Shown here: positions 1-64,000 of the stretch, piece by piece | Numbering within the stretch: position 1 is the first letter of the stretch | Layout of the letters: each line of letters opens with the position of its first letter | IMG/VR virus record: IMGVR_UViG_3300035520_001286 | Coordinates: 4,532 to 68,531 of that record | Length of the DNA stretch: 64,000 nucleotides | Source: a virus | Taxonomy: Duplodnaviria; Caudoviricetes | Strand: one strand, 5' to 3' | The notes under the pieces: generated by a model | Databases searched by the model: none | What the model saw: only the letters and a program-made list of their open reading frames with translations | Told to the model about the DNA's origin: nothing | Made by a program: the position numbers and the translations under genes

Positions 1-48
1 TTCATTTCTGTTTCTACCAGAAATCAATAAAGCTTCTGAAGCATCCAT
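1..48 (-). CDS. 5' part of a gene running off the window edge (MDASEALLISGRNRNE...)
   Basis: ATG at 48 with AAGGAG RBS at about 58-63; frame open to position 1. Confidence 0.6.
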   Translation of the reverse strand, partial: MDASEALLISGRNRNE

Positions 49-125
49 TTTATTATTCTCCTTATTATTATATTATTTATATACAATACTAAATCACGGC
101 CGCCAACTTAGCATTACATATCAAA

Positions 126-485
126 TTAAAAACCAGAAACACCAATATTCTGTTGTTTATTTACTTTTTTATTAGAAATTCCTTTTCTTATTGCTTGTTC
201 AGCATTAATCCAAATCTCATTTGGAATTTGTTGTTTTAACCCTAATTTGCGTAAAACATTATATATTTTTTTAATTTCCGAAAGTTGATCAAGGCTTATT
301 TCACCTTTGGAAGAAATTTCAACTAAAACATCAGAAGCATTCCTACCATCATTGATCATTTTCCTTAAGATTTCCGCTTTTGTTTTATCTTTTTTTGCTA
401 TTTGATTTAATAACATATTTATAGTTTGTTTTGGTGAAGTAAGTCCATTTGCTATATTAACAAGTTTGTTCCAATTAAACGACAT
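126..485 (-). CDS. hypothetical protein, 119 aa
   Basis: ORF track; GGAGG RBS; overlaps the 3' end of the upstream gene. Confidence 0.7.
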   Translation of the reverse strand: MSFNWNKLVNIANGLTSPKQTINMLLNQIAKKDKTKAEILRKMINDGRNASDVLVEISSKGEISLDQLSEIKKIYNVLRKLGLKQQIPNEIWINAEQAIRKGISNKKVNKQQNIGVSGF

Positions 486-1092
486 TAGAATTTACCTCCT
501 TTTCTTTGTTTTTATTATTTTCTTTGTTTAACTTTTTTGTCCTTTTATCTAGTAAAACAACCTTTTTATTTATTTCATCTATTCTTTGCATTATAGCATC
601 AAACAAAGCACTATCAGAATTTATATGCTCATCTTGAGTCATTCTGGATTGTCCAGAAGTCATTTCTTTGTTTTGATTATTATCTATATTAGAATCAGCG
701 TTTTGTGTCTCCTGAGTACTATCAAGGGCCCCACTTTCACCATTTGTATTCATTGTTCCATAATTAAATGTTTGTATTACTGTTTTGCCATTTAAAAACT
801 TTTTGCTCCAAAATATTCCATTTGACATAAAAAACAAAGTAGGCCTGCCATCAGGAGAAACTGGATAATTTTCAACCTCATTAAAACTTTTTACAAACAT
901 AAAAGATCCACTTTGCCCTAACGAAGGATTAGAATTTTGATTTTGTTGTTGCTGTAAATATGGATTATTTTCCATCATTGTTTTGTATGTATTATACAAT
1001 TGATCTACATTATTATTTTGCATATAATTCGGTATAGGAGCTCCATATACTCCATATTGATTTGGAAAATTACCATTTAACATATTAGCCAT
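475..1092 (-). CDS. Q/N/Y-rich hypothetical protein, 205 aa
   Basis: Low-complexity N-terminus (YNTY...NPYLQQQQNQN), central VENYPVSPDGRPTLF...FWSKKF domain resembling a recurrent gut-phage family, C-terminal coiled coil; AAGGAG RBS. Confidence 0.7.
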   Translation of the reverse strand: MANMLNGNFPNQYGVYGAPIPNYMQNNNVDQLYNTYKTMMENNPYLQQQQNQNSNPSLGQSGSFMFVKSFNEVENYPVSPDGRPTLFFMSNGIFWSKKFLNGKTVIQTFNYGTMNTNGESGALDSTQETQNADSNIDNNQNKEMTSGQSRMTQDEHINSDSALFDAIMQRIDEINKKVVLLDKRTKKLNKENNKNKEKEVNSNVV

Positions 1093-1107
1093 TTAGACAA
1101 CTCCTTT

Positions 1108-1437
1108 TTAATTATTAAATTCATTTAAAGATACTTCATCTACATTTGTATTAATCACATAATCATCTGCAATTCCATTAGAAGCATCATTTGAATTTTC
1201 AAATAATTTTCCCATACCACCCATATTTTCTTTGACAAAACTAGAAATTTCTTTCACGCCATTTATTATTTTTCTACTCAAAGGAATGCGCTCATACTTT
1301 TCTAATTCGTCCAAATACATTTGAACAAACAAATACTCATTATCTGAAATGCATATACCGCTTGCTTGCTTTTTTATTATTTCACATGCACTTTCAGTTA
1401 GATTATCTAAAAACTTTTCCCTAAAATCAATAGCCAT
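1108..1437 (-). CDS. hypothetical protein, 109 aa
   Basis: ORF track; AGGTGG RBS. Confidence 0.65.
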   Translation of the reverse strand: MAIDFREKFLDNLTESACEIIKKQASGICISDNEYLFVQMYLDELEKYERIPLSRKIINGVKEISSFVKENMGGMGKLFENSNDASNGIADDYVINTNVDEVSLNEFNN

Positions 1438-1453
1438 AATTCCACCTAAAATA

Positions 1454-1494
1454 AAAATATAACCGTAAACTATTTTTATTTACGGTTATATTTT
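1454..1494 (-). terminator. intrinsic terminator after the AgrB-like gene
   Basis: Perfect 16-bp inverted repeat AAAATATAACCGTAAA / TTTACGGTTATATTTT, followed by a T-rich tract on the minus strand. Confidence 0.7.
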
Positions 1495-1532
1495 AAACAA
1501 TTTTTATTTAGTTGAAAATACTTAAAAAGTAA

Positions 1533-2141
1533 TTATTTCATTAGTTTTTTCTTATAATACATTTTCTTGTTCTTAGCACTTTGTAATTCTATACAACAAT
1601 AATCAGATAATTCTATTTCTGATAACTTTTCAACAAATGCTTTAATACAAAATTCTGTTTGATCTTTATTAAATCCTAACGAATTACATTTTTCTATCAT
1701 TTGTTCTTTAGTACAAGTTTTAACGTTAAACTTTGTTGATTTATTATAAAACTCTAAAAGTTCATTATATCTTGGTTCTATATAATTATAATCTTTTAAT
1801 TTTAATTGTATTTTGCCAATATTACAGCTTGCCAACGAAGTAATCAATCCTAATAAACAAGAAAACAAAATGCTTATATTTTTATCTATTGCTATTGTAG
1901 TTAATACAACAAATACAATTATGGATAACATAAAGCATTGCTTTAAAGAATTTGAATGGAATTGATTTTGATACAATCCTTTGGTTACAAAATATAAAGT
2001 AAAAACAAAAACAAACTCTATAAACTTTCTAATTAATAAGCTATAAAGTATCAATAATGACAAAATAAAAAAGAATCCACCTATTCGATAAATAAGCGAG
2101 ATTCTTTTATACTGTTTATTACTTATTTTTATCCTCTTCAT
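1533..2141 (-). CDS. AgrB-like membrane peptidase with C-terminal coiled-coil/HTH-like extension
   Basis: Several hydrophobic segments in the N-terminal ~110 aa; motif QFHSNSLKQCFMLS with His and Cys 7 residues apart, as in AgrB H77/C84; soluble basic C-terminal tail. Confidence 0.7.
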   Translation of the reverse strand: MKRIKISNKQYKRISLIYRIGGFFFILSLLILYSLLIRKFIEFVFVFTLYFVTKGLYQNQFHSNSLKQCFMLSIIVFVVLTTIAIDKNISILFSCLLGLITSLASCNIGKIQLKLKDYNYIEPRYNELLEFYNKSTKFNVKTCTKEQMIEKCNSLGFNKDQTEFCIKAFVEKLSEIELSDYCCIELQSAKNKKMYYKKKLMK

Positions 2142-2277
2142 CTTCTACTTCAAACTTTTCTTTCAAATCATTATCAGCACTTTCTTCATTACCAAATATC
2201 CACCAAGGACAACTTGGATCTACTTTGTTTTTGTCAATAGGTCTTTCTGAAAAATCAGTCTTTTTTGACTTTTCCAT
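2119..2277 (-). CDS. AgrD-like cyclic-peptide precursor, 52 aa (not in ORF track): MEKSKKTDFSERPIDKNKVDPSCPWWIFGNEESADNDLKEKFEVEDEEDKNK
   Basis: Translated by hand; strong GGAGGTG RBS just upstream of the ATG at 2277; single Cys heading a CPWWIF hydrophobic core followed by a charged tail; directly upstream of the AgrB-like gene. Confidence 0.7.
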   Translation of the reverse strand: MEKSKKTDFSERPIDKNKVDPSCPWWIFGNEESADNDLKEKFEVEDEEDKNK

Positions 2278-2843
2278 AATTTTACACCTCCAAAACTTTG
2301 AACAAATAAATAAATTGATATTATAAATAATTTATAATCTATAGAACCAATAATACTATAAATAAAATTATATGAACTATTAAGTTCTATACTTCCTATC
2401 CTACCATATAAAAATATAATAGAATATAAAAACATTAGAATATATAAACAAATTGAATCAAAAATTGTAAATAAACTTTTTGTTGTTACAACTGGAATTA
2501 TTACTATAAAAATTATATTTAATATATTTGCTATAGTTTCTGAATTTATAAAATGAATTATGATCGTTTGAACAATAGATATAATTAGACAATATAACCA
2601 TTTTATTCTACATAATATTTTATAAACAAAAACTAATTCAATGATAAAAAGTAAATTCATTATTCTGTTTTGCCAAAATATACTTGGAATTTTAATTGAT
2701 GATACATCTGCGTTAAACCATAATATTCCAAATAATCTTGCAATTACACATATAACCATAACAATTATACATGTTACGAATAAACATAATGAAAATATTT
2801 GATTTGGATTTTTATTTTTAAAATATTCTTTAACTTTGTCCAT
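2220..2843 (-). CDS. multi-pass membrane protein (about 6 TM), possible peptide sensor
   Basis: About six hydrophobic stretches, no soluble kinase domain; its last codons contain the RBS of the AgrD-like ORF. Confidence 0.7.
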   Translation of the reverse strand: MDKVKEYFKNKNPNQIFSLCLFVTCIIVMVICVIARLFGILWFNADVSSIKIPSIFWQNRIMNLLFIIELVFVYKILCRIKWLYCLIISIVQTIIIHFINSETIANILNIIFIVIIPVVTTKSLFTIFDSICLYILMFLYSIIFLYGRIGSIELNSSYNFIYSIIGSIDYKLFIISIYLFVQSFGGVKLWKSQKRLIFQKDLLTKTK

Positions 2844-2891
2844 AAACCACCATTGTTAAACAATATAAAATCCAATTAGCAAATTTAAAAT

Positions 2892-3494
2892 TTACTCTTC
2901 GCTATCCTTGTCATTATTTTGCTCATCATTTGTAGTTGTACCAGAATTTTTTAAGGATTCTAATATTTTATCTCTTACCCCTTCAGTTAATGGAATTGCT
3001 GCTTCAATAGCACTAATAATTTGCTCAGCATTTTCACTTAAAACTTCATTAGTAATTGCAGTTCCAGATTTTTGGCTAACTATACTGGTGGCTATCTTTT
3101 TTATTAAATCCTTTAATGAAACAGGACCAATACCTTCATATGCCGCATAAACGATTTTTGCAAATGTTGTTGCAGCTAAAAGTTGTAAATAAAAATTGGC
3201 ATTTACATAGAAATTTAATACTTTTAAATATAAACAATACCAAAGAATAGAGCAAATACATGAAACAAGAAAAGATATTGCAGTGCACCAATTTGTTAAT
3301 ACACCTTTATACCATTTCTCACCATAAGAATTAGCTTTATCCTCGTCATCTTTACAACTTTTTATTTTATTAGCCTGATACTTATTTATTAATTTTTTTA
3401 TCATGGATTTAAGCATACCAGTAATAATGCAACCTAATGCACCAACTAATAATACAAACATATCATATTTCTCTATCCATTGAAAAAAAGTCAT
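2892..3494 (-). CDS. holin-like membrane protein
   Basis: About 3 hydrophobic helices, charged C-terminus, position after the tail-fibre genes. Confidence 0.5.
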   Translation of the reverse strand: MTFFQWIEKYDMFVLLVGALGCIITGMLKSMIKKLINKYQANKIKSCKDDEDKANSYGEKWYKGVLTNWCTAISFLVSCICSILWYCLYLKVLNFYVNANFYLQLLAATTFAKIVYAAYEGIGPVSLKDLIKKIATSIVSQKSGTAITNEVLSENAEQIISAIEAAIPLTEGVRDKILESLKNSGTTTNDEQNNDKDSEE

Positions 3495-3546
3495 TTTATT
3501 TTCCTCGTATTATTTTGATAATAAATTTTAAATTATATTTTTTTAA

Positions 3547-3867
3547 TCAAAGACCCATGAGCGTTGCTCTTTCTGGATCAATTATTTTTACCAATTCTTT
3601 GTCTAATTTACTTTGCTCAATAGCAGAATTTACATCATTATCAATCTTATCTATTTCGTATTGATATTGTGCAACCAAAGAATTAAACTCATTCTTCTTT
3701 CTAATTTTACTTTCAACCTGTTCATATAACTGCTTCACTTTAGTTGTAAACTCTTCCGTAGCATCACTATAAATAGTTTCAGTAATTGTGATCTTGGGAT
3801 ATTGCTGCTTTATGTCATCAGTTATATCTTGTAGAATTTTCCCATCCTTATAAACATAATTTTGCAT
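3547..3867 (-). CDS. hypothetical coiled-coil protein
   Basis: ORF track; AAGGAG RBS. Confidence 0.65.
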   Translation of the reverse strand: MQNYVYKDGKILQDITDDIKQQYPKITITETIYSDATEEFTTKVKQLYEQVESKIRKKNEFNSLVAQYQYEIDKIDNDVNSAIEQSKLDKELVKIIDPERATLMGL

Positions 3868-3991
3868 AATTTTCTCCTTATAATTATTTTTATTTTAGCA
3901 ATTTAAAATTTATTATCTTTATATTATTATATACAAAAACTAAAAAAGTATGAAATGATTTACTATAAAACAAAAATATTTTTATTGAAAA

Positions 3992-4513
3992 TTATAAATA
4001 ATATTGCACACGTTCTGGTACATTTTCAATTTCTTTTTCATCTAAATCAAGAATTGCATAATACCATTCCATTACCAATTCATCATCCATTTCCCTTCCA
4101 CGTAACACAGCTTTCTCCCATTTATCGAATGCTTCTAATAATGGTTTGCGTAAACTTCTTAATTTATTTTTTTTATGATTATCAATTTCTTCTTGCGTAT
4201 ATGGTATATATATTTGAATATCTTCATATTCATCATATGCATCTTGTGCAGGAATATCTGCAATAGGTTTAATTTCTTCTAATGTCTCACCACCATTATC
4301 AAATGTCTCAGTTACAAGATAATATTCACCATAATATTCTTTAACATTTTCACCCTTTTCCAACATTTCTGTATAGACTTCTTTAGCTGTCTTGCCATTA
4401 ACAAATGGTACTGCTTCATGATGAACTTTGACAAACTTATCTGCCTTTAAATATCCTTTTTCAAGGTCGTAGCTCGAAATTTCTGTCGTTTTGTCTTGAT
4501 TAAATACTTTCAT
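3992..4513 (-). CDS. tail-fibre-associated (assembly/chaperone-like) protein
   Basis: DLEKGYL...HHEAV...DAYDEYEDIQIYIPYT pattern, seen after fibre genes in Bacillota phages; position. Confidence 0.55.
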   Translation of the reverse strand: MKVFNQDKTTEISSYDLEKGYLKADKFVKVHHEAVPFVNGKTAKEVYTEMLEKGENVKEYYGEYYLVTETFDNGGETLEEIKPIADIPAQDAYDEYEDIQIYIPYTQEEIDNHKKNKLRSLRKPLLEAFDKWEKAVLRGREMDDELVMEWYYAILDLDEKEIENVPERVQYYL

Positions 4514-4525
4514 GATATTCTCCTT

Positions 4526-6700
4526 TTACGCTGTTCTTTGCCATACATAAAAACCTACATATTTTATGGTATTTGTCGTATCTGTTCCACCATTTAATGA
4601 ACCAGCAGTATAAGTGCTTCCTCTTGCAAATAACACCTTATCTGTAATTTGAGTCCAACTTCCACCAAATAATGAAGCAGGTGGTGCATTTCGTGTGGTG
4701 ATAAACAATGAACCTATTGGGTAATTATAACCGCTAACAATATACCAGACTGAATCCTGAAGCACAAGCGTAACGATTTCTCCTGGGAACCAACAAAGTG
4801 GGTAGACTATGTTTACGCCAGTACTTGAGCAAATTTTGTAACTAACCCCAATCGATCCTAATTTTAAATATGTTTCGGTGTCAGCAGTATTGGCATATTC
4901 AAATCTCACTCTTATTGTTAATCCATTATATAGCCCTAACGAAGCAGGATAATCGCTTACTGTTTTAATCGTAGACCTTTCAGTTGATGAACAATTAAAA
5001 ATAACATTTTCCCCGAGGATATCATAAGGGGTGAGTTTTACCGCGCCAGTGCTTCCGTTAACAGAACTTACTCCTGTCGAAATTGTCACGGCACCCGTCT
5101 TTCCATTGACTGATGTCACGGGAATGTCAGTTAATCGTACTACGTCATTATCCCCCGTAGGCTTCCCATAAACTGTTGCTCTTCCGTCCGAATGAACCTC
5201 TAACGCATTAGATCTTGCGGAACTACTGCCATTACCAACTTCAAATAGGGTGTCGGAGTTGTTATTATTATACTTACCAATTGCGGTTTGATAATCGTAC
5301 CCTGCTATAGTATTATCACCGCCTGCATGAGAGCACATGCCTTTGGCGGTGGTGATACCGCCTTCGGCATGAGACTTATTGCCTGACGCAACTGTCTTAT
5401 AGCCCTCTGCATGTGACTCGTTCCCCGTTGCACTTGTAGAGTCACCTTCAGCATGAGACATATAGCCTGTTGCAGTGGTTTTATATCCTTCCGTATGAGA
5501 GGAATACCCTATTGCTGTTGTACGGCAACCTTCCGCATGCGCATTTTCACCTCTGTGGTCATCATATACTATACCTTCATCGGTATCAGTATCTTCTGTT
5601 GAATCTGTTGAACCTGAACCAGACCCCGATGAACTTGTTGGAAGTTTAATTAGTGTTTTTGAATAATAACCTTCAGCATGAGAATGACTTCCTTGAGCTT
5701 CCGATCCCATGCCCTCTGAATGCGCTTGATCTGAGGTAGCTTTGGTATTTAACCCCTCTGTATGAGATTGTATACCTGAAGCAGTTGTATTCTGTCCTTC
5801 AGCATGGGACTGTTCACCTGAAGCAGTTGTAGAATTACCCTCCGCGTGAGATTCTGCGCCTGAAGCAACATTACTATATCCTTCACTATGAGCTGCATAA
5901 CCTGACGCGGTAGTCTCTTGTCCTTCTGCGTGAGAACCTTCCCCAGTAGCTTTTGTACTTATCCCCTCCGAGTGAGAAGCCATACCAGATGCTATTGTCT
6001 TACTTCCTTCGGCATGAGTGGCTTCCATTGTTGCTTTAGTTTCTATTCCTTCGGTATGGGATTGTTCACCTGACGCAGTTGTGGAATTGCCTTCAGCATG
6101 AGCAAATCGTCCAGATGCAGTTGTAGAGTTACCTTCTGCATGAGTATATTCTTCTTTTGCAATTGTAGAGCCACCTTCCGCGTGCGAAGAAGTGCCTAAA
6201 GCTTGTGTATATCTACCTTCACTATGTGAACTATTTCCGCCCGCCGTTGTAGCTAAACCTTCCGCGTGAGCATTGACGCCGCCACTTAATGTAACCGAAG
6301 CGTTACCTTCCGCATGAGAGTAATTTCCTTTCGCAAGAGTTGTAGTTCCTTCGGCAACCGATCTTTTACCTTTTGCTTGTGAAGCACCACCTAATGCTGC
6401 TGCAAAGCTTCCTACTGCGCCAATTTCTTCAGTATCGGTGATCGTATTGTCTTGCGCGTATGCATTAGCATTTTTGCTTTTTACCGATAAGCCGCTTGTG
6501 TAGGAAGAATCGGATACTTGTTGAATTGAGCTACTTCCACTACCAGTTTCTATATTGATCGTTACGTCACCCTTCTGACCATTTACAGAAGTGACAGCAT
6601 TTCCATTTGTATTACTAATAGTATCTTTTAATTCCTCAAAATTACTATTAATAATATCATAATTCTCAGAAACAGTATTACCTCTTAGAATTTTATCCAT
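4526..6700 (-). CDS. tail fibre/adhesin with YadA-head-like (Hep/Hag) beta-roll repeats
   Basis: About 20 tandem 14-aa SHAEGxxTxAxG repeats, VTSVNGKTG linkers, C-terminal YPIGSLF...PASLFGGSWTQI domain. Confidence 0.8.
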   Translation of the reverse strand: MDKILRGNTVSENYDIINSNFEELKDTISNTNGNAVTSVNGQKGDVTINIETGSGSSSIQQVSDSSYTSGLSVKSKNANAYAQDNTITDTEEIGAVGSFAAALGGASQAKGKRSVAEGTTTLAKGNYSHAEGNASVTLSGGVNAHAEGLATTAGGNSSHSEGRYTQALGTSSHAEGGSTIAKEEYTHAEGNSTTASGRFAHAEGNSTTASGEQSHTEGIETKATMEATHAEGSKTIASGMASHSEGISTKATGEGSHAEGQETTASGYAAHSEGYSNVASGAESHAEGNSTTASGEQSHAEGQNTTASGIQSHTEGLNTKATSDQAHSEGMGSEAQGSHSHAEGYYSKTLIKLPTSSSGSGSGSTDSTEDTDTDEGIVYDDHRGENAHAEGCRTTAIGYSSHTEGYKTTATGYMSHAEGDSTSATGNESHAEGYKTVASGNKSHAEGGITTAKGMCSHAGGDNTIAGYDYQTAIGKYNNNNSDTLFEVGNGSSSARSNALEVHSDGRATVYGKPTGDNDVVRLTDIPVTSVNGKTGAVTISTGVSSVNGSTGAVKLTPYDILGENVIFNCSSTERSTIKTVSDYPASLGLYNGLTIRVRFEYANTADTETYLKLGSIGVSYKICSSTGVNIVYPLCWFPGEIVTLVLQDSVWYIVSGYNYPIGSLFITTRNAPPASLFGGSWTQITDKVLFARGSTYTAGSLNGGTDTTNTIKYVGFYVWQRTA
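5320..6370 (-). repeat. tandem 42-bp/14-aa coding repeats (SHAEG)
   Basis: Repeated (S/T/A)H(A/T/S)EG motif at 14-aa period, interrupted once by a Ser/Thr/Asp linker; boundaries approximate. Confidence 0.85.
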
Positions 6701-6733
6701 AAACGAATCCTTTTACTTAATAAAATTTTATGA

Positions 6734-8929
6734 TCATAAAGCATACTTCGTAGTCATAAAGCATACTTTATCACCTAAATCTACATCTGATATTATACTA
6801 ACATTATATGTATCGACAGTGCCTTTGTTTACACCAAATGAAGCATCACAAAACTCGTTTATTATATCAACAGTGGAGATCTTTTTCCCAATGTAAGAAT
6901 GACCATTTGAACTATCATATGTATACACTTCTTTCGCAAAATACACATTACTAGCAGAATATTTATAAGTTCCATCATCAAGTTGCTCTTTATTTGAAGA
7001 ATAAACAATATCATTTGTACTTGCAACTTCATTCATAACTTGCGAACTTGTTGGAATAAAATTATTGCTATAAGTCGGTGTTGTATTATAAGGATCAATG
7101 CTATATGCACTAGATTTTACTTTCTTCTGATTGCCATCTGCAACTATAAATTTATCATTAACAAAATTATTATCGGCATAAACATCACCATCATCACCAG
7201 AAGGAACGAGAAGCCACTCAGTGCTAGTGCCAATAATTAAATCACCAACTTCAGCAACTATACCACCATATGTTCCAGCAGTAATGACTTTATACATATA
7301 ACCAATTGTAGAATTTGAAGCATCAGGTAATTCTGTAATTGTTCCATTAGTTCCCAACGTACCCTTAAAATATAAGCCACCAGAAATTCCGTCAATTGCT
7401 TTAGTCAATTCTTCTGACGTAGCAACTTTTTTGCCATTACTATATAGTTCATTACCTTGTATATATACATTAGTATTTGTATATGTCACAGCATCAACAA
7501 GAGCATCACCTTCTTCACCAAATACGTTAGAACCAATAATGTATAATTTACTATATGTATTATTAGTTACACAAGCAGTCAAATATCCACCATCTTCCCA
7601 AGGTACGTTAACAAATAAACTCCCATTACTATCACTTTCAATTGGATAATATCTTCCAGATGCCGACGTAGCATTATTTACAGAAATAGCATTTGAATCA
7701 CTAGAAGCTTTGGCTCCAGTAGAAGCTTTACTATGATAAACCAAAGGTTTAACTAAGCCTAATGTATTATTTGTCGCACTACTATATGTCGTATTGGTAT
7801 CAACCCAAGGTACATATACAGCAAGATTTCCATCACTGTCTAATTGAACTGAATAAAATCTACCTTCAACACCAGCAGTATAACTAGATGAATCTTGAGC
7901 CAAAGCTGAGTTAGACAATGTAAGTTTAAACTCATTATCATTTAATGTTATACCATCTGAACACGTATATGTTGTATCTGTCCATGGAACATTTACTGCC
8001 AAATCTTTTTCACTATCTAACTGAACTGCATAAAATCTTGAAGCATCATCACCTTTGGTATATGCACTCACTTCAGATGCCACAGTCTCATTTTTAATAT
8101 CAACTTTATACGTAGTAGTACCAGAAATACCACCTGATCCAGAAGAAAGAACAAGACCTACACCAGCTGTATGTGCATGCGCTGTATTAGTATTATTATC
8201 TGTCCATGGCACATTAACTGCAAGTTTCCCATCTTTATCCATTTGAACTGAATAGAACTTTGATGAAGAAGTCCCTTGAGAATATGTACTTGATACAGTC
8301 CCTTTTGTTTCACTTGAAAGAGCAGCTTTAAAAGTATTCCCACTTAATATTATGCCAGTATCACCAGAATATGTTGTATCATTATCAGTCCAAGGTACAT
8401 TCACATATGCTTTATTGTCTGAATCTAACTTAACTGCATAATTCCGTGTTTCACTAGAAAAATCTTCATACCCAATAGCAACCCCACCAATTCCAGAAGA
8501 AGTAGCTGTTTTTAATGAAAATTCATTATTATTTAACGATAAACCATCACTTGCAGAATAAGTTGTATTTTCCCAAGGTACATTAACGACTAATTTATTA
8601 GTTGCATTTTTTTGTACCCCATATGTCCTTTTTGAAGTCGAAGAAGTAGTAATTGCATCAACTGTTTGTATAGTATCATTAAATACTCTTACTAAACCAA
8701 AATCTGTACTAGAAGCTAAAGGTATATTCGCTACTTTGTTTGTAACAATTGAACCATTATTAACTCTTACATCATCTACTTTCCCTACATCTTCTAACTG
8801 TTCCTCAATTTCACCAACTTTTGTTGAAACATCTTCGATTTCTTTGTTCAATTTTGTGAAATTGCTATTTGTATTAACAGTATTTTCACCTATTGTATTT
8901 CCTCTTAAGATTTTTTCTAATTCTGCCAT
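6734..8929 (-). CDS. tail fibre protein with six V(N/Y)VPW repeats
   Basis: Six copies of the YxVxxDxxxxxxVxVPWxDxxTTY-type unit; N-terminus KILRGNT shared with 4526..6700. Confidence 0.75.
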   Translation of the reverse strand: MAELEKILRGNTIGENTVNTNSNFTKLNKEIEDVSTKVGEIEEQLEDVGKVDDVRVNNGSIVTNKVANIPLASSTDFGLVRVFNDTIQTVDAITTSSTSKRTYGVQKNATNKLVVNVPWENTTYSASDGLSLNNNEFSLKTATSSGIGGVAIGYEDFSSETRNYAVKLDSDNKAYVNVPWTDNDTTYSGDTGIILSGNTFKAALSSETKGTVSSTYSQGTSSSKFYSVQMDKDGKLAVNVPWTDNNTNTAHAHTAGVGLVLSSGSGGISGTTTYKVDIKNETVASEVSAYTKGDDASRFYAVQLDSEKDLAVNVPWTDTTYTCSDGITLNDNEFKLTLSNSALAQDSSSYTAGVEGRFYSVQLDSDGNLAVYVPWVDTNTTYSSATNNTLGLVKPLVYHSKASTGAKASSDSNAISVNNATSASGRYYPIESDSNGSLFVNVPWEDGGYLTACVTNNTYSKLYIIGSNVFGEEGDALVDAVTYTNTNVYIQGNELYSNGKKVATSEELTKAIDGISGGLYFKGTLGTNGTITELPDASNSTIGYMYKVITAGTYGGIVAEVGDLIIGTSTEWLLVPSGDDGDVYADNNFVNDKFIVADGNQKKVKSSAYSIDPYNTTPTYSNNFIPTSSQVMNEVASTNDIVYSSNKEQLDDGTYKYSASNVYFAKEVYTYDSSNGHSYIGKKISTVDIINEFCDASFGVNKGTVDTYNVSIISDVDLGDKVCFMTTKYAL

Positions 8930-8932
8930 GCT

Positions 8933-9346
8933 TTATTCTCCTTTAATTATAATTTTACAATGCACTTTTTTATCAAAGATTAATACAATTCTTCCCCCAA
9001 AATAAACTTTATATGAACTGCATATATCTTGATATCCTTCACCATCTATCATCCAAACTTCATCGACATATGGTTTTTGAAAACTATGCTCTTCTTTTAA
9101 AATCTCAAATCTCCATTCATTATTAATTTTATACCAAGCAGCATCATCTTCATCTATTTCTTTTACATAACTTTTGTTTTGGAAATCCTCAACAAATTTC
9201 TTTGTAGCATAATATTTTTGAATATTTTTATTATAATACTCAAGTTTATCAAGTGTTACAATTATTTTTTTATTTTCATTTGATTCACTTGACATGTCAA
9301 CCCACCTTATACTAAAATTCAATATCAAATGCAAAAACCAAAACAA
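8933..9346 (-). CDS. hypothetical tail-region protein
   Basis: ORF track; tight packing with neighbours. Confidence 0.6.
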   Translation of the reverse strand: MFWFLHLILNFSIRWVDMSSESNENKKIIVTLDKLEYYNKNIQKYYATKKFVEDFQNKSYVKEIDEDDAAWYKINNEWRFEILKEEHSFQKPYVDEVWMIDGEGYQDICSSYKVYFGGRIVLIFDKKVHCKIIIKGE

Positions 9347-10707
9347 ATACTGTATAAATTAGTTGCATCATTTTGAAGAACAGTACCGTCAGTATCGATA
9401 TAACGGAATTTTGCTGTACCGCCGATACTTGGAGTACGAAGCCACCATTTCTGCGCTACACCATTCACGGTTTTAATTCTATCAGCTTTTGCAGTACCAT
9501 CCTTTACTGTTTTATAATAGGCGTACCGACTGCCCTCATCTTTATAACCATCGTTCGTGTTTCCACTAAGTTCAACCTCGGCAAACAGCCAAAGTTCACA
9601 ACCAATACGAGTAACGGAAGTGCTTTTATTGCCAATTGTGGAACTTTTAAATACTCGCGCTATGACTTTCTTTAAATCATCGGGCAATAAATTGTATACT
9701 GTTTCGTTAAGATAAGTTCGCATATACGAATCATACCAACCGCCAGAGTTGGTAGCAGTACTATTCATAACCGCCGTTATATTAGGCAATAGTCCAGTCA
9801 TACCAAAAGTAATAGGAGCTTTACTTTCATCTGCATATTTGGTATCATGGTCAAAATCTAAAATTACCACTTCAAACTCTTCACCAGTAGTCAATTTAAC
9901 GGTTTTTGTGTCTCCTACCTTAAACACGCTGCTTGCTTTGCCTGAATCAGCTATTTGCTTTATTGAATCCCAACTTGCATCCGCAAAGGTTAATGCTTGA
10001 GGAACAAATTGTGTTCCATTCCAATATATACCTTGAAAATCATTGCCAACAAAAGATGAACCAAGAAAATCCACAAAAACAGAAGATAACTTTGATTGAA
10101 TTTCATCAATTGAAGAATTAATTTTTTCTATCGAATTATTTGTATTTTCAATAAAAGTATTTGTACTACCAATAAAACTATTTAATTTATTTTTGTTTAC
10201 ATTATATGAAGCAATTAATTCATTTAATTTATTAGCAACATCAAAAATAGAAGCTTTAAACAATTGTTGGATATCGTCTTCATTTTCTTCTATCGAATCC
10301 AAAACTATGCATGATTTATTTATCAAATTATTTAAATCTATCGTTAATACATCATCAACCCTAACTAAAAGCTCATCATCTACTACACTAAGATCAGAAA
10401 CCGAAAGCTCTTTCCATCTAATTCCATCGTCATATTTTTCACAAATATAAAACCTATTTCTCTCAAATTGTTCAAATGTATTTCCAACATAGAACATAAT
10501 ATTATTATTATCGTAAAACTCTTCAATTGGATCCAATATAATTTTTGTTACTATTATATCAGGGTACTTCCAATCTGTATCATTTTCTGTATTACTATTT
10601 TTCTTTATTATTTGTCCTTTTTCACCACCAGAAGGAACACCAACTGCTTTAATCCCAGAATATATTTCAAATTCAATTACATCTTGTATATCAGCCATAT
10701 TAACCAA
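9325..10707 (-). CDS. tail fibre/receptor-binding protein with C-terminal DUF6273-like domain
   Basis: C-terminal WDSIKQIADSG...VILDFDHD...GGWYDSYMRTYLN...WWLRTP...FGFCI; coiled-coil middle; start probably the ATG at 10698. Confidence 0.65.
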   Translation of the reverse strand: MVNMADIQDVIEFEIYSGIKAVGVPSGGEKGQIIKKNSNTENDTDWKYPDIIVTKIILDPIEEFYDNNNIMFYVGNTFEQFERNRFYICEKYDDGIRWKELSVSDLSVVDDELLVRVDDVLTIDLNNLINKSCIVLDSIEENEDDIQQLFKASIFDVANKLNELIASYNVNKNKLNSFIGSTNTFIENTNNSIEKINSSIDEIQSKLSSVFVDFLGSSFVGNDFQGIYWNGTQFVPQALTFADASWDSIKQIADSGKASSVFKVGDTKTVKLTTGEEFEVVILDFDHDTKYADESKAPITFGMTGLLPNITAVMNSTATNSGGWYDSYMRTYLNETVYNLLPDDLKKVIARVFKSSTIGNKSTSVTRIGCELWLFAEVELSGNTNDGYKDEGSRYAYYKTVKDGTAKADRIKTVNGVAQKWWLRTPSIGGTAKFRYIDTDGTVLQNDATNLYSICFGFCI

Positions 10708-11077
10708 CCTTAATTTTCATATTATGTATTAGATCATAACACATTTCATCATTTTCATCATACAATTTTGCTTTCAACACATAATCCACACCATCTCTAA
10801 GCAACATTGTGTCTTCACCTTTAAATTCAATATATACTATATTATTTTTTATGTTAGTATATTCAAACTCTAGTATATTATTTACAAATCTTGGGTCCCT
10901 TTTTATTTCTACTCTAATTTTCCATTTTTCTGGTATATTTATATCTATATCTTCATTATGGATACCCTTAGTATGTATAGTAAACTTTACAGGCAATACA
11001 AAACTATCACCTTGGTTTATTTTTAATATTCTATTATCTTGTCTAACATCAGAAAATTCAGAAATTATATTGTACAT
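10700..11077 (-). CDS. BppU-N-terminal-like tail protein
   Basis: INQGDSFVLPVKF beta-sandwich-like start; position. Confidence 0.45.
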   Translation of the reverse strand: MYNIISEFSDVRQDNRILKINQGDSFVLPVKFTIHTKGIHNEDIDINIPEKWKIRVEIKRDPRFVNNILEFEYTNIKNNIVYIEFKGEDTMLLRDGVDYVLKAKLYDENDEMCYDLIHNMKIKVG

Positions 11078-11087
11078 TATAATACCA

Positions 11088-11468
11088 CTATAAAACGTTT
11101 ATTTTACATTCAATTGTGCTATATACTACATCAGCAACCGGTACTTCCATTAAATTTAAAATTTCTTCATTCTCACTTAAATTTATATCATACCCTTTTG
11201 AGTTTCCATTTGGTTCTGAAATTATTTCAATTTTGTGTTCACCAACTTCAAATGACTCAATTGTTATATAACTATTGTAGTTATCATCTAGAATATCACT
11301 AGAAGTCACCAGATTAGCTTCCGTGTCATCAATATATACTTTTAATATATTTATATTGTTTGGACATATAATTGACACCTGAGCCTTTTTGGATAATTCT
11401 AAATTACACTGTATTTTTTTACTATATATAATTTGTTTGTAATTATTTAATATATTATCTAACGCCAT
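11088..11468 (-). CDS. hypothetical tail-region protein
   Basis: ORF track; position. Confidence 0.6.
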   Translation of the reverse strand: MALDNILNNYKQIIYSKKIQCNLELSKKAQVSIICPNNINILKVYIDDTEANLVTSSDILDDNYNSYITIESFEVGEHKIEIISEPNGNSKGYDINLSENEEILNLMEVPVADVVYSTIECKINVL

Positions 11469-11483
11469 ATTTAATCACCAAAC

Positions 11484-11846
11484 TTAACTATCCAAATTTT
11501 CAAACATTTTATCTATATCTTCAAACGTAGCTTCATTATGTTCACAACTACTTTGACCTTCACCAACATATATATATTTATAATAATCTTTTATTCCAAC
11601 TATTTTTAGAAAAACACTATCAGTTTTTCTTAATACTTCTTCTGGAACATAACAACAATTATCATCGTCTAATTCAGAAAAATATCTTTTACTTAATTCA
11701 TTTCTAAAAACTGCAACATAAGTTAAATCTTTATTTCTTTTTTGAAATAAAAACTTCAACTTAATAGATTTTTTTGAATCTTTCGATAATATAATGCCAT
11801 CGTCCATATATAAAGTATTTTTATTTGTTACTAATATATTATCCAT
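11484..11846 (-). CDS. baseplate upper/fibre-attachment-like protein
   Basis: AVFRN...CYVPEEVL...VG pattern typical of BppU-like N-terminal domains. Confidence 0.45.
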   Translation of the reverse strand: MDNILVTNKNTLYMDDGIILSKDSKKSIKLKFLFQKRNKDLTYVAVFRNELSKRYFSELDDDNCCYVPEEVLRKTDSVFLKIVGIKDYYKYIYVGEGQSSCEHNEATFEDIDKMFENLDS

Positions 11847-11863
11847 ATTATTATATTAATTTT

Positions 11864-12769
11864 TTATGAATTATATGATATTTTTGCATATGACAAAAAC
11901 TTATATACTTGCCCTGTTGAACTAGTTACTTTTATTGCACCAAAACCACCATCAGAATAATAACAATACGTTAAATTTACACTTGTTGATCCAACTGGAG
12001 CATATATAACATTATTAGAAGCACTACCATATACATTATGATTAGTGACATATAATGTACCTGTATAATACGGACCTGATCCTGCAATAAATGTGGCAAT
12101 ATAAATACCAGGACCAGAAGTTACAAAATATTCAGGAAAATCATCAAATACTATATATTGTATTTTATTTTGTTTTCCATTAGTAATTTGATTTAAACTA
12201 CTCAAACTTACAATTAAACTATCATACTTACTATCTATACTGTCAAATTTTTCTTTAATATTTCCAGAATCAGTATCATAATTTTGAGGATAGCCTTTGT
12301 GCGTTAGCTTTAATTTACCATTACTAAAACTTCTTTCTAATTGAATTGTGACACCATTATGCTCTTGGTATGTAGTACCATCGCTATATTGAAACAAGCT
12401 ATCTGATAATTGAAGTGGATGCAAATCATAATCACCAAGCAAAAAATATTTAAAATACTTTACCAATTTTTCATAGTTCTCTTTTAATTCTTCTTCAGTT
12501 TTGCCTGTAGTAATATCATCTATTTTTGTATTACCAATAGTTTTATCCTTTATCGCTTCGCATAACGCACTTACTACAAAACTCATCTGCCTTAACGTAG
12601 TATTCATTACATCAGAACTTGCATACATACCAGGAGAAAAGTATTTCTTTACATTATCACTATTAAAAGTATCATCATCATAAATTTTTGCATTTGTTTC
12701 GGCATCCCTTTCAGTGGCTAAATTTTCACCAAATACTTTTATTTTATTTTCCGCCATTTTATACCTCAA
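11864..12769 (-). CDS. baseplate-anchored tail fibre protein
   Basis: N-terminal ASSDVMNTTLRQMS motif of myovirus fibre proteins following baseplate wedge genes. Confidence 0.6.
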   Translation of the reverse strand: MRYKMAENKIKVFGENLATERDAETNAKIYDDDTFNSDNVKKYFSPGMYASSDVMNTTLRQMSFVVSALCEAIKDKTIGNTKIDDITTGKTEEELKENYEKLVKYFKYFLLGDYDLHPLQLSDSLFQYSDGTTYQEHNGVTIQLERSFSNGKLKLTHKGYPQNYDTDSGNIKEKFDSIDSKYDSLIVSLSSLNQITNGKQNKIQYIVFDDFPEYFVTSGPGIYIATFIAGSGPYYTGTLYVTNHNVYGSASNNVIYAPVGSTSVNLTYCYYSDGGFGAIKVTSSTGQVYKFLSYAKISYNS

Positions 12770-13628
12770 TTATATATTTTGAATTATTTTTTTCTTCAGA
12801 ATAAAATCCATATAATGTTTTAATTACAATAATTTTATCTTTATTGTTAGTAGAATAATTACTTGGATTTATCCACATATTTATTTCATCTTCTTCCTCA
12901 GTATAATTAACTATTTCTCTACAATATTTTATATACGATTCAGTATCTTTAAATTTATTATATATAAATTGCCTATGATCATATTCTTGACTTCCTTCAG
13001 ATATATTATTCAACCAAGAACTTAAATTGTTTCCATAACTTTCATATATTTCTTTTGCTTCATTGAAATCGTAATCATAAGTAAATATATCACCATACCT
13101 ATACTTAAACGTAGAACTAACCCCAAGTAATTTTGGTGTTGTATATTTTAAAAATATCTCATATGGAATATTATAAACAAAATCATTTGAAGAAACATCT
13201 ACTTCCAAACTCATATTATTTTCTTCAACTAAAATATTAGCATCACTAAAGATATATTCTAAGTTATCTATTAAACTTTCCCTATTTCCCCTAAAAATAT
13301 TATTTATAATTTTTCCTTTAATAGCAACTAGTAAATATTTCTTATAATTTTCATTTTCCTTATTTACATCTGAAATTTTTACATTTAAAATATCAGCTAT
13401 TTTTTGTAATGTAAAAATAGAATATTTAGATTCATCATAATTAAATGCTGCATTAAACTGTTCGAAATAATCCAAAATATTATTGCAGCCATTTAATATA
13501 TAATTATTAACTAATTCAGTAAATTTATAAAATCCACCTTCATGCTTTTCTCCATATTTATCTTCATACACATTATATCTATAAAAATAAGCAGGAAGTT
13601 TATTTAAGAATTTATCTAATTTAACCAT
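12759..13628 (-). CDS. baseplate wedge protein (DUF2612 / P2 gpI-like)
   Basis: LQKIADILNV...YKKYLLVAIKGKII pattern; follows baseplate J. Confidence 0.55.
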   Translation of the reverse strand: MVKLDKFLNKLPAYFYRYNVYEDKYGEKHEGGFYKFTELVNNYILNGCNNILDYFEQFNAAFNYDESKYSIFTLQKIADILNVKISDVNKENENYKKYLLVAIKGKIINNIFRGNRESLIDNLEYIFSDANILVEENNMSLEVDVSSNDFVYNIPYEIFLKYTTPKLLGVSSTFKYRYGDIFTYDYDFNEAKEIYESYGNNLSSWLNNISEGSQEYDHRQFIYNKFKDTESYIKYCREIVNYTEEEDEINMWINPSNYSTNNKDKIIVIKTLYGFYSEEKNNSKYIIEV

Positions 13629-13629
13629 T

Positions 13630-14715
13630 TTAGCTCCAATTAATAATTATATCAATTTCTTCATTAGCTTCATTTTTATTTTTAACATTTACATTAGCTT
13701 TTTCGTCTAATAAAATTTCTATATCATTATTGATACCAAAATCCAATGCTCCAATATTTGTTAAACCATCATTGTACTTATAAGCAGATATAGATGAAAG
13801 AATAAAATCTTTTGAAGTTAAGCCAAACTCATCATATAAATTAAATACACAATTAAGGATATCATAATATTGGACATTTGTATATGGATCTAATTTATCA
13901 ATAACATCAAACATCTTATTTTTCAAAGAATCACTTATAGAAGATTTTTGATTACTAGACAAACTAGAAATTGACTTTAATGTAATTGAAAACTTCAAAT
14001 TTACATTTACAACTTTTAAAAATTCAACTGTAACTGTTTTATCGTTTGTGCATATGCCTTCTTGTTTATTTTGTAATGCATTTGATTCATCACTTAATCC
14101 AACTGAACAACCTAATGTCTTATAATCATGAATACAAGTTGCAATTTCATTTTTCATATCATCGGCATATTTTTCTTCATTAATATCATATTGAACAAAT
14201 ACAGCAATTGAATGTGGCAATACAACTTGACTATTATTATAATGTAATTTTATGCTTTCATTCCCTTCACTACTATTATCATAAATATTAGCATAAGAAA
14301 CTTTCCCAACTATTTCATTATCATCAACAATATTTACTTTTAATAATTTAGAAATCAATGCTAATTTATTACTACTTGATTCGCTAACTGCAGAATTTAT
14401 ATACCTATATCTCAAATGTGCATCTGCCTCATTCTCATATCTTTGTATGCCAACCAAAGAACAAAGATTATCTAAAGCAATTCCAGTTGCTGTAGTAGCA
14501 TTAAATGAATTAAATACATCTTTGCATGCACATGAAAATGATGCTAAACAATTTGACAAAAGATCCAAAAAAACATCGAATTCGCTCCCATCATCAGTCG
14601 CAAAATCACTACCAAAAGCTTGTTTAGCCATATTGTTTAAGTCTTCTTTAATTTCACTTTTAATAGGAACATGAAGACCATTATCATCTATATAAATTAA
14701 AGAATCATTTGCCAT
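13630..14715 (-). CDS. baseplate J-like wedge protein
   Basis: AFGSDFATDDGS, TATGIALDNLCSLVGIQR, EADAHLRYR, PHSIAVFV motifs. Confidence 0.8.
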   Translation of the reverse strand: MANDSLIYIDDNGLHVPIKSEIKEDLNNMAKQAFGSDFATDDGSEFDVFLDLLSNCLASFSCACKDVFNSFNATTATGIALDNLCSLVGIQRYENEADAHLRYRYINSAVSESSSNKLALISKLLKVNIVDDNEIVGKVSYANIYDNSSEGNESIKLHYNNSQVVLPHSIAVFVQYDINEEKYADDMKNEIATCIHDYKTLGCSVGLSDESNALQNKQEGICTNDKTVTVEFLKVVNVNLKFSITLKSISSLSSNQKSSISDSLKNKMFDVIDKLDPYTNVQYYDILNCVFNLYDEFGLTSKDFILSSISAYKYNDGLTNIGALDFGINNDIEILLDEKANVNVKNKNEANEEIDIIINWS

Positions 14716-14724
14716 ATAACACCT

Positions 14725-15048
14725 TTATATATTTAAAACAATTTCATTATTATAAATTGTGCTTATTTTTATTGTAGCTGAATATTTTCTATTTTTATCT
14801 ATTGAGCTATCAAAACTTTTAATTGAATTTATGCCTTCAGTATTCAATATAGTTGAAGTTACATATAAATCAACTTCATTTTTATTAGAACCTATAGGAA
14901 CACCAATCCTCGTGTTATAATAAAGCTCACCATAAATTATTTTCAATCTTGCATATAACACATTTTTTATTGCATCATTATCTTTAACAAAATTCTTTAA
15001 ATCAATGATATCATGCCCATTTTCATGTTTAACAACAAAATATTTCAT
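14725..15048 (-). CDS. baseplate wedge, gp25/gpW-like
   Basis: RLKIIYGELYYNTRIGVP...ILNTEGINSI pattern; position. Confidence 0.7.
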   Translation of the reverse strand: MKYFVVKHENGHDIIDLKNFVKDNDAIKNVLYARLKIIYGELYYNTRIGVPIGSNKNEVDLYVTSTILNTEGINSIKSFDSSIDKNRKYSATIKISTIYNNEIVLNI

Positions 15049-15425
15049 ATGCTAAATTTACCTATAGCTACACAATTACTAATATCGTGTATTTCACCAT
15101 TACTATTTATAATTTCTTCGCTTTCCGAATCATACCCACTATATGATCTATCTAAAGTAATACAAACACAAATATCACCTTCTTTTGGGCTCCAACCTGA
15201 AATATATGGCACATTCTTAAATTCAGGCAATTCTATGTATACTTCACCATCTTTTTGATTAATTGACTCTGCAACTATTGGTTTTGCATTTAATTTATTA
15301 TCATTTACTTGTGTAACTTTGCAAATTGTTGCTAACCTTAAGTTTGTTATATTGTTCGATATAGCCTGATTTGTATTTGAATAATCACTTTGATTGTAGT
15401 ATGATCTTAATGCCTTTTTGTTCAT
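15045..15425 (-). CDS. baseplate spike N-terminal (Gp138/gpV-like OB fold)
   Basis: ICKVTQV...AKP...PKEGDICVCITLDRS...HDISNCVAI. Confidence 0.65.
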   Translation of the reverse strand: MNKKALRSYYNQSDYSNTNQAISNNITNLRLATICKVTQVNDNKLNAKPIVAESINQKDGEVYIELPEFKNVPYISGWSPKEGDICVCITLDRSYSGYDSESEEIINSNGEIHDISNCVAIGKFSI

Positions 15426-15428
15426 ATA

Positions 15429-16367
15429 TTAAATTCCATCAAATATTTCTCTGCTTAATGCTCTTACAGAAGTTTTACATTTCCCACCATTATTTGCAAA
15501 ATCAGTCGAAAATGAAATTACCCTATATAAATTGTCTGAATCCAATTGGGCACCATAATCCCTACTTGGAGTTACACCAGTTTGATTTGAAGATATTATG
15601 CTATTGTTGATTAGTACCAATCTATATATTGACATTCTACTATTAATTAGGCATTCAAAAGATAAACCATCTTGCTCTAATGTTGGTATTCCTATTAATC
15701 CACTTTTACTTTCTACTTTTCCCGATTCTTTATTTTCTTGACTAAAAACTATACAATCTTCATATCCACTTTCTTTTTCATATATTGATACATAATCGTT
15801 TTCTATATTTAATAACATGTCACATTTATCAGCAATATCTTGCAAACATTCAGCTTGCGATTTATAAAAAACTAATGAACCACTTACAGTATAATTTTTT
15901 AATTTCTCACTTAAGTTATAACTTACTTTATATGTGCCATTACTACATACATCTTTTGCGATTTGATAATAATTTGCCCCATCGTCATATGATCCAGAAT
16001 AAAACCCATATGTTGAAAAATCACCACTATCATACACATAAAATGTAGTTTTATTCGTAACTTCATTTTCCCTTTGGTTCATTATCCTCATCAAATTACC
16101 TTCAAATATAGTGTTCATTTGCCCATCATCTTCATAACCAAATAAAACACTAATAGTATAATTTGAATAATTTGATGCTATATTACCAACGATTGTAGAT
16201 GATAGATTATATACCCTTAACGTTAATTTATCTACTTCAGTTCCACAAAATCTTTGTATTTTACCTTTACAAATTAAATTATTTACTCCATCTTCATGAT
16301 TGACTAATATGTATGTTTCTCCAGTTGTTTTATCAGTGGCATAAACATCTATATTCCTCTTAAACAT
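15429..16367 (-). CDS. baseplate hub protein (T4 gp27 / Mu gp44-like)
   Basis: LRVYNLS, FGYED...IFEGNL, SGLIGIPTL...CLIN motifs. Confidence 0.75.
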   Translation of the reverse strand: MFKRNIDVYATDKTTGETYILVNHEDGVNNLICKGKIQRFCGTEVDKLTLRVYNLSSTIVGNIASNYSNYTISVLFGYEDDGQMNTIFEGNLMRIMNQRENEVTNKTTFYVYDSGDFSTYGFYSGSYDDGANYYQIAKDVCSNGTYKVSYNLSEKLKNYTVSGSLVFYKSQAECLQDIADKCDMLLNIENDYVSIYEKESGYEDCIVFSQENKESGKVESKSGLIGIPTLEQDGLSFECLINSRMSIYRLVLINNSIISSNQTGVTPSRDYGAQLDSDNLYRVISFSTDFANNGGKCKTSVRALSREIFDGI

Positions 16368-16696
16368 TAGTTATGCTCCCATATTGCAAAAAAATTATTT
16401 ACTAATGTTTCAGATGATGGAATTTTATCATAATCTTCCTTCATATATGGAATAATATAAAAATTTCCCAAATTATAATATGCAAACTGCATAAATAAAT
16501 TTGAACCAACGACCATATTAATACCACTAATTATATTTTTATATTCTCCATTTTTCAAAATGTCAACATCAATAAAATACATATCATTTAACAAATCATG
16601 ACGAATATGCAATTTAACTTTATTGCCATTACATATTGAAATAAAACAACTAGAAAGATTTGTATGAAATTTTAACTGATATGATAAAATCTCCAT
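16367..16696 (-). CDS. small baseplate protein
   Basis: Position between tube initiator and hub; beta-rich. Confidence 0.55.
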   Translation of the reverse strand: MEILSYQLKFHTNLSSCFISICNGNKVKLHIRHDLLNDMYFIDVDILKNGEYKNIISGINMVVGSNLFMQFAYYNLGNFYIIPYMKEDYDKIPSSETLVNNFFAIWEHN

Positions 16697-16699
16697 AAT

Positions 16700-17350
16700 T
16701 TATTCACACAACCAAGATATAAAACCACCAACCGCACCTACTAAAGCTCCAACACCAGCACCAACCCCTGGAATTGGAACAATATTACCAACCACGGCAC
16801 CAATTGCCGCACCAGCAGCAACTTTGCCTAACAAACTTGAAACTGTATTCCCACTTTCTTGTTCTGAGTTCTCATCAACACTATCCTGTGTAGTTTCAAC
16901 CTCAATTGGCAATGTTATTGTTTTTAAATTTGCAATTCTTATTTCTTGCAATGTCATACTAATATCTAAAGCATAAATCTCACTACCTTCTGAAAAGGCA
17001 TATTTGCTAATTAATAAATTATTATATAAATCATTTCTTGTTTGTAAATCTAATAATGTATGATTTGAATCCCATTGTTTTATTAATTCTTTTACTTGCT
17101 TATATCCTAAAATGATTTTATTACCATTACTATCATAATAATAAAATCCATTAGAAGTAGAAATTACTTTACTAATACCAAAATCAAGATTTATAGACTT
17201 AGGTTCACAATATGCATGATCTGATATATTTGCGCCTTCCGTTGTAGGATATTTAGTAATTGTAGTGTTATAATCAATATCAAGACGTGAAACACATAGG
17301 ATATAGTATATTATATCATTTTCAACATCTCTAACATAAATACTTTCCAT
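16700..17350 (-). CDS. tail tube initiator/baseplate protein with C-terminal glycine zipper
   Basis: ITKYPTTEGANISDHAY...LLDLQTR...YNNLLI...LQEIRI motifs; Gly/Ala-rich hydrophobic C-terminus. Confidence 0.7.
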   Translation of the reverse strand: MESIYVRDVENDIIYYILCVSRLDIDYNTTITKYPTTEGANISDHAYCEPKSINLDFGISKVISTSNGFYYYDSNGNKIILGYKQVKELIKQWDSNHTLLDLQTRNDLYNNLLISKYAFSEGSEIYALDISMTLQEIRIANLKTITLPIEVETTQDSVDENSEQESGNTVSSLLGKVAAGAAIGAVVGNIVPIPGVGAGVGALVGAVGGFISWLCE

Positions 17351-17352
17351 AT

Positions 17353-18435
17353 TTACCCATTCAATGCTTGTCTTATTGCCAAAGACAAATCGGAACTACT
17401 ATCATTACTTGCACCATTGTATGTATTATATTGCGTAACCTTTGTATCATAACTATTACTTGTATTACTTGTACTTCCGCTAAATGCATTTCCTAACCAA
17501 CTAATTGGAGCCGAAATAATACTTAATAAATTATTTATAAATTCTATAAACGTATCAAAAGCAAATTGCATTGTATCTGAAGATAATATATCGGCAATTC
17601 CTTGAAACATATTAGTTATGTTATTTAATAATTTTGGTAAAGCACTACTTTCAGCAAATAATTTCATAACCGCAACTTTCATTTGCATTTCAATTTCTAC
17701 CTGCTTCAATTGATACTCTTGTGTAGCTTCATTAAACTTTTGTAATTTATCTTGATCTATTTGACTAACTAAATCCTCATATTGACCTGTCAAACTATAA
17801 AACGCTTCCCTTTGTGCAGAAGTTGCAGTAGACAAATCACTCATATCCATGTCTAACGACTCTAAAGCATAACTCATTCCTTGTGCCGTAGTAGTACTAA
17901 CACCAAGATTTGACATAATATTTTTAATTCCACTATTTGTAAAAATAGAATCACTTGAAACAAAATCATTACTAATAGTTGAAGCCTGATCAGCCAATTG
18001 TTCACCTATTTCAACTACTTGCTTTATAATCTCAACTGCGACTCCTATGGCTGAAGTTGCACCACCTATTTGTGGAATTAAACTTTCATTTACACCAATA
18101 CTTTTTCCTAATTGACCAATAATTTCATTACCATATTTTTTTAAATCATTACCAAATAAAGATTGGGATAATTGATTGTTCTGCTTATTATTTTTATTTC
18201 CAATTTGTTGTATTTTATTTTTTTTAACTACTTTTTCTTCTTGTTCATTTACACTTTTTACATTACTATTTAACTTTTGTAACTTAGAAATATCTAAATC
18301 AAAAACGCCAGAATATTTCTTTTTAAGTTCGTCTAATTTTTTATCAATTGAACCTAAAGCTTCATCCCATAATTTTTCATCTACAAAAGGTGTTATCGCA
18401 ACCAAATACTCATCAGAATACTTCTTATCAGCCAC
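17353..18435 (-). CDS. tape measure protein (short, 360 aa)
   Basis: Position after the tail chaperones and before the baseplate; helical Ala/Ser/Gln-rich composition; GTG start with AGGAGG RBS. Confidence 0.6.
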   Translation of the reverse strand: MADKKYSDEYLVAITPFVDEKLWDEALGSIDKKLDELKKKYSGVFDLDISKLQKLNSNVKSVNEQEEKVVKKNKIQQIGNKNNKQNNQLSQSLFGNDLKKYGNEIIGQLGKSIGVNESLIPQIGGATSAIGVAVEIIKQVVEIGEQLADQASTISNDFVSSDSIFTNSGIKNIMSNLGVSTTTAQGMSYALESLDMDMSDLSTATSAQREAFYSLTGQYEDLVSQIDQDKLQKFNEATQEYQLKQVEIEMQMKVAVMKLFAESSALPKLLNNITNMFQGIADILSSDTMQFAFDTFIEFINNLLSIISAPISWLGNAFSGSTSNTSNSYDTKVTQYNTYNGASNDSSSDLSLAIRQALNG

Positions 18436-18446
18436 AATAACACCTC

Positions 18447-18690
18447 CTAATTTTTATTTATATTATCATTATAACTTAAATTAATGTTTGAATCACAAAC
18501 AACCATAATTTCTATTAAATCCAAAACTTCCCAAACATCTAATAATTCCCTTATCTCATAATATGTTGCATATTTATTTACAATTAAATTATACAACCAT
18601 AATGGAACATTTTTAGGTATTATTGTTCTGCTTGTTTTGTTTCCTTTTCTTTCAACCCTTTCTGGAAAGCTTTGGATTCTGTAAAAACTG
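18447..18690 (-). CDS. tail assembly chaperone 'T' segment, probably made by -1 frameshift (not in ORF track)
   Basis: The -1 frame is open from about 18700 to a TAG at 18447 (…IIPKNVPLWLYNLIVNKYATYYEIRELLDVWEVLDLIEIMVV…); no usable upstream ATG; position between chaperone and TMP. Confidence 0.6.
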
Positions 18691-19009
18691 GCATTAACAC
18701 CTCAGATTTAAATCTTGAAAACATAATTAAGGAAATGCCAGGATCATCATTTAATTCTGGAAGTCTTGCAGAACCAGAATCATCAACTAAAGGAAAGAAG
18801 TTTTTCATATCTTTACTCCATAAACAACACTGCAAAACTTTTTTTACAAATTCCTCTACTTTATCAATTTGTCCTTGATCATCTTGCGATTTTAAAATAA
18901 AGCTCAAGTGTTCAATAGGATTTAATTTTTTAAATTTAAAAATAACATCGTCAACGATATCATCATAAATTATTTCATAATATTTTTTGTTTTCCATAGT
19001 TAACCTCAA
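18620..19009 (-). CDS. tail assembly chaperone 'G'
   Basis: FKFKKLNPIE start, size and position before the TMP. Confidence 0.6.
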   Translation of the reverse strand: MRLTMENKKYYEIIYDDIVDDVIFKFKKLNPIEHLSFILKSQDDQGQIDKVEEFVKKVLQCCLWSKDMKNFFPLVDDSGSARLPELNDDPGISLIMFSRFKSEVLMPVFTESKAFQKGLKEKETKQAEQ

Positions 19010-19401
19010 ATATTTTCTTGATTCATTAAGTAAGTACCAGCAGAATTTTCTCTAACTAATTGTGCTGACATAGTTCCTTGAAATCTATTATCTGTAACCG
19101 AAGCAACCCTTAAATTACCAAATTCATTAGTTACAAATATATCGTCAAAGCATATATAATCAGGATTTACAACGAAGGCTTGAAATTCAGAAGTTATCCA
19201 TTCACCATTACCTTCACTATTCATTTCTATAGTTTTAGAAGATGGCTGTATAATTGCATTTACATATGTTTCAACTTTTATATTATCAACCCTTCCTTGT
19301 TTATTAAATCCTCTACTTATGTTTCTAATAACTTTATATCTTTTAACACCTAATTCTTGTATTGCTTGTTTAAGTGCATTTATATCACTAACTTTAAACA
19401 T
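19006..19401 (-). CDS. head closure / head-tail joining protein
   Basis: AIIQPSS...EMNSEG...DDIFV...LRVASV pattern. Confidence 0.55.
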   Translation of the reverse strand: MFKVSDINALKQAIQELGVKRYKVIRNISRGFNKQGRVDNIKVETYVNAIIQPSSKTIEMNSEGNGEWITSEFQAFVVNPDYICFDDIFVTNEFGNLRVASVTDNRFQGTMSAQLVRENSAGTYLMNQENI

Positions 19402-19464
19402 TTTATATTTATATTATATTATTATTTATATATTTATTATTTATATATTTATTATATTAATATT

Positions 19465-20001
19465 TTATATAATAATATCTATACCTTTAGATTTAATATT
19501 TATTCCATTTTCAATAAATTCTTCAACATTATAATTTAACGTTAGATCATGTCGTTCCCAAATTTGTCTATTAATTACTTCCCTCATTTCTCGTATTTCA
19601 TTTGGCTTTCCAGTCAAGTAAATACCGTTCTGGTTTATAAAAAACATAATGTCATCAGAATAAACTTTTGAAAATATCTTTAATGCAATTAACGAAGAAT
19701 TGCAACCATATACATTTATGTTCAATGTTATAAAGTTCAAAACTCTAATATTTCCTTTTTGATCTATTTCTGAGTTTATTCTACCAGGAGTAAATTCGAC
19801 CCTAAAATATATTACATTATCTAATATTGAGAACCCTGAAACCCCATCATCATAATTATCATTAATCTCATTTTTGGCAGCAAATCCACCGTTTACTTGA
19901 TAACTAGCACGAATTAAACTGCGATCCATATCAGGCAACATCTGAGCAAGCATTTCTTGAAATATATCTTCATAATATTTTCTTACGTCTTTACTTTTCA
20001 T
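19465..20001 (-). CDS. neck/tail terminator protein
   Basis: LNINVYG...WERHDLTLNYN; position. Confidence 0.5.
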   Translation of the reverse strand: MKSKDVRKYYEDIFQEMLAQMLPDMDRSLIRASYQVNGGFAAKNEINDNYDDGVSGFSILDNVIYFRVEFTPGRINSEIDQKGNIRVLNFITLNINVYGCNSSLIALKIFSKVYSDDIMFFINQNGIYLTGKPNEIREMREVINRQIWERHDLTLNYNVEEFIENGINIKSKGIDIII

Positions 20002-20018
20002 TTAATGCTTCTCCTGAA

Positions 20019-20106
20019 GTCATGATATTAACTCTATGACACGAAAATAACTTTTTAATATAAATTTTAATAAACTAACAAAGTGTCTTAGAATTAAAAT
20101 CATGTA
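20019..20106. promoter_or_regulatory. paired inverted 23-bp box, copy A
   Basis: GTCATGATATTAACTCTATGACA - 42 bp - TGTCTTAGAATTAAAAT. Confidence 0.75.
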
Positions 20107-20600
20107 TCTTTTATGAATACACCTCTAATTGATCTTCTGAGTTCACCTGTATCAATCATTGGCCTGTCACTTCCTTTGCCTTTAACATAAAATGGTTTAC
20201 CGGTTTTTTTATTTGCCATCCATCCACCATGTATCGTAATAGGAGAATTGGGTGCCCAACCATTGTCTTCTGTAAAATATGCTTTTGTCCAAGTTTCCAT
20301 TTTAAATGCTAATCTTTGCATTATAGTGTCCGCTTGCTGTTCTTCACCTTTAAAAATGTAATAACATGCCAACATAAGATCTTTATCTATTTGCTCTTTA
20401 TGTTTTTCTCTTACTGGTTCTAACAAAGGTCTTGGAGGTAAATTATTTACTTCTGAGCCAGCTTCGAGTATTGCTAATATTTCAGCATTACTCAAACTTC
20501 CATCTGTTCTTTTATTTGTTTCACTTGGAATTCCATACTTTACTACACCATTGTATTTTATATTAAATTTTTTCTTTTCGTGTATTATATCAATATTCAT
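20100..20600 (-). CDS. tail completion / virion morphogenesis protein
   Basis: AEILAILEAGS...PPRPLL...NSPITI...KG...PMIDTGELRRSI. Confidence 0.75.
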   Translation of the reverse strand: MNIDIIHEKKKFNIKYNGVVKYGIPSETNKRTDGSLSNAEILAILEAGSEVNNLPPRPLLEPVREKHKEQIDKDLMLACYYIFKGEEQQADTIMQRLAFKMETWTKAYFTEDNGWAPNSPITIHGGWMANKKTGKPFYVKGKGSDRPMIDTGELRRSIRGVFIKDT

Positions 20601-21034
20601 GTTGTAATTATAAAACCAACATATCCACGTGCTAACGATAACGCAACTAATTGTCTACCATACCCAGTAGTGTTCCAAAATTTATACGCAGGGTTATCTT
20701 CCATAAATTTATCTACTTCATATGAATAACTTATGTCCCCAACTGAACGACTTGACATTACACCACCTGCAGTTGAATCTGCGCCTATAGACTGAACGAA
20801 TTCTGGATCAGTTATGCAAATATAATGTGCAACAGCCAAACTCATCGCATATTTCCACTCATATCCCCAATAAGCATAATTAATCCTATCTTTACATAAT
20901 GAAACGAGCTCTTTAAAACTTTCTAAATTATCTTTATTCGTAACCCAAGGTTTCAATTTAGGACAAAAAACACAAAAGGAGGAGATCGTATATTTTGGAG
21001 GATCTTGCTGGGCAGGTAAACCTATAATCGACAT
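20597..21034 (-). CDS. head-tail adaptor (DUF4054-like)
   Basis: WGYEWKYAMSLAVAHY, SRSVGDISYSY, WNTTGYGRQL. Confidence 0.75.
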   Translation of the reverse strand: MSIIGLPAQQDPPKYTISSFCVFCPKLKPWVTNKDNLESFKELVSLCKDRINYAYWGYEWKYAMSLAVAHYICITDPEFVQSIGADSTAGGVMSSRSVGDISYSYEVDKFMEDNPAYKFWNTTGYGRQLVALSLARGYVGFIITT

Positions 21035-21306
21035 TAAAGCACCCTTCTAATTTTTCCTGTTTTAATTAGATTTTTAATATTCTCGTCAGACACATCTTCT
21101 TTCGTAAGCACAGTTGTTTCACCTGGTCTAAATTTATAAATGTTTGAATTATTCATCCAATCACCATAAACTTTTGTAACTTTACCATCTGCATTTTTAT
21201 TTGATTTAAAGGACATGGTCTTTACAACGTCTAAAATCATATCAGAAGTGTAAGAACCAGCAGAATATTGGATTGCTGTCGTATTAGTTGTTGAAACTGT
21301 AGGCAT
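21034..21306 (-). CDS. small head-associated hypothetical protein
   Basis: ORF between capsid and adaptor. Confidence 0.6.
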   Translation of the reverse strand: MPTVSTTNTTAIQYSAGSYTSDMILDVVKTMSFKSNKNADGKVTKVYGDWMNNSNIYKFRPGETTVLTKEDVSDENIKNLIKTGKIRRVL

Positions 21307-21475
21307 AAGAATTTTTCTCCTATTTTTATTTTGCTTAATAAATTAAATAACTGAATGACATAATATAATATCTACAATTGCAGAACTTTTACTAATACTA
21401 TGCATTCAGTTATTACCCTCATAACTATTAAACAACAATATTTATCTAATATTTAAATGTATTATTTAAACTATA

Positions 21476-22615
21476 TTAGTCGGAAGTAGGTTTCGCGAAA
21501 TCCCAATAAGAAACCGCACCAACCTCAGTTTGTTTCTCATTATAAGGGAACTGTAATGCGGATACTTGGCCAACGAAGAAAGTTGTATAACATAACTTAT
21601 CAATATTAGGTGCAGTATAGTACATTTGAACAGGATACGTAATATCCAAACGTACATATTTCTTATCATATTTATATGTTACAATTCTGCCTGCTTCATT
21701 TGTTCCCATAGATTCAAGACGAGCACGGCCTCTAAACTTAGGAAGATATCCATCTAAACCAGCTGCTTTCATTTCGTCAATACCAATGTTATTTACCATA
21801 AGAAACTGTCTAAGTGTATTAGTAAATAAATCACTATAACGACCTGTAAGCTCTGCAGCATCGGTCTGAGGCATAAGGAATACATCAGGTAAAAGATCAA
21901 GATTATTATTGCTATTGATTAAATAATAACTCATTATACCATTAATTGTAGCAACAATTTCCTCATCTTTCATAGACTTGAATCCTTTCTGAGTTGCATC
22001 CTGCGTGCCTTGAGGAAGAATAGTCGTATGAATCTTAGGAGAAGTAAATAAGCCATCATTTCCATTTGCACCAAAATAACTAATCTTGTCGCAGAATAAA
22101 TCCCAACCTGCAAGAATTGCATCTTTATAAATTGCCTCAAGAGACTTCGTAAATTGCAACTTATTGAGTTTATCAATTTCGACAAACTTAATATCATAAG
22201 CAATTTCAAAATTATATACAGGCACAGCCTCATGATTAAGTTTAGCATTTACACGAGGAACAACGTTTACATTATTTCCAGTTAAATTCTGGCTTTCCGT
22301 AGGCATGCCAGCCCATTCAACCGAGAAATAATCAACGAAATCAACCATTCCACCACCGACTTCAATCGGAATATCTTGCGCATAAGTTGTATTATACAAA
22401 GGCTCATAAGTTAAATTATGTAATTTGCTAAGCTTCGACATAACAAATGCAAAGTTAGCATCGTGCATTCTCTTCGTTTTCTGATCTTTATAAAGTCTAT
22501 TATAAAACTGAGGAGCCATATCATGCAAAGTAATACCAGTCTTGCATTCAGATGCCATACTAGCAATACTCTGCTTACTATCTCTTAACGATACTTCTTG
22601 AAAAAACTTTCCCAT
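21476..22615 (-). CDS. major capsid protein (DUF2184 / HK97 fold)
   Basis: LSKL...YEPLY...QDIP, FEIAYDIKFVEI, YFG..G.DGLF, PDVFLMP, CYTTFFVGQVSALQFPY; follows decoration and protease genes. Confidence 0.85.
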   Translation of the reverse strand: MGKFFQEVSLRDSKQSIASMASECKTGITLHDMAPQFYNRLYKDQKTKRMHDANFAFVMSKLSKLHNLTYEPLYNTTYAQDIPIEVGGGMVDFVDYFSVEWAGMPTESQNLTGNNVNVVPRVNAKLNHEAVPVYNFEIAYDIKFVEIDKLNKLQFTKSLEAIYKDAILAGWDLFCDKISYFGANGNDGLFTSPKIHTTILPQGTQDATQKGFKSMKDEEIVATINGIMSYYLINSNNNLDLLPDVFLMPQTDAAELTGRYSDLFTNTLRQFLMVNNIGIDEMKAAGLDGYLPKFRGRARLESMGTNEAGRIVTYKYDKKYVRLDITYPVQMYYTAPNIDKLCYTTFFVGQVSALQFPYNEKQTEVGAVSYWDFAKPTSD

Positions 22616-22631
22616 TATTGTTCATTCCTCC

Positions 22632-23126
22632 TTATTTAACATAAACAACAGTTAAGTTGCCTTCTGTTATTCCACTAAATTTCCATCCTTCAATCTTAAA
22701 TCCGCTCGTAGAACCAGTTACACTTGTACAGAACGAACGTTGAGAAGGAAGATAATAAACATCATCACCTTCAGAAGGAGAAACACCATATAATGAAACT
22801 GCAACTTCACCATATATCACGCAAGAACCAGCTTCACCAGAAGTAAACTTTACTTCATCTTCAGACTGAGGGAACAAGACATCTGTTTTTACGTTAGTCG
22901 ATAAAGCAATACCAGCAACCTTTCCAGAATATTCACTCGAAAGTCCAGTAAAAGAAGGAGTTGTATAAACCTGAGTTGTATCAGTTCTAATTAATAAATC
23001 GCCAGGAAGTACTCCATTTGTTGCTTTTTCGCTTACTCTAAACGGCTTAGTTTTTATCTGATTTATATTTGTTTCTCTACCAAGCATTAATCTTTGAAAT
23101 CCATCAATACCAACAATCTTAGCCAT
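22632..23126 (-). CDS. head decoration/cement protein
   Basis: VAGIALSTNVK...G.V..SLYG..P..GD.VY; position before the MCP. Confidence 0.7.
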   Translation of the reverse strand: MAKIVGIDGFQRLMLGRETNINQIKTKPFRVSEKATNGVLPGDLLIRTDTTQVYTTPSFTGLSSEYSGKVAGIALSTNVKTDVLFPQSEDEVKFTSGEAGSCVIYGEVAVSLYGVSPSEGDDVYYLPSQRSFCTSVTGSTSGFKIEGWKFSGITEGNLTVVYVK

Positions 23127-24283
23127 TATCTGCCTCCTTTAATTGCATTCTTATATCTATTCTTAAACGAATTTTCTATTTCTTTTCTTTTATTATTTGT
23201 AGAACTTGTGTCCTTTGTCTTTACAAACTTAGAATATGTTCTTGAGGAATCCTTATATCTAGAAGATTTTCTATCAGAAGTTTTTACTGGAGTTTCAACG
23301 ATATCATCTGCATCTAACAACTCATCGTCATCATCTTCTACTACATCTTCATCGTCATCTTCGACAACCTCATCGTCATCATCTTCAACGACTTCGTCAT
23401 CATCTTTAGTAATCTCAGATTCGACCTCATCGTCATCTTCGACAACTTCTTCATCATCATCTTCAACGACTTCGTCATCATCACCAATGGTCTGATTTCC
23501 ACCAAGCATCGATAAAACTTTATCAAGTTTTGTGCTAAGCTCTGTAGCCCAAACGGGAGCTACATCATCATCTCCTACTGTTTCGTTTTTGACTTCATCT
23601 TCGTCGTCTTTAACTTCTTCAACCTCAATTTCTCCTACTTCGTCATCATCATAAATCATACGTTTAATCTTAGGCAAAGTATTCTTTCTTCTTAACACTG
23701 TTTGATATCCTCCTAAATTTTTATTTATTTTATTACAACTATCTCTAATTGTTGCAATTCCTGCTCTTCCACTATCTACAAGTGCTAAATGATTTCCCCT
23801 TATATGCGTTTGGATATATCTTCCATTATTATCTTTTTCAATATTACAATTATATCCTAACGAAAGCTCTCTTTTTTCCCCAGATTTTATTAGTTCTATT
23901 ACTTCTGGGTCAGTTACAACTATATCGCAAATTAAACAATTCGATAAATCTCCTTGACCTCTTCTGATATCACGAATAAATCCACAAGAAAGTTCTTTAT
24001 AATTATCACAATCTACATCATCATCTGGATGATCATTACAAAATGGCTTATTCTCAAAAGATGCGATTGCAATAGGACTAAAAACTTCATCATCAGTTCT
24101 ATATACATCTACTACTTTATTTGGATCACCATCTTCTTCAATTTCACTTTCTAAATATTGATATTTGCCAGTTCTCGCAATAATAACATCACGACAAATT
24201 AATTGGCCATTATTATCACTCCATATATGATCAGTTATTTTGCTCCCATATGTAACTCTAGAGCTATCCACTAATCTTTTCAT
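23126..24283 (-). CDS. prohead protease/scaffold (DUF2213)
   Basis: DVIIARTG..QY, ASFENKPFCNDHP, ELSLGYNC, NHLALVDSGRAG; acidic scaffold-like C-terminus. Confidence 0.85.
   Translation of the reverse strand: MKRLVDSSRVTYGSKITDHIWSDNNGQLICRDVIIARTGKYQYLESEIEEDGDPNKVVDVYRTDDEVFSPIAIASFENKPFCNDHPDDDVDCDNYKELSCGFIRDIRRGQGDLSNCLICDIVVTDPEVIELIKSGEKRELSLGYNCNIEKDNNGRYIQTHIRGNHLALVDSGRAGIATIRDSCNKINKNLGGYQTVLRRKNTLPKIKRMIYDDDEVGEIEVEEVKDDEDEVKNETVGDDDVAPVWATELSTKLDKVLSMLGGNQTIGDDDEVVEDDDEEVVEDDDEVESEITKDDDEVVEDDDDEVVEDDDEDVVEDDDDELLDADDIVETPVKTSDRKSSRYKDSSRTYSKFVKTKDTSSTNNKRKEIENSFKNRYKNAIKGGR
23320..23490 (-). repeat. acidic coding repeat (D3-4EVVE)n in the scaffold region
   Basis: Tandem DDDEVVE/DDDEEVVE units; boundaries approximate. 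Confidence 0.8.
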
Positions 24284-24762
24284 TTACCTGCTGCCTCTTT
24301 TATTCTAGCAATTTGTGCTTCATATCCATCTTTTAACATTTGATTAACTACAACTTTTAATTTTTCATAATAATTATCTATCGCTTTTTTTGCTTTATCA
24401 TAATCTTCATCACTATCATACCAAAAATTAAAATCCATGGAATTTGCATCTCTCCACGTCCAAAGATATTCAGCTGTTTTTTTCACATCAGCGCTACGAT
24501 CATTTATTTTTTTAGAATCATTAAATCTTATTCCTTCTTTAATCCAATAATCTACTCCTTTCTTAGCTTCTTCAAGTGATTTATAAGATTCACCAAAACC
24601 ATCAATCATAAATACACCAGGAGCAACTTCTTCAATTATTGCATGTCTATATTTATATTCTTTAGCATCCCTTTGTTTTACAACTTTATTTATTGCTTCA
24701 CAAGAATCATTTGCCCTTACAATATAAGATCTACCATTAAATTTTACTTTAATTTTTTTCAT
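24280..24762 (-). CDS. head-region modular protein, putative internal virion protein
   Basis: N-terminal KVKFNGRSYIVRANDSCEA module shared with 24841..25716 and 28379..31168. Confidence 0.6.
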   Translation of the reverse strand: MKKIKVKFNGRSYIVRANDSCEAINKVVKQRDAKEYKYRHAIIEEVAPGVFMIDGFGESYKSLEEAKKGVDYWIKEGIRFNDSKKINDRSADVKKTAEYLWTWRDANSMDFNFWYDSDEDYDKAKKAIDNYYEKLKVVVNQMLKDGYEAQIARIKEAAGK

Positions 24763-24840
24763 TATTTTACCTATATATTATTATATACTATTTTAATTAA
24801 AATATGAAAATTATTTCATACAATCATCTAAACAATAAAA

Positions 24841-25716
24841 TCAATTTACAATTTCATAGCCTTTTGATTTTAATTCATTAAACTTATCAAATGAAGTATT
24901 GTTATGAGGATCTTGCATATGTATGCTTTTACGCAATTCTTTTTCATTAACTTTAAATTTTTTCATAATATATGGAATTAATTTCTCGTATACTTGAGAA
25001 ATAGATATAAATGGACTATCCTTAAATAAAAAACCAACTAAACGTTTTTCACCATTAACTGTAAATTCTATTGTTGTGTTTAAATATCCAGTACTAAGAT
25101 ATTTAGTACTTACCCAAGATACTTCTGGATCACTTATATAATTTGATGGTTTTTTTATCTTATTTTTATATTTTTGTATAAATTCTTGTGCTTCTTTTTG
25201 TGAAGAAAATCTTGCTACATTTTTATTATTATACATATCTGCATCTGAAGTCCAAGGAACAAAATTTAATGATTTTTCCATTACCATTGAATTAATCCCA
25301 GAGTGCTGACCATATGCTATAACAAAAAAGTTTTCATCTATAATCCTTCTATCACGATATTTTTTTACTTTTGCGAATGCATCGCTTATCAATTTTGCAC
25401 CACGATATTTTCTCATCAATTCCCTTTCAGCTTCTTTAAAACTATCAAGATCATAAATACCTTGGCCCCAATCACCACGATTTGTATCATAACCTAATGC
25501 AATAACATAAGAGCCATTGGGTTTTCTTAATATCGCATGCTTCCTGCTTCCATCAGAATACAAACCTTCAACATCCCAACCTTGAGAAGATTTACTAGAA
25601 TAATCTGCATCTTCCATACCAACATACTTTTTTGCCTTATATGCAGCTTCATCTTCATCATTCGCCTTAATAATAAATTTTCTGTCGTTAATGTTAACTT
25701 TAAATACTCTATCCAT
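24841..25716 (-). CDS. head-region modular protein, putative internal virion protein
   Basis: FKVNINDRKFIIKANDEDEA module; KYRDRRIIDEN shared with the 929-aa protein. Confidence 0.6.
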   Translation of the reverse strand: MDRVFKVNINDRKFIIKANDEDEAAYKAKKYVGMEDADYSSKSSQGWDVEGLYSDGSRKHAILRKPNGSYVIALGYDTNRGDWGQGIYDLDSFKEAERELMRKYRGAKLISDAFAKVKKYRDRRIIDENFFVIAYGQHSGINSMVMEKSLNFVPWTSDADMYNNKNVARFSSQKEAQEFIQKYKNKIKKPSNYISDPEVSWVSTKYLSTGYLNTTIEFTVNGEKRLVGFLFKDSPFISISQVYEKLIPYIMKKFKVNEKELRKSIHMQDPHNNTSFDKFNELKSKGYEIVN

Positions 25717-25786
25717 TTTTTTTACCTAAAAAATTTATTTTATATTCTAAATAACTAATATATAAGTTATTTAAATGCTCCTTAAC

Positions 25787-25875
25787 GTCACCAGTTTAAC
25801 TCTAAGACATATTATAATTTATATTATATAAATACTATACAAACTGTTATTTTGTCTTAGAAGTCTTTCTAAGTT
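25787..25875. promoter_or_regulatory. paired inverted 23-bp box, copy B
   Basis: GTCACCAGTTTAACTCTAAGACA - 43 bp - TGTCTTAGAAG. Confidence 0.75.
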
Positions 25876-27430
25876 TATCAAAAAACTTTTTATTTTTCTT
25901 TAGCACTTGTTCTTGAACTTCGTTATAATCATTGTTTTTGATTTGTTCAATTAATTCATTATCATCTTCACTTAAAGTTTCATCTTCATCTGGATTCTCT
26001 TCTTCATTTTTATCCATATCCTTTGCCAACTTATCATCTTCTGCACTAATCATTGTACCAAATCCTGTTTTCTTTGACATTGCCTTTATTTCTTCCAATG
26101 CAGTCTCATGTGTCATCAATCCCATGTCCATCAACTTAGAACAATTATCGACACACGAATTCAACATTTCTTGCTTTTTCTCATCTGTTACATCAACAAT
26201 ACTTTCAAACTCAAAATCCAAATTACTTGGAATAGGAATACCTTCAACAGCGAAAATTACTTTCAACAACTTTGTAATTGGATTTCTTAAATCACTTTCT
26301 TGTTTTCCCTTTATTGTGTCAGCATAAAATAACATTTCGGCTGGACTGTCAGAAGTTAATCCACCTTTTGTGTCACCATATAAAAGAACTTTAGGCATTT
26401 CTGCCGCACCAGCAATGAAATCTTCTTGAGTTTCCAATAATTCAGATAATCCACCTAATGAATATTCATGGCTTTCATATTGATCGTTCGCATCCATTAA
26501 AACTAAATTATTTATAGAACGATAATTATTTAACGCAGCTAATTGACCAGATAATTGAGCTTGACTATTGGAGTTTCCCATTGAAAGTCCAGAAAACATT
26601 CCACGCATACCATTAACTTTTACTATTTCAAGTAACGCTTTATTAACTAATGATGCTGACGCATTCTTCGTATTTTCGTGGCCTAACAAATCTTGGTATA
26701 TATGTTCTAACTCACTAATTCCCCAGCCACTTAAACGATCTTCAATATACCTTGGAGATCTTCTATTTACAAATCTTAAAACCCTTGAATGATGAACCTT
26801 TGTTACATTCTGATTATCAATATAAAAATTATAATATTTTGGAGTATTATAATCTATATTATTAAAATTATTTACTTTCTCACTTGAAGCTTCTAAATTA
26901 TACCATCTATCAGTTGAATATAATCTTAATGCGCTTCCTTTTTTTATATTTTTTACTTTTAGTGGCTGACTCAAATCTTCACATCCATCATCGACCATCA
27001 TCAATGAAGCTGAACCACCATACAATCTTGCCAACCCTTCTGCATATATTAATTCATGCTTTACTCTGTTATATCTAGTATAAACTTTAGATAATGTATC
27101 GCCATCAACATCACATGTTATGACTATCCCTTTCGATAGCATGTCCCTTGCGCCTTGATCAATAATACGCCTAAATATCCAACAACTATGATAAACTGAA
27201 GTAATCAAATTACGATTCAATGTTATCATATCGAGTGAAAACTCACCAGCATTTAATGCAACATCTTCAGCACCTGTCTTCATCATTGGATTTCCAAACA
27301 TTCCATCGTTTATATGAACAGTCGACTGATTTATCCCATTAATTATTTTACTAGTAAGTTTTTCACTCGAATCATTGATATTTAATTTATTTGAACTTGT
27401 AATGTTTACAGTAATTTTAGGATCAACCAT
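25847..27430 (-). CDS. portal protein (DUF1073-type)
   Basis: Y..CWIFRRIID..A.DM..KG, ARLYGGS, VHHSRVLRF, GWG.SEL, AGAAEMPKVLLYG...GGL. Confidence 0.85.
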   Translation of the reverse strand: MVDPKITVNITSSNKLNINDSSEKLTSKIINGINQSTVHINDGMFGNPMMKTGAEDVALNAGEFSLDMITLNRNLITSVYHSCWIFRRIIDQGARDMLSKGIVITCDVDGDTLSKVYTRYNRVKHELIYAEGLARLYGGSASLMMVDDGCEDLSQPLKVKNIKKGSALRLYSTDRWYNLEASSEKVNNFNNIDYNTPKYYNFYIDNQNVTKVHHSRVLRFVNRRSPRYIEDRLSGWGISELEHIYQDLLGHENTKNASASLVNKALLEIVKVNGMRGMFSGLSMGNSNSQAQLSGQLAALNNYRSINNLVLMDANDQYESHEYSLGGLSELLETQEDFIAGAAEMPKVLLYGDTKGGLTSDSPAEMLFYADTIKGKQESDLRNPITKLLKVIFAVEGIPIPSNLDFEFESIVDVTDEKKQEMLNSCVDNCSKLMDMGLMTHETALEEIKAMSKKTGFGTMISAEDDKLAKDMDKNEEENPDEDETLSEDDNELIEQIKNNDYNEVQEQVLKKNKKFFDKLRKTSKTK

Positions 27431-27449
27431 TTATTTTTATATGTTCTCA

Positions 27450-28355
27450 TTATTGAAATTTATCTTTAAATTTTTCCATAAACTCTTCTTTAGTGTAACT
27501 TTTTAAACTTCCAAATTTTATTGAAGTCTCATATTTACCTTTTGAACCTTTAATATATTTACTTTCAATGTTTAAGTGTTCCGCGACTTTAATTGGAAAT
27601 TGTATATCATCTAATTCAAAAACAGGTAAACTAATACACCTACAATTTGGAAACTCACCAGCATGACCTTGCATATTATCCAATATTGGAGCATCATCCC
27701 AAAATACAAGTGAACCATTCATCATCTTGTGACTTTCGCGAACTCTTATATCTGAACTTGTACTCCAAATATAAGCATTTATGCCAAATGACTTTGCCCT
27801 TGTCTCAGTCAATGCAGCATTAATTTTAGCACTTTCAGTACGGACAATTAATTTTGCCCTACTTTTCATATTTTTTTCTATAAACTCTTCAATTTCAGTT
27901 CCTCTTAATCCTTGACCTTTTTCATATGCTTCTTTTAATTTTCCAGAAACATATTCAGGTAAATCATTTATGAGACTCATATTCTCATTGAATTTCTTCA
28001 TATAAGGCTCATAAATTTTCTTTTCTTTTATTAAACTAGGAATTGCAACTTGAAAAGCTTTTTCATCTTTGTCTTTTGTTCCTGCTTTAAAAGCTGATAT
28101 TATTTTTTCAAAACCTTCACGATTTCGTTTTAATATACTAAAACCAAACCTTCTAGTTATTTTTTTTAAACTCTTAATTTTTACATTTTGAAGTTTAAAT
28201 AAAATTTCATTAATATCATCTTCATCTTTTATATCACCAATTTTATTCTTAAAAGTACTAAGAATTTTTTTAATAAACTTACTTTCATAAGTTTGATTTA
28301 CTTTTAATTTTCTTCTTTGATTTTTAGTTGTGATCTTTGTATATCTTTTTGGCAT
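27450..28355 (-). CDS. minor head/head morphogenesis protein (SPP1 gp7 / Mu gpF family)
   Basis: RAKLIVRTESAK, YIWSTSSDIRVRESH, HAGEFPNCRC. Confidence 0.85.
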   Translation of the reverse strand: MPKRYTKITTKNQRRKLKVNQTYESKFIKKILSTFKNKIGDIKDEDDINEILFKLQNVKIKSLKKITRRFGFSILKRNREGFEKIISAFKAGTKDKDEKAFQVAIPSLIKEKKIYEPYMKKFNENMSLINDLPEYVSGKLKEAYEKGQGLRGTEIEEFIEKNMKSRAKLIVRTESAKINAALTETRAKSFGINAYIWSTSSDIRVRESHKMMNGSLVFWDDAPILDNMQGHAGEFPNCRCISLPVFELDDIQFPIKVAEHLNIESKYIKGSKGKYETSIKFGSLKSYTKEEFMEKFKDKFQ

Positions 28356-28378
28356 TTAATAGTTAATATAAATTATTA

Positions 28379-31168
28379 TTAAATTTCAAATGCATATCCA
28401 CGATTTGTTAAAATAACTATAGTATTTCCATTACCGACAATCTTGACATCTTTAACACCTCTGTCAGCCGATTTTAATGCTGAAACTATAGCGTTCTTTG
28501 CATTTCTAGGTAATGCACTTTCCAAGTCCCAAGCTATACCATCTTTATATATTTCCACGTTATAAATCATATATTCTTCTGGATCAAGCTTAGCATTCTT
28601 TAATCCTTTTGTAAGAGCACTTTCTAACTTTTCTTCATCAATAATAATGTCAGGCTGCTTTTCAGTTTGCACTCTCAACTTTGGCATTTTAGTTGATGAA
28701 TCTGTTATAATACTAGTTTTTATTGAATTACCAAACTTACTATTTAAAACATTTACAGCTTTTTTTGCATCATCTCTACTTTCAAACCAAACATAAAAAT
28801 TATCATCTGGGCCAGTTACCTTAGACCATTTTAAACCATTTGACTTTAAAACATTCAAAATTTCATCATTTTCATCAGTAATCCTTCTATCTCGATACTT
28901 TAAAACTTTTTTAACTGCAATATATGAATCACTTGCTTTTACTTTGTAACTTTTACCTAAAACTTTTACTTTAAACATACTATTATAATCCTCCATTTTT
29001 AATATATCCTTTACATCATCTATATCAGATTTTAATGCAACTATATTTGCTTCTAATTGTTGTATTCTTAAATAATTATTTGACTTTTGTGTTTGTAATT
29101 TTCTAACTTCAATATCATCTCTGCTGCTTGGTTTACTTTTAGAATTTATATATTGTATATCATAATCTATTGTTTTATTCTTATTTTCTAGTGCTTTAAT
29201 TTCATTTTCATATTCGCAAATTTGTTGTTCTAATTTTTTCATATTCTTTTGTATGTATTCTATATTATTAACATTTACATCTTTTACGCTTTTAGAATCT
29301 TTTAAATATTGATTCGCTTGCTTAATTAATTTTTTCTTCTCATCTGAGCTCAATTCATCTTCATCTGCATTTTCTATTGTTCTAATTATTGTTCTTAAGT
29401 TATGTGGATATGCTCTATATTGATTAATCATATAAGAATAACTTCTATAATTCATATCACTATCATTTGCCCTTTGCACACTATAACCAATTGCTGCAGC
29501 TTGCTTCGGGTTTTTACCAGATTTTATTTCAGTTGCTATATTCTTTTGTAATGCTTTATTTGAACTAGATTGAATCAAAGAATCATCAATTTTATATTCT
29601 TTAATAATATCACTTAACTTTCCATGTAATGCTATATAACCATCATTAGGAGAAACAGAATTGACATAACAATTAGCAGTTCCTATACCACCAAGCGCAA
29701 CATTATTTCTCAATTTTCTTAAAGCATCAAATAAATCTTTTCCTTTAATTTCGCTTTTATATTTTTCTTTATGGTATGTATCATTCCAATTAATTAAATA
29801 AATATTAGAATCTTTTATTTTTTTATCTTTAACCTCAATAGTTTTAATTTCATTTTTTAATTGTTCACCATCTTGATCAACTTCATAAATACTTACAAAA
29901 TTATCATCACTATTTTTATGCTTTTCTAATTCTTTGCTTGTCCATTTAATATTCTTAATATGCTTTTGTGCATCAGATATACAAGAATTTAAATTATCAA
30001 ATATTTTACTTTCGTCACCACCATCAAAAGCATCTACCCATTTATAATATTTTAAATTCGCATCTTTAACCTTCACAATTTCATAATAGTCTTTCCACCC
30101 TGTTTGCATTCCACTTGCTTTTTGAATTGCTTCTTTTTCAGTTTTAAACCTTTTAGCGCTATCCAATCCAGGAGCCCAATCACCAAAATCAGTATAATAA
30201 TAACCAGAAGCATAATTTGAAAGTTTATGCTTTAAAACATATGCAGTATCTTTTATTTTAGAATCATGCATTTTTAAATACTTTTTTGCTGCATCAACAA
30301 GTTCATTTCTAAACATTCTGAATCTGCTTAATCTATCAAAATCGTAAGTATCTAATTTACCATTTACAATTGAAGTTGAAAAATACTCCTGATTTTCAGC
30401 ATTTTTTAATTTAGAATTTTTTTGACTATGAGGATCATTGTTATTCCAATATACCATATAAATATATGGCTCTAACATTACAATATCATAATCATTATAA
30501 AAACCATGAAATTCTTTATTTGTAACTTTATCTTTATAATTATTAAAAATAATTCCTTTTATTATTCTATTTTCATCTTTTACTTTTATTTTAGAATCAT
30601 TAATCATAGTATAAATATGCGAAGCATTATTTAAATCATCTACTATATCCATTATACTCATATTATATTTTTTACCATCATCATATTTAACAATAGCATC
30701 ATCACCATTAATTTTTACAACTGTATAAACACCTTTCCCTTTATGGTTTATCTTTGTTCCAACTTTAATATCGGCAAATGAAAATGAATCAACAATATCA
30801 CAATCATTAATTTCTTCTACACTAACAATTAATTTTTTGTTCTTCATATTAGGATACATTCTTTCAAACTTTTCTTTTGCTTCTTTTTCTGAACTTGCCA
30901 TCAAATTCAATGTTTGAATACCTTTGACATCTTCTAATTGATATTTAATTTCAAATTCTTTTTTCCCATCCTTAGTTTTTATGCTTTTATCACTAATTTT
31001 TTTATAACCTAAATTACTAAAGTGCTTTTCAACTTGCTGCATATTATAAAAATCTTTATCATCTTTTGGATCATCAGAAGAAAAAACAAAACCATTTCTA
31101 CTTTGAAATAATTTACCAAATATAGGATTTTTACTATTTGTTTTTACATATTCACCTAACAATTTCAT
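28379..31168 (-). CDS. 929-aa multi-module head-region protein (putative internal/ejected polyprotein)
   Basis: Many ~50-80-aa modules separated by xx(K/N/H/T)D motifs; contains the small phage module [26 protein letters not shown]. Confidence 0.65.
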
Positions 31169-31169
31169 C

Positions 31170-32360
31170 TTATCCTATTACTCCATTTATCTCAACTATC
31201 CTTGCACCATTATTCGTTTTTACAACAATTACAATAGGAGGAAATTTCTTATCTTTATAATCTTGAGACGATATATTAGAAATAGGAATAGGATATATTT
31301 TATATCCTTTTTCCATAGCTTCATTTTTATTTATTATTGTATATTTTTTGCCGTTATATGAATAAATATATTTCTCATAATCATATATACCATTTTCTTG
31401 TATAAAACCATTAGAAACATATTTTTGTAATGTAGAATTTATTATACTAACGACATTTGTTAAACCATTAGCAGTTAAATATTGTTTATCAATTATGCTT
31501 TCTAAAACATTATAAGCAATATCATTTTCCAAAGCAATCATTCCAAACTCTAATGTCAATCCAATACCATTAGAACAATTACCACCAAAATTTAAAATGT
31601 TATTACCAATTTTATCTATAAAATTATATTTATCAACTAATTGATCATACTCATCAGAAGTTAAATTACAAATGCCATTATCATCAACATCATATAACTT
31701 TTCCTTTGTATAACAATAATCTTTGAATGAACTATATTCACTTAAACTAATTCCAGAAAAGTATGCTGGAACAAGTAAAGCTGTATCAATCATATAATTA
31801 TTATTCTTAGAACTACTATATTTTATTATAGTAGAATAATCATTTAATCCATTATCATCAATAAATGTTTTGCTATTTGTCGTAAAACATAATCTAATCA
31901 CATTTGGTGATTTTAAACTTTCACAATATTTTGCTAAATCTATTATTTTATTTTCTGACTCTGTTTCTTCAATACCTGTATTATATTTTGATTCACCAAT
32001 ACATTGAGAACTAACTACAACAAAAATAAAATCATTAACTATTTTTCTTACTTCAGTTATGATCTCAATAAATTCTGTTTTTGTATAATTTGTAACTGGA
32101 CAAACAACAATTCTGTTTCCACCATTTTTAAAATATTGCTTTAGATTAAAACATAAATTGCCATCATCTACAATTTTACCTTTGTCATTATCATAATAAT
32201 CATCTTCAACATCACTATAAGAACTATATAATTTATTCTCATTTTTTATATCGTCAGAACTTGGATATAAATAAACTGCAGTTTTATATATATCTAATTC
32301 TTCTATATTATTTTCAAGTATTTCTAAATTTATTTTAATTATTTTATTTATATCAATCAT
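31170..32360 (-). CDS. tail sheath protein (DUF3383-like)
   Basis: [11 protein letters not shown] start, YFKNGG, L.N.I...VL.......LT.NG...V motifs; precedes the tube gene. Confidence 0.75.
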
Positions 32361-32380
32361 ATTTTATCACCAATAAAAGA

Positions 32381-32812
32381 TCAATAATTTTCAGTAATTA
32401 TTTCAGCAGCTAAAAAGTCTAATTGATTGTCAGATATGTCATCACTTACAGAGTTGTCTGGTTCTTTTTGAGGAAATACACCTTTTGCCGAAAATTGCAT
32501 TACGCCTATTCCATTATCCAAGACTGTCATAGTTGATTCAGCTAATTGAGGATTTGCTCTACACCATTTTATAAATGAAACTATTTCTTTATATTTTGTA
32601 GAAGTCTGCGCCATCTTAACGGTAATCGTGCCACCTTTCGATGCATTATACGAAACTGTTGCACCACCATCGGAATATAACTTCATACTAAATGAATCTT
32701 CTTTAAAACTATACCCTATGTCACCAATAGTCTGATTTCCGCCACCAAATTCAATGTTTCCATAAGTATCATTGTTTATAACACAAGTAACAGAAGCTAA
32801 TGAATATACCAA
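32381..32812 (-). CDS. tail tube protein (DUF3277-like)
   Basis: YSLASVTCVI, SDGG...S..ASKGGTITVKM.QTS; follows the sheath gene. Confidence 0.75.
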   Translation of the reverse strand: MVYSLASVTCVINNDTYGNIEFGGGNQTIGDIGYSFKEDSFSMKLYSDGGATVSYNASKGGTITVKMAQTSTKYKEIVSFIKWCRANPQLAESTMTVLDNGIGVMQFSAKGVFPQKEPDNSVSDDISDNQLDFLAAEIITENY

Positions 32813-32828
32813 AATGTACCTCCAATTT

Positions 32829-33158
32829 TTATCTTATTTCTTTAACATCACGCATTAATTTAACTACTTCTTTTTTACCACTTTCGTATAAATCATTTTC
32901 CTCAGGATAAACATTTTTAATCATTTCATTAAATTCACCAACATGCTTTTTTTCTTCGTTTATAATATCCTGAATAGCATTTAATAATTTTGAGTAATTT
33001 TTTCCAGATTCATCAGCTAAGAATTTAATGTCATTATAATCACGCTCATATTGCATTATTGCATCATATTCGGCTACAACATCTTCTCTTAATATTTCTA
33101 CAATTTTCTTAACTACTTCATCATCATCTTTGATCCACTTCTTCATCATATACTCCAA
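32829..33158 (-). CDS. ferritin-like (di-iron ExxH) protein
   Basis: LREDVVAEYDAIMQYE ... IINEEKKHVGEF helical pair. Confidence 0.65.
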   Translation of the reverse strand: MEYMMKKWIKDDDEVVKKIVEILREDVVAEYDAIMQYERDYNDIKFLADESGKNYSKLLNAIQDIINEEKKHVGEFNEMIKNVYPEENDLYESGKKEVVKLMRDVKEIR

Positions 33159-33172
33159 AATAAATTCTAATG

Positions 33173-33261
33173 TACTCCAGTTAAACTCAGAGACATTTTA
33201 TAATTCTTATAATATAAATTAACACCAAATTGATGATATGCCCCTATAGTATATTACAAAG
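33173..33261. promoter_or_regulatory. paired inverted box, copy C (right box degenerate)
   Basis: TACTCCAGTTAAACTCAGAGACA - 43 bp - TGCCCCTATAGT. Confidence 0.6.
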
Positions 33262-35264
33262 CCTCTAACGCATTTCGCAAATCCTTCATTTTGCGTTTCT
33301 AATTTATCAATACCATTTATCCTACTATTTTCATCTAACTTAAGTTTTTTAATATCTTTTATTGTATTGTTGCATTCTCTATAAATTTTAATTTTATTAT
33401 TATAGAATCCTTGTTTTATCACTTGTATTGATTTAATTTTATCTTTATCATCAAAAATAACAAACGGAATGTTATAATTATTTATTAGTGAACTCAGCAT
33501 ATTGTTATTAGAACAATCAACAATATATTGACCATTTAAGTTATTTTCTTTATACCAATTCTCAAATTCTACTGTAGTATAAAAAATAAACTCTTTTTCT
33601 ACTAAATATGAATCTTCCTTTGGATCTCTATTTATTCCAACTACTTTTATGACTTCACCATCTAACGTTGCAGAATATTCTATAATTCTATAACCATTAT
33701 CCAATTTTGCAACTATATTATCTCTTGTAAACGATCCAGAATAAACTCCAATTCTATTCTTATCAAAATGATACAAGACTAATTGACTAAAAGCATCAAC
33801 TACATCATCATGTACCAAAAATGGAAATTTCTTTAAATGGTCAATTAAATATTGAGTTTGTTTATTATCTACAAATCTAACTGAACCATTTTCCATATAT
33901 ATCGAAGCTAGCTTTAACCTTTGAGTTTTACTTCTACTACCAGGATCAAAACCAACTAAACTTGGAATTTCTTTGCCCAAATCCTGTAACAATGCTGAAC
34001 CATTTGCTTTATCCTCTAAGATCTGGACAGTTGACGGATTTACTAATTCTATATTTTGTAAATATTGCTTAGTAGCTACATATCCCATATGTTCTTCAAA
34101 AGCACTATCCACTATCAATTCATTTGAATCACCAAAACCACCAACACAACCTAAAAAGTCATTGCTTTCTTTATCTTTAACTGGACAGTCATATGATAAA
34201 TATTCATTTTCACATTGACTCTTAACGTTATTAGCTTCATCTTTTGATATATACTTTATAAACTCTTCTTTAACTATATTGAAACTTGACTTTGATGCGT
34301 TTTGATTATATTGAATGTCAAACTCATCTTGTCCCATTTGCATTTTAACTGTTGAATAATCACCAAAACGTCCTGGCCATAAAAATTCACCTTTTTTAAA
34401 TGTTTTTACTTTGCCAGAACAGGGAAATATTAAATTTACTTCTTCATCATTTATAGCCTTAACAACAGTGTGACTATAAATTTGACTAAGTTCTTTATCA
34501 TCTAAAATTATATCTGTAATATCACCTTTTCCCAACCTTTGTTGAATATGCCATATTACACCAGTTTCTTGTGTGTTTAAACGAGTAGGAAGTGAATGTT
34601 GGAAAAAATCTATTGCATTTCTTAATATTGCACTATCCTGTTTTGATTTAGTAACATCAACAAGGTCATCAGCTATAATAACATCAGCACCAAAACCAGT
34701 AAATGAACTCATTGAAACAGAATATAATTTAGTTCCACTTACCAAAACTATACTTGAGGCCGTAGAAGACGATAAACGCATTGGAATACTTGTATGATAA
34801 TAATAATTATAAACATCACTTTCCAACAATTTTTGACGTTTCATATTTTGCTCTGTAGAAAGCTCTCTATTGTGTGAAACGCTAGCAACTGTAATTGGCG
34901 TATTTATTCCTAACCAAACTGGGCCAAATACATTCATTATTAATGATTTAGAATGTCTTGGCCCAATGTTCCAATTGTGATTTCTAACATGCTTTCCATT
35001 AAACATTTTATCACGAACTGGACAAATACCGCCAGATTTTTCTTTTATATAATTATATACCTCATCACTTATCCAATCACACCATACATAATAAGGCAAA
35101 AAATGTTTTACACTATACATGAAACATTCTGATTCAAATTCTATCAGCCAACTATCACAAAATGGAACAGATTCAACCGAACTCCAGAATTGTTTTATAA
35201 AATCATATAATGATTTTTTTAATAACCATGCCGCTGATTCTTTTTTATTAATAGTTGTTGCCAT
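33219..35264 (-). CDS. terL: terminase large subunit
   Basis: Walker A NIGPRHSKS, GFGADVIIADDL Walker B, nuclease ILEDKANG and HDDVVDAFSQ. Confidence 0.9.
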   Translation of the reverse strand: MATTINKKESAAWLLKKSLYDFIKQFWSSVESVPFCDSWLIEFESECFMYSVKHFLPYYVWCDWISDEVYNYIKEKSGGICPVRDKMFNGKHVRNHNWNIGPRHSKSLIMNVFGPVWLGINTPITVASVSHNRELSTEQNMKRQKLLESDVYNYYYHTSIPMRLSSSTASSIVLVSGTKLYSVSMSSFTGFGADVIIADDLVDVTKSKQDSAILRNAIDFFQHSLPTRLNTQETGVIWHIQQRLGKGDITDIILDDKELSQIYSHTVVKAINDEEVNLIFPCSGKVKTFKKGEFLWPGRFGDYSTVKMQMGQDEFDIQYNQNASKSSFNIVKEEFIKYISKDEANNVKSQCENEYLSYDCPVKDKESNDFLGCVGGFGDSNELIVDSAFEEHMGYVATKQYLQNIELVNPSTVQILEDKANGSALLQDLGKEIPSLVGFDPGSRSKTQRLKLASIYMENGSVRFVDNKQTQYLIDHLKKFPFLVHDDVVDAFSQLVLYHFDKNRIGVYSGSFTRDNIVAKLDNGYRIIEYSATLDGEVIKVVGINRDPKEDSYLVEKEFIFYTTVEFENWYKENNLNGQYIVDCSNNNMLSSLINNYNIPFVIFDDKDKIKSIQVIKQGFYNNKIKIYRECNNTIKDIKKLKLDENSRINGIDKLETQNEGFAKCVRGFVIYYRGISSIWC

Positions 35265-35298
35265 TATTTATTATATATTATATACAAAACTTAAAATT

Positions 35299-35598
35299 TT
35301 ATGAAATATTAGTTGAAAAATTATCGTTATAAAATTTATCCCTTTTTAATTCATCATCAAAAAACCAAATTTTATTTCCTTGCTGATTTACTCCCTCATC
35401 ATAATTAATCATATTTTCATAAACATCAATATTTACAAATGTTCCAAGCAAATTATATTTAACCAAAAAATTATCATCTGTATCTTGCTCAAAATCAATT
35501 TTATTTACGAACATTTGTGATTTTATAGTACCATATTGACCAATAGTACATACCATAAAAATAGGAGTACCAACTTTATATTTATATTCAATAGTCAT
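35299..35598 (-). CDS. hypothetical protein
   Basis: ORF track; overlapping start/stop with neighbours. Confidence 0.6.
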   Translation of the reverse strand: MTIEYKYKVGTPIFMVCTIGQYGTIKSQMFVNKIDFEQDTDDNFLVKYNLLGTFVNIDVYENMINYDEGVNQQGNKIWFFDDELKRDKFYNDNFSTNIS

Positions 35599-35900
35599 AT
35601 CTCATCTTCCCCAATCCAAGTTATTTTTAAAACCCTATATCTATAATTATTTAAACCATTACACATTGAAGGACTTATTTTTACTTCATCATCTATAAAC
35701 TCCAAATTATATCCTTCTTTTTCATATGATTTTATATAAATATTTACTATCGTTTTTGAAATAAAATCAGGAACCTTCACAATGCAAGAATAGCGACCTT
35801 CATTGGTCGCTTGCAAAATTGAATTATTTATTGTATCATTAAACGTTTCAATTGCATTTATATATTCTTCATCATCATGTGTTTCCATCTTCACCACCAA
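35595..35900 (-). CDS. hypothetical protein
   Basis: ORF track; true start probably the ATG near 35888. Confidence 0.6.
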   Translation of the reverse strand: MVVKMETHDDEEYINAIETFNDTINNSILQATNEGRYSCIVKVPDFISKTIVNIYIKSYEKEGYNLEFIDDEVKISPSMCNGLNNYRYRVLKITWIGEDEI

Positions 35901-36078
35901 AAATGTTTAAATCAAATTCATCTAAAGAACCAAAATCAACCAAACAATAATTGTTTTTTCCAATTCCATTATTAAATTTATGAATAGCATCATTGATATT
36001 TCTTGCTATAATTAACTTTGTATATTGATCTTTTGATGAACTATTGTCTTTATACACGACAATAAATGCTTTTTTCAT
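35875..36078 (-). CDS. hypothetical protein
   Basis: ORF track; GGAGG RBS. Confidence 0.6.
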   Translation of the reverse strand: MKKAFIVVYKDNSSSKDQYTKLIIARNINDAIHKFNNGIGKNNYCLVDFGSLDEFDLNIFGGEDGNT

Positions 36079-36281
36079 TTTAACTTCCTCACCATTCTAT
36101 TATATGATCTTGCACATAAATTATTACTTTCTTTTTCTTCTTGCTTAGCAAAACAACTTTGCCCAAGTTTATAAGTACAATATGAACAATATTCCATATC
36201 ACCACTTAAATCACGATTCGCTTTTTGACTAGCTTCAAATTTTTTATTATCTAAACTTTTCTGCCTTTCTTTATTTGTCAT
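36075..36281 (-). CDS. small Cys-containing hypothetical protein
   Basis: CSYC...C...C; ORF track. Confidence 0.6.
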   Translation of the reverse strand: MTNKERQKSLDNKKFEASQKANRDLSGDMEYCSYCTYKLGQSCFAKQEEKESNNLCARSYNRMVRKLK

Positions 36282-36289
36282 ATTTTATT

Positions 36290-36538
36290 TTAAAACTCCT
36301 TTTCTAAATATTCCAATGCATCTTCTAAACTATCAAACAAACATTTTTTATTAACATAAGTATGCATATTTTTCTTACTATGCTCATCACAATAATTAAT
36401 TCTAACCCAATTAATGTCTTTCAAACTTCTGCAATCTTCTATTGTACAAACTGCAATGTTCTTTGTATATTTACTTAAATCCAAAATTATGTATTTTAAA
36501 TCATTTCTATCACTTAAATATTTCATATTTATATACAC
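36290..36538 (-). CDS. hypothetical protein
   Basis: ORF track; GTG start with GGAG RBS. Confidence 0.55.
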   Translation of the reverse strand: MYINMKYLSDRNDLKYIILDLSKYTKNIAVCTIEDCRSLKDINWVRINYCDEHSKKNMHTYVNKKCLFDSLEDALEYLEKEF

Positions 36539-36584
36539 TCCAACATTAATTCTTAATTATTATTTTCTATTTTAAATTCTAGCA

Positions 36585-36673
36585 TACCTCATTTAAACTC
36601 AGAGACAAACGAAATACATTATTAATAAATATATTACTTTATAACGAAATGTCTCCATGATAAATCCAGTGAC
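36585..36673. promoter_or_regulatory. paired inverted box, copy D
   Basis: TACCTCATTTAAACTCAGAGACA - 42 bp - TGTCTCCATGATAAATCCAGTGAC. Confidence 0.7.
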
Positions 36674-36867
36674 TCCCGTTGCCATTCCGTTTTTAATGGT
36701 TCACCTTCAACATTTACAATTGTATCACATAATACACAAGAAAAATAACTACAAACTTTCCTGAACATTTTTGTTCTTTCATCATTTTCATCTAATTTTC
36801 TTTCAATTGTAAATATTGGATCCATTTGCCTACCACAAAACTTACACTTAGGCCTTTGTTCCTCCAC
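36634..36867 (-). CDS. zinc-ribbon protein
   Basis: CKFC ... CVLC. Confidence 0.6.
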   Translation of the reverse strand: MEEQRPKCKFCGRQMDPIFTIERKLDENDERTKMFRKVCSYFSCVLCDTIVNVEGEPLKTEWQRESLDLSWRHFVIK

Positions 36868-36924
36868 CTTTCATTTTAACCCCTTTTAATTATTTATTAT
36901 TATTATACTTGTAAACAATACAGT

Positions 36925-38199
36925 TTATTCTTTGTCATACCTAAAATCTTTGAATACAGGAAATCTTAGTGAGTATTCGCCATTCTGATTTTGTGTTTCT
37001 TCAAAATATTGTACTTCGATCATTTGTCCAATATACTTTTGTTTATTATTCCAAATTTCATTTCTTAACTCATCAGTTAGCCCCGCACCAACTCTTACTT
37101 CATTTCCTTTATATTTTATGATTAATGAACCTAAAGTATTTTTATATTTATTATTTCCTTCTTCTAATCCAATGATCTTTGTATCAATATCTTGCATTCT
37201 CTTTACTTTTAATAAATCTTTAGTTCTACCAAAGCAATATGGAGCACTTAAAGTTTTTACCATTACACCTTCTTCACCATTTGCTATTTGTTCATCTAAA
37301 CATTTAATTATTTGAGTTTGATCATGGCCTTGATATAATTTTTTTAAAACCTCAATGTGTTTAAATTTCCCACCAAAAATATCTTCTAATTTTCTTCTCC
37401 TAAACACATAGCCAGCTTCGCATTTTTTATTTATAAAATTACTATATGGCATTAAGTCAAAAACAAGAATTTTTAATCCTTTTTTCTCGCCATCTTTACG
37501 AGCAATTTTCATAGTTTTTTGGTATTGTTCTTTACTACTTAAATTTCCCTTATCAAATAATGTAAGTTCACCATCTAAAACAAATTCTTTTAATTGGCTT
37601 TCCATTAACTCTTTTTCTATTTCAACTAATCCAAATAATTCTTGACCTGATCTATTAAAAAATTGAATTTTATTATTATGTTTTATAGTTATTAATCTTT
37701 GACCATCAATTTTTGTGTCTATTATAAAACTTTTATTTTTTATGTAATCAGGAAACTCAAAATATTTTTCTGCTAATTGTACTTCAAATATAGGAATTAT
37801 ATTATTAAAAATTTTATTTATTGTTTTTGTTTGTATACCTAAAATTAAATTTTTAGTAATTATTTTCCTTATTAACTCAGAATAAATTTTATTTTTTTCT
37901 ATATAATTTTGAACCAATAAAATATCTTGATCTTTACCTGTATTATTTTCTTTTAAATACTCACAAAGTTCTATTATATTATTAATTTTAAGTTTATTAT
38001 TTAAATTTACTTTTATTTTCTTATTTAGTTTTTTATCAGATATTCCTGTAATTACTAAATTATTAAAAATAAAACCTAATAAATATTTTATCTCTTTATC
38101 TTGTTTATATTTTTCTAATATTCTTTGTTTATATAATCTAGAATTATTTTTATTTATTTCTGTAGTAAATATATTATATAACTCAAGTATTTTATCCAT
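36925..38199 (-). CDS. lig: ATP-dependent DNA ligase
   Basis: Motif I TKIDGQR, VLDGEL, EGVMVK, LLKVK, VRVGAG, LRFPVF. Confidence 0.92.
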   Translation of the reverse strand: MDKILELYNIFTTEINKNNSRLYKQRILEKYKQDKEIKYLLGFIFNNLVITGISDKKLNKKIKVNLNNKLKINNIIELCEYLKENNTGKDQDILLVQNYIEKNKIYSELIRKIITKNLILGIQTKTINKIFNNIIPIFEVQLAEKYFEFPDYIKNKSFIIDTKIDGQRLITIKHNNKIQFFNRSGQELFGLVEIEKELMESQLKEFVLDGELTLFDKGNLSSKEQYQKTMKIARKDGEKKGLKILVFDLMPYSNFINKKCEAGYVFRRRKLEDIFGGKFKHIEVLKKLYQGHDQTQIIKCLDEQIANGEEGVMVKTLSAPYCFGRTKDLLKVKRMQDIDTKIIGLEEGNNKYKNTLGSLIIKYKGNEVRVGAGLTDELRNEIWNNKQKYIGQMIEVQYFEETQNQNGEYSLRFPVFKDFRYDKE

Positions 38200-38413
38200 A
38201 ATTAACCTTAACTTTAATTTTACTTTAACTTATAATTTGATTAACTTATATATTATATATACTAATATAATATTAATCTATATATTATATATAATATTAA
38301 TCTAGATCTAGATATATATATTAATATATATTATATATTAGATTATATATTAATAATATTATATATAGATCTAATTATATAGTAAAACCTAATAAAAACC
38401 TAACAAAACCTAA
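38200..38413. other. nearly G/C-free tract with palindrome and helically phased repeats; candidate origin or control region
   Basis: TCTAGATCTAGA palindrome, duplicated ATATAATATTAATCTA, AAAACCTAA x3 at 11- and 10-bp spacing. Confidence 0.4.
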
Positions 38414-38628
38414 TAATATTTATTTTTTATAAATTTATTATAATTACCATTATCACCGCAATAATATATTATTTCAAGTTTATTTTCAGAATTCATTGTA
38501 CAACTTCCCATTGTTGAATAATCTTCTAAATAATTAGTTGTACATATATGATTACCAATATAACGTTCACATTCTTTTGCTTTCTTACAATTAATTGGAT
38601 TACAATATACTTTTATTTCAGATCCCAA
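38410..38628 (-). CDS. Cys-rich hypothetical protein
   Basis: ORF track. Confidence 0.55.
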   Translation of the reverse strand: MGSEIKVYCNPINCKKAKECERYIGNHICTTNYLEDYSTMGSCTMNSENKLEIIYYCGDNGNYNKFIKNKYY

Positions 38629-38950
38629 GTTTTTCTACCTCGTTTAAAATAAATACATTCTGTATTTTTTGTTGTATCGTGTATTTACCAGCAAAAATTT
38701 TAACTACATACATCGGGCAAAACAATGTCCTATTTTTATTAATTTTTCTACCATTTTGATCTATTTTTAAAATAAGATCTTTACTTAAAAAATCGTAATC
38801 CCAAACAAAACATTTATTGTTTAAATTAAATTTTTCTGCTGCTTTGCTCGTTATATAAGCTTGGCCATTTATATTAATTATAATATCATAATTTTTGTTT
38901 TCTTTAATAGGCCTAAAATAAGAATGTTGCATAATTTCCCCTTTATACAA
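38618..38950 (-). CDS. hypothetical protein, paralogue-like to 48022..48420
   Basis: Beta-rich, YI..A...F....Y.....LI.KI pattern; true start probably ATG at 38932. Confidence 0.55.
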   Translation of the reverse strand: MYKGEIMQHSYFRPIKENKNYDIIININGQAYITSKAAEKFNLNNKCFVWDYDFLSKDLILKIDQNGRKINKNRTLFCPMYVVKIFAGKYTIQQKIQNVFILNEVEKLGI

Positions 38951-38955
38951 ATTAA

Positions 38956-39043
38956 ACTCAAATTTAAACTCTAAGACATAATAAATTTTGTAATATAAAT
39001 ATTTATAAAACTATTTTTTATGACACCAAGCTTAACTGGTGAC
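38956..39043. promoter_or_regulatory. paired inverted box, copy E
   Basis: ACTCAAATTTAAACTCTAAGACA - 42 bp - TGACACCAAGCTTAACTGGTGAC. Confidence 0.75.
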
Positions 39044-39061
39044 TTCTAGAATTATTTTAAA

Positions 39062-39664
39062 TTAAATCCTTGTTGCAACATTAACTTGTCGCTCAAACTC
39101 TTTATCCATGAACACATTCCATTTGCTGAGTTCAATAGGATCTGCCTCAGTTATGCTATAAACGTTGGGGTGCAAATAATTACAATCTTTAAAAAATTGA
39201 TCACGTTTAATGTTGTTTATACATATGCTGTTGATCCTTGTTTCATTTTCAAATGTACCGTTGCTATGTTGTTTCCTATATGCAACCCATACTTTTGTTT
39301 TGGCTTTATTTCGTACTAATTTGCTTGTCCCATACGTGTCAGTAGCTACTTTTTTGTTTGGAACCATTTCAAATTTTTCCGTATCTTTGTTTTTGTTTAC
39401 TAATTTATTAAATATGCTTATATACCTTTCGTAGCGTTCAACATCTTCTTTTGTATTTATATAACCATTCATGTATTTATAGCCTATTGTACCGGATAAA
39501 ATAAAAGTACCTATTTCTAATGTTGGGTGTACTTTATTCTCTTTAATAAGCTTTTCGGCATTGGCCTTGCAGATTGGTATTTGCGAATAGCTATATTTGA
39601 TTTGGTTAGTACATTGCATTAAAAATAGGCACTTATTCTGTTTTTTGAACATCCAATATTGCAT
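39062..39664 (-). CDS. hypothetical protein, 200 aa
   Basis: ORF track; AAGGA RBS. Confidence 0.65.
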   Translation of the reverse strand: MQYWMFKKQNKCLFLMQCTNQIKYSYSQIPICKANAEKLIKENKVHPTLEIGTFILSGTIGYKYMNGYINTKEDVERYERYISIFNKLVNKNKDTEKFEMVPNKKVATDTYGTSKLVRNKAKTKVWVAYRKQHSNGTFENETRINSICINNIKRDQFFKDCNYLHPNVYSITEADPIELSKWNVFMDKEFERQVNVATRI

Positions 39665-39708
39665 TTTTATATTTCCTTTTGTAATTTGATCTTATTTTAA
39701 CTTTAGGG

Positions 39709-39797
39709 CTTTCTGGTTTAATTCTGGGACATTTTGCAATATAATTTAATTATTTATATTACTTATTGCTCTTGTGTCTCTGGTGCCATTTTAAAGG
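39709..39797. promoter_or_regulatory. paired inverted box, copy F
   Basis: CTTTCTGGTTTAATTCTGGGACA - 43 bp - TGTCTCTGG. Confidence 0.6.
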
Positions 39798-40407
39798 CTT
39801 CTGAATCTGGCATATGCACACCAATGGACTCAACTGAAAGTTCATACGTAATATGGCTTTCTTCTATATTATTAATTATTTTTTTGTATGTTCTACTTTG
39901 TAATCTACCTTGGCAATAGACCATTTCTTTATTGTTAGGTTTTAATTTACTAACAAATTTAGCATTCGTACTCCAAGCAATACAAGGAATATAATAACTA
40001 TGATTAGACTTTTCTTTATTAATTGCTAAAGTAAAATCACAAATTTGTTTTTTTAGTGGTGTTTCCCTTAAATTAGGTAATTTACAAATAAAGCCAGCTA
40101 AACATACTTTATTTTCATATTCTTGATCTTCGATATTTCTTACTGTATTTGCAAATACATATAATTTTAATTTTTGTTTATCGTCAATTGTTTCATTTTT
40201 AGTTCTAACACTTCCGTTAATTTCTACAAATTTATTAGTATCAATAAACTCATATTTGCTATAAGGAATATGAACTATTAATTCGTCTGCTATACCAGAT
40301 AAACGATTAGTTGCAACTTTAATAATAGCAAATTTCCTATTGTATGCTTCATATTCTTGTAGTGTTTCGATAATTTTTCCTTTCAGTATTATTTGGTTCA
40401 TTTTCAT
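39763..40407 (-). CDS. ssb: single-stranded DNA-binding protein, tandem OB-fold clostridial type
   Basis: RLSGIADEL, VEINGSVRT, NKVCLAGFICK, YYIPCIAW, QGRLQSRTY, TYELSV. Confidence 0.85.
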   Translation of the reverse strand: MKMNQIILKGKIIETLQEYEAYNRKFAIIKVATNRLSGIADELIVHIPYSKYEFIDTNKFVEINGSVRTKNETIDDKQKLKLYVFANTVRNIEDQEYENKVCLAGFICKLPNLRETPLKKQICDFTLAINKEKSNHSYYIPCIAWSTNAKFVSKLKPNNKEMVYCQGRLQSRTYKKIINNIEESHITYELSVESIGVHMPDSEAFKMAPETQEQ

Positions 40408-40463
40408 CTACCCTTTTTTGTTGTTTATTTATATTATACCTTATTTAGTATATTTTTAAAATT

Positions 40464-40539
40464 TGGTCGGAAAGGTTGGACTCGAACCAACGGCAACCAC
40501 TTTATAAGAATGGCCCCATCACCCCTTGGGTACTTTCCG
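40464..40539 (-). tRNA. tRNA-Ile(UAU)
   Basis: Full cloverleaf: acceptor CGGAAAG/CTTTCCG, anticodon loop CT-TAT-AA, TTCGAGT T-loop, encoded CCA; 76 nt. Confidence 0.9.
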
Positions 40540-40544
40540 ATAGT

Positions 40545-40635
40545 ATAGGGGATAAAAATAACTAATTAACACACAGGGGAAAATACAAACTGGAGGTAAA
40601 TGGACAATTCACATATTAGCTATTTTATTCCCTAT
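40545..40635 (-). ncRNA. long hairpin RNA between tRNA-Lys and tRNA-Ile with C/U-rich loop
   Basis: About 20-bp imperfect terminal stem ATAGGGAATAAAATAGCTAAT / ATTAGTTATTTTTATCCCCTAT; loop contains UUACCUCC and UUUUCCCC. Confidence 0.55.
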
Positions 40636-40711
40636 TGGTAACCCATTTGAGATTTGAACTCAATACCCCGAAATTAAAAGTTTCGTGCTCTACCAAATGA
40701 GCTAATGGATT
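40636..40711 (-). tRNA. tRNA-Lys(UUU)
   Basis: Cloverleaf: AATCCAT/ATGGGTT, GCTC/GAGC D-stem, CGAAA-CTTTTAA-TTTCG, TTCAAAT, CCA; 76 nt. Confidence 0.92.
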
Positions 40712-40718
40712 ATATATA

Positions 40719-40821
40719 CTTAAACATGGCTGACGGTTTTACCCACATTTAACAAATAAACATCCTACAAAATTATAAAATAATACAATTTCCCAACTTT
40801 TAATAATGCACCATGTTTAAG
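40719..40821 (-). ncRNA. stem-enclosed spacer RNA between tRNA-Leu and tRNA-Lys
   Basis: Perfect 11-bp terminal stem CTTAAACATGG/CCATGTTTAAG enclosing 81 nt. Confidence 0.45.
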
Positions 40822-40825
40822 GTTT

Positions 40826-40912
40826 TGGTCGGAAGAATGAGATTTGAACTCATATGATATTTCTATCGAGGGATTTTAAATCCCTTGTGTCTGCCTGTTC
40901 CACCATCCTCCG
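40826..40912 (-). tRNA. tRNA-Leu(UAA)
   Basis: CGGAGGA/TCTTCCG acceptor, AGGGA-TTTAAAA-TCCCT anticodon arm, long variable arm, TTCAAAT, CCA; 87 nt. Confidence 0.92.
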
Positions 40913-40917
40913 ATATT

Positions 40918-41022
40918 GGTTATAATATTACTTTTGATTCTGGTAATAATCAATTTCATTATATTAGGTTAGCTACTCCTAATAATTATAACCTCAAATT
41001 TACATTGCTTTACCAGAGCAAT
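40918..41022 (-). ncRNA. structured RNA with four helices and a 7-bp loop-loop pseudoknot
   Basis: P1 ATTGCT/AGCAAT (loop CTGGTAA); P2 GGTTATAAT/ATTATAACC; P3 TATTAGG/CCTAATA; P4 TTGATT/AATCAA (loop ATTACCAG); CTGGTAA is complementary to TTACCAG. Confidence 0.65.
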
Positions 41023-41028
41023 TAAATT

Positions 41029-41099
41029 AGCACTATCTCAGACTCGAACTGAATCTTCCCATATAGTGGGCTGTTTTTCCTTCTTAAACTAAATAGTGA
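41029..41099 (-). tRNA. tRNA-like element with shortened anticodon arm (5-nt loop CUAUA), no CCA
   Basis: Acceptor (T)CACTAT/ATAGTG, D-arm GTTT..GG..AAAC, T-arm TTCAG-TTCGAGT-CTGAG, anticodon arm CCCA-CTATA-TGGG. Confidence 0.65.
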
Positions 41100-41105
41100 T
41101 ATTGT

Positions 41106-41174
41106 TGCCACATATAAGATTTGAACTTATATTTGCTAATAATTTAGCCGCTCTTCCTATTGAGCTAATGAGGC
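41106..41174 (-). tRNA. tRNA-like element with 4-nt anticodon loop (AUUA), ends ACA rather than CCA
   Basis: GCCTCAT/ATGTGGC, GCTC-AATAGGAA-GAGC, GCTAA-ATTA-TTAGC, ATAAG-TTCAAAT-CTTAT; 69 nt. Confidence 0.7.
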
Positions 41175-41177
41175 ATC

Positions 41178-41213
41178 TTATTACTATTAATAACTGAAAA
41201 TTAATAGTAATAA
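41178..41213. other. 13-bp inverted repeat at the 5' side of the RNA cluster
   Basis: TTATTACTATTAA / TTAATAGTAATAA. Confidence 0.5.
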
Positions 41214-41292
41214 AAAAAATAATTATGAGGGTTGTAAAATATAAAAAATTATATTTACATTTATATTATACTTAAACATTTAAATTATATTC

Positions 41293-41754
41293 TTAAAATT
41301 CAGAAATTACTTTATCATATTCACCATTGAATTTTAAGCAATTATCAAATAAGAAATTTACATTTACTAATGCATCATAATTTAAAACCATAAATTCTTT
41401 CGTTTCTTTAAAAATCTCAAGTTTATGCTGTAATATTTTCATTCCTTTTTTTGCATTTTCAACAATTTCATTTTTTGTTGTAATGTCATCTAAAACTCCA
41501 TCTTTGATCTTTTTATCTAATGTTTGATCACCATTTAAGTATTCATTTAAAATACTAATGGTTTTCTCTTGTACTTCAATGTTGGAATCTAACTCTACAA
41601 TATTTTTAGAAATTGTATTTGCATAATTATCTAACGCTTCAATAAATTGTTCTTTTAAGCTTTTTTTAGCTTTTTCATTTTCTGCCTTCATGTTTTTATT
41701 AATATTATCACATACAGAATTAATATAATTTACTCTTTCTTGTTCTTTACTCAT
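41293..41754 (-). CDS. coiled-coil hypothetical protein
   Basis: ORF track; GAAGG RBS. Confidence 0.65.
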   Translation of the reverse strand: MSKEQERVNYINSVCDNINKNMKAENEKAKKSLKEQFIEALDNYANTISKNIVELDSNIEVQEKTISILNEYLNGDQTLDKKIKDGVLDDITTKNEIVENAKKGMKILQHKLEIFKETKEFMVLNYDALVNVNFLFDNCLKFNGEYDKVISEF

Positions 41755-42532
41755 CGTTATTACCTTCTTTATTATTGTTTTTTCTTATAATTTCTGGGAT
41801 AGTCCGTGCTTTCTTTTTCCTGCTTTTTACTGGCTTGTCTTGTTTTTGTTTTAACTTATTATTTTTTCTTGCTTCTTCTAAGTATATTGTACTTACTCCG
41901 TCTTCTCTTTTAAAACTTTCTGTGTTTTCACTCGTTGCTTGGGAATTTATTAAATCCCTCAATGTATCTTTTGAAAGTTTTCTATAATCAACAGCAATAT
42001 TTACATTATCAACTACTTTAAAACCAAGCATTTCGTTAGTATTAATTTCACCTTTAATCTCAACTTTATCCCCCCATGTATTGGGATCTAAACGTTTGAG
42101 TATTTCAAGTGCCATTTTGGGATCAGGCGGTGTCTTCCTCTTAGTAGTTATTGTTTTTTTAGAAAATCCATTATCTTCAACTCTTATCTCCTTTGTAATT
42201 TGACCATTAATTGTTGCATCAATTAATATTTTAGTTAAACTTTCTTGCAGTTCAGCCCTTTTATCGATTAAGGCTGCCCTATATGTCATTGTTGCTTCTG
42301 GTGATTCTTCAATATATGCTTTTAAATCATTTGCACTTATCTGCAATAATTTTGCGACAGAACTAATTGATCCAGTTGCACTGCGCATTGTTGCATAATA
42401 AATATCGGATAACGTTGATTTAGAAGCACATTTCCCAGTCTTTACGTTTTGATAACAATTTCTTACATCGTTAACTACATCAGGAAAATATTTCTCTAAA
42501 TTAAGATTATTATCCTCTATTATCTTATCCAT
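41747..42532 (-). CDS. terminase small subunit-like protein
   Basis: HTH-like N-terminus (ISSVAKLLQISANDL) and TTKRKTPPDPKMALEILKRLDPNTWGDKVEIKGEI, typical of TerS families. Confidence 0.7.
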   Translation of the reverse strand: MDKIIEDNNLNLEKYFPDVVNDVRNCYQNVKTGKCASKSTLSDIYYATMRSATGSISSVAKLLQISANDLKAYIEESPEATMTYRAALIDKRAELQESLTKILIDATINGQITKEIRVEDNGFSKKTITTKRKTPPDPKMALEILKRLDPNTWGDKVEIKGEINTNEMLGFKVVDNVNIAVDYRKLSKDTLRDLINSQATSENTESFKREDGVSTIYLEEARKNNKLKQKQDKPVKSRKKKARTIPEIIRKNNNKEGNNDE

Positions 42533-42911
42533 TATTCAACTCTTCACATCTAATTTCTGCTTCTTTTATATTATCAAAAACATCACATTCAAAAACATAC
42601 TCATTATTAATTCTATACTTTCTGGTTCCATTATATGCTAATTCACTAACACAACCAAAAAATACATCAAACTTCCAAATGGAAATAACCCTATTAAAAT
42701 TGTCTGCTTTTGAAGTATTGATATATTTTACATAATAAACTTCTTGATCTATTTTATATTTAAAATCAATGCTACAACCATAATTTTCTATACAAGAATC
42801 TTCTTTTACTTCATTATTTGCTGTTTCAACAATTTCGTTTTCTTCTTTCTTTTTTCTTCCTCTTTTAGGCTTATCTTCCGTAATTTCATTTATGTTTTCT
42901 AACTCATCCAT
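42525..42911 (-). CDS. hypothetical protein
   Basis: ORF track; KPKRGRKKK basic patch. Confidence 0.6.
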   Translation of the reverse strand: MDELENINEITEDKPKRGRKKKEENEIVETANNEVKEDSCIENYGCSIDFKYKIDQEVYYVKYINTSKADNFNRVISIWKFDVFFGCVSELAYNGTRKYRINNEYVFECDVFDNIKEAEIRCEELNNG

Positions 42912-42912
42912 T

Positions 42913-43434
42913 TTAATTATTCTCCTTAAATATCATAAATTTTTGTTTTATACTATTTAATCTACTATAAATAGTTTTTTCTGACCTATCAAGCATTTTT
43001 GCTATTTCAACTATTTTATACCTTTGTTGTTTTTTGTCTAATATGAATTTTTCCTCCTCTGTTAGTGTGTTAAAAAAATCTTTGTAATCTATATTAAACT
43101 CAACTAAATTTATTTCAGTTAATGTTTTATTTGTATATTGGCAATTATCATCATATTCTTCACTATTAATTTTTTCTATTTTATTACCTTTCCTTTTTGG
43201 TTTTATAACTGAGTTATAATTTATATACTGTAATATGCTATTTTTTATATAATTATAAGCATATGTACTAAATTTACCTTTATTTTTATTATATCTTAAT
43301 GCTGCTTTACATAAAGCTAAATATCCTTCTTGTAATATATCTTCATAATCATGAGTTATATGTAATTTATTTATTACGTAATTAACTAATTTGATATTAC
43401 TGTTTATTAAGTTTATTTGTTCTAAATTAAGCAT
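42913..43434 (-). CDS. sigma-70 family RNA polymerase sigma factor
   Basis: Region 2 NIKLVNYVI..EDILQEGYLALCKAALRYNKNKGKFSTYAY; region 4 EIAKMLDRSEKTIYSRL. Confidence 0.85.
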   Translation of the reverse strand: MLNLEQINLINSNIKLVNYVINKLHITHDYEDILQEGYLALCKAALRYNKNKGKFSTYAYNYIKNSILQYINYNSVIKPKRKGNKIEKINSEEYDDNCQYTNKTLTEINLVEFNIDYKDFFNTLTEEEKFILDKKQQRYKIVEIAKMLDRSEKTIYSRLNSIKQKFMIFKENN

Positions 43435-43624
43435 TATTATATAAACATAAAATAATATAATATATTACTATGTTTATATAATATTTGTTATATTAGATAA
43501 TATTATTAATTAATATTAAATAATATAATTAATATTATATTAATATAATAATATATATTATATACTAGAATAATAAATATATTTATATTATACTTTGTTT
43601 ATAATTAAAATATTCATGTAATTT

Positions 43625-43747
43625 TTATTTTGTATGATTATAAAAACTGCATAAACACTTTATAAATGACTTACAAATCAAAAGTATAATAAGAATAGGT
43701 AAAAGTATTATTATAGTAAGTGTTGACCATGAATTCTTCTTTTTCAT
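43625..43747 (-). CDS. 40-aa single-pass membrane peptide (not in ORF track): MKKKNSWSTLTIIILLPILIILLICKSFIKCLCSFYNHTK
   Basis: GAGGT RBS about 10 nt upstream; basic N-terminus followed by about 17 hydrophobic residues. Confidence 0.5.
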   Translation of the reverse strand: MKKKNSWSTLTIIILLPILIILLICKSFIKCLCSFYNHTK

Positions 43748-43786
43748 TTTGTTAAATACCTCATATTTATTTTTGCTTTATTTTAA

Positions 43787-43875
43787 GTCCTTATTTTAAC
43801 TCTGTGACACAGAAGCCTTTAGTAAATAAAATATTTTAAAGGATTCTTTTTATGTCACAGAGTTAATCTGGTGAC
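43787..43875. promoter_or_regulatory. paired inverted box, copy G (best-conserved)
   Basis: GTCCTTATTTTAACTCTGTGACA - 43 bp - TGTCACAGAGTTAATCTGGTGAC; 14-bp perfect inverted match. Confidence 0.85.
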
Positions 43876-43882
43876 TTTAGGA

Positions 43883-44431
43883 TTAATCATGGAGTCCACT
43901 ATAGATTTTTTGTTTAATTACTTTTAGCATTTTGCTTATATTGCACTGTGAATAATGGACCTCATTTGCTATTTCTTGTTGTGTATAACCTTTTTGAGCC
44001 AATTCAATAATTTGCATATATACTTTTGGTTCATTTGTTAGAATTTGCTCAATATAGATTTTAGATTCTATTGTGAGTAAATTGCAATCTTCTTCGCCAT
44101 AAACATTAAGCATGTCTAAGTCTTTATCATCATCATTTTGAATAGCAAAACCAATCTCTTTGCCTTTTCCATGAATGATTTTATATACATACTTAAGCAT
44201 ACTAAAATAAATTTGTCTTACTGCAAATGTGCAAAACTTAATATTTTTCGATTGATCATACTTTAAGCAAGATTTCCATAATGCTATATAACCTTCTTGC
44301 ATAATGTCATCTTTATTTTTGAGTACGTCATTTGATTTTGTAATTGAGGTATTAAATACATATGGAACTAATTTTATGTTCTTTTCATATAATTCATTTG
44401 CCTCAACCATTTTTGTTTGTTTGTTTTCCAT
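43883..44431 (-). CDS. sigma-70 family RNA polymerase sigma factor (second)
   Basis: NIKLVPYVF..DDIMQEGYIALWKSCLKYD..KFCTFA; region 4 GYTQQEIANEVHYSQCNISK. Confidence 0.85.
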   Translation of the reverse strand: MENKQTKMVEANELYEKNIKLVPYVFNTSITKSNDVLKNKDDIMQEGYIALWKSCLKYDQSKNIKFCTFAVRQIYFSMLKYVYKIIHGKGKEIGFAIQNDDDKDLDMLNVYGEEDCNLLTIESKIYIEQILTNEPKVYMQIIELAQKGYTQQEIANEVHYSQCNISKMLKVIKQKIYSGLHD

Positions 44432-44480
44432 TTTTGCTCCTTATGCTATTTGAAATAGCTATTTTGTATTTTGTAATTCC

Positions 44481-44509
44481 ATTATAATACATTTTTACAA
44501 ACTTGTAAA
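44481..44509 (-). promoter_or_regulatory. sigmaA-type promoter with overlapping palindromic operator
   Basis: TTTACA-N17-TATAAT on the minus strand; near-palindrome TTTACAAACTTGTAAA (44494-44509) over the -35. Confidence 0.7.
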
Positions 44510-44533
44510 CTGTTTGAGGCAATTTTTTAAAAA

Positions 44534-44827
44534 TTATTTTATTAATTTTTCGATAATTATTTTTTTAATGGCTTCTCTATCGTTAACATCTAAATTTAAT
44601 TCAGATAAATCTATTGTATCGCATGAATCAACCCAAACACCAACTATTTCTTTTCTAAGATCTTCATCTTCTATCAACTTCAAAAGCTCATTTATTTTAC
44701 TAATGTTTAAATGTCTTTTACCGCATTTCACCAAGCTAAGCATTGAAACACTGCACCCTATTTTTTTTGCAATTTCATTATCATTCATTTTCGTTATTTT
44801 TTTTATATCATATAAAATATCTTGCAT
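44534..44827 (-). CDS. XRE-family HTH transcriptional regulator
   Basis: MNDNEIAKKIGCSVSMLSLVKCGKRHL. Confidence 0.8.
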   Translation of the reverse strand: MQDILYDIKKITKMNDNEIAKKIGCSVSMLSLVKCGKRHLNISKINELLKLIEDEDLRKEIVGVWVDSCDTIDLSELNLDVNDREAIKKIIIEKLIK

Positions 44828-44838
44828 TTTAGTACTCC

Positions 44839-45390
44839 TTAGAAGCTATTCCACTTCAACACTTCATTTCTATTATTAATTTTATTTATTTTTTTCTTTA
44901 ATTCATTTGCTATATTGCCTATTTTTACTTGCTTTGTATTCAAACAAGATGGCAATAATAATTTTTGAAAATAGTCCATGAATTCTTTTAATTCATCGGG
45001 TTTTATTTTTACGTTTTGCATTTCACATGTAATATCGATATTGTTATCATTAAACATTTTAATGACTTTACTTCTTGTAAACACATAGGTAAATTCCTTG
45101 AATAGTTCAAGATCATTAATAAAAATTTTGCCCATATTATTTAGCATTTTTACTGCTTTATCATATTCTTTTTCTTTTGAGAATTTGAAGTATACTTCTT
45201 TTCTTATCTTTTTCGAGCAGCTAAATAATTCATTTATTGTATATTGGCTTTTGTATTGATAAATTGCTTCATCTAAATTTATATTAAATGAATTTAGCAA
45301 ATTACAACTAGAACCATCGCATTTATGCGTGTATAATTTTATGCCATATTCGTTAACATACATAGTTTCCTTATTATGAGGACAAATCAT
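44839..45390 (-). CDS. hypothetical protein
   Basis: ORF track; N-terminal CPH...C...C. Confidence 0.65.
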   Translation of the reverse strand: MICPHNKETMYVNEYGIKLYTHKCDGSSCNLLNSFNINLDEAIYQYKSQYTINELFSCSKKIRKEVYFKFSKEKEYDKAVKMLNNMGKIFINDLELFKEFTYVFTRSKVIKMFNDNNIDITCEMQNVKIKPDELKEFMDYFQKLLLPSCLNTKQVKIGNIANELKKKINKINNRNEVLKWNSF

Positions 45391-46877
45391 ACTCTCAACT
45401 CCTTCATTAAAAATTTACTTATAATGCTTGGTAATTGTTCTATTGCAATTCCATTGTTGTTCGATATTAATATTTCCAAAAATTTAATATTATATTTTTT
45501 CTCTAAATTCTTTTTGAGTTCAATAAATTCACATTGATCTGCATATTCGCCATCTGTAACTATTATGCAAATTCTTTTTGTATTCTGAAAAACTATTTGT
45601 TGATCTATTAATTTTAAAGCATCACATACATGTGTGCCACCATCAGAAAAATCATTAATACCACAATCTTTTGTTTTCTGATTAATATCTTTCACAATTT
45701 TTGCATATGAACTAAAATCAATTAAACAAGATCTCATTGTGCTTAGATTTTCTAATGCTGCTAACATTATACAAATTATATATGCATATTGTTTTTTAAA
45801 ATTATATGTAGAACCAGATACGTCTCTGCATATAATTACATCTGCACCTTCTTTCGCTAATTTATTAATTTTATAATATTTGCCACTTTCACCTATCTTT
45901 TCTGACAGATAAAGTTCTTGTTGTTTTGATAAATTAATTTCTCCATCCATTGAAGGAATAAACATTCTTGTGCTCAATATTCTTTTGAACATTTGCCTTA
46001 ATGTATTGATTTCTTTACCAAAATTTGCTAACACGTAATTAAATATTTTATTTTCACTATCTTGGTTTTGCTCAATATTGTTAGCATTTTTTTGTTGCAA
46101 TATTTTTGCTTTTAATGCATTTGTGTTGATCTTTTGATTATTGCCTTGTTTTTTATCATTTGAATCACAGATATCTTTCATGGAATTGATATCATTGATA
46201 TCTTTCTTATTAAATAACGTTACGTCCTCTTTTATTTTAGCATTGTTCTTGATATCATTTCTATTGCTATTTAACTTTTCACATATTAAATTATAAATTA
46301 ACTTAGAGGCATTAATGACATCTTCAGTTGTGCCCCTTCTTGTGATACTATTCAAACAAAAGACCATACTTTCAAATTTGCCAATTGCTCTTTTGCACCT
46401 ACCAAATCTTACAATATTATATACTTCACTTAATTCATTTTTCAATAAATCTTTACTATTTGATTCATTATACTCTACCTCAATATCTTTTTTCAAAGTG
46501 CTTAAGGAAATTTCAAAATATAATGAAAGTGTTGGTTGTTGCTTAATAAATTGATACTCTATTCTTGCATCTTCAAGAACATTTACTATATAATGAAGTA
46601 CTTGATCATTCTCTATTTTCATTATCTTACTAAAATCAGAATAAAGAACATGAGCATATTCGTGGAGCATAATTGCTGTTTCCAATTCATCATATTCAAT
46701 AATAGAATCCAAATCGCTAAGCTTTAGCATTGCTTCTATTTTTTGTTTATTGTATATTACAGTGAAAATATTTTGTGATAAATTTACTGGCGTTGTTCCA
46801 GCAAGTCCATTAAAATTAATATCATTAAATACGTTTACTATTTTGTTTTTTATAAAATTTTCAACTTTAGGTATCAT
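45387..46877 (-). CDS. VWA-domain protein with N-terminal HEXXH metallopeptidase-like domain
   Basis: HEYAH and NVLEDARIE; MIDAS RDVSGST, GGT, VTDG. Confidence 0.85.
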   Translation of the reverse strand: MIPKVENFIKNKIVNVFNDINFNGLAGTTPVNLSQNIFTVIYNKQKIEAMLKLSDLDSIIEYDELETAIMLHEYAHVLYSDFSKIMKIENDQVLHYIVNVLEDARIEYQFIKQQPTLSLYFEISLSTLKKDIEVEYNESNSKDLLKNELSEVYNIVRFGRCKRAIGKFESMVFCLNSITRRGTTEDVINASKLIYNLICEKLNSNRNDIKNNAKIKEDVTLFNKKDINDINSMKDICDSNDKKQGNNQKINTNALKAKILQQKNANNIEQNQDSENKIFNYVLANFGKEINTLRQMFKRILSTRMFIPSMDGEINLSKQQELYLSEKIGESGKYYKINKLAKEGADVIICRDVSGSTYNFKKQYAYIICIMLAALENLSTMRSCLIDFSSYAKIVKDINQKTKDCGINDFSDGGTHVCDALKLIDQQIVFQNTKRICIIVTDGEYADQCEFIELKKNLEKKYNIKFLEILISNNNGIAIEQLPSIISKFLMKELRV

Positions 46878-46901
46878 ATTTGAAATTGTTCCTGATCTAT
46901 T

Positions 46902-47900
46902 TTAGATTATTCCTGTTTCAATTGTTTGCTTAATTGAGTTTTCAACCAATTCAGTACCTTCAATATCCAAATAATATAACATAGAATTTAGCATAATTTC
47001 CTTGAATTTATAAATAGTTATATTGGATACAAATTGTGTAAATTCAACAATTTCTGGATCCACAAGCATATCATTACCAATTACTTGTGTATTAAAAATC
47101 TTTTCTGCAATGTTGGTTCTTATTGCTTCAACATTTTGACCAGAAATAAAATATTGATCTATACTATTTTGTTTTGTAATTGGTTGAAGATTCAATAATG
47201 AAAGTGCCATGGACATATTTCTTGCGGATAGTGGATATTCTTCTGTTCTAACCTTACGCATTGTATTTACAACATATTTTACAACACATTCTGGAATATT
47301 TAATGTTTTTTTGCATTCTGAACTTGTAATGCTTTTTGCAATTTCGCATTCATTCTCAAATGTTGGATAATTAAAATAGAATGATACTAAACGTTGGGCA
47401 AATGATTGTGGTAACCTAACATTTCCAGCATATGAACTTTTGTTACTACAAAAAATAACTTTGAATGTGTCCTTTGCATATACGATTTTATCACCAACAG
47501 AAGTAACTGCCGTTCTGTCCAAAATGCTGTTAAACATAAGCAAAAGTTCTTGTGTTCCATGTGTTGCCTCGTCAACAATAATAATGCCACCATTTTGCAT
47601 ACATTCTGAAACTACCCCATCTACTGGGATAAGTGAACCATTTACCAACCTTAAACCTAATATCAATGAGGTTTTAGTTAATTCAGGGGAAAGCTGAACA
47701 TAATATGCTGGAACTTTATATTGTATGCTATATTTTTTAGCCAAATTCATTGCAGTTATTGTTTTGCTTGATCCAGAAGGGCCAATTAAATATATAGGAA
47801 AATTGGTGTTAACAAGCACGTTATATATTTCGCTTGCTTGTTGTTTGCATTCTTTTCCTATAAGCTTTGGAATATTATTTAAGTCTAATTGTGAGTTCAT
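46902..47900 (-). CDS. MoxR/CbbQ-type AAA+ ATPase
   Basis: Walker A GPSGSSKT, Walker B IIIVDEAT, sensor CSN, LPQSFAQRL. Confidence 0.85.
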   Translation of the reverse strand: MNSQLDLNNIPKLIGKECKQQASEIYNVLVNTNFPIYLIGPSGSSKTITAMNLAKKYSIQYKVPAYYVQLSPELTKTSLILGLRLVNGSLIPVDGVVSECMQNGGIIIVDEATHGTQELLLMFNSILDRTAVTSVGDKIVYAKDTFKVIFCSNKSSYAGNVRLPQSFAQRLVSFYFNYPTFENECEIAKSITSSECKKTLNIPECVVKYVVNTMRKVRTEEYPLSARNMSMALSLLNLQPITKQNSIDQYFISGQNVEAIRTNIAEKIFNTQVIGNDMLVDPEIVEFTQFVSNITIYKFKEIMLNSMLYYLDIEGTELVENSIKQTIETGII

Positions 47901-47943
47901 TGTTTTATTAATCCTTTATGTTTTATTAAAATCAATTCTGGTG

Positions 47944-48033
47944 TATCAGATTTTACTTCAGAGACACTTTATGCTTATTTGTTAATATTTTATTTACCTT
48001 TAGTGTGGTGTGTCACTGAAGTCATTCCATGTC
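47944..48033. promoter_or_regulatory. paired inverted box, copy H
   Basis: TATCAGATTTTACTTCAGAGACA - 44 bp - TGTCACTGAAGT. Confidence 0.7.
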
Positions 48034-48420
48034 TAATTTGTTATTTAACATTGCATGGATATTGCCTTCATCATCAACATAAGCCTCATATTTACCAGTT
48101 AGGTTGCTCATACCAATTACATTTAAAAATGATTTTAGCGAAATGCTAAATTGGGTTTGACCATGAACTTGGTGTGTGATCTTATAATCACTTGGGGTTG
48201 CCTTTGGAACAATAATAATTTCATTTGCTATATCATCATAACCAATAATACAATATTCTGGACTTACGATTTGTTTGCCAATTATTGCTGATACATAACA
48301 CGTTGTATTTACGGTTGTCCTTGTTTTACTACGCAATTTTAAAAAATTTACAAATGGAACCTTATATGTTTTTACATATGTATTATTTCTTCTTTTCATG
48401 TCGCTTGACCAAATAATCAT
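48022..48420 (-). CDS. hypothetical protein
   Basis: ORF track; AAGGAG RBS. Confidence 0.65.
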   Translation of the reverse strand: MIIWSSDMKRRNNTYVKTYKVPFVNFLKLRSKTRTTVNTTCYVSAIIGKQIVSPEYCIIGYDDIANEIIIVPKATPSDYKITHQVHGQTQFSISLKSFLNVIGMSNLTGKYEAYVDDEGNIHAMLNNKLDME

Positions 48421-48487
48421 TTTTTTGCTTACTCCTTAGGTTAATTTTATTTTTATTTTATCGCTTATTATTATAATGCTACCAGAA

Positions 48488-48577
48488 ACTTAGATTTTAA
48501 TTCTGGAGCATTTTAGGGCATAACCTATATATTTTATTTACTTATATAAAGTTATGACTCCTGAGTTAAATTAGGCA
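48488..48577. promoter_or_regulatory. paired inverted box, copy I
   Basis: TTTTAATTCTGGAGCA (ends 48510) - 44 bp - TGACTCCTGAGTTAAA. Confidence 0.6.
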
Positions 48578-48789
48578 ATTGAATTATATAGCTTTTTGAA
48601 TGTGTCATATACATCAACAATTTGTTTTTTATTTTTTTCACATTCAATTTTGCCCATATCAATGCATGCCTCTTCTTTTAGGTCTTCCACAATAATCTTT
48701 ATCTTATCAATTGCAGAAAATACACTAGCCGTAAAATCATTAATAATTTCAACTTCAACTTCTTTGTTCATTTTGCCATTCCTCTTCAT
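48571..48789 (-). CDS. hypothetical protein
   Basis: ORF track; start probably at MNKE. Confidence 0.55.
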   Translation of the reverse strand: MKRNGKMNKEVEVEIINDFTASVFSAIDKIKIIVEDLKEEACIDMGKIECEKNKKQIVDVYDTFKKLYNSIA

Positions 48790-48919
48790 CCTCTTCCATT
48801 AAACGATCAATATAATCACTATATGCTTGATCTTTAACGTCTTGTTCTTCTTCACTTATATAACCATAATAGTCATCTTTGTGAAGTCCAATCCAAGGTG
48901 CGTCTTTTACTGTTTCCAT
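48755..48919 (-). CDS. 54-aa acidic protein (not in ORF track): METVKDAPWIGLHKDDYYGYISEEEQDVKDQAYSDYIDRLMEEDEEEWQNEQRS
   Basis: AGGAGG RBS; first gene after a consensus promoter. Confidence 0.65.
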   Translation of the reverse strand: METVKDAPWIGLHKDDYYGYISEEEQDVKDQAYSDYIDRLMEEDEEEWQNEQRS

Positions 48920-48949
48920 TTTGTCCTCCTTTAAATTATTTACAATATT

Positions 48950-48978
48950 ATTATACCACGATTTTACAAATTTGTAAA
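48950..48978 (-). promoter_or_regulatory. strong sigmaA promoter with overlapping palindromic operator
   Basis: TTTACA-N17-TATAAT with extended TG; perfect palindrome TTTACAAATTTGTAAA at 48963-48978. Confidence 0.8.
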
Positions 48979-49033
48979 CCGTTTTTAAGCTATTTTTAAA
49001 AATTTTTTACTAATTTGTAAATATTTTTTTTAA

Positions 49034-49071
49034 AATAAAAGGAATAATCTTTTTTTGACTATTCCTTTATT
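49034..49071 (-). terminator. intrinsic terminator
   Basis: AAAGGAATA / TATTCCTTT inverted repeat after the 161-aa gene, T-rich downstream on the minus strand. Confidence 0.55.
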
Positions 49072-49087
49072 GTCTTTTATTTAATTA

Positions 49088-49573
49088 TTAGAAATCCCAT
49101 TCATCATCGTCTGAATCATCATTTTTATTATTTTGATCTTCATTAGATGAATCGTCTCCCCAATCATCTTCTTCTTCAACTTCTTTCTTACTCTTAAGTT
49201 TATCATTTTCAGTTTCTTCAGAATCTCCCCAATCGTCATCTTGGAGCTGTTCTTTTACTGTTTCAACCTGCTTCTTTTTACGTGTTCTCTTATGTTTATT
49301 TTCAAGTACTTCGTTTGCAGCTTCTTCGGCCTTTTTTTCAACTTCTGTCGTATCATTTACGACTTCTTCATCACCAAACTTGTCTACTTCAACATTTCCT
49401 CTAAGCATACCTTCAACCTTTTTTGCTGTGATATCTTCAGGAAGTGCCTTGACAATTTGCTCAGGAGTTGCTACTGAAAACAAAGGATAACGTTTAATTA
49501 CGTCAATTTTTGCCTCAATATCATTTCCTTTCAAAACTTCAAGTGCCTCAACTACAGAATAATTTTTTGCCAT
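49088..49573 (-). CDS. hypothetical protein with acidic Trp-containing tail repeats
   Basis: DDDWGD, EDDWGDD and terminal DDDEWDF. Confidence 0.65.
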   Translation of the reverse strand: MAKNYSVVEALEVLKGNDIEAKIDVIKRYPLFSVATPEQIVKALPEDITAKKVEGMLRGNVEVDKFGDEEVVNDTTEVEKKAEEAANEVLENKHKRTRKKKQVETVKEQLQDDDWGDSEETENDKLKSKKEVEEEDDWGDDSSNEDQNNKNDDSDDDEWDF

Positions 49574-49574
49574 T

Positions 49575-49775
49575 TTATTTGTTCTCCTTCTTAATTTTTA
49601 ATTCTCTTAAAATTTCTAATGTTCTTTCATAAAACATTGACTTTTCTGTTTTAATAATATCAGAATTAATTGGTGCAACATAGTCGCCTTTATTTTTTTC
49701 TAACTCTTTTATCTTGGTCGCAGTAATTTTTGCTTGTTCTCTTACTTTTTCAATTGCTTCTTGATAGATATCCAT
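49575..49775 (-). CDS. hypothetical protein
   Basis: ORF track. Confidence 0.6.
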   Translation of the reverse strand: MDIYQEAIEKVREQAKITATKIKELEKNKGDYVAPINSDIIKTEKSMFYERTLEILRELKIKKENK

Positions 49776-49784
49776 AAATAAACC

Positions 49785-50108
49785 TTATACAATATTCACA
49801 ATTTTCACTACAATTGTTTTCTGAATGAATCTTGTAGTATCAATTGAAGCAATGTTATTGCAAAACGTTTCTAATTCAAGTTTTGCTTCGCCTTCACCAT
49901 CAACATTTAATTTTTTAAACTTTGCTTGAGGAATTACATCAGTTTTTCCTTCACATTCAATTGCACATTTGCATTGCTCATTAATAAGCATTAATGTACT
50001 ACTATAATTTGCAATTTCATTAAATGGAAACTTAAAACGAATTACACTAATTCCGTCTTGCCGAGTACTTACTCCATTAAATGCTCCGACTGCTTTAATT
50101 TTTACCAT
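49785..50108 (-). CDS. hypothetical protein
   Basis: ORF track; GGAGG RBS. Confidence 0.65.
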   Translation of the reverse strand: MVKIKAVGAFNGVSTRQDGISVIRFKFPFNEIANYSSTLMLINEQCKCAIECEGKTDVIPQAKFKKLNVDGEGEAKLELETFCNNIASIDTTRFIQKTIVVKIVNIV

Positions 50109-50568
50109 TTTTACCTCCTGAATATAATTTATCGCTTTGTTTTTTCATTTTATTTTTTATAGCAATTCTATTTTTGCTTGAAGCGATTTTTGTTTTTTCT
50201 TTTGTATCATTTACAATATTTATTATACTATCATTTTCCTTTTTTATTCTTTCATCTAAAACCAAATTTTTATAAATGATCTCTAAATCCTCAAGCCTCA
50301 TAGTCAACAAAATTGGACCATTCATAAATTGATTTATAAATAATGGAGTTTTATGACTAACTGAAGCATGATAAAATAATTTATTTAAATCTTCTAATTT
50401 AAATGTAATTTGTGAAGCTTCAGTTGATTTGAATTGACTTAAGATAAACTCATTCTTTGCATCTTCTTTATAAATCCAATTATTACCACTTCCAGGTTGC
50501 CTTTGTAACCCTAACAATTCGCAAAGTTTCTTTTCGTTTTCAAACCAAAATTTTGGATTTCTTTTCAT
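50095..50568 (-). CDS. PD-(D/E)XK-fold nuclease / Hjc-like resolvase candidate
   Basis: FE..LC....RQPGSG...KED...SQFKST pattern. Confidence 0.5.
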   Translation of the reverse strand: MKRNPKFWFENEKKLCELLGLQRQPGSGNNWIYKEDAKNEFILSQFKSTEASQITFKLEDLNKLFYHASVSHKTPLFINQFMNGPILLTMRLEDLEIIYKNLVLDERIKKENDSIINIVNDTKEKTKIASSKNRIAIKNKMKKQSDKLYSGGKNGKN

Positions 50569-50569
50569 C

Positions 50570-51091
50570 TTAATGTTCTTCCTTTAAGATTCCTTTTTTT
50601 AACCATTTTTTTCCTTCTAACAAATAAATTGCTTGACATATAGCATCAGTTTCATCATCATTTTTTCCAATATCCTCACCAAACCTTTGATGCACATATC
50701 TGACAGAAACGCCCTTGTCCGCATTGTGTATACCATGAGAATTGCCACAAACGTGGGATTTCCAACTTCTTGTGTCATAACTATATACCTTTTGTGGCCA
50801 AACAGAATCTACTATTGTTGCAATCAAAGTAGAATGGGCTACTATTGTTGCCATAGAAATATTTCCTTGTGAAAATAATCTAACTCTTTCTACACCTATT
50901 ACATTAGGATGAAATTTCTCAATAATGTGTTTTACCAACCTTGAGACAAATGCACGTTTTTCAGTTTTACTTTTTAAACCTTTATAGTTATAACTTCTAA
51001 CTAGCAATATTTTTGCATTATCTATAGAATCTCCTTCTACAACAGCAACTCCTATATTAGTAAAACTTTGATCTATCCCCAATGCTATCAT
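50570..51091 (-). CDS. RuvC-like Holliday junction resolvase
   Basis: ALGIDQSFTNIG, IGVERV, WKSHV.G, DDETDAI. Confidence 0.8.
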   Translation of the reverse strand: MIALGIDQSFTNIGVAVVEGDSIDNAKILLVRSYNYKGLKSKTEKRAFVSRLVKHIIEKFHPNVIGVERVRLFSQGNISMATIVAHSTLIATIVDSVWPQKVYSYDTRSWKSHVCGNSHGIHNADKGVSVRYVHQRFGEDIGKNDDETDAICQAIYLLEGKKWLKKGILKEEH

Positions 51092-51909
51092 TTAATACCT
51101 TCTATTTTATAATACATAACTTCAATGTTTTTTGTTTTTTTACCATTACCTGGCTTGATTTTTGTCATTTCACGTAATTCAACATAAGGTAAATTAACAT
51201 TATTATCTAATATATCAGTATATAATATATCACAACCATTATTTAATAATTTTCTATAATTATTTTCTCCAATAGATTGTGTGCCATTATACCAAATATC
51301 AGTTTTTTCATATGGAGGATCTAAAAACATTAAACAATCTTTTGGTTTAACATTTTGTATATTTAATTTTTTAAAGAAATCTTTGTAATCTAAATTATAA
51401 ATTTCTATATTTTTAAAACTATTATGAATTTTATTATATTGTTCTTTTGTCAAAATTCTATCGTTTATTCTATTACCATAACTTGAATTAAATCCATTTA
51501 GACCACATCTAAACATAGAATTTATACAAGCATAAGAAATATAATATAAATAAAAACTTTCATAAAAAGTTCCGCTACCATAATATTTTTTATTCATATA
51601 ATTTCTAAAATTATAATAAGCATTTTTATCCTTTAATAACATTAATGAGCTACTATAATCATCAACAAATTTTTTATATTGCCAATAATCATAAATTTTA
51701 AACCCATTCAATATTTTAATTAAATCTTTATTTGCATCGTTTATGTAAACTTTATCAAACATATTGCCAAAATTTACTGAAATAGAAGCTGAGCCACAAA
51801 ATGGCTCAACTAATATTTTCTTTTTAGTTTTAGAAATATATTGTTCTACTATGGGTAAATATTTATATTTGCAGCCAACATACTTAATTATTCTTATATA
51901 ATTACTCAT
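51088..51909 (-). CDS. Dam-like (D12 class) N6-adenine DNA methyltransferase
   Basis: KYVGCK, VEPFCGSASI, FLDPPY. Confidence 0.85.
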   Translation of the reverse strand: MSNYIRIIKYVGCKYKYLPIVEQYISKTKKKILVEPFCGSASISVNFGNMFDKVYINDANKDLIKILNGFKIYDYWQYKKFVDDYSSSLMLLKDKNAYYNFRNYMNKKYYGSGTFYESFYLYYISYACINSMFRCGLNGFNSSYGNRINDRILTKEQYNKIHNSFKNIEIYNLDYKDFFKKLNIQNVKPKDCLMFLDPPYEKTDIWYNGTQSIGENNYRKLLNNGCDILYTDILDNNVNLPYVELREMTKIKPGNGKKTKNIEVMYYKIEGIK

Positions 51910-52648
51910 TGTTTTTACTTATTGCTTCACTTATTCTTTGTTTTGCAATATCATAATACTTCTTTTCTAATTCAAAACCTATGAATTTTCTTTTAGTATT
52001 AATACAAGCAACTCCAGTAGATCCACTGCCCATACAATTATCTAAAACTAAATCATTTTCATTTGTATAAGTTTTAATTAAATATTCTAATAATTCTACT
52101 GGTTTTTGTGTTGGATGCTTTCTGCCAATATTTGGATTAGAAAATTCTAATAAATTGTCTGGATAATGTAAACCATCAAGCGAACCATTAAATTTTATAT
52201 GCTTAATATTCCATTTACCTTGAGAATTTTTATATTCTGCTTTTCTTTGTGAAGCTCCCCATACTTTACCTTTATACATTTGAGGATTATATGTTGGTTT
52301 CTTTTTATAAAATATACTAATAGTTTCTATACGAAAATATGGTTGATATTTTAAATTTAAAAAATTACTACCTAATGATTTATGCCAATAATAATCATAC
52401 TTATACCATGAGGTATTGCTTAATCTTAAATGACAAGCAAATAATCTATCACCAAATAAAGCTATACAACCATTATCTTTTATTATTCTTTTATACTGCT
52501 CCCATAATTTATCAAAAGGAATAATTATATCCCATTTACATGCAGTAGTTCCATAAGGTAAATCACAGAGTATCATATCAATAGACTTATCTGGAATTTC
52601 TTTCATTAATTCTAAGCAATCGCCACATTTTATATAATTCGTTTTCAT
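51902..52648 (-). CDS. N4-C/N6-A DNA methyltransferase (beta class)
   Basis: DMILCDLPYG, HPTQKPVELL, VLDNCMGSGSTG, FIGFEL. Confidence 0.9.
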   Translation of the reverse strand: MKTNYIKCGDCLELMKEIPDKSIDMILCDLPYGTTACKWDIIIPFDKLWEQYKRIIKDNGCIALFGDRLFACHLRLSNTSWYKYDYYWHKSLGSNFLNLKYQPYFRIETISIFYKKKPTYNPQMYKGKVWGASQRKAEYKNSQGKWNIKHIKFNGSLDGLHYPDNLLEFSNPNIGRKHPTQKPVELLEYLIKTYTNENDLVLDNCMGSGSTGVACINTKRKFIGFELEKKYYDIAKQRISEAISKNNE

Positions 52649-53436
52649 TATTTTTGTTTTACAGTTGCAGTTGTCGCACCACTTCCAGTAAAACTTCCAA
52701 CCTTAATCTTTTCCCTTTTTATATTCCAACAAGCATCATGGTATGCACAACCTAATGATCTTTTACAACTTTCTTTATCACAACATCTCATAGGAAGCGT
52801 GCCTTCTTCTTCAAACTTCTTTCTCAAAGCTTTTACTTTAACCATTCGTTCTACATAAGGCCTTGCCTTTTCAGAATCATACTCATATGGAAATATTTTA
52901 ATGTTTTGATTATTTTTGTCCTCACATAATACAAAACCGTGAGGGATCCCAGACATGTGCATATATAATTGCAATTGTTTTTCACCATGGGGATGAGAAA
53001 TCATATTGTTAAATTGCATTGTATTTACTGATTTAATTTCAACTACATATAATTTTGTCCCGAGTTTAATAATAGCATCAGGCGTATACAATAATCCCCA
53101 TTCTTCTGATTCCCCTCTTTGTTCTACACCAACTGCAATGCCTGCTTGCATAAACATTTTTTGCCATTTCTCATGTACATACCAACCATTAAGAAAAATG
53201 CGTTTTAATCCAATTGGAATTTTTGGTTCGCTTCCTTTATAATAAAAACTAAGTATTGCTTGACGATAGCACCATTCAGAGTCAGATGCTACTAAACCAG
53301 AACCATGTAACATTACACGATCTTCCCTATTTTCATCATCTGTGTAAAATAAATTATTTAATTTTGTTTCTATTAGCAATGTATCAGTTTTTGGCAAATT
53401 TGTTTTTAATAAAGCATCCTTAAGTTCACTATCCAT
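52648..53436 (-). CDS. Cas4-like PD-(D/E)XK exonuclease with Fe-S ligands
   Basis: WCYRQ, TPDAII, VVEIKS, QLQLYM, C-terminal C..C...C.YHDAC. Confidence 0.8.
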   Translation of the reverse strand: MDSELKDALLKTNLPKTDTLLIETKLNNLFYTDDENREDRVMLHGSGLVASDSEWCYRQAILSFYYKGSEPKIPIGLKRIFLNGWYVHEKWQKMFMQAGIAVGVEQRGESEEWGLLYTPDAIIKLGTKLYVVEIKSVNTMQFNNMISHPHGEKQLQLYMHMSGIPHGFVLCEDKNNQNIKIFPYEYDSEKARPYVERMVKVKALRKKFEEEGTLPMRCCDKESCKRSLGCAYHDACWNIKREKIKVGSFTGSGATTATVKQK

Positions 53437-53483
53437 ATTTATATTCCTTTTTATTTTATTATACTTTTGGGATTTTATCTTTA

Positions 53484-54542
53484 TTACTCAAAATCTTCTT
53501 TTTGCTCACCAATAGTTTTTACTAAATCACTATCCCAATCGTCTTCATCATTGTTCTCTAATTCATCTTGAGCTTCCAGATTGTCACCAGAGTCATCAGA
53601 AGCATTTTGTTTATTATTTATTTTGGCTTCTTCTTTTTGTTTCTGGATCAATTCTTTTCTTATCTTATCAACATCATCATATGAGACAAATCCTCTATCA
53701 AAAAATATAGGAAGTTCACATTCACCTAAAGGATTACAAACTTTAGATTTAACTACTTTTACTTTTATAATAATTCCAACAATTAGCTCCTTTGCTGAAT
53801 TTGAAATATTATATTTATTTGGAATTTTAATATATTCTACTCTATTTACTTGCATTCTAATAGAACAATAATGTTTTAACGCTCTACCACCAGGGGTATG
53901 AGTTGTAGGACCAAACATCATTGCATTCATTTCATCTCTAAGCTGATTTATGAATATCCAAGTTGTTCCTTTATCTTCAGCCTTGTGAACTATTTTAGGA
54001 AGCTTAGAAGTTAATAATGCAGCAATTCTGCCCCTTTGCCCTTCTTTCTCAAAATCATTTTCTTCAAACTCTTTCCTTGTAATAAGTGAAGGTACAGAAT
54101 CAACAACAACCATATCACCACCAGCAATTGTAAACACATAACCTTCATGTAAAGCATCTTCACCAACTTCAGCTCTTGAAATAAATAATTGTCCAGGTTT
54201 ATTACCAAAAACTTTTGCGCGTTCTGAATCAAATGTACCTTCAATTGGAATATCCATTGCAGTTTCACATTGTGCCATTAAATGATATGCCAATGTTGTT
54301 TTACCAGCAGATTCAGGGCCAAATATTTCAATAATTCTACCTTTTGGTAATCCACCACCTAAAATATTGTCAAGATCTTCTATTCCTGTAGATATTCTTG
54401 GAATTTGTTTAATTTCAGATTTTGAACCTAAAGTATAAACAGTATCTTGCCCATATTTAGCATTTAATGAATCAATTGCTAATTGTATATTCTTTTCTTT
54501 TGTTGCTCTTTTGTCTGGTTTAAATTCTGTACTTTTAGCCAT
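53484..54542 (-). CDS. recA: RecA-family recombinase
   Basis: GGGLPKGRIIEIFGPESAGKTTL, VVVDSVPSL, FINQLRD, PGGRALKHY. Confidence 0.92.
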   Translation of the reverse strand: MAKSTEFKPDKRATKEKNIQLAIDSLNAKYGQDTVYTLGSKSEIKQIPRISTGIEDLDNILGGGLPKGRIIEIFGPESAGKTTLAYHLMAQCETAMDIPIEGTFDSERAKVFGNKPGQLFISRAEVGEDALHEGYVFTIAGGDMVVVDSVPSLITRKEFEENDFEKEGQRGRIAALLTSKLPKIVHKAEDKGTTWIFINQLRDEMNAMMFGPTTHTPGGRALKHYCSIRMQVNRVEYIKIPNKYNISNSAKELIVGIIIKVKVVKSKVCNPLGECELPIFFDRGFVSYDDVDKIRKELIQKQKEEAKINNKQNASDDSGDNLEAQDELENNDEDDWDSDLVKTIGEQKEDFE

Positions 54543-54550
54543 ATATTACC

Positions 54551-57301
54551 TCAAATAAAATTTTTATTTACTAAACTTCTATTATACAATAAATTTCTTC
54601 TATACCAAAGTTTGTCGTTAAATTCCAAACACCCTTGTTCTTTTAATATTGAAATTACTTTTGAAGTTATTGCTCTACTATTTCCACTTTCCTTTATTTT
54701 ATCTTCAAAATCAGGAAAATCAATGTATGGACTATTTTCAAAAATTATTTGAGCAGCTTTTTCTCCTATTCCTTTAATTGAACTTAACCCACATTGAATT
54801 ACTTTACCACCACCATATTCTACAATCTTAAAATTTGCAGGCCCATTTACATGAGGTAACATTATTACACAACCAGATTTAACAGCCTCTGACTTATATT
54901 TCTCTATTTTTAAATCATCATATGTAACTTTAAGTTTATTTTCCCAAAACTCTAATGGATAATTTAATTTGAAAAACATTTCTTCTATTGAAATTAATGA
55001 ATATCCAACGGCATGTCCTTTATTAAATGAATAGTTGAAAAAATTGTTATATAAATTTTCGGCTTCAACCAAATTTACTCCATTATTTTTTGCACCATTT
55101 AAAAATATCTTTTTATATTTTTCAAAATCTTGGACGAATTGTGAATGCGTTCCACCTTTTGCAGTTCCATTAGGATCCATTTTAATAATCTTGTCTGCCT
55201 GTCCCCAATCCATATTACCAATATTTACACATAATTGCATAATCTGTTCCTGATATATTACAGTTCCATAACTATCCTTTGTATATTGATAATAACATTC
55301 ATTTTTAGCATTATTTATATTTTGTTTATTTTGTGCATAAATTTTATGCATTTTTAAACTTAATGGCCCAGGTCTATTCATAGCGTTGGTAGCAACAATA
55401 TCACCAAAACTATCACAATCAATATCATTTAACATATTCTTTGCAGCTGATTTTTCAAACTGGAAAATTCCATCAGTATTACCATTTTTAAACGCTTTTA
55501 ATATGTTCTCATCTTCAGTCCATTGTTCATTTTTTCCAATTCCTTCTATGTGCGTTAATCTTCTCAATTGACCAAGTTCTTCCATCGTACTAAGACCAAG
55601 AATATCAAATTTAATAATATGAATTTTCTCTAAATCAGCCAAATCATATGAAGAATAAAGCTTTCCAGTTTTTTTATCTTCTTTAATTGCAGTATAATCT
55701 AATAAATCTCCACCTGTAATAGCAACCCCAGCAGCATGCGTTCCTATAAAACGTACTTTTTGATATAGCAATGTAAAATGTTTAATAATATTATTATATA
55801 AACCATTATATAACATATATTTTTTATCTTTTTTCAATCCGATTAAATCTAATTCATTTTCAGTAACATATTGATTTATATAAGATTTTATATTTGCAAT
55901 TTCAATTTTATTATTTTTTCTAATGTCCTCATCAACTTTCACATCAGTTGGCAAACCACAAACTTTCGTAAGATCATTTATTAGGTTATCGACTTTATAC
56001 AGCCCATAGCTACAAATTTGACATGCTTTACCTTTATACTTAGTTGTCAAATATTCCATAACCTCTTCACGTCTTGCTGTTTCGAAATCTATATCAATAT
56101 CAGGCATTTTCACTTTATCTTTTCTTAAAAAACGCCTAAAATCTAATCCAAATTTAATACTATCAACATCAGTAATTCCTAACGCATAATTAACTAAAGA
56201 ATTACAACCAGAACCTCTTCCAGGTCCAACAGTTATCCCATTTGATTTTGCCCAATTAACATAATCTTGAACCATTAGAAAATAATCTTCAAAATGCAAT
56301 GTTTTAATTACGTCTAATTCTTCTTTTGCTCTATTAATATATTCCTTTGTATATTTCCCTCTTTTCTTTAATCCATTTTTTACATATTCGACTAAATACT
56401 CAAATGAACTTTTTTCTTTACCTTCAGAAAAATCGGGAAGTGAAGTCGTTAATTGATCTAAGATATCATTATCAACCTTATCTTCAATTTCCTTCAAATT
56501 GTTGATCATCCATGTACCTAACCTCTCAATATTGGAAAAATCATTTTTATGCATTTTAATGAATCTTTGTTTCATTTCATTATCGCTTGGCATATATCTT
56601 TCAGAATATGTATTTCTAATCATATTAATATCATGCCCAGAAATTTCATGCATTTTCAAATAAGTATCAAAATCTTCTTTTTTTCCATAATGCGAATCAG
56701 AAGTCAGGATACATTTAATGTGTAATTTTTTTGCAAGTTTAATTGATTCAATATTAACTTTTTCTTGCATTCCAACTTCTGATACAGTATATGGCTGAAC
56801 TTCAATATAAAAATCATCACCAAATAATCCAACCATCTTAACTAAATATTTTTCTGCAATGTCAAGTCTATCATTTAAAATACTTTTGGCTAAAAAACTT
56901 GCAACACAAGCACTTGTACAAATTAGTCCTTCACGATAATTTTCTAATTCTTTAAATGTTACAATAGGCTTATAATATGTTTGAGTTGAAGCTATTGTGC
57001 ATATTTGATTTAAATTATGATAGCCTTGTTTATTTTTAGCAAATAAACACAAATGATAATATGGTTTATCATTATCTACTTTTGGTTTAAAATAAATTTC
57101 ACACCCCATAACTGGCTTTATTCCGGCTTCTTTACAAGCATAATAATGCTTAACTAAGCCATTCACGACACCATGTTCTGACATCCCTAATGCAGTATGT
57201 CCTAACTCTTTAGCTATTTGAACCAAACGTTCTTGATTATCTGAACCATCAAACGCAGACCACATACTATGTCTATGTAAATCCATATTTTTAATATCCA
57301 A
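54551..57301 (-). CDS. dnaE: DNA polymerase III alpha subunit (DnaE, PHP domain)
   Basis: DLHRHS, GPGRGSG, MPDIDIDF, HAAGV, KFDILGL, YSFNKGHA; TTG start. Confidence 0.93.
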   Translation of the reverse strand: MDIKNMDLHRHSMWSAFDGSDNQERLVQIAKELGHTALGMSEHGVVNGLVKHYYACKEAGIKPVMGCEIYFKPKVDNDKPYYHLCLFAKNKQGYHNLNQICTIASTQTYYKPIVTFKELENYREGLICTSACVASFLAKSILNDRLDIAEKYLVKMVGLFGDDFYIEVQPYTVSEVGMQEKVNIESIKLAKKLHIKCILTSDSHYGKKEDFDTYLKMHEISGHDINMIRNTYSERYMPSDNEMKQRFIKMHKNDFSNIERLGTWMINNLKEIEDKVDNDILDQLTTSLPDFSEGKEKSSFEYLVEYVKNGLKKRGKYTKEYINRAKEELDVIKTLHFEDYFLMVQDYVNWAKSNGITVGPGRGSGCNSLVNYALGITDVDSIKFGLDFRRFLRKDKVKMPDIDIDFETARREEVMEYLTTKYKGKACQICSYGLYKVDNLINDLTKVCGLPTDVKVDEDIRKNNKIEIANIKSYINQYVTENELDLIGLKKDKKYMLYNGLYNNIIKHFTLLYQKVRFIGTHAAGVAITGGDLLDYTAIKEDKKTGKLYSSYDLADLEKIHIIKFDILGLSTMEELGQLRRLTHIEGIGKNEQWTEDENILKAFKNGNTDGIFQFEKSAAKNMLNDIDCDSFGDIVATNAMNRPGPLSLKMHKIYAQNKQNINNAKNECYYQYTKDSYGTVIYQEQIMQLCVNIGNMDWGQADKIIKMDPNGTAKGGTHSQFVQDFEKYKKIFLNGAKNNGVNLVEAENLYNNFFNYSFNKGHAVGYSLISIEEMFFKLNYPLEFWENKLKVTYDDLKIEKYKSEAVKSGCVIMLPHVNGPANFKIVEYGGGKVIQCGLSSIKGIGEKAAQIIFENSPYIDFPDFEDKIKESGNSRAITSKVISILKEQGCLEFNDKLWYRRNLLYNRSLVNKNFI

Positions 57302-57442
57302 CCCTTTTTATTATACTAAAACTACATTTAATTATATAATACTATTTAACTAAATTTCATTTAAATAATTTTTCCATTCTTCCAGCTAAAAATATTCCAA
57401 CCATTTTATATTTATCTCCTATTTACTATTTTAATAACTATT

Positions 57443-57607
57443 TTAATTTATTTCTCCATCTATTCTACAATAATCATAATTTATAAACATGGTAATCAAT
57501 AAAATAGATTCTTCAAAATTTTTAATATCATCATTTTGTAATGAATTAATAGCACTTCGAAGTAAATCCATTATTGTTTCTTTATCAATTTCATCAAATT
57601 TATTCAT
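57443..57607 (-). CDS. 54-aa hypothetical protein (not in ORF track)
   Basis: MNKFDEIDKETIMDLLRSAINSLQNDDIKNFEESILLITMFINYDYCRIDGEIN; AAGG RBS. Confidence 0.55.
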   Translation of the reverse strand: MNKFDEIDKETIMDLLRSAINSLQNDDIKNFEESILLITMFINYDYCRIDGEIN

Positions 57608-57628
57608 AACCTTACAATATCATATAAT

Positions 57629-57717
57629 GTCATAAAATGAATTCTGTGACATTTTATTAGTGATATAAGTATTTATATATTTAATATAATTAAATGTCAC
57701 AGAATTAAAATTTTATA
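57629..57717. promoter_or_regulatory. paired inverted box, copy J
   Basis: GTCATAAAATGAATTCTGTGACA - 43 bp - TGTCACAGAATTAAAA; 12-bp perfect inverted match. Confidence 0.8.
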
Positions 57718-57735
57718 TACTAGAAAGTATATTAA

Positions 57736-58239
57736 TCATTTTGTTCCAGTAGAACCAAAACCATTGCCCGATCTTTTTGTATTTTTTTCTATTTTATCAA
57801 CAACTTCTAAACTACCCATCCAAACTTCACGCATTACAAGTTGAGCAACTTTATCACCTTTATCAAAATGAACCATATCATCAGAATTATTAAAAAAATG
57901 TATATGACAATTTCCGGTGTAATCACTATCAATTAATTCTGCACCTTTATCCAATTTCTTTTTTGTTGAGATTCCTGATTTATTATACACAGACAAGTCC
58001 CATCCAAATGGAATATCAAATGCTAAATCTAATGGAATTAGAACATCTTTTCTTGGTTCTATATCTATATCAATTGGTGTATAAACATCTAAACCTGACG
58101 ATCCACAAGTTCCTCTTGTTGGAACTTTAGCATTCTCACTTAATAATTTTACTTTTAATTTTGGATATCTTTTAATTTTAAACATTTTCTTCACCAGCGA
58201 ATTGCTTAATAATTTTATAATAATTCGAAGTATTTCCAC
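57736..58239 (-). CDS. dut: trimeric dUTPase
   Basis: PTRG...SSGLDVY, NKSGIS, LIDSDYTG, GDKVAQLV, RSGNGFGSTG; true start is probably downstream of the ORF-track start. Confidence 0.85.
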   Translation of the reverse strand: MEILRIIIKLLSNSLVKKMFKIKRYPKLKVKLLSENAKVPTRGTCGSSGLDVYTPIDIDIEPRKDVLIPLDLAFDIPFGWDLSVYNKSGISTKKKLDKGAELIDSDYTGNCHIHFFNNSDDMVHFDKGDKVAQLVMREVWMGSLEVVDKIEKNTKRSGNGFGSTGTK

Positions 58240-58495
58240 AAATCCTTTTCATAAAAGCCATAGCAATTCCTTTCTCTTTATCAAATTTATCTTTCTTATT
58301 ACATTTTACAATTGTCTTGATCCCATCATCCCAAAAAACAATTGTAGCGGGTTTATTAAAAATAACTTTTTTAATTTTTACATTGAAATTTTTTGGAAAA
58401 CAATAAATACTACTTATTCCATTAATCAAACAATTTGTGTTACAAGGATTATTATAATTTCCATGTTCAATAAGCCATTCGTTAAATTCATCCAT
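58178..58495 (-). CDS. conserved phage hypothetical protein
   Basis: KKVIFNKPATIVFWDDG.KT.VKC...FDKEKGIAMA. Confidence 0.7.
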   Translation of the reverse strand: MDEFNEWLIEHGNYNNPCNTNCLINGISSIYCFPKNFNVKIKKVIFNKPATIVFWDDGIKTIVKCNKKDKFDKEKGIAMAFMKRICGNTSNYYKIIKQFAGEENV

Positions 58496-58522
58496 TCTTT
58501 TTACTCCTTATTTGTATTATGC

Positions 58523-60274
58523 TTAAATACATTTTTCTATCACCAAAGCCCCAAACTTATCATTAACAAACATAAGTACATCAAGATCCGCCTTAATAAA
58601 AGAATTAATTGCAGCAATTTCCTCTCTTATGATTGGCTGCTCATGAAGATTAAAGCTCGTATTAACTAAACATTTTTTGCCAGTATCATTCTCATATTGT
58701 TTTAATACGGACCAAATAAAATTATCATCTTTTTTATTTATAATTTGAGGTCTTGCTGTACCATCAACATGCGAAACTGCTTTATAAGTATTGACAAATT
58801 CTTCTGTTCCATCAAATGTCATCGTCATAAACTTTGCAGATTCTTCTCCCCCGTTTAAATTTTTAAATAAATCTTTCGCAACTTCTTGTCTACAAACAGG
58901 GGCAAAAGGCATAAACTCAGATCTTGAAAGTCTTGCATTCAATGAATCATTTGTTTCCTTTTTCGTAGCATCATACAATATTGTTCTATGGCAAAGTGCT
59001 CTTGGACCAAATTCCATTCTTCCATGCATTAAACAAATGATTTTATTATTTTCTAGTGCTTTAATGATATTATCAATAACAATATCATTATCAACAATAC
59101 TTATATTATATTTTAATTTTAAGCCTTTTTCATCAATGATATTAGAAACATTATTTATTATTTTATCAAAACAATTTATATCAGAACCAAGCATTGCCAT
59201 ATTTGTAGAATTTTCATTATTTACATTATAATCATTATTTTTAATCATCTCATAAATAACAGAGCCAATGCATGTTCCTTCATCACCCATAGGAGGACAA
59301 ACATATACATTATTAAATAAACCAGAATCTTTAATTCTTTGATTTATTTTTACATTAGCAAATAATCCACCTGCCAAGTAAACATCTCTTTTATCTTTGC
59401 AATATCTTTTCAACCAAGAAAGCGTATACTTTTCTGCAAATTCCTGGACAGAAGCAGAAATATCTTCTCTTGTTGCTCCATTTGACTTTAAATTATTTAC
59501 TAAGCTATAAACAGATTCCCTTAATAATAAAAATTTATCAAAATAAGTAATAGTTGAATTTTTTACTTTGTCTTGCTCTTCTTCGTTCAATTCTCTGACA
59601 ATTTTAAATGATAATCCATTTCCATAATCACATTGATCGAATAAGGATTCAAAATCATTTAAATAAATACTTTTGCCATAAGCAGCCAAACCAGTAATCT
59701 TGCCTTCATGCTGGTGTTCTTTAAACCCTAAAGCGCCAGTCGTAAATTGATAAACTAATGCAATACTGTTTTCTAATAAAACTTCAGAAATTCTATTATT
59801 AAAGAATGAATCGGTTATCGTTGCGCTTAAACCATCCCCAAAGCCATCAGAAGTTACTAGATAATACTTATCATTGAATTGCTTAGAAGAATAAAATCCA
59901 AACGTAGAATATGCATGAGAAGTTTGATGATCAACCCTTATAATTTTATTGTCGCATATACATATATCATGTAATTTCAAAAATTTCAATATAATTTCTT
60001 GCCAAGTATTGCAACCATTAATATATGTAAGATCACAATGAGATTTAAAATAGTTAATTGTAATTCCCTCATAATGTGAAATTACAATTTTATCAATTTT
60101 ATTAATTTTAGCCAATTTAATACATTCTAAGATAGCATCAAATGGAATGTCTTTCGTATTTTTTTTCCCATTCATACGCTCCTGTGATACAGCAGAAATG
60201 ACACCATTATTAGTTGAAACTATGCATGCAGAAGAGTTAAAACCCAGTGAAATTCCAAGATAAAATTTTTCCAT
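58523..60274 (-). CDS. carbamoyltransferase, NodU/CmcH/TobZ family
   Basis: GISLGFNSSAC, HQTSHA, DGFGDG, EGKITGLAAYG, AGGLFANV, MGDEG, EFGPRAL, FMPFAP, HVDGTARPQ, NTSFNLH. Confidence 0.92.
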   Translation of the reverse strand: MEKFYLGISLGFNSSACIVSTNNGVISAVSQERMNGKKNTKDIPFDAILECIKLAKINKIDKIVISHYEGITINYFKSHCDLTYINGCNTWQEIILKFLKLHDICICDNKIIRVDHQTSHAYSTFGFYSSKQFNDKYYLVTSDGFGDGLSATITDSFFNNRISEVLLENSIALVYQFTTGALGFKEHQHEGKITGLAAYGKSIYLNDFESLFDQCDYGNGLSFKIVRELNEEEQDKVKNSTITYFDKFLLLRESVYSLVNNLKSNGATREDISASVQEFAEKYTLSWLKRYCKDKRDVYLAGGLFANVKINQRIKDSGLFNNVYVCPPMGDEGTCIGSVIYEMIKNNDYNVNNENSTNMAMLGSDINCFDKIINNVSNIIDEKGLKLKYNISIVDNDIVIDNIIKALENNKIICLMHGRMEFGPRALCHRTILYDATKKETNDSLNARLSRSEFMPFAPVCRQEVAKDLFKNLNGGEESAKFMTMTFDGTEEFVNTYKAVSHVDGTARPQIINKKDDNFIWSVLKQYENDTGKKCLVNTSFNLHEQPIIREEIAAINSFIKADLDVLMFVNDKFGALVIEKCI

Positions 60275-60275
60275 C

Positions 60276-61076
60276 TTATTCCTCTTTAAATAATTTATTT
60301 TCTTTGAAATACCTTACTATATCATCTTTTGGATTATCTGATTTTAAAACTAAATCTTCAACTTTATTTCTATTTTCGTAAATTTTTTCTATATCAAGAG
60401 AAATTTTACTATTTTTAGAAATATTTTTAACTCTATCTATAAGATTAAAATTTCTATCATATGCATGCATACTAACAACAAAATGAGTATATGCACCATA
60501 TTCAAAATTTAATCTATGAGCAATAAATTTTTGAAGTTCTGTAAAAAATGCTACATCATAAGGAAGCCCTAACCATATATCATTTGACCGCATCATACCA
60601 GTACAATTCAATTTATTATTTCTAATATAAAATTGTAAAGCAATTGTGCAAATTTCATCTTTTGTATCAATTACATTTATGTTAGGAACATTAAAATTAA
60701 TAACTGCTCTTCTTGAATTTTTATCTTTCTTTAATAGCTCAATCATCTTTTCAACTTGATCAAAACCATGACGTTTAAAAATGATATCACCATATGCAGA
60801 ATTGCAATTGACCCCATCATCAGAAATTCTAACCCAAAAATTAGAAAACTTATGAATAAAATCAATATCTTTCCTTGCACATAAATACCAAATTAACTCA
60901 CCAAATAAATATGATTTCGAAATATCCCTAATATTGATGATATTATTATTGATATCTGTTAATGTAAATTTTACATTCATTAATTCTTTAGTATTATTTT
61001 CAACCATGCCTTCATTTATTATCTTTGAACATATAACTCTATAAATATCATCTATATTATTATTAGTAATTTCCAT
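60276..61076 (-). CDS. thymidylate synthase homologue, dCMP hydroxymethylase type
   Basis: Catalytic ICT, RSNDIWLGLPYD (Asp where ThyA has the Asn of PFN), SMHAY. Confidence 0.8.
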   Translation of the reverse strand: MEITNNNIDDIYRVICSKIINEGMVENNTKELMNVKFTLTDINNNIINIRDISKSYLFGELIWYLCARKDIDFIHKFSNFWVRISDDGVNCNSAYGDIIFKRHGFDQVEKMIELLKKDKNSRRAVINFNVPNINVIDTKDEICTIALQFYIRNNKLNCTGMMRSNDIWLGLPYDVAFFTELQKFIAHRLNFEYGAYTHFVVSMHAYDRNFNLIDRVKNISKNSKISLDIEKIYENRNKVEDLVLKSDNPKDDIVRYFKENKLFKEE

Positions 61077-61551
61077 GTTCTACCTTTTCTTTTATTTTTT
61101 CTACAATTTCTTGAATTGACTTATTTGTTGTATCAATTTTAATTATATCATTGTTAGAACAGATTTCCTCATATTCAAGCTCAATTTTTTTAATATTTGA
61201 TAGGATATTCTGCATTTCATCTTTTCGTTCATTTAATCTTCTAATAATTTCATTAACTTCGCATGTTAGTATTATTATTTTAAATCCAGCAATTTCAGCT
61301 GTTTTTAATAAATAATTAAAATCAAAAAGATTAATTTCACTTTCACGATCTAAAATTTTAGAATACACAAATTCACTTATAAAACTCCTATCAAATACTA
61401 TATCATTTAATTGAAGTCGTTCACGATATATATTTAATTTTTTAGGACCATGATATGTTGAATAAAAAATGTCAAGATTATATTCTTCAGCAAGCTTTTT
61501 TATAATTGACGTTTTACCAACTCCATCACAACCCTCAATAATTAAACGCAT
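61063..61551 (-). CDS. dNMP (thymidylate-like) kinase
   Basis: IIEGCDGVGKTS P-loop, VFDRSFISEFVY. Confidence 0.85.
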   Translation of the reverse strand: MRLIIEGCDGVGKTSIIKKLAEEYNLDIFYSTYHGPKKLNIYRERLQLNDIVFDRSFISEFVYSKILDRESEINLFDFNYLLKTAEIAGFKIIILTCEVNEIIRRLNERKDEMQNILSNIKKIELEYEEICSNNDIIKIDTTNKSIQEIVEKIKEKVEHGNY

Positions 61552-61552
61552 A

Positions 61553-62254
61553 TTATTTCCTTAATAAATTAATATAGTAATCTTTTGATTTTTTAGGTTC
61601 AGCAGAAATACCTTTTTCCTTGCAAATCTTATAAAGATCAATCGGTTTCATATCTTCATAACCATCATCTTCATCATCCCAAGGAGCTTCATCATCAGAA
61701 TCTTCATCGTCATCGTCTTCTGCATCATCACAAGGAAATGCTTCATAAATTTTCTTAAGAACTTCACTCTTTGTATAAGGTGTCGCATTTTCACCTGTTA
61801 CCTTAAAAGGTGCTTTATCATTTGGAACTACCTGATATGTCGTATCAGTTCCTTCACCAAGCCTTTGAATAATATAATCACGATCTGTGATAGTACCATA
61901 TGCCTCTTGCATTGCAATCAACATGGGAATCGGAGAAGCCTTATTTGCTTTATACATAAATAATTCTCTTTGCTTTGTTTCATAATTATAAATTGTCCAA
62001 ATATAATTTTCAGCGCTTCTTGCTTCTTTATTATCGCAATTCGGGCATTTCTTCCCATAATATTTTAAGCAAGGGTGATTAAATTCACCAAACTTATCGT
62101 GGAACAATACAGCAATGCCATCATCCATATCATTCAAAAATCTTACCCTACATTTTCCATCTTTCTTAAGATAAAATGTTGCTCTCTTACTACTACCAGC
62201 TCTAGAAATGCTTTCCTTCATCATTTCAATTAAGCTCTTACCTTTTTCTGCCAT
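61553..62254 (-). CDS. T4 gp32-like single-stranded DNA-binding protein
   Basis: RVRFL, H...C......CPNC zinc motif, DRDYIIQR.GEGTDTTY, acidic C-terminal linker. Confidence 0.7.
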   Translation of the reverse strand: MAEKGKSLIEMMKESISRAGSSKRATFYLKKDGKCRVRFLNDMDDGIAVLFHDKFGEFNHPCLKYYGKKCPNCDNKEARSAENYIWTIYNYETKQRELFMYKANKASPIPMLIAMQEAYGTITDRDYIIQRLGEGTDTTYQVVPNDKAPFKVTGENATPYTKSEVLKKIYEAFPCDDAEDDDDEDSDDEAPWDDEDDGYEDMKPIDLYKICKEKGISAEPKKSKDYYINLLRK

Positions 62255-62316
62255 AAAATTTACTCCTTATTTTTTTATTTTTTAATTTATTTTTATTATA
62301 CTTTATGAATTTTAAT

Positions 62317-63237
62317 TTATTCTTTTTTATTTTTAATTTTTATCAAGTCCATTGTATCAGCCCATGATTTCCTAAAATTATATATATCTAATTCACCTGG
62401 ATCTTTTACATTTTCTGGAAATTGAAAACGAACAACTTCAAAATAATTTTTTAAGTATTCAAACCCTTTATCCCCAGTTTCTGTATTATCTAATGCACAT
62501 ATAATTTTATTTGTATATGTTTTTAATTTAATAATTTGCTCTTTGGTTATTTTCCAACCTAAAATAGCACAACAATTCTTTACACCAAACTGCACCAATT
62601 TAAGCCAATCCATATAACCTTCCACTACAACTACCCAATTTTTAAAGTAGTTTCCGACAAGAGTATCTCTTCGATTGAATCCTTTATTATATAAATACTT
62701 TCTTTCTTTTTCAACTTCTTTATTAGTTGCCCTACATACATAACCTTTGAATTCACCGTTATCTAACATAGGCAATATTATTCCATAATCATTGCTAGCA
62801 TTAATTCTTGCATCAACTTTCGTTAATGTTTTACTATTAAAACCACGAGAATGCATATAAGAATTTTTTATACACTTCCATTCAGGTTGCGACAAACTAT
62901 AAAAGTATAACTTTGCTTCTTCTAAGTATTCCTCATTCGTTTTTACTTCACTATATGTTACTTGAATGTTCTTCTTTTTTCCACCATTTAAGATTTTATT
63001 TAAAATTACTAATGATCTTAAATCATTACAATTTTCCATATGCTTAATAAAATCTTTTGCATTGCCTTTTGCATTACAACCATAACAATAATATTTTCCT
63101 CTATTTAGATCTATTTGCATAGAAGCATTTAAATCAGAATGAAAGGGACATACAATTTTAAATTTATCATTTACACTATATTTGTCAACTAAATTATAAT
63201 GCAATACTACTTTAAGTAATTCTTCTCCATCATTCAT
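62317..63237 (-). CDS. dnaG: DNA primase (CHC2 zinc finger + TOPRIM)
   Basis: CPFHSD...YYCYGC, VVVEGYMD, ALDN..TG, DPGEL. Confidence 0.88.
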   Translation of the reverse strand: MNDGEELLKVVLHYNLVDKYSVNDKFKIVCPFHSDLNASMQIDLNRGKYYCYGCNAKGNAKDFIKHMENCNDLRSLVILNKILNGGKKKNIQVTYSEVKTNEEYLEEAKLYFYSLSQPEWKCIKNSYMHSRGFNSKTLTKVDARINASNDYGIILPMLDNGEFKGYVCRATNKEVEKERKYLYNKGFNRRDTLVGNYFKNWVVVVEGYMDWLKLVQFGVKNCCAILGWKITKEQIIKLKTYTNKIICALDNTETGDKGFEYLKNYFEVVRFQFPENVKDPGELDIYNFRKSWADTMDLIKIKNKKE

Positions 63238-63724
63238 TGTTCTTCTTCTTTCTTGAAATTTTTACATATTTCGAAACTTTAACATTATAGCAACCTTTCA
63301 GATCATCTTCAGAAATAATTCCTTTGCTAAAAGCATATTCTAATTTATTAGAATTAATTGTTTTATTTACTGAAATTGCTGGTTTTAATAAATCTTTTAA
63401 TCCTTTATTTTGCTTTATGATTTCAATAAATTTTTCTTGATCTTCAATTATAAAAGACTTCTCAATAATCGTATCTAACTTCTCTTTTGGAAGCGTAACA
63501 AAAATTTTATCAAAGTCAAATTCAATTTTTTTATTTTCTACTAATCTTGCAGATAAATTTTTCTCTTGTCCATCATCAACAATAAATTCATTGTCTAATT
63601 CAAAATCAAACTGACTAATCAATTCATCTTTGATCTTATCATTTTGATTTTTTAACTCTGAGATCTGTTTATCATTCTTTTCGTACTGAATAATCTTTTG
63701 TTCAAATTCTTTGTTAGCCTTCAT
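63230..63724 (-). CDS. hypothetical protein, 164 aa
   Basis: ORF track; AGGAG RBS. Confidence 0.65.
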   Translation of the reverse strand: MKANKEFEQKIIQYEKNDKQISELKNQNDKIKDELISQFDFELDNEFIVDDGQEKNLSARLVENKKIEFDFDKIFVTLPKEKLDTIIEKSFIIEDQEKFIEIIKQNKGLKDLLKPAISVNKTINSNKLEYAFSKGIISEDDLKGCYNVKVSKYVKISRKKKNNE

Positions 63725-63780
63725 TGTATTCTCCTATATGCTTTTATTTTACTGATTTCTCAGTTTTTTCTAAAATAAAA

Positions 63781-63830
63781 TAAGTTGTAAGCTAATAATG
63801 TTTCTGCACTACACTTTTGCTTACAACTTA
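63781..63830 (-). terminator. hairpin plus U-tract in the leader of the primase operon (terminator/attenuator candidate)
   Basis: TAAGTTGTAAGC / GCTTACAACTTA 12-bp inverted repeat, followed by TTTTATTTT on the minus strand. Confidence 0.5.
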
Positions 63831-64000
63831 TTTCTATATTAAGTATATGTGTGATACCCTAATATATAACAAAATTAAGTTTTAACAATATAAAGTGCAG
63901 TTTTATATTATATATATATTATTATACTCTTAAATTACTATATTATTCCTCAATTTTATGTAATTGATAATATGCCGAAGCAATATTTTCAAAAACGCAA

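Follow-up and report, generated by a model that had tools for sequence, protein, structure and literature searches.

A three-block intergenic element repeated in the genomes of several uncultivated gut phages

Repeated units at the gene junctions of a 68.5-kb phage

The stretch of DNA analysed here (64,000 nucleotides, hereafter the window) belongs to an uncultivated 68.5-kb phage (G0), all genes of which are on the minus strand. An element of approximately 90 bp is found in 12 copies between the genes of this phage, each made of a conserved AT-rich centre enclosed by two inverted arms at a set distance of 42-44 bp from each other (Table 1). Ten of these units (A to J) had been described in a reading of the window made from its sequence only, and all ten were recovered at the same positions and with the same spacers; that count was nevertheless too low, as unit L and unit K, the latter lying outside the window, bring the total to 12. 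The location at gene junctions noted in the sequence-only reading holds for all 12 units. It is also the case that the right box overlaps the upstream coding sequence in seven of the ten units first described (A, B, C, D, F, H and I, judged against the ORF calls used here), and that TATAAA lies 17 bp past GACA on the plus strand in A, B and C and on the minus strand in J. The two boxes had been pictured as operators about four helical turns apart, but their centre-to-centre distance of ~59 bp corresponds to ~5.6 turns.

Table 1. Units of the repeated element and the two sigma factor genes of G0 (window coordinates unless indicated; z, RNA fold score)
Feature	Position	Strand	Spacer (bp)	z	Arms and context
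Unit A	20019-20106		42	-3.0	Two-armed; between neck-like gene (20100-20600) and 178-aa gene
Unit L	21345-21416		~40	-6.1	Absent from the sequence-only reading; directly downstream of capsid-like gene
Unit B	25787-25875		43		Strong downstream arm; partial upstream arm within 3' end of portal gene
Unit C	33173-33261		43	-0.96	Effectively one-armed (downstream arm and centre), no hairpin; upstream arm position within 3' end of terminase gene
Unit D	36585-36672		42	-0.80	Effectively one-armed; first unit before the small genes leading to terminase
Unit E	38956-39043		42		Weak upstream arm; centre matches the central 15-mer of relatives at 13/15
Unit F	39709-39797		43		Only downstream arm strong; downstream of SSB-like gene
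Sigma factor gene 2	42913-43434	-			173 aa, Sigma70_r2 and weak r4
Unit G	43787-43875		43	-8.2	Best two-armed copy; between both sigma genes
Sigma factor gene 1	43883-44431	-			182 aa, Sigma70_r2; host-type promoter ahead
Unit H	47944-48033		44		Two-armed; upstream of AAA_5/VWA gene pair
Unit I	48488-48577		44 (45)		Divergent, TGC replacing TGTC
Unit J	57629-57717		43	-5.5	Two-armed; dUTPase on one side, a small ORF and then PolIII alpha on the other
Unit K	Genome 1018-1090 (outside window)				Two good arms

The description of the units as paired inverted boxes applies fully to about six of them (A, G, H, J, K and L), the arms of unit L being divergent from the consensus yet able to pair with each other. 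The other six (B, C, D, E, F and I) keep only one arm well, and in every case this is the transcriptionally downstream arm, or left box of the sequence-only reading. What is retained in such one-armed units (C, D, E, F, I and partly B) is the centre along with that downstream arm.

The AT-richness of the genome was ruled out as the source of the motif: a 14-mer allowed up to 3 mismatches has 16 matches, compared with 7.7 +/- 2.9 in dinucleotide shuffles (none of which attained 16), and a 20-column matrix of the arm has 17 matches in the G0 genome compared with 2.3 in shuffles. Each strong arm of G0 has a partner, or the remnant of one, at a spacer of 42-45 bp. Across the 18.6-kb packaging and head region the units are the sole recurring intergenic signal, neither sense-strand terminators nor strong canonical promoters having been found in that region. 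These results support the proposal that sequence-specific sites of one family occur throughout the genome, each with a conserved core between two inverted boxes whose spacing is fixed.

Anatomy, selection and spread among gut phages

The same element is found in the gut phages G1, G2, G4 and G5 (43-45% GC), with structural proteins only 25-48% identical, and also in an unrelated 129-kb phage (G3). Its layout is clear in the GC-richer relatives, where it consists of an arm (~16-26 bp), 14 bp, an asymmetric 15-mer (TAAATATTCCTATTA), another 14 bp and the inverted arm. The core of the arm is TGTC-NNN-GA(G/A)TT-AA, reaching ~26 bp, and the 15-mer, which reads TAAATATT-CC-TATTA in the relatives and is ATTTATATTA-like in G0, is located exactly mid-unit (14+15+14). 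The constant spacing reported for G0 is kept in the relatives: every paired unit of G0, G1, G2, G4 and G5 has a spacer of 42-44 bp, despite a GC content of 28% on one side and 45% on the other. The 15-mer never occurs as an autonomous motif outside the units of G1 or G2, and never without arms. Its polarity with respect to gene direction is mixed, which would be awkward for a one-way promoter.

G1 and G2 carry 8 units each. Between these two genomes the central 15-mer differs by 2.5% and the arms by 7.8% (3.1% when only the six two-armed units are taken), whereas the linkers differ by 12.9% and the flanks by 16.6%, a pattern showing that arms and centre are under purifying selection and that the linkers evolve freely. 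Complementarity between the arms of a unit (0.72-0.85) is not above that between arms of different units (0.77-0.78; 18 units), the outer spacer giving ~0.4 in both comparisons. The arms thus do not covary; both simply fit one consensus, which is what protein sites, but not a selected helix, would be expected to give. The two halves of the centre agree less within units (0.32-0.42) than across units (0.55), and a conserved, asymmetric centre with halves that disagree within the unit is not expected of a hairpin loop or stem. The look of protein recognition sites that had been attributed to the boxes is supported by this combination of constrained arms and core, free linkers and absence of arm covariation.

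True relatives were recovered from the viral collection with the broader pattern TTAAYTC/GARTT, the first paired pattern (AACTC/GAGTT) having given only two chance matches in GC-rich coding DNA. A megablast of GenBank phages gave no match, and single-protein scans of the viral collection with the sigma factor and with the portal gave no relatives. The closest portal homologues reach up to 57% identity, and the 14 loci found by a portal-alignment scan (33-55% identity) have neither the box nor a comparable inverted repeat within +/-10 kb. The only G0 proteins in common with G1 and G2 are structural proteins, a dUTPase and a weak ligase-like match (E about 1e-6). G0 and G3 have no structural protein in common, and among G0, G1, G2 and G3 only the dUTPase was detected in every genome. 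The nucleotide conservation of the element far exceeds that of any protein of these phages, and the element crosses lineages that share no structural genes.

The exact arm was found in none of 401 sampled Clostridia genomes, and a search of the 185,579 species genomes of a bacterial and archaeal collection with the paired pattern gave unrelated matches but no true copy; a host regulator with a regulon of its own is therefore unlikely. A literature search for the arm sequence gave two irrelevant matches only. As the element is kept under selection in distant or unrelated gut phages, some of them devoid of a sigma factor, it appears, from these sequence comparisons, to be a real control or architectural site common to several gut phages.

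A putative phage-encoded reader

The reading we favour, with a probability of roughly 40%, is that of a three-block DNA control cassette read by a putative phage-encoded protein. We infer that the two inverted copies of one arm make up a composite double-stranded DNA site for a protein, which a candidate phage DNA-binding protein would occupy as a dimer or as a pair of dimers. This protein, once bound to the arms, could clamp or bend the central element, and clamped units might then switch or insulate transcription at operon junctions genome-wide, which would amount to a temporal regulon. In G0, the working part would be the centre and the arm facing the downstream gene.

No candidate reader common to the genomes was found by BLASTP/phmmer comparison of the G0 proteins with all ORFs of G1, G2 and G3. 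A Pfam census of the non-structural ORFs of G1 revealed no DNA-binding regulator, the small G0 proteins adjoining units have no DNA-binding domain, and the complete genomes of G1 and G2 encode no sigma factor, integrase or recognisable regulator. HU/IHF (PF00216) was found only in G3, not in G0, G1 or G2.

Sites read by a protein in this manner have a precedent in the SPBRE sites of Bacillus phage SPbeta, to which the master repressor MrpR binds throughout the genome (PMC10516654). There, as here, a conserved sequence recurs across the genome of one Firmicute phage, at some ten intergenic or promoter locations, and the units likewise represent many intergenic copies of one selected sequence. 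SPBRE is however a single 15-bp motif in a temperate phage, whereas the units combine two ~16-26-bp arms, a 15-mer and 14-bp linkers, in phages without integrase. In the stoperators of Cluster A mycobacteriophages (L5 gp71 type), a lysogeny repressor binds single asymmetric sites of 13 bp. They resemble the units in having many gene-junction copies genome-wide, and the conserved arm of G0 always has the same orientation to transcription. Unlike the units, stoperators are not known to be paired with an inverted copy, or to have a fixed spacer or a central element. Cluster A stoperators are dealt with in PMC9283540. In T4-type phages, PeSLs are made of a consensus sigma-70 promoter and a short GC-rich terminator hairpin in variable arrangement (PMC2839356, PMC4122927). 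Both PeSLs and units are repeated intergenic cassettes, with PeSLs tied to gene-sized indels between close relatives and some indels abutting units, but the units have no consensus promoter and no U-tract, their AT-rich arms are 42-44 bp apart and their spacing is strict. A terminator scan did not call the units.

The element is anatomically distinct from SPBRE, stoperators and PeSLs, which to our knowledge are the few cases, all in model phages, in which genome-wide repeated control sites are known. We would tentatively see in it, although this is rather less likely to be right than wrong, a previously undescribed class of three-block cis-elements common to unrelated uncultivated gut phages of very different base composition, with a putative fast-evolving phage reader that would organise transcription or module exchange, the unit being a portable 'punctuation mark'. 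The element provides a handle for finding the regulator and the timing logic in a large group of uncultivated gut phages, and the sequence of the unit is a tag by which such phages can be recognised in metagenomes. Short likenesses to FRT and dif (TTCCTAT in common), to the CodY and Spo0A boxes, to the T4 late TATAAATA and to the ends of CRISPR repeats were dropped as due to chance, the rest of the site being missing in each case.

RNA, recombination and promoter readings

The units might instead act once transcribed, their arms pairing into a long hairpin that would be cut by RNase III or would stabilise mRNA ends, splitting polycistronic transcripts at the junctions, much as happens at the RNase III sites of phage T7, and leaving the downstream arm as a common 5' leader. 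In G0, where all genes share one strand, the units do lie in the very gap that separates a stop codon from the following ribosome-binding site, and two-armed units form very stable folds (z = -5.5 to -8.2 in G, J, L and the units of G1, with a ~26-bp unbroken stem in G1). Such units, if transcribed, would inevitably form RNA hairpins of 15-26 bp, so a role at the RNA level is possible. In G0 taken alone, duplex energies favour pairing of an arm with its own partner (p = 0.0009), an effect driven by 7-8 units, and at one position of the arm, orthologues pair as A-U, as G.U (on the sense strand) or as G-C. That pair is however the only one with such a series, there being no covariation past the consensus, and the excess of G.U (32) over A.C (17) on the sense strand of the G0 arms is within what strand composition predicts (about 58%) and is not significant. 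Nor is a stable helix universal: C and D do not fold (z = -0.8 to -1.0) and E, F and I fold weakly (z = -2.2 to -2.5), yet all keep the conserved arm and the centre. The asymmetric 15-mer occurs in both orientations to transcription, so that the RNA of the loop would differ among units. At gathering thresholds, Rfam returned only tRNAs, with nothing on unit loci at E <= 1; a tRNA-like sequence beside G1 unit 10174 was not called by ARAGORN.

The RNase III sites of T7 and of Bacillus phage SP82 are defined by structure. They too are about ten related, hairpin-forming sites at gene junctions under one-directional transcription, but the element here is conserved in sequence without covariation and half of the G0 units lack a second arm, while RNase III would have no need of strong primary-sequence conservation across phages of 28% and 45% GC. 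REP/BIME elements with a central IHF site (RIP/RIB) and the Correia elements of Neisseria are host-chromosome families of hundreds of copies, and Correia transcripts are cut by RNase III. Like the units, these are intergenic inverted repeats around an AT-rich protein-binding or bending segment, with transcripts that fold into hairpins; unlike them, the element was not found in the bacterial genomes searched, and G0, G1 and G2 have no HU/IHF gene. An RNA-level element of this kind seems an unlikely explanation, but it is, like the recombination sites considered next, still a live rival.

We also consider improbable that the units are hot spots or sites of gene-module exchange, in the manner of PeSLs, attC sites or MITEs, although some observations are in keeping with it. 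The TG...CA ends face gene modules, so that each module would be bounded by inverted repeats; the element is present in the unrelated phage G3; and the centre has a mixed orientation to genes, as from random insertion. One unit has a gene-sized indel of 421 bp immediately against its outer edge, a 328-bp indel is located at a broken one-armed unit, and paralogous G1 units have ~25 bp of flank in common on each side. The recombination ends raised as an alternative in the sequence-only reading may yet be what the units are, some indels abutting them, but no recombinase was found: the tyrosine recombinase family PF00589 had no match in the five genomes searched (G000-G004), and the Pfam census of G1 contains no transposase or recombinase. 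In addition, the 8 units all have stable orthologous counterparts throughout G1, G2, G4 and G5 (for G4 and G5 where the records cover the region), with no presence/absence polymorphism at ~10% divergence. Two or three of about 12 G1/G2 breakpoints are at units, most being away from them, and the inserted gene has no second flanking unit. Inspection of the unit edges showed no direct repeats that would indicate target-site duplications, and selected arms and centre with free linkers point to a function kept in place. The units have terminal inverted repeats as MITEs do (the 16-26-bp arms), with TG...CA at their inner rather than outer ends.

The attC sites of integrons are imperfect inverted repeats at cassette junctions, in which structure rather than sequence is conserved. 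GTTTAAC and GTTAAAC, found in most G0 arms, agree with RYYYAAC and GTTRRRY and stand 5 nt from an inner box. The GTT/AAC triplets are however not kept in the relatives (AATTC/GAATT; GAATTAAAC), there is no integrase, and it is the sequence that is conserved in the units. Should the units prove to be recombination points, this would help explain module shuffling in these phages.

The main idea of the sequence-only reading, that one of the two ECF-like sigma factors of G0 reads the units as a class of promoter, with the boxes as operators, is very unlikely to be correct. Sigma factors are encoded by both G0 and G3, the location of unit G next to a sigma gene with a host-type promoter would fit a cascade, and the centre is -10-like, several units having GACA followed by TATAAA 17 bp on. 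The best-formed units, however, are in the complete genomes G001 and G002 (8 each), neither of which has a match to PF04542 (Sigma70_r2) or phrog_351, both present in G000 and G003; a marginal sigma-like match in G1 (E = 0.012) has no Pfam support. As G1 and G2 carry units without having a sigma factor, there is no support for a phage sigma that would read the units in general, and the location of the best two-armed copy between the sigma genes, although correctly reported, is no special evidence. GACA-17-TATAAA is an antisense-strand pairing in A, B and C and fails in the relatives, and inspection of the alignment revealed no AAC/CGTC-type ECF motif at the right spacing upstream of TGTC. The centre is at most a candidate promoter core, given its mixed polarity, its absence without arms and the lack of enrichment in generic sigma-70 scans (109 vs 109.6; 139 vs 131.9), and the units do not have conserved -35/-10 elements at fixed spacing with a single polarity to the downstream gene. 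Canonical promoters (TTTACA/TTTACT, 17 bp, TATAAT) do exist in both G0 and G1, but outside the units: in G1, one of them is located 110 bp downstream of a unit, and another unit lies between two terminator-like hairpins at the end of an operon.

Units and other intergenic signals in the phage genome

The record of the phage under study (68,531 bp, 28% GC, with a 127-bp terminal repeat) carries all credible ORFs on its minus strand; the window spans bases 4532-68531 of it. In the direction of transcription, DNA-modification genes (carbamoyltransferase), dUTPase and PolIII alpha are followed by an AAA_5/VWA pair, then by two ECF-like sigma genes, a tRNA cluster, SSB and ligase, and then by terminase, DUF3383 tail protein, MuF, portal, capsid and neck genes, with tail and other genes beyond. 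The direct repeat (G000:1-127 and 68405-68531) is exactly 127 bp, a typical assembler k-mer overlap length for a circular contig; it may thus be an assembler overlap and not a physical terminal repeat.

The ten paired inverted boxes reported by the sequence-only reading were all found at the described positions and with the spacers it gave. Their enrichment over shuffled background, a check it had proposed, was borne out by a 14-mer search (16 matches vs 7.7 expected, with no shuffle reaching 16), and an arm matrix gave 17 matches vs 2.3 in shuffles. Two further units (see table) bring the number to twelve, occupying 12 of the approximately 31 intergenic gaps of at least 40 bp. The arm downstream in the direction of transcription (the left box of the earlier reading) is well kept in all units, and the upstream arm is good in just about half of them. 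Degenerate upstream arms are mostly those overlapping the 3' end of the upstream gene, an overlap confirmed in 7 of the original ten. Units A and B are also alike past the arm, where both have a GGAG ribosome-binding site and a CATT(T)AAAT stretch (window 25717-25846 vs 20002-20018, downstream of each). No start codon follows this stretch at unit B, the next gene starting about 100 bp further, and it may be what is left of a duplicated gene start.

Gaps free of units contain host-type promoters, a recurring AAGTATAATA motif, the tRNA cluster and an AT-only palindromic region. The host-type promoters have a palindromic TTTACAAATTTGTAAA upstream of TATAAT, their -35 region sitting within this perfect palindrome; one copy lies directly ahead of the first sigma gene, and they are probably a class of early promoters with operators. 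A repeated TTGTAAACCCTTTTTGTTAAA motif in the phage record G3 is analogous. The second recurring motif has the look of a promoter lacking a -35 element, and resembles the unit centre when the latter is read in one direction.

Intergenic features of the phage under study (window positions unless marked as genome, i.e. whole-record, positions)
Feature	Position	Description
Extra unit	genome 1018-1090 (outside window)	perfect 16-bp inverted repeat, 43-bp spacer
Extra unit	21345-21416	arms off consensus, yet matching one another
Host-type promoters	48950-49021, 44481-44533; genome ~2160-2250 (outside window)	TTTACA, 17 bp, TATAAT; some with TG extension
Second recurring motif	62255-62316, 57302-57442, 53437-53483, 41260-41292, 40408-40440, 36868-36924	AAGTATAATA(A/T)AAAT
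Gene-free 210-bp gap	38200-38409	AT-only repeats in long palindrome around ATCTAGATCTAGAT; adjoins ligase gene; candidate replication origin

Relatives and the three-block structure

Protein-based searches reached portal relatives of at most 57% identity and none closer, and the element was absent from 14 fetched portal-related loci (33-55% identity). A scan for the architecture (TTAAYTC-NNN-GACA, 42-44 bp, TGTC-NNN-GARTT) recovered true homologues on six gut metagenome contigs and seven IMG/VR contigs, whose agreement continues well past the specified bases and takes in the GTCACCAG and CTGGTGAC extensions. The conserved spacing that the sequence-only reading predicted for relatives is present, paired units keeping the 42-44-bp spacer, and arm matches exceed those in shuffles in every genome (e.g. 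14 vs 1.75 in G1 and 15 vs 1.85 in G2). G1 and G2 (G001, 59.3 kb, and G002, 56.4 kb) are complete records which, like G4 and G5 (G004 and G005), have 43-45% GC; these four have in common with the phage under study only structural proteins (25-48% identity), dUTPase and a weak ligase-like match (E ~1e-6). G3 (G003, 129 kb, 26% GC) has no structural gene in common with it, yet a single paired unit is present there along with several lone arms.

Among the GC-richer relatives, the spacer is made up of a conserved asymmetric 15-mer (TAAATATTCCTATTA) with a stretch of 14 variable bp on either side, and every unit pairs one half ending TAAATATT with one ending TAATAGGA. The AT-only centres of the phage under study (ATTTATATTA-like) are homologous to this 15-mer, which the centre of its unit E matches at 13/15 positions. 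Over eight orthologous unit pairs, G1 and G2 diverge by 2.5% in the central 15-mer and 7.8% in the arms (3.1% in the six two-armed units), compared with 11.9% in the arm extensions, 12.9% in the variable linkers and 16.6% in 150-bp flanks. It follows that arms and centre are functional and that their spacing matters: the unit is a real, selected, three-block cis-element common to a set of uncultivated gut phages.

Possible functions of the unit

The most likely mechanism, at a probability of about 0.4, is that the unit would act at operon junctions as a DNA control cassette to which a protein binds. An unlikely alternative is that units act as RNA processing or stabilising hairpins. Two-armed units, if transcribed, would fold very stably (z down to -8.2), and one arm pair runs A-U, G.U, G-C among orthologues, a suggestive but single case. 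Against this, C and D form no predicted hairpin and E, F and I form weak ones. Among 18 paired units, arm complementarity is no higher within a unit (0.72-0.85) than between units (0.77-0.78), and is thus a by-product of having two copies of one consensus; outer spacer complementarity is about 0.4 in both comparisons, and centre halves agree more rarely within one unit than between units. The excess of sense-strand G.U over A.C-type mismatches in the arms (32 vs 17) lies within the composition's prediction, and Rfam gave no match to the units. In the phage under study alone, duplex energies do favour the own partner arm (p = 0.0009, seven or eight units carrying the signal), which may reflect how the copies originated. 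From these comparisons, sequence-specific recognition of duplex DNA is better supported than an RNA helix; the two-armed units may act at the RNA level in addition.

That the units mark recombination sites or module boundaries is likewise doubtful, and ranks just behind the hairpins. The element is present in an unrelated phage, a 421-bp gene-sized indel begins exactly at the outer edge of a unit, a second indel coincides with a broken unit, and two paralogous G1 units have flanks in common. However, all eight units have stable orthologues across G1, G2, G4 and G5, breakpoints fall mostly away from units, the inserted gene has no second flanking unit, and none of the five genomes searched yielded a tyrosine recombinase.

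For the promoter core proposed by the earlier reading, the evidence points both ways. In its favour, units lie upstream of genes and have a -10-like centre; the arm retained in the phage under study always faces the downstream gene (6/6), and neither another recurring signal nor sense-strand terminators occur across the 18.6-kb packaging and head region. On the other side, the centre points either way with respect to genes of confident orientation, it does not appear apart from arms, sigma-70 scans reveal no enrichment, G1 has canonical promoters apart from units (one 110 bp downstream of a unit), and one G1 unit is flanked by two terminator-like hairpins at an operon end. A sigma-specific promoter is improbable, and a phage sigma factor as general reader does not fit G1 and G2, which have none, whereas G3 and the phage under study do encode sigma factors.

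A host regulator is probably not the reader of such a control cassette either, because no true copy of the paired pattern turned up in a bacterial and archaeal collection of 185,579 species genomes and the exact arm occurs in 0/401 sampled Clostridia genomes. HU/IHF was not found in the phage under study, G1 or G2; a Pfam census of non-structural G1 ORFs contained no regulator, transposase or ParB; and the small proteins adjoining units in the phage under study have no DNA-binding domain. The only protein family common to it and G1-G3 is dUTPase. We infer that the reader is a small, fast-evolving phage protein.

Closest to the unit in concept are SPBRE/MrpR of SPbeta (PMC10516654), stoperators and PeSLs; BIME/RIP and Correia elements, in which a pair of inverted repeats flanks a central bending site, come nearest in anatomy. 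It does not pass the tests that define PeSL, attC, MITE, host REP/BIME or structure-defined RNA. It has the properties of a phage regulator-site family except a cognate protein, for which searches gave no candidate.

Associated sequences and a similar family

In addition to its units, G1 carries choline kinase-like, LicD and BCCT transporter genes (L110:14037-14936 and neighbours), a phosphocholine-decoration set unusual for phage, as well as ThyX, dCMP deaminase and nucleoside deoxyribosyltransferase. A stretch of about 85 nt just beyond its unit G1:10174 is conserved (L109:9590-9690; L114:15262-15345 in G2), and its end, GAGTTCAATTCTCAGCAGGTCCACCA, resembles a tRNA T-arm and acceptor end; ARAGORN called no tRNA in it. 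A separate small palindromic family, for which we know of no fitting description, shares its skeleton and spacer length with the phage unit: TTAATTCGGGGACA, 42-44 bp (often palindromic itself), TGTCCCCGAATTAA. It was seen on genome contigs (L131, L132, L137, L139, L140, L141) and in metagenomes (L034, L040), and is spread over many unrelated bacterial phyla.

Follow-up and report, generated by a model that had tools for sequence, protein, structure and literature searches.

An orphan structured spacer RNA candidate with complementary hairpin loops in the tRNA operon of a phage

Extra small RNAs in phage tRNA clusters, such as species 1 and 2 of bacteriophage T4, have been known for fifty years. 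The T4 RNAs RNAC and RNAD arise from the tRNA region of the genome, and their role is unknown (PMC3014915). The TMERs of the herpesvirus MHV68 combine a tRNA-like element with hairpins and are processed by tRNase Z (PMC4838037). According to the account given in PMC9514646, which cites Lalaouna (2015), the Escherichia coli sponge RNAs 3'ETS(leuZ) and ITS are cut from spacers of tRNA operons. The RNase Z of Bacillus subtilis cuts CCA-less precursors 3' of the discriminator, and an encoded CCA blocks this cut (PMC1874595). Here, we describe a spacer from the tRNA operon of a phage for which an original prediction had proposed a new class of non-coding RNA, possibly a ribozyme or a decoy for a protein.

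The source phage record (IMG/VR) is 68.5 kb long and carries direct terminal repeats; the window analysed here, a stretch of 64,000 nucleotides to which all coordinates refer unless another contig is named, is part of this record. The window has a G+C content of about 26% and a strongly negative GC skew, and its minus strand carries all long ORFs and all tRNAs, non-coding DNA amounting to about 4.8 kb. The genes near the spacer encode two sigma factors, a single-stranded DNA-binding protein (SSB), an ATP-dependent DNA ligase and the large terminase (TerL), and one neighbour protein exhibits a weak match to small terminases (PHROG, E = 3e-5). Relatives of the SSB protein are found in phages of Enterocloster, Listeria, Brochothrix and Bacillus and in gut viromes, which makes a Bacillota-type host likely for this phage. 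Two other non-coding features of the window were recorded. A stretch of 448 nt without genes (43435-43882) is extremely AT-rich and contains many short repeats and strong hairpins (tile z-scores down to -7.6); it may correspond to a replication origin or to a regulatory region. The motif TGTCTYWGAGTTWAA recurs in intergenic positions 5' of genes on the minus strand (around 39030-38960, 36620-36560, 33200-33165, 25825-25780, 20050-20010 and 48000-47950), and is followed after about 20 nt by TAGAAT at two sites, near 36600 and 33200. It probably serves as a promoter specific to the phage, recognized by one of its two sigma factors (43883-44431 and 42913-43434).

In the 5'-to-3' direction of the minus strand, the operon comprises a promoter-like box, a 14-bp leader hairpin, two tRNA-like elements, the spacer under study (41029-40913), tRNA-Leu, a second spacer of 114 nt, tRNA-Lys, a third spacer of 96 nt, tRNA-Ile and the SSB gene. 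ARAGORN and Rfam analyses identified the three tRNAs of this strand as tRNA-Leu(UAA), tRNA-Lys(UUU) and tRNA-Ile(UAU). The tRNA-Leu(UAA) gene (40826-40912, minus strand) encodes its CCA, and a cut by RNase P at its 5' end would set the 3' end of the spacer RNA. The two tRNA-like elements stand in tandem (41030-41174, minus strand) and have shrunken anticodon loops, of 4 nt in the first and of 5 nt, or a 3-bp stem, in the second. tRNA-like element 1 (41106-41174, minus strand) matches RF00005 with 52 bits. tRNA-like element 2 (41030-41100, minus strand), which would set the 5' end of the spacer RNA, retains the acceptor, D and T arms with a degenerate anticodon arm; it is called by ARAGORN only at the relaxed threshold -ps80, forms a cloverleaf in the minimum free energy (MFE) fold of the precursor and gave no match in the RF00005 search at E <= 10. 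Its sequence ends in ...AUAGUGC, followed by UAA instead of CCA, and the first hairpin of the spacer begins 2 nt after the element. CCA is thus encoded by three of three real tRNAs and by neither of the two tRNA-like elements, which suggests that the latter are RNase Z-dependent 'handles' rather than decoders.

The promoter-like box ATGTTTAAGTATAATATAAAT (41259-41279, minus strand) lies 5' of the cluster, and 13-nt exact repeats of its halves are located 5' of tRNA-Lys and of the SSB gene. These repeats, ATGTTTAAGTATA and GTATAATATAAAT, which occur at 41259-41279, 40715-40727 and 40427-40439 (minus strand), were read as sigma-A-like -10 boxes. The sequence AGTATAATATAAATGTA recurs 5' of a tRNA-Gln gene in a distantly related contig, L022. 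The leader hairpin (41178-41213, minus strand) is a perfect 14-bp stem with a z-score of -6.4, located directly 5' of tRNA-like element 1, and a comparable hairpin (1107-1145) precedes the tRNA-Gln gene of L022. A scan of the spacer for promoters and terminators revealed nothing above shuffle expectation.

The spacer itself (40913-41029, minus strand) extends from the discriminator of tRNA-like element 2 (41030) to the 5' end of tRNA-Leu (40912), and the predicted released RNA is 117 nt long with 23% G+C. RNA position i corresponds to window coordinate 41030-i, in the sense of the minus-strand RNA. Hairpin P1 (40997-41028, minus strand) has a 6-bp core, AUUGCU/AGCAAU (41022-41004), extends to 12 bp with one bulged G, and carries the 7-nt loop CUGGUAA (41016-41010, minus strand), which is shaped like an anticodon loop (U33, GGU, A37). 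Helix P2 pairs GGUUAUAAU (40985-40993, minus strand) with AUUAUAACC (40918-40926, minus strand) over 9 bp, with probabilities of 0.73-0.99, and closes a three-way junction with two hairpins: P3 (40962-40984, minus strand), with the 7-bp stem UAUUAGG/CCUAAUA, a 9-nt loop (AGUAGCUAA) and probabilities of 0.84-0.98, and P4 (40934-40953, minus strand), with the 6-bp stem UUGAUU/AAUCAA and an 8-nt loop (AUUACCAG). The junction strands measure 0 nt, 8 nt (UAAUGAAA) and 7 nt (AAGUAAU). The sequence UUACCAG (40946-40940) in the P4 loop is the exact complement of the P1 loop.

This fold is both the MFE structure (-20.7 kcal/mol) and the centroid, with pair probabilities of 0.63-0.99, and the module is kept when a 349-nt precursor with the flanking tRNA and tRNA-like elements is folded. 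The original description of four perfect helices (6, 9, 7 and 6 bp), with a junction formed by P2 to P4 and an exact match between the P1 and P4 loops, holds in full for the minus-strand RNA, as does the placing of this RNA in the gap between a tRNA mimic (41100-41030) and tRNA-Leu (40912-40826). The P1 and P4 loops are each about 94% unpaired in the nested ensemble and are therefore free for a tertiary contact; the energy of the loop-loop duplex is about -7.5 kcal/mol (-7.4 and -7.6). Loop-loop helices of 7 bp, of the type known from ColE1, are sterically possible and unusually stable in the presence of Mg2+. The spacer is left with one unpaired nucleotide on its 5' side and five on its 3' side, 10 of its 11 cytosines are engaged in G-C pairs, and all 41 pairs are Watson-Crick, G.U pairs being absent from the 34 nested and the 7 loop-loop pairs.

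The two other spacers of the operon are also closed by terminal stems. Spacer 2 (40712-40825, minus strand), between tRNA-Leu and tRNA-Lys, has a perfect 11-bp closing stem (CTTAAACATGG/CCATGTTTAAG) and a stability of -25.8 kcal/mol as minus-strand RNA versus -13.4 kcal/mol for the plus strand. This asymmetry is better evidence for structure at the RNA level than the 41029-40913 spacer has. Spacer 3 (40540-40635, minus strand), between tRNA-Lys and tRNA-Ile, has a single long closing stem of about 20 bp (z about -2.7). All three inter-tRNA spacers are thus closed on themselves, and this, together with the strand bias of spacer 2, suggests that RNA-level structure is the rule in the operon. In addition, the D/anticodon region of tRNA-like element 1 (AGAGCGGCUAAAUUA, 41140-41154) and the first 15 nt of the spacer under study (UAAUUUAAUUGCUCU, 41015-41029) are complementary at 14 of 15 positions when G.U pairs are counted, a possible alternative pairing in the precursor that is absent from its MFE structure.

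A comparison of the spacer (40913-41029) with the 4227 models of Rfam 15 returned no match at gathering thresholds, and a search of 1.1 kb at E <= 10 returned nothing overlapping the spacer. These results agree with the initial failure to recognize a hammerhead, HDV/theta, twister or riboswitch consensus. A hammerhead was rejected because the junction strands are devoid of a CUGANGA/GAAA/UH core, and none of the twister, HDV, pistol, hatchet, hairpin, VS and other ribozyme models of Rfam scores in the spacer at E <= 10, so that the suggestion of a ribozyme is unsupported. A purine-riboswitch-like aptamer was rejected as well: the loop-loop contact would join P4, in the junction, to P1, outside of it, the spacer matches neither RF00167 nor any other riboswitch model, and it sits between tRNA genes. 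The same applies to a tRNA or tRNA remnant, since RF00005 has no match in the spacer at E <= 10 and the anticodon-arm shape of P1 is its only tRNA-like trait. CRISPR repeats ending in ATGTAAAT are known from Clostridium; the corresponding pattern, with up to three mismatches, was absent from 401 genomes of the phylum to which the genome holding the related locus L038 belongs, a weak test by which P1 was rejected as a mimic of such repeats. Two descriptions do apply. The spacer belongs to a phage tRNA cluster, shares the strand of its tRNA genes and adjoins them, as rnaC and rnaD do in T4, and the locus has the handle-plus-passenger layout of TMERs and mascRNA, with a CCA-less tRNA-like element immediately 5' of a structured RNA.

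We propose that the spacer corresponds to a structured non-tRNA passenger RNA of the phage tRNA operon, a tentative reading to which we assign a probability of roughly 0.45. In this model, a sigma-A-like promoter near 41270 would drive minus-strand transcription of the cluster, and the spacer would fold alone into a 12-bp hairpin and a three-way junction, the free loops of P1 and P4 probably docking as a 7-bp kissing helix that would compact the molecule. RNase Z would cut 3' of the discriminator of the CCA-less tRNA-like element 2, and RNase P at the 5' end of tRNA-Leu; the two cuts together would release an RNA of about 117 nt, whose paired ends should slow exonucleases. We infer the RNase Z cut from the specificity of the B. 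subtilis enzyme and from the presence of a CCA-less element 5' of the spacer. The position of the spacer, on the transcribed strand with a tRNA-like element lacking CCA on one side and a tRNA-Leu encoding it on the other, indeed suits release by tRNA processing, as the original prediction had supposed, and the promoter-like box present 5' of the spacer is also found in a distant relative. The most probable role of such an RNA would be passive or cis-acting: it would separate neighbouring AT-rich tRNA folds and present them to the processing enzymes. Self-closing spacers fit a general need to insulate AT-rich tRNA folds.

Several observations argue for a passenger RNA: the location of every ORF and tRNA on the minus strand, the robust fold with its free complementary loops, the loop-loop statistics given below, the Bacillota-type host suggested by the SSB relatives, the closure of all three spacers, the distribution of CCA between tRNAs and tRNA-like elements, the persistence of a tRNA- and ncRNA-rich stretch at the same place in relatives, and the precedents of T4 and MHV68. 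Others argue against it. For the nested MFE, the z-score is -2.05 in the minus-strand sense; folding is still more favourable for the plus strand (z = -3.6, MFE -23.4 kcal/mol). The z-scores of 21 other intergenic 110-nt tiles of the phage average -1.8 (sd 2.5); taken alone, the nested fold is unremarkable for the intergenic DNA of this phage. The absence of G.U pairs and the resemblance of P1 and P4 as imperfect inverted copies also weigh against a passenger RNA, as do the lack of a homologue and the lack of a comparable module in the relative L038. Finally, if a rough cost of 9-12 kcal/mol is charged for the pseudoknot, as with the pKiss parameters, the energy gained by stacking in the kissing contact would be more or less offset.

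The loop-loop match sets this spacer apart. Of 4000 dinucleotide shuffles, 6 gave a complement of at least 7 nt between loops; when the loop-loop duplex energy is added to the MFE, the total has a z-score of -4.3 and was reached by none of 1000 shuffles, nor did any of these reach the loop-loop duplex energy taken alone. Among 2130 real 117-nt tiles of the window, two contained a loop-loop match of at least 7 nt, both AU-only and located in loops of 13-27 nt. The match was chosen post hoc, and the family-wise chance is roughly 0.05 given the 4.8 kb or so of non-coding DNA; on these terms, it is probably non-random.

The most serious rival, doubtful in our view, is that the spacer is neutral: its helices and loop complement would have been produced by local inverted duplications or template switching in very AT-rich DNA, and its RNA would be degraded once the tRNAs are processed, the structure being unselected. 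The average MFE z-score and a plus strand that is at least as stable are in line with this proposal. With no G.U pair among 41, the structure is strand-symmetric and its helices are perfect inverted repeats, which could equally fit young DNA-level repeats or a selected RNA. P1 and P4 are imperfect inverted copies of one hairpin (TTG-x-T-CTGGTAA-x-CAA), P1 resembling the reverse complement of P4, so that a single inverted duplication of a hairpin could have made the 'kiss'; P4 and P3 form a 72% direct repeat. A neutral origin would also agree with the fact that the spacer was not found in L038 and has no homologue in the collections searched. It accounts poorly for the loop-loop energy, which none of the 1000 shuffles reached and which has no comparable case among the 2130 tiles, and for the mutual compatibility of four helices and a kissing contact that use 10 of 11 cytosines. 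Moreover, the stems of P1 and P4 differ by one C:G pair versus two A:U pairs, a change that leaves both hairpins intact, and closed modules in three of three operon spacers are likewise at odds with neutrality.

The sole other copy of the spacer that we recovered belongs to a 100% identical contig (Logan; L011). In a blastn search of the tRNA cluster against 50,697 phage records, only tRNA genes were matched. The exact 17-mer of P1 has eight matches in IMG/VR, all of them chance matches of 17-21 nt, and the three-loop pattern (CTGGTAA..AGTAGCTAA..TTACCAG) was found at 12 loci in IMG/VR, GTDB genomes and JGI metagenomes, some of them near-identical and thus fewer as independent matches, all attributable to chance and none with the hairpins. 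A covariance model of the spacer (R1) detected no second copy in the window and none in 19 other loci, including the relatives L022 and L038-L040, and blastn-short revealed no second copy in the window either. The new class of non-coding RNA proposed by the original prediction fails for now, since neither the collections searched nor the closest relatives obtained yielded a homologue. This absence is weak evidence: no homologue was found because the phage lineage is almost unsampled, not because relatives have been shown to lack the element.

Relatives of the neighbouring proteins are very few. SSB, ORF153, ORF261 and TerL searched against IMG/VR, and ORF261 against JGI metagenomes, gave no usable relative; one contig (L010), devoid of tRNA, has a weak 49-residue match to ORF153. 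In a large protein database, the neighbour proteins retrieved the identical contig L011, two contigs of about 1.2 kb (L021 and L022) and unrelated chromosomal SSBs. The nearest relatives of ORF261 (57% identity) and ORF153 (44% identity) are each located on a contig of about 1.2 kb. In L022, the ORF153 relative is accompanied by the same promoter-like box and by a hairpin, then by a genuine tRNA-Gln and the end of the contig; the position of the cluster is therefore conserved and its content different. The SSB-related reference phages (Dulem virus 39, MT835487 and MT835503) have no tRNA cluster adjoining their SSB gene.

A search of 1.8 billion representatives with TerL retrieved relatives at 48-52% identity, those recovered being 48-49% identical. 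One of them, L038 (TerL 48% identical), contains a gene-free stretch of 1.7 kb located 5' of TerL (6460-8167), with tRNA-Met, tRNA-Ala, a tmRNA-like gene (RF00023, 43.7 bits, just below the gathering score; ARAGORN tag AKQNIFARIINALAPKQYSQCAA), an uncalled tRNA-like element at about 6972-7043 and structured non-coding spacers of 167-755 nt. In L038, R1 matched no module, and pairing between loops extends over 5 nt at most. Both L022 and L038, which are distant relatives, have a gene-free stretch rich in tRNAs and non-coding RNAs at the same genomic place. We also observed that the TerL proteins of relatives (L038, 10001-13060; L040, 1562-4654) are 1019-1030 amino acids long versus 681 here and exhibit faint Pfam matches to LAGLIDADG or intein-splicing domains, suggesting that the large terminase of these relatives carries an intein.

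A trans-acting function appears unlikely. Under this proposal, the RNA would be a small RNA or decoy, either mimicking an anticodon stem-loop to occupy a host anticodon nuclease or a tRNA-modifying enzyme, or acting as a sponge for an RNA of the host or the phage, and the kissing contact would mask or present the loop. The P1 loop, C-U-GGU-A-A, has the canonical form of an anticodon loop, which ARAGORN reads as Thr(GGU) at relaxed threshold, and two tRNA bodies with collapsed anticodon loops lie directly 5' of the spacer; paired ends would favour stability, and the sponge RNA of the E. coli tRNA spacer provides a precedent. The proposal nevertheless draws on the shape of one loop, and no CRISPR-repeat-like or other match to P1 was found in the 401 genomes. 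A decoy for a protein, as imagined in the original prediction, is pure speculation. Less probable still is a more specific version, in which two decoding-dead, CCA-less tRNA bodies would serve as RNase P/Z handles delivering a compact kissing-loop RNA whose anticodon-like CU-GGU-AA loop, exposed or masked, decoys a host tRNA-directed enzyme, either an anticodon nuclease or an anticodon-loop modifier.

It is improbable that the spacer acts as a DNA element. The palindromes TTGCT-CTGGTAA-AGCAA and TTGATT-CTGGTAAT-AATCAA, 70 bp apart and in opposite orientation, would then be sites for a dimeric DNA-binding protein involved in operator function, recombination or replication. All helices are perfect Watson-Crick palindromes, equal on both strands, and the two sites share half-sites and centre. 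Against this, the window contains 6 copies of CTGGTAA versus 5.25 expected, which is no enrichment, and the other copies lie inside genes; no further copy of the palindrome was detected by blastn-short in the window or by R1 in the window and 19 loci; and the sites are flanked on both sides by the tRNA operon and adjoin no regulated gene.

We consider it very improbable that the spacer is the remnant of a decayed tRNA-Thr(GGU) gene. P1 is a perfect look-alike of an anticodon arm, ARAGORN run with -ps80 reads it as that of Thr(GGU) in a cloverleaf at 41046-40972, and the length of the spacer (about 105-117 nt) approximates one tRNA plus linkers; this cloverleaf, however, shares 17 nt with tRNA-like element 2, contains two mismatched pairs in its acceptor stem, lacks a T-loop, and is contradicted by the missing RF00005 match at E <= 10 and by the absence of a GTTCRA box anywhere in the spacer. 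Least probable of all is a new class of self-cleaving ribozyme: hammerhead-like ribozymes likewise combine a compact three-way junction with a tertiary contact between loops, and no known family was matched, but the spacer has no conserved catalytic core, no relatives, a G+C content of 23% and plain A/U-rich junction strands, and self-cleavage is not needed because RNase P and RNase Z sites already explain the release.

On balance, the most fitting description of the element is that of an orphan spacer RNA with structure, comparable to the small RNAs in the tRNA cluster of T4, which also lack an explanation. It may still be a functional small RNA; the reading as a new class, ribozyme or decoy is unsupported, lacking any relative or catalytic signature, and an orphan spacer cannot carry a strong claim alone. 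If it is a stable processed RNA, it would be a very small and experimentally tractable case (117 nt, with a simple fold), and the layout of a tRNA-like handle followed by a passenger RNA suggests how such RNAs are made. If the decoy reading is true, the herpesvirus TMERs would have a counterpart in a bacterial virus, and the 'extra' RNAs that phage tRNA clusters carry would gain a first function.

Among the known systems, the aptamers of purine and lysine riboswitches resemble the spacer in having a multi-helix junction compacted by the pairing of hairpin loops. They differ from it in that one kissing partner of the spacer, P1, lies outside the junction, and the spacer has no Rfam match, downstream regulated gene, expression platform or conserved junction core. 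The antisense kissing hairpins RNA I and RNA II of ColE1 also consist of two hairpins with fully complementary loops of 7 nt and partly complementary stems, as in the spacer; their contact is intermolecular and arises from transcription of both strands, whereas the hairpins of the spacer form an inverted repeat in one strand. The E. coli 3'ETS(leuZ) and ITS RNAs, as described in PMC9514646, share with the spacer their source, the transcribed spacer of a polycistronic tRNA precursor. They are short, largely unstructured, dependent on Hfq and RNase E, and directed at known sRNA targets, in contrast to a spacer that is almost fully base-paired.

The MHV68 TMERs resemble the phage locus in layout: stable stem-loops come directly after a viral tRNA-like element that does not decode and lacks CCA, and the tRNA 3'-processing enzyme would free the downstream RNA. 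TMERs are Pol III transcripts of a eukaryotic herpesvirus and their hairpins are pre-miRNAs for Dicer, whereas the phage locus would be polycistronic, in a bacterial host, and is followed by a real tRNA; the likeness is an analogy of logic only. The RNAs of T4 share no sequence or structure homology with the spacer, and R1 run in cmsearch with filters off found no match in the T4 locus (L041, 1909-2172). T4 rnaC has a tRNA-type T-arm (GGGUUCGAAUCCC) and 43% G+C, whereas the spacer has no tRNA arm and 23% G+C, and the MFE folds of rnaC and rnaD contain no loop-loop complement longer than 4 nt, unlike the spacer. In their setting, rnaC (139 nt) and rnaD (119 nt) are among its closest counterparts: they are small non-tRNA RNAs, encoded on the tRNA strand within a phage tRNA cluster and adjoining tRNA genes, and are thus delimited, as the spacer RNA would be, by tRNA processing.

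Follow-up and report, generated by a model that had tools for sequence, protein, structure and literature searches.

The window, i.e., the whole stretch of DNA analyzed in this work (64,000 nucleotides), covers bases 4532-68531 of a 68.5-kb virus record of IMG/VR (IMGVR_UViG_3300035520_001286). The record represents an uncultivated phage with direct terminal repeats. The G+C content of the window is 28%, and the minus strand holds nearly all genes. Among these we found structural and packaging genes (terminase, portal, and major capsid protein), as well as genes for a DnaE-type polymerase, RecA, a primase, an ATP-dependent DNA ligase, SSB, and two sigma-like factors. We searched the phage genome for a tyrosine integrase and found none, and hence it looks like that of a virulent tailed phage. 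Its G+C content points to a host that is also low in G+C.

A tRNA cluster lies on the minus strand, where two tRNA-shaped elements, hereafter E1 and E2, stand upstream of three intact tRNA genes (Table 1). The latter score between 50.9 and 62.5 bits with Rfam and read the codons UUA, AAA, and AUA; in the large genes of the phage, AAA is the most used codon and AUA the ninth. A first-pass annotation had reported two tandem tRNA-like elements at 41029-41174, both retaining the acceptor stem, the GG of the D arm, and the T arm. Our analysis with Rfam, ARAGORN, and RNAfold confirmed the pair, and the segmentation of the two sequences, together with their cloverleaves in RNAfold, recovered the arms in each of them.

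Table 1. The tRNA cluster and its surroundings, in the order of the minus strand.
Feature	Position	Strand	Description
Leader hairpin	41176..41215	(-)	16-bp perfect A/U-rich stem, 8-nt loop; ends 1 nt before the first base of E1
E1	41106..41174	(-)	69-nt tRNA-shaped element; Rfam, RNAfold, ARAGORN -ps95
E1-E2 spacer	41099..41105	(-)	ACAAUAU, 7 nt
E2	41030..41098	(-)	69-nt degenerate tRNA-shaped element; ARAGORN -ps95/-ps90, RNAfold
Spacer with two hairpins	40913..41029	(-)	Folding z -1.96
tRNA-Leu(UAA)	40826..40912	(-)	CCA encoded; ARAGORN, Rfam
Structured spacer	40712..40825	(-)	12-bp closing stem; z -2.43
tRNA-Lys(UUU)	40636..40711	(-)	CCA encoded; ARAGORN, Rfam
Structured spacer	40540..40635	(-)	Closing stem of about 20 bp; z -2.47
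tRNA-Ile(UAU)	40464..40539	(-)	CCA encoded; ARAGORN, Rfam

The first element, E1, differs from a working tRNA essentially by one 3-nt deletion, located outside any homopolymer, and by one mismatch. It matches the tRNA family of Rfam (RF00005) with 52.3 bits (E-value of 2.3e-8 for the window), a score that is inside the range of the true tRNAs and passes the gathering threshold of 29 bits, in an alignment that skips the anticodon loop. Its acceptor stem has 7 bp with one U4.U69 mismatch, the D arm is GCUC/AAUAGGAA/GAGC, the variable loop has 4 nt, and the T arm is AUAAG/UUCAAAU/CUUAU. This results in an acceptor/T stack of 7+5 with a single U.U mismatch and in a complete elbow. All tertiary positions are kept (U8-A14, A15-U48, G18 G19, A21, G26-A44, G53-C61, and U54-A58), and RNAfold predicts a cloverleaf (z -2.65). 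The anticodon arm, GCUAA-AUUA-UUAGC, consists of a perfect 5-bp stem and a 4-nt loop, exactly as described in the first-pass annotation. Even when one A-U pair is opened, the loop does not exceed 6 nt, and a 7-nt loop that has U33 and a purine at position 37 and presents a triplet is absent. ARAGORN run with -ps95 reports the element as 'tRNA-???(tt)'. Judged as a canonical tRNA, E1 passes the Rfam threshold but lacks the 7-nt loop, and E2 fails on both counts.

The 3' end of E1 has a discriminator A followed by ACA in place of CCA. A single base distinguishes the flank A-ACA-AUA from the A-CCA-AUA of the tRNA-Lys of the cluster, which fits the mutation of an encoded CCA. The 5' half of E1 is similar to tRNA-Lys (86% over 21 nt) and the T arm to tRNA-Leu (85% over 20 nt). 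Seven double, compensatory, pair changes separate E1 from tRNA-Lys. They show only a long past as a separate lineage of working tRNAs, and are no evidence of selection after the collapse of the loop. We sought an ancestral isotype for E1 and for E2, and none could be assigned to either.

The second element, E2, is more degenerate. Its acceptor arm is CACUAUU/(G)AUAGUG and its D arm GUUU/AAGAAGGAA/AAAC, where three of the four stem pairs are A-U. The anticodon arm begins with a G27.A43 mismatch and can then be read in two ways: as CCCA-CUAUA-UGGG, a 4-bp stem with a 5-nt loop that is preferred by RNAfold, or, in ARAGORN, as a 3-bp stem with the 7-nt loop ACUAUAU, anticodon UAU and C33. The 5-nt loop CUAUA of the first-pass annotation is hence only one of the possible readings of E2. 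The variable loop has 3-4 nt, the T loop is UUCGAGU, and the acceptor/T stack counts 11 bp instead of 12 (7+4 or 6+5). All elbow and core tertiary nucleotides are present, and RNAfold again predicts a cloverleaf. Rfam finds no tRNA match for E2 even at E<=10. In ARAGORN it falls just under the default threshold and is called as tRNA-Ile(tat) at -ps95 and -ps90. The 3' end has a discriminator C followed by UAA. Neither element thus encodes CCA, in line with the earlier annotation, whereas all three true tRNAs of the cluster do. Both have C3-G70 rather than G3.U70, their D and anticodon stems are full, and a long variable arm is missing from each.

The tRNA likeness of the two elements is not a product of chance. 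When the thresholds of ARAGORN were relaxed to -ps95 and -ps90, nothing but E1 and E2 was added in 64 kb, and the two lie side by side on the same strand as the tRNA cluster. In 30 dinucleotide shuffles of the window, ARAGORN found no match at -ps95 and 0.1 per window at -ps90. A chance origin is excluded. We then have to consider how frequent such elements are around real tRNA genes. In 2.66 Mb of other contigs, we counted 31 near-threshold tRNA look-alikes beside 643 normal tRNAs, and 6 of these look-alikes have anticodon loops of 6 or 8 nt. Two of the five tRNA-shaped genes of the cluster, side by side, have short anticodon loops, more than the background of 1-5%. Still, look-alikes are noticed only if their stems survive, and the pattern of kept stems and lost loops is therefore partly an ascertainment bias.

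The G+C content of E1 (35%) and E2 (39%) is far above that of the leader (12%) and of the spacers (23-30%), which means that there was little time for drift or that the elements are under constraint. The leader hairpin folds with -14 kcal/mol (z -6.26), none of 200 shuffles folds equally well, and it occurs a single time in the window. We rejected it as an intrinsic terminator since no run of U follows it. Possible roles are that of an RNase III site or of a 5' stem that protects the transcript of the tRNA operon. Because the hairpin abuts E1, it suggests that this end of the operon is organized, not abandoned. We searched for terminator-like sites between the upstream gene, E1, E2, and tRNA-Leu, and found none. 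A candidate antisense terminator at 41058-41070 is no more than expected by chance, and promoters are called in the region at a frequency that is not above the shuffled background. Short motifs on the plus strand, ATTTATATTATAC and TATACTTAAACAT (41259-41279, 40715-40727, and 40427-40439), are repeated upstream of E1, of tRNA-Lys, and of the SSB gene, and contain TATAAT on the minus strand. They may be promoter elements of the phage.

The spacers downstream of E2 span 96-117 nt, and those between true tRNAs, of 96-114 nt, are closed by long stems (z about -2.4). These closing stems, at 40712-40825 and 40540-40635, bring the 3' end of one tRNA beside the 5' end of the next. As for the neighboring ncRNA proposed in the first-pass annotation, it amounts to two hairpins in the spacer that follows E2, and these are weakly supported (z -1.96). 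The hairpin directly after E2 (40997-41028, minus strand) has an extended stem and a 7-nt loop, CUGGUAA, that resembles an anticodon arm (U33, GGU, A37). A third decayed tRNA at 40972-41046 was discarded: ARAGORN calls it only at -ps85, where shuffled windows give 2.9 matches each, i.e., it is at chance level.

Relatives of the phage are distant. Searches with SSB, the 153-aa product of the upstream gene, and the DNA ligase revealed no close relative among the viral contigs of IMG/VR, nor did SSB among JGI metagenomes. An identical SSB (P0001) is found on a 16.8-kb contig, and the alignment of SSB includes 80 loci with 31-41% identity, none of which has tRNAs beside SSB. Among 5.8 billion proteins, the closest terminases are 54-55% identical (the best, including P0006 and P0007, are mostly from Logan/ENA), and the nearest TerL among GenBank phages has 27% identity. 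The alignment of terminases includes 51 kin loci in IMG/VR. In two of these kin, G006 and G007 (TerL 55%), the tRNA cluster adjoins a homologue of the gene of 200 aa that follows SSB in our phage (39062-39664), and is hence positionally equivalent to the one described here. This cluster encodes Leu(UAA)-Pro-Met-Thr-Gln; its first gene is tRNA-Leu(UAA), and upstream of it there are small reading frames and nothing that resembles a tRNA. Other members of the group (TerL 47-55%) have Thr-Leu-Asn-Gln (G010) or Met-tmRNA-Thr (G009).

None of the searches for E1 or E2 elsewhere returned an orthologue. When E1, E2, and the spacers were compared with all kin loci by short-word blastn, only generic matches to D arms and T arms came up, and the Rfam tRNA search of 39 kin records showed no element like E1. 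We also searched metagenomes for the D arm and the T loop of E1 at any spacing (the gap is of 23 nt in E1 and of 26 nt with a normal loop). This retrieved normal tRNAs of many isotypes that have the D arm in common, and none of the 80 matches listed has the 23-nt gap of E1. The pattern of its anticodon arm, with loops of 4-7 nt, matched only coding DNA, by chance, in 185,579 species genomes and IMG/VR, and the pattern of the tRNA-Ile(UAU) had one match, in an unrelated 132-kb contig with a lone tRNA. Since no orthologue was found in the 39 kin records nor in the viral, metagenome, and genome collections, where the closest kin has only 55% TerL identity, E1 and E2 seem specific to this phage lineage.

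These searches brought up other unusual tRNA-like genes. The genome G009 (TerL 47%) has a full tmRNA between tRNA-Met and tRNA-Thr (L275:1209-1532; RF00023, 66.4 bits; tag ANIKSNRPVALAA* in ARAGORN), and weaker 3' ends of tmRNAs were observed at three other kin loci (L298, L299, and L300). A CCA-encoding tRNA-like gene with G3.U70, no U33, and the T loop UUAAAGU is present in G014 (L270:1501-1579; RF00005, 42 bits) and also in G012. About 700 nt downstream of it in G014, an element of 96 nt (L270:2292-2387) resembles the tRNA-like domain of tmRNA without the coding part, with a score of 38.5 bits for RF00023 that is below the threshold of 47. In the distant kin G028, a 69-nt tRNA-like element (L296:265-333; RF00005, 28.7 bits) has a 5-bp anticodon stem with a 5-nt loop, GGCAA. 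Its elbow is broken (no G18 G19, T loop UGCAAAU), a tRNA-Gln follows 1.1 kb downstream, and similar DNA is absent from three other kin records of 74-76 kb. Finally, a metagenomic sequence (WNFI01172717.1, L090:3712-3753) has a D arm identical to that of E1 with the T arm 15 nt later, and may be a tRNA-like gene without any anticodon arm.

We favor, with moderate confidence, the reading of E1 and E2 as young relics: tRNA genes at the head of a tRNA operon that no longer decode and have begun to decay. Small deletions, of 3 nt in E1 and about 2 nt in E2, would have removed the anticodon loops. Both elements are probably still transcribed with the cluster, given that they are on the same strand, between the upstream gene and tRNA-Leu, with no terminator in between. 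RNase P and RNase Z find their determinants in the acceptor/T stack and the elbow of the tRNA. Since these are kept, cutting by both enzymes is still probable; it is reasonable to expect from the intact elbow and core nucleotides that E1 and E2 would be recognized, and their excision probably persists, possibly followed by the addition of CCA. Reading of codons would be impossible with a loop of 4-5 nt that has no U-turn and presents no three bases, and aminoacylation is unlikely for RNAs that lack the anticodon and have neither G3.U70 nor a long variable arm. As relics, the two elements would have no function of their own.

Several observations argue for decay. The sets of tRNAs turn over rapidly in this group of phages, as seen in the differing clusters of the kin, and the equivalent cluster of G006 and G007 starts directly at tRNA-Leu(UAA). 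The loop of E1 is explained by one 3-nt deletion, and the lesions of E2 affect several arms (the G.A mismatch, the short variable loop, the missing pair of the stack, and the A/U-rich D stem). Near-threshold look-alikes are ordinary around tRNA clusters, and G028 has its own with a 5-nt loop. Searches of the phage genome for a tRNA-repair gene, a CCA-adding enzyme (PF01743), or a Ro/TROVE partner, which would suggest a dedicated RNA function, found none of them. On the other hand, neither element has lost any of the tertiary nucleotides of the elbow and core, their G+C content is well above that of the flanks, and two neighboring genes with short loops exceed the background expectation. The first-pass annotation had concluded that the same defect in both elements, with the stems preserved, looks selected. 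This argument is weaker than it sounds, because E1 needs a single 3-nt deletion, E2 has further lesions, and the ascertainment bias applies.

The same intact features are what one would expect if E1 and E2 were selected as tRNA mimics that do not decode, an alternative that we regard as somewhat unlikely. The L-shape would then be kept on purpose, and RNase P, RNase Z, and the CCA-adding enzyme would yield two stable uncharged RNAs. They could serve as punctuation at the 5' end of the precursor, or titrate a host factor that reads the acceptor, T arm, and elbow instead of the anticodon. Such a factor could be an acceptor-end toxin of the MenT/AbiEii type, a tRNA nuclease of the Schlafen or OLD type, or an enzyme of tRNA processing or quality control. 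The tertiary positions, the G+C content at the level of tRNAs, the short-loop defect common to both neighbors, and the organized hairpin ahead of E1 all fit with selection. It has precedents in mascRNA (PMC11693755) and in a pseudo-tRNA of Bacillus cereus (PMC3399842), and the clusters of the kin carry non-decoding tRNA-like RNAs (the tmRNA and the 96-nt element). However, there is no orthologue in the kin or in the collections, and hence no covariation. The additional lesions of E2, including the 11-bp acceptor/T stack, do not suit a tuned mimic, and a partner protein is not evident. As to punctuation, the downstream tRNAs would be released without any element at the 5' end, since RNase P cuts each tRNA separately. 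If the elements are selected, a factor that recognizes the body of the tRNA or its acceptor end is a more likely target than an anticodon nuclease. We consider it unlikely that a virulent phage deliberately makes two uncharged, anticodon-less mimics as sponges or decoys for a factor binding the elbow or the acceptor end, which in a bacterial virus would parallel mascRNA and the tRNA-like RNAs of gammaherpesvirus 68. It is highly improbable that they are uncleavable decoys for anticodon nucleases (PrrC, RloC, AriB of PARIS, or the retron-linked PtuAB), although the cluster includes a tRNA-Lys, the classic target of PrrC and PARIS (PMC10264068, PMC11464382). The known counter-measures are working tRNAs with altered loops of full size (PMC10264068, PMC11464382, PMC11555353), and the established specificity of these nucleases implies that an RNA without the loop would hardly be bound and could not replace a cleaved tRNA.

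The remaining explanations invoke E2 alone, the DNA, or the data. It is very doubtful that E2 is a weak decoder, which would make it another tRNA-Ile(UAU), one whose anticodon stem has 3 bp and whose loop has C33 and pairs A32 with U38. The 7-nt loop found by ARAGORN, with anticodon UAU and A37, and the frequent use of AUA in the large genes would be in line with it, but C33 replaces the near-universal U33, two mismatches lie atop the anticodon stem, and either the T stem has 4 bp or the acceptor stem 6 bp, with a variable loop of 3 nt. Moreover, E2 has no Rfam tRNA score, RNAfold favors the 5-nt loop, and the cluster already has a canonical tRNA-Ile(UAU). Equally little weight can be given to scars at the level of DNA, left at the anticodon loop by the imprecise loss of a mobile element (an intron or a homing-endonuclease cassette) or by the recombination of tandem tRNAs. 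The lesions are at the same place in both genes, and the two ends of E1 resemble different tRNAs of the cluster. Mobile elements seem to be active in this group of phages, judging from the terminases of the kin: homologues of 800-1050 aa (P0040, P0042, P0048, P0051, P0061, and P0065) contain inteins or LAGLIDADG domains. Unlike many homologues of the group, the terminase of the window has neither, and we searched the phage genome for GIY-YIG and HNH_3 genes and found none. No remnant of an intron is present, a nuclease gene would not fit into the spacers, and the similarities to tRNA halves are confined to generic tRNA positions. An error of assembly or sequencing is extremely improbable as the origin of the short loops. 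The record is a metagenome assembly, and CUUAUAA would turn into the CUAUA of E2 if a U and an A were dropped. Yet reading frames of up to 929 aa are uninterrupted in this A/T-rich genome full of homopolymers, which means that indel errors are rare, and E1 requires a 3-nt deletion outside a homopolymer. Two errors would be needed, in two adjacent anticodon loops.

E1 and E2 are most accurately placed among the degenerate tRNA genes, also called tRNA-like pseudogenes, of phage tRNA clusters, and so belong to a known kind of element. Like the tRNA pseudogenes of phage and bacterial clusters, they have a cloverleaf, lie beside real tRNAs on the same strand, score just under the thresholds of tRNA finders, and have loops of abnormal length. 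They differ from them by forming a tandem pair with every elbow and core nucleotide intact, and E1, with 52 bits, otherwise equals working tRNAs. Comparison with mascRNA and menRNA, the tRNA-like RNAs that RNase P and RNase Z release from MALAT1 and MEN-beta before CCA is added (PMC11693755, PMC8457004), shows common traits as well: a tRNA-like acceptor and T arm, a compact loop in the anticodon arm, and a CCA that is not encoded, and mascRNA itself is not aminoacylated. The tails of E1 and E2, ACA and UAA, are compatible with the RNase Z route. However, mascRNA is a conserved eukaryotic RNA whose D arm is reduced and whose four-way junction has no linker residues, whereas E1 and E2 have a full D arm and the junction. 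Conservation of the kind seen for mascRNA was not found for E1 and E2 in the 39 kin records and the collections, a weak test when the closest kin has 55% TerL identity.

The pseudo-tRNA of Bacillus cereus, tRNAOther, is not functional in translation, yet a phenotype appears when it is deleted (PMC3399842). It resembles E1 and E2 in being a tRNA-shaped RNA in a low-G+C Gram-positive setting, but it is chromosomal and flanks a genomic island. PrrC, RloC, and PARIS read the anticodon loop (PMC10264068, PMC11464382), and the phage tRNAs that escape tRNA-targeting defenses are, like E1 and E2, phage-encoded, located in tRNA clusters, and changed in the anticodon loop (PMC10264068, PMC11464382, PMC11555353). 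Yet these tRNAs keep a 7-nt loop, still decode, and replace the cleaved tRNAs of the host, while decoding is impossible for E1 and almost certainly so for E2. YrlA (PMC4201824) and the tRNA-like domain of tmRNA also mimic the acceptor, T arm, and elbow without a working anticodon, but E1 and E2 have full D and anticodon stems and no G3.U70. We rejected a tmRNA or permuted tmRNA, since RF00023 has no match in the window, ARAGORN detects no tmRNA, and G3.U70 is absent. A YrlA mimic (RF02553) was rejected as Rfam gives no match and the genome has no TROVE domain. Finally, an attP copy of a host tRNA was discarded because there is no tyrosine integrase, the anticodon-arm pattern of E1 matched no tRNA in the 185,579 species genomes, and both elements are of full length, not 3' halves.

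If E1 and E2 are relics, as we favor, they are an ordinary illustration of the rapid gain and loss of tRNA sets by phages. If instead selection maintains them, mimicry of the body of a tRNA without its anticodon would be shown for the first time for RNAs of a phage. This would imply that some host defenses or enzymes sense the shape of tRNAs instead of the anticodon loop, and would add a new kind of RNA counter-defense to the strategy of resistant tRNAs.

Follow-up and report, generated by a model that had tools for sequence, protein, structure and literature searches.

A putative cytosine hypermodification locus with a NodU/TobZ-type carbamoyltransferase in an uncultured phage

Gene content and organization of the locus

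The window analyzed in this study is a stretch of 64,000 nucleotides (positions 4,532 to 68,531 of the IMG/VR record IMGVR_UViG_3300035520_001286). The record is a 68.5-kb sequence of an uncultured phage with direct terminal repeats, and the host of this phage is probably a member of the gut Clostridia. A cluster of minus-strand genes was found in the order kinase, thymidylate synthase (TS) homologue, carbamoyltransferase, 105-aa gene and dUTPase, tightly packed, with neighbours either overlapping or separated by gaps of 1-27 nt. The cluster and its flanking features were listed as follows.

61553..62254, minus strand: SSB-like protein, upstream neighbour (PHROG single-strand DNA binding protein families, E 5.6e-9)
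61063..61551, minus strand: thymidylate-kinase-like P-loop nucleoside-monophosphate kinase, 162 aa (Thymidylate_kin and PHROG)
60276..61076, minus strand: predicted TS-fold dCMP hydroxymethylase (5hm-dCMP synthase), 266 aa (PF00303)
58523..60274, minus strand: NodU/CmcH/TobZ-type O-carbamoyltransferase, full length, 583 aa (Carbam_trans_N and Carbam_trans_C)
58178..58495, minus strand: 105-aa gene, with an AAGGAG ribosome-binding site ahead of its ATG
57736..58185, minus strand: trimeric dUTPase, 149 aa when its start is placed at 58185 (PF00692)
57640..57706, no strand assigned: inverted repeat with 20-nt arms and a 27-nt spacer, shortly after the end of the dUTPase gene
54551..57301, minus strand: DnaE-type replicative polymerase, downstream neighbour (PHP, DNA_pol3_alpha, finger and HHH_6 domains)

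The kinase, TS homologue, carbamoyltransferase and dUTPase genes reported by the initial annotation were all recovered on the minus strand where it had placed them, each with a domain match, and the neighbouring DnaE gene that it had named was likewise identified from its PHP, pol3 alpha, finger and HHH domains. The SSB-like gene, its stop codon 1 nt away from the start of the kinase gene, keeps its synteny in the related loci L008-L017, and a spacer of 430 nt separates the cluster from DnaE. On its 3' side the cassette is bounded by the 20-nt inverted repeat. No terminator-like site was found in 57200-64000, and a scan for sigma-70 promoters gave a result no better than that of shuffled sequence. 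The 105-aa gene between the carbamoyltransferase and dUTPase genes had been overlooked in the initial annotation and has a good ribosome-binding site; Pfam and PHROG searches with it gave no match, its only relatives were small phage hypothetical proteins such as that of Faecalibacterium phage FP_oengus, and it was not found in the related loci.

The dUTPase open reading frame (57736-58239) matched PF00692 with an E value of 1.7e-25; translation probably begins at the ATG at 58185, which shares bases with the upstream gene's stop codon. Its best solved relatives were the plant (Arabidopsis), human and yeast enzymes (E 2e-24), to which it aligned over the full length with the active-site motifs, including the C-terminal GFGSTG. 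No dUTPase was found in the complete relatives G001 and G004 or in the 87%-complete G003, all of which carry the carbamoyltransferase and a TS-kinase fusion. The dUTPase had been counted as part of a hypermodification cluster; it is present and canonical, but it is a dispensable accessory outside the core of the pathway. Because it is canonical and absent from these three relatives, the idea that the trimeric dUTPase stands in for a missing dCTPase was rejected as the main reading. Searches for MazG, PRA-PH, dimeric dUTPase (gp56-like) and dCMP deaminase (PF03819, PF01503, PF08761 and PF00383; E up to 0.1) found none of them in the 68.5-kb record, and MazG and PRA-PH were likewise not found in the complete relatives G001 and G002. 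As the record holds no recognisable dCTPase or dCMP deaminase, T4-style exclusion of dCTP is missing and complete replacement of cytosine is not assured.

The TS homologue and the kinase

The TS homologue matched PF00303 with an E value of 3.9e-28 and 98.8 bits (cut-off 24.3), and the motif sequence earlier attributed to it was found (MMRSNDIWLGLPYDV). Its residues C143, D140, D166 and D174 correspond to ThyA C146, L143, D169 and N177, respectively. The catalytic Cys is kept (C143, unchanged between the phage protein and T4 gp42 when the two are aligned) and is directly followed by Thr, not His. The Asp that had been proposed at the ThyA Asn177 position is indeed there: D174 aligns with T4 gp42 Asp179, and also with an Asp of MilA and an Asn of S. 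aureus ThyA, at the same distance from the catalytic Cys as in T4 (C143+31 = D174 here; C148+31 = D179 in T4). D140 provides an acidic residue at the ThyA L143 position, three residues ahead of the catalytic Cys. Overall identity to T4 gp42 is only 25%, while the active-site residues match (E60, C143/C148, RSND and D174/D179).

Asp at ThyA N177 (T4 D179) confers cytosine specificity (PMC8670742, PMC13326640), and N177D together with L143D/E points to dCMP as the substrate and to a hydroxymethyl rather than a methyl product (PMC13326640). Asn at ThyA D169 is the mark of the 5-hydroxy-dCMP synthases of the RB69 gp48 / DLP3 gp80 type, which are flavin-dependent (PMC13326640). This Asn was not found in the phage protein, in which D166 occupies the position within the RSND motif; since the Asp is retained, the TS homologue is not of the 5-hydroxy-dCMP synthase type. 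Judged by sequence, it carries all published markers of a 5-hydroxymethyl-dCMP synthase. The closest solved structure was the CMP hydroxymethylase MilA (E 8.9e-26), with true thymidylate synthases at 6e-16 or weaker. The phage protein has the RSND and SRR motifs as in T4 gp42, whereas MilA has RAND and SKR. These residues are said, after work by Zhao et al. in 2016, to decide ribose preference.

The kinase matched the Pfam family Thymidylate_kin with 35.4 bits (cut-off 27) and the PHROG thymidylate kinase with an E value of 1.9e-19, and its gene overlaps the TS gene by 14 nt. The structure of T4 gp1 is present in the PDB, and no chain named T4 dNMP kinase occurred among the PDB matches to the phage kinase at E up to 1. 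The initial description of a dNMP kinase stands, in a thymidylate-kinase-like form, but similarity to T4 gp1 was undetectable in the PDB search. In four syntenic sister phages (L008, L009, L010 and L017) the kinase homologue forms the C-terminal part of a single protein with the TS homologue, and because of these fusions it is taken as the kinase of the pathway. We propose that it is a 5hm-dCMP kinase, with a role analogous to that of gp1 by context and fusion.

The closest cultured TS homologues, also of the Asp type, are those of the phages VPE25 and VFW (48.5% identity over 204 residues). These phages share the order P-loop kinase, Asp-type TS homologue, trimeric dUTPase and hydroxyl-directed transferase, but their transferase is a T4-like beta-glucosyltransferase and their phage backbone is unrelated. 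Bisulfite-resistant cytosines have been recorded in the Enterococcus phage VPE25 (Duerkop et al., mBio 2016, PMC4999554). As cytosine-modified VPE25 pairs its TS homologue with a beta-glucosyltransferase, the TS family appears to feed hydroxyl-directed transferases.

Classification and distribution of the carbamoyltransferase

The carbamoyltransferase matched Carbam_trans_N (E 1.4e-28) and Carbam_trans_C (E 1.1e-49), both beyond the cut-offs, and aligned over its whole length with GdmN (E 4e-44), NovN and TobZ. A search of viral contigs with the single carbamoyltransferase sequence returned no related locus; an alignment of 34 homologues was therefore the query with which 79 related loci were found in IMG/VR. 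The metal ligands H116, H120, D143 and D331 showed no variation among the 34 homologues, and they were kept in 77 of 80 sequences when the carbamoyltransferases of the 79 loci and of the window were aligned, the exceptions being an identical pair in which the region is shifted and a fragment that does not contain it. TobZ, GdmN and NovN of antibiotic biosynthesis share with the phage enzyme its division into two domains, its His-His-Asp-Asp metal site and, in the adenylating domain, the motif FGPRAL; they differ in having the W/G/R signature and small-molecule hydroxyl substrates.

Three differential positions, W408, G421 and R423 of TobZ, have been described and were printed as I, C and T for the assayed phage enzyme (PMC8670742). 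The corresponding residues here are L415, C428 and R430 (L/C/R, two of three changed), the TobZ numbering having been carried over by way of the alignment to GdmN and the spacing of the motif (13+2 residues) rather than by direct alignment with TobZ. That assayed enzyme, from a TS-linked contig, consumes carbamoyl phosphate and ATP as it converts 5hmC to 5-carbamoyloxymethyl-C (Yang et al., eLife 2021, PMC8670742), as the initial annotation had stated of phage carbamoyltransferases. Both are of the same two-domain NodU/TobZ type and lie, in phage, beside a TS homologue with Asp at N177 and a non-His residue at H147, and, by the mapping just described, both would have Cys at TobZ 421 and a residue other than Trp at TobZ 408. 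The partners that co-occur in that study, MazG/PRA-PH and dCMP deaminase, are missing from the present record.

In the phylogenetic tree, the phage carbamoyltransferase fell within clade B (17 rows, 99% SH-aLRT), while clade A comprised 47 rows with 100% support; the branch joining the two had a support of 6%. The phage enzyme has about 25-30% identity to members of clade A, and the two clades are about 27% identical. The motifs of the assayed enzyme occur in clade A only, its clade having been placed by these short motifs and not in the tree. Position 423 of TobZ is Arg in the phage enzyme and Thr in clade A. The identity of the carbamoyltransferase and its linkage to an Asp-type TS homologue were upheld, but its clade is not that which bears the motifs of the characterized enzyme. 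From its domains and residues, we propose that it is a 5hmC O-carbamoyltransferase.

A TS homologue was found within 8 kb of the carbamoyltransferase and on the same strand in 57 of the 79 IMG/VR loci, and all 57 neighbouring TS homologues have Asp at both the N177 and the L143 positions, in agreement with the link between carbamoyltransferase and Asp-type TS claimed at the outset. A TS neighbour accompanied 53 of 56 carbamoyltransferases with Cys at TobZ 421 versus 2 of 19 with Gly, and none of the nine with the canonical W/G/R signature.

Proposed pathway and alternative readings

Read from the gene identities, active-site residues, linkage and fusions in relatives described above, the locus would replace cytosine with 5-hydroxymethylcytosine before replication and then transfer a group onto it, the product being 5-carbamoyloxymethyl-dC; we give this reading a probability of roughly 65%. 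The TS homologue would convert dCMP and methylene-tetrahydrofolate to 5-hydroxymethyl-dCMP, with Asp174 setting the specificity and Asp140 permitting the attack of water. The translationally coupled, thymidylate-kinase-like enzyme would form the diphosphate, a host nucleoside-diphosphate kinase the triphosphate, and the phage DnaE polymerase would incorporate the modified triphosphate into DNA, to an extent that may be partial. Carbamoyl-adenylate would be made from host carbamoyl phosphate and ATP at the YrdC-like C-terminal domain of the carbamoyltransferase, and the carbamoyl group would pass to the 5-CH2OH at the metal-containing Kae1-like N-terminal domain, giving 5-carbamoyloxymethyl-dC. 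The substrate of carbamoylation may be a free nucleotide or single-stranded DNA, and the dUTPase would serve only to keep the DNA free of uracil. By analogy, the modification may have an anti-restriction and anti-CRISPR role.

The same logic operates in T4, in which a TS-fold hydroxymethylase is followed by a kinase and by a transferase acting on 5-CH2OH. The differences are that the kinase is unlike gp1, a gp56-type dCTPase is missing, the carbamoyltransferase replaces the glucosyltransferase, and the polymerase is of the DnaE type instead of the T4 family B.

It is possible, though unlikely, that the DNA carries 5-hydroxymethyl-dC only and that the carbamoyltransferase has some other target (glycan, small molecule or protein), as is assumed for the Nol-like carbamoyltransferases of cyanophages, or that the carbamate is an intermediate to another final base. 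In line with this, clade B is separate from the clade to which the assayed enzyme belongs, Arg is kept at TobZ 423 as in canonical enzymes, and phage carbamoyltransferases without a TS neighbour exist (14 loci, and further cyanophage and pelagiphage matches); but the enzymes of the TS-free loci have W/G/R or L/G/R signatures and lack the Cys at 421 seen here. Clade B has an Asp-type TS homologue nearby in 13 of its 17 rows, and among the remaining four loci three are truncated no more than about 2.6 kb from the gene. The 105-aa gene directly after the carbamoyltransferase may also be taken to favour a separate function, but it is not kept in relatives, and a gap of only 1 nt separates the TS stop codon from the carbamoyltransferase start.

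A somewhat more doubtful reading is that, with clade B, phages of gut Clostridia recruited the NodU/TobZ fold independently to act on modified cytosine, in a minimal three-enzyme system (Asp-type TS homologue, kinase and carbamoyltransferase) without dCTPase or deaminase. Under such a recruitment, dCTP may be excluded by another mechanism, substitution may be partial, or carbamoylation at the nucleotide level may give a product different from the published 5-carbamoyloxymethyl-dC. If it were true, phages of this lineage would have, between the SSB-like gene and DnaE, an exchangeable slot for enzymes that decorate hydroxymethylcytosine.

Among cultured phages, the replication modules most similar to this one are those of Agathobaculum phage AB434P2 and Clostridium phages CS266P1-4, isolates from gut Clostridia, with DnaE proteins 53% and 48% identical, respectively. 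AB434P2 has an Asp-type TS homologue in the same slot, just before DnaE, but the carbamoyltransferase is absent there, and a cytidylyltransferase-like gene, two genes with sub-threshold glycosyltransferase-like matches and a weak MazG-like gene are found instead. A TS homologue was not found in the region of CS266P1 examined.

That the TS homologue yields another C5 product, namely 5-methyl-dCMP (as in XP12), 5-hydroxy-dCMP (RB69, DLP3) or 5hm-CMP (MilA), so that the final base does not derive from hydroxymethylcytosine, appears improbable. Specificity in this superfamily has surprised before, the 5hodCMP synthases having first been recognised in 2026 (PMC13326640), and MilA, the closest solved structure, acts on CMP and not on dCMP. 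Against this, the acidic residue at the L143 position speaks against a methylase, the Asp at D169 against a 5hodCMP synthase, and the T4-like RSND and SRR motifs against a MilA-type enzyme, and the gene lies within a DNA-replication module beside dUTPase and DnaE. Going by the GenBank labels 'thymidylate synthase' and 'deoxyuridylate hydroxymethyltransferase' on its nearest phage homologues, the TS homologue would be a normal thymidylate synthase specific for dUMP, or a dUMP hydroxymethylase, in a nucleotide-salvage cluster. This is very improbable in view of the changes from Asn to Asp at N177, from Leu to Asp at L143 and from His to Thr next to the catalytic Cys, and of the modified cytosines of VPE25 with its close TS homologue (PMC4999554).

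The gene set for carbamoylated 5-hydroxymethylcytosine has been known since 2021, and on the preferred reading the pathway is an ordinary one in which the branch of the carbamoyltransferase differs. The 5-carbamoyloxymethylcytosine pathway would be extended to a lineage of low-GC phages akin to those of gut Clostridia, as well as to a large carbamoyltransferase clade, with several complete genomes that have the system and no known dCTPase. The modified DNA of such phages would resist many restriction enzymes, and sequencing libraries may under-represent or misread it. The carbamoyltransferase could also serve as a second source of 5hmC-labelling reagents; its closest protein homologues (P0002-P0010) have 60-62% identity to it, and more than 100 related protein clusters, at 49-62% identity, were found in public metagenomes.

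Organization of the gene cluster

The IMG/VR record of 68,531 bp has direct terminal repeats at its ends, and the window, positions 4532-68531 of it, has a GC content of about 27% with nearly all of its genes on the minus strand. The genes from the primase to RecA, listed in the order of transcription, were found as follows:

63237-62317, minus, DnaG-type primase
62254-61553, minus, SSB-like protein
61551-61063, minus, thymidylate-kinase-like P-loop kinase
61076-60276, minus, thymidylate synthase (TS) homologue
60274-58523, minus, two-domain carbamoyltransferase
58495-58178, minus, 105-aa gene with no assigned function
58185-57736, minus, trimeric dUTPase
57640-57706, 20-nt inverted repeat
57301-54551, minus, DnaE
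54542-53484, minus, RecA

Over the stretch that starts with the SSB-like gene and ends with the dUTPase, neighboring genes either share 14 or 8 nt or lie 1-27 nt apart. Since the kinase, TS homologue, carbamoyltransferase and dUTPase genes were all present and tightly packed, the cluster seen in the initial annotation was confirmed in full, although its gene list had left out the 105-aa gene, and the dUTPase probably starts at an ATG that it had overlooked. No terminator-like sites were found within 57200-64000. The inverted repeat, AATTCTGTGACATTTTATTA and its complement with a spacer of 27 nt, lies directly past the dUTPase stop codon and is followed by a 54-aa ORF and DnaE, which form the next unit; the repeat marks a boundary between gene units.

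The TS homologue and its kinase

The closest solved relative of the TS homologue was MilA, a CMP 5-hydroxymethylase (E 8.9e-26), as against E 6e-16 or weaker for true thymidylate synthases and E 3.8e-12 for T4 gp42. When aligned with T4 gp42 (sequence taken from NC_000866), residues E60, Y95, R122, C143-T144, R163-S164, D166, D174, H204 and Y206 were invariant, and the Cys-to-Asp distance of 31 residues was the same as in T4 (C148 to D179). Three residue diagnostics have been reported (Lee et al., NAR 2026, PMC13326640): in ThyA numbering, N177D indicates dCMP as substrate, L143D/E a hydroxymethyl instead of a methyl product, and D169N a flavin-dependent 5-hydroxy-dCMP synthase, a class discovered only recently. 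The diagnostic residues of the window protein are D174, D140 and D166, a combination that fits the hydroxymethylase pattern and neither the methylase nor the 5-hydroxy pattern. Thr directly follows the catalytic Cys, and position 147 was the second most discriminating TS residue for modified contigs (Yang et al., PMC8670742). Judged by sequence, the protein is very probably a dCMP hydroxymethylase.

The kinase is thymidylate-kinase-like, and no chain named T4 dNMP kinase was found among its PDB matches. In four syntenic sister phages, TS and kinase are fused in one open frame of 494-510 aa, TS N-terminal and kinase C-terminal (L008:9908-11422, L009:9765-11279, L010:9912-11396 and L017:9775-11307), within the gene order primase, SSB, carbamoyltransferase, TS-kinase, DnaE and RecA. 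These fusions, together with translational coupling to the TS gene in the window, support the participation of the kinase in the modification pathway.

The carbamoyltransferase and the predicted base

The window carbamoyltransferase matched both Carbam_trans_N and Carbam_trans_C and gave full-length alignments with GdmN, NovN and TobZ, and its presumed family metal ligands (H116, H120, D143 and D331) were invariant across 34 homologues. More than 100 protein-database clusters share 49-62% identity with it, and the contigs that encode them reach about 53 kb. Conversion of 5hmC to 5-carbamoyloxymethyl-C has been shown for the carbamoyltransferase of a TS-linked phage contig, an enzyme that used carbamoyl phosphate and ATP and accepted single-stranded DNA, 5hmdCTP and RNA as substrates (Yang et al., eLife 2021, PMC8670742). 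In the same study, modified and unmodified contigs were distinguished by TobZ positions W408, G421 and R423 (Yang et al., PMC8670742). By motif spacing in the GdmN alignment, these positions correspond to L415, C428 and R430 in the window enzyme, and they were printed as I, C and T for the assayed enzyme (PMC8670742); the two enzymes are alike in the Cys at TobZ 421 as well as in genomic signature.

An alignment-based scan of IMG/VR yielded 79 loci with a related carbamoyltransferase. In 57 of them a TS homologue is encoded on the carbamoyltransferase strand no more than 8 kb away, and every one of these 57 has Asp at the positions of N177 and of L143. A TS neighbor accompanied 53 of the 56 carbamoyltransferases with Cys at TobZ 421, as against 2 of the 19 with Gly. 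Fourteen of the 22 TS-free loci had carbamoyltransferases with W/G/R or L/G/R at TobZ 408/421/423. For the other eight, the contig ended no more than about 1 kb from the carbamoyltransferase on one side in five and within 2.6 kb in L013, whereas L056 and L065 were TS-free with contig ends not that near.

Two TS-linked clades were recovered in the maximum-likelihood carbamoyltransferase tree. Clade A (47 rows, 100% support) contains every locus in which short sequence motifs of the assayed enzyme occur, and that enzyme was placed by these motifs; clade B (17 rows, 99% support) contains the window enzyme. In the best tree one branch groups the two clades, but its support is only 6%, and therefore the window enzyme is not demonstrably of the lineage of the assayed enzyme.

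The interpretation of the initial annotation, that a dCMP hydroxymethylase, a kinase and a carbamoyltransferase would place 5hmC or its carbamoylated form in the phage DNA, is supported by the TS residue pattern and the TS-linked carbamoyltransferase, and we put the probability that the final base is 5-carbamoyloxymethyl-dC at roughly two in three. The pathway itself has been known since 2021. What is specific here is an uncharacterised clade-B carbamoyltransferase, a minimal gene set lacking both dCTPase and deaminase, a kinase whose role is backed by fusions, and a Clostridia-phage lineage as the setting.

Downstream of the carbamoyltransferase, at about 620-690 nt, many clade-A loci (L025, L027, L030-L032, L034, L036, L037, L039, L050, L061, L071 and L075) have an additional TS homologue (247-277 aa), and their ordinary hydroxymethylase-type TS is 1.5-4 kb distant from it. 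By HMM alignment, the additional TS carries Asp in place of N177 and L143 and Asn in place of D169, a combination that matches the published signature of flavin-dependent 5-hydroxy-dCMP synthases (PMC13326640). In L023 and L026 an Asn-type TS with the same residue signature was the only one found, and the window has no such second gene.

Accessory genes and cultured relatives

Plant, human and yeast dUTPases all aligned with the window dUTPase along its entire length (E 2e-24). A dUTPase adjoins the Asp-type TS (Asp at the N177 position) in six IMG/VR loci (L002-L007) and in VPE25, and is missing from the whole genomes of three relatives that encode both the carbamoyltransferase and the TS-kinase fusion: G001 and G004, each 100% complete, and G003, 87% complete. 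The dUTPase is an accessory and not a core modification enzyme. MazG/PRA-PH and dCMP deaminase families co-occur with the pathway (Yang et al., PMC8670742). No MazG, PRA-PH, gp56-type (dimeric dUTPase) or dCMP deaminase gene was found in the 68.5-kb record at E up to 0.1, so that full replacement of cytosine is not assured in this phage; MazG and PRA-PH were also not found in the complete relatives G001 and G002. In locus L006, a dCMP deaminase gene (9641-10075; PF00383, E 3.3e-16) directly follows a clade-B carbamoyltransferase.

The nearest cultured TS homologues (44-57% identity) belong to Enterococcus phages VPE25, VFW and relatives and to Lactobacillus phage ATCCB. VPE25, in whose DNA cytosines resist bisulfite conversion (PMC4999554), has the gene order P-loop kinase, Asp-type TS, dUTPase and beta-glucosyltransferase. 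Judged by DnaE, the closest cultured phages are those of the gut Clostridia Agathobaculum (53% identity) and Clostridium (48%). Agathobaculum phage AB434P2 resembles the window in that an Asp-type TS occupies the slot ahead of DnaE, but other genes replace the carbamoyltransferase: besides the TS, this slot (L083:416-5582) encodes a weak MazG-like ORF, choline-kinase-like and cytidylyltransferase-like proteins, and two proteins whose glycosyltransferase-like matches stay below threshold (E about 0.1). In this cultured gut phage, the slot may thus specify another, uncharacterised decoration of hydroxymethylcytosine. As the TS of VPE25 and AB434P2 is joined by other partner enzymes, the hydroxymethylase core appears to be shared and the hydroxyl-decorating enzyme exchangeable.

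Further genes of the window include two adjacent DNA methyltransferase genes downstream of RecA (51088-52648, minus), and the phage probably carries adenine or N4 methylation in addition to modified cytosine:

51902-52648, minus, N6_N4_Mtase (E 2.8e-31)
51088-51909, minus, D12/Dam-class adenine methyltransferase (E 3.5e-21)
42913-43434 and 43883-44431, two sigma-70-region-2 proteins
36925-38199, ATP-dependent DNA ligase

Ligases have been associated with modified contigs (Yang et al., PMC8670742).
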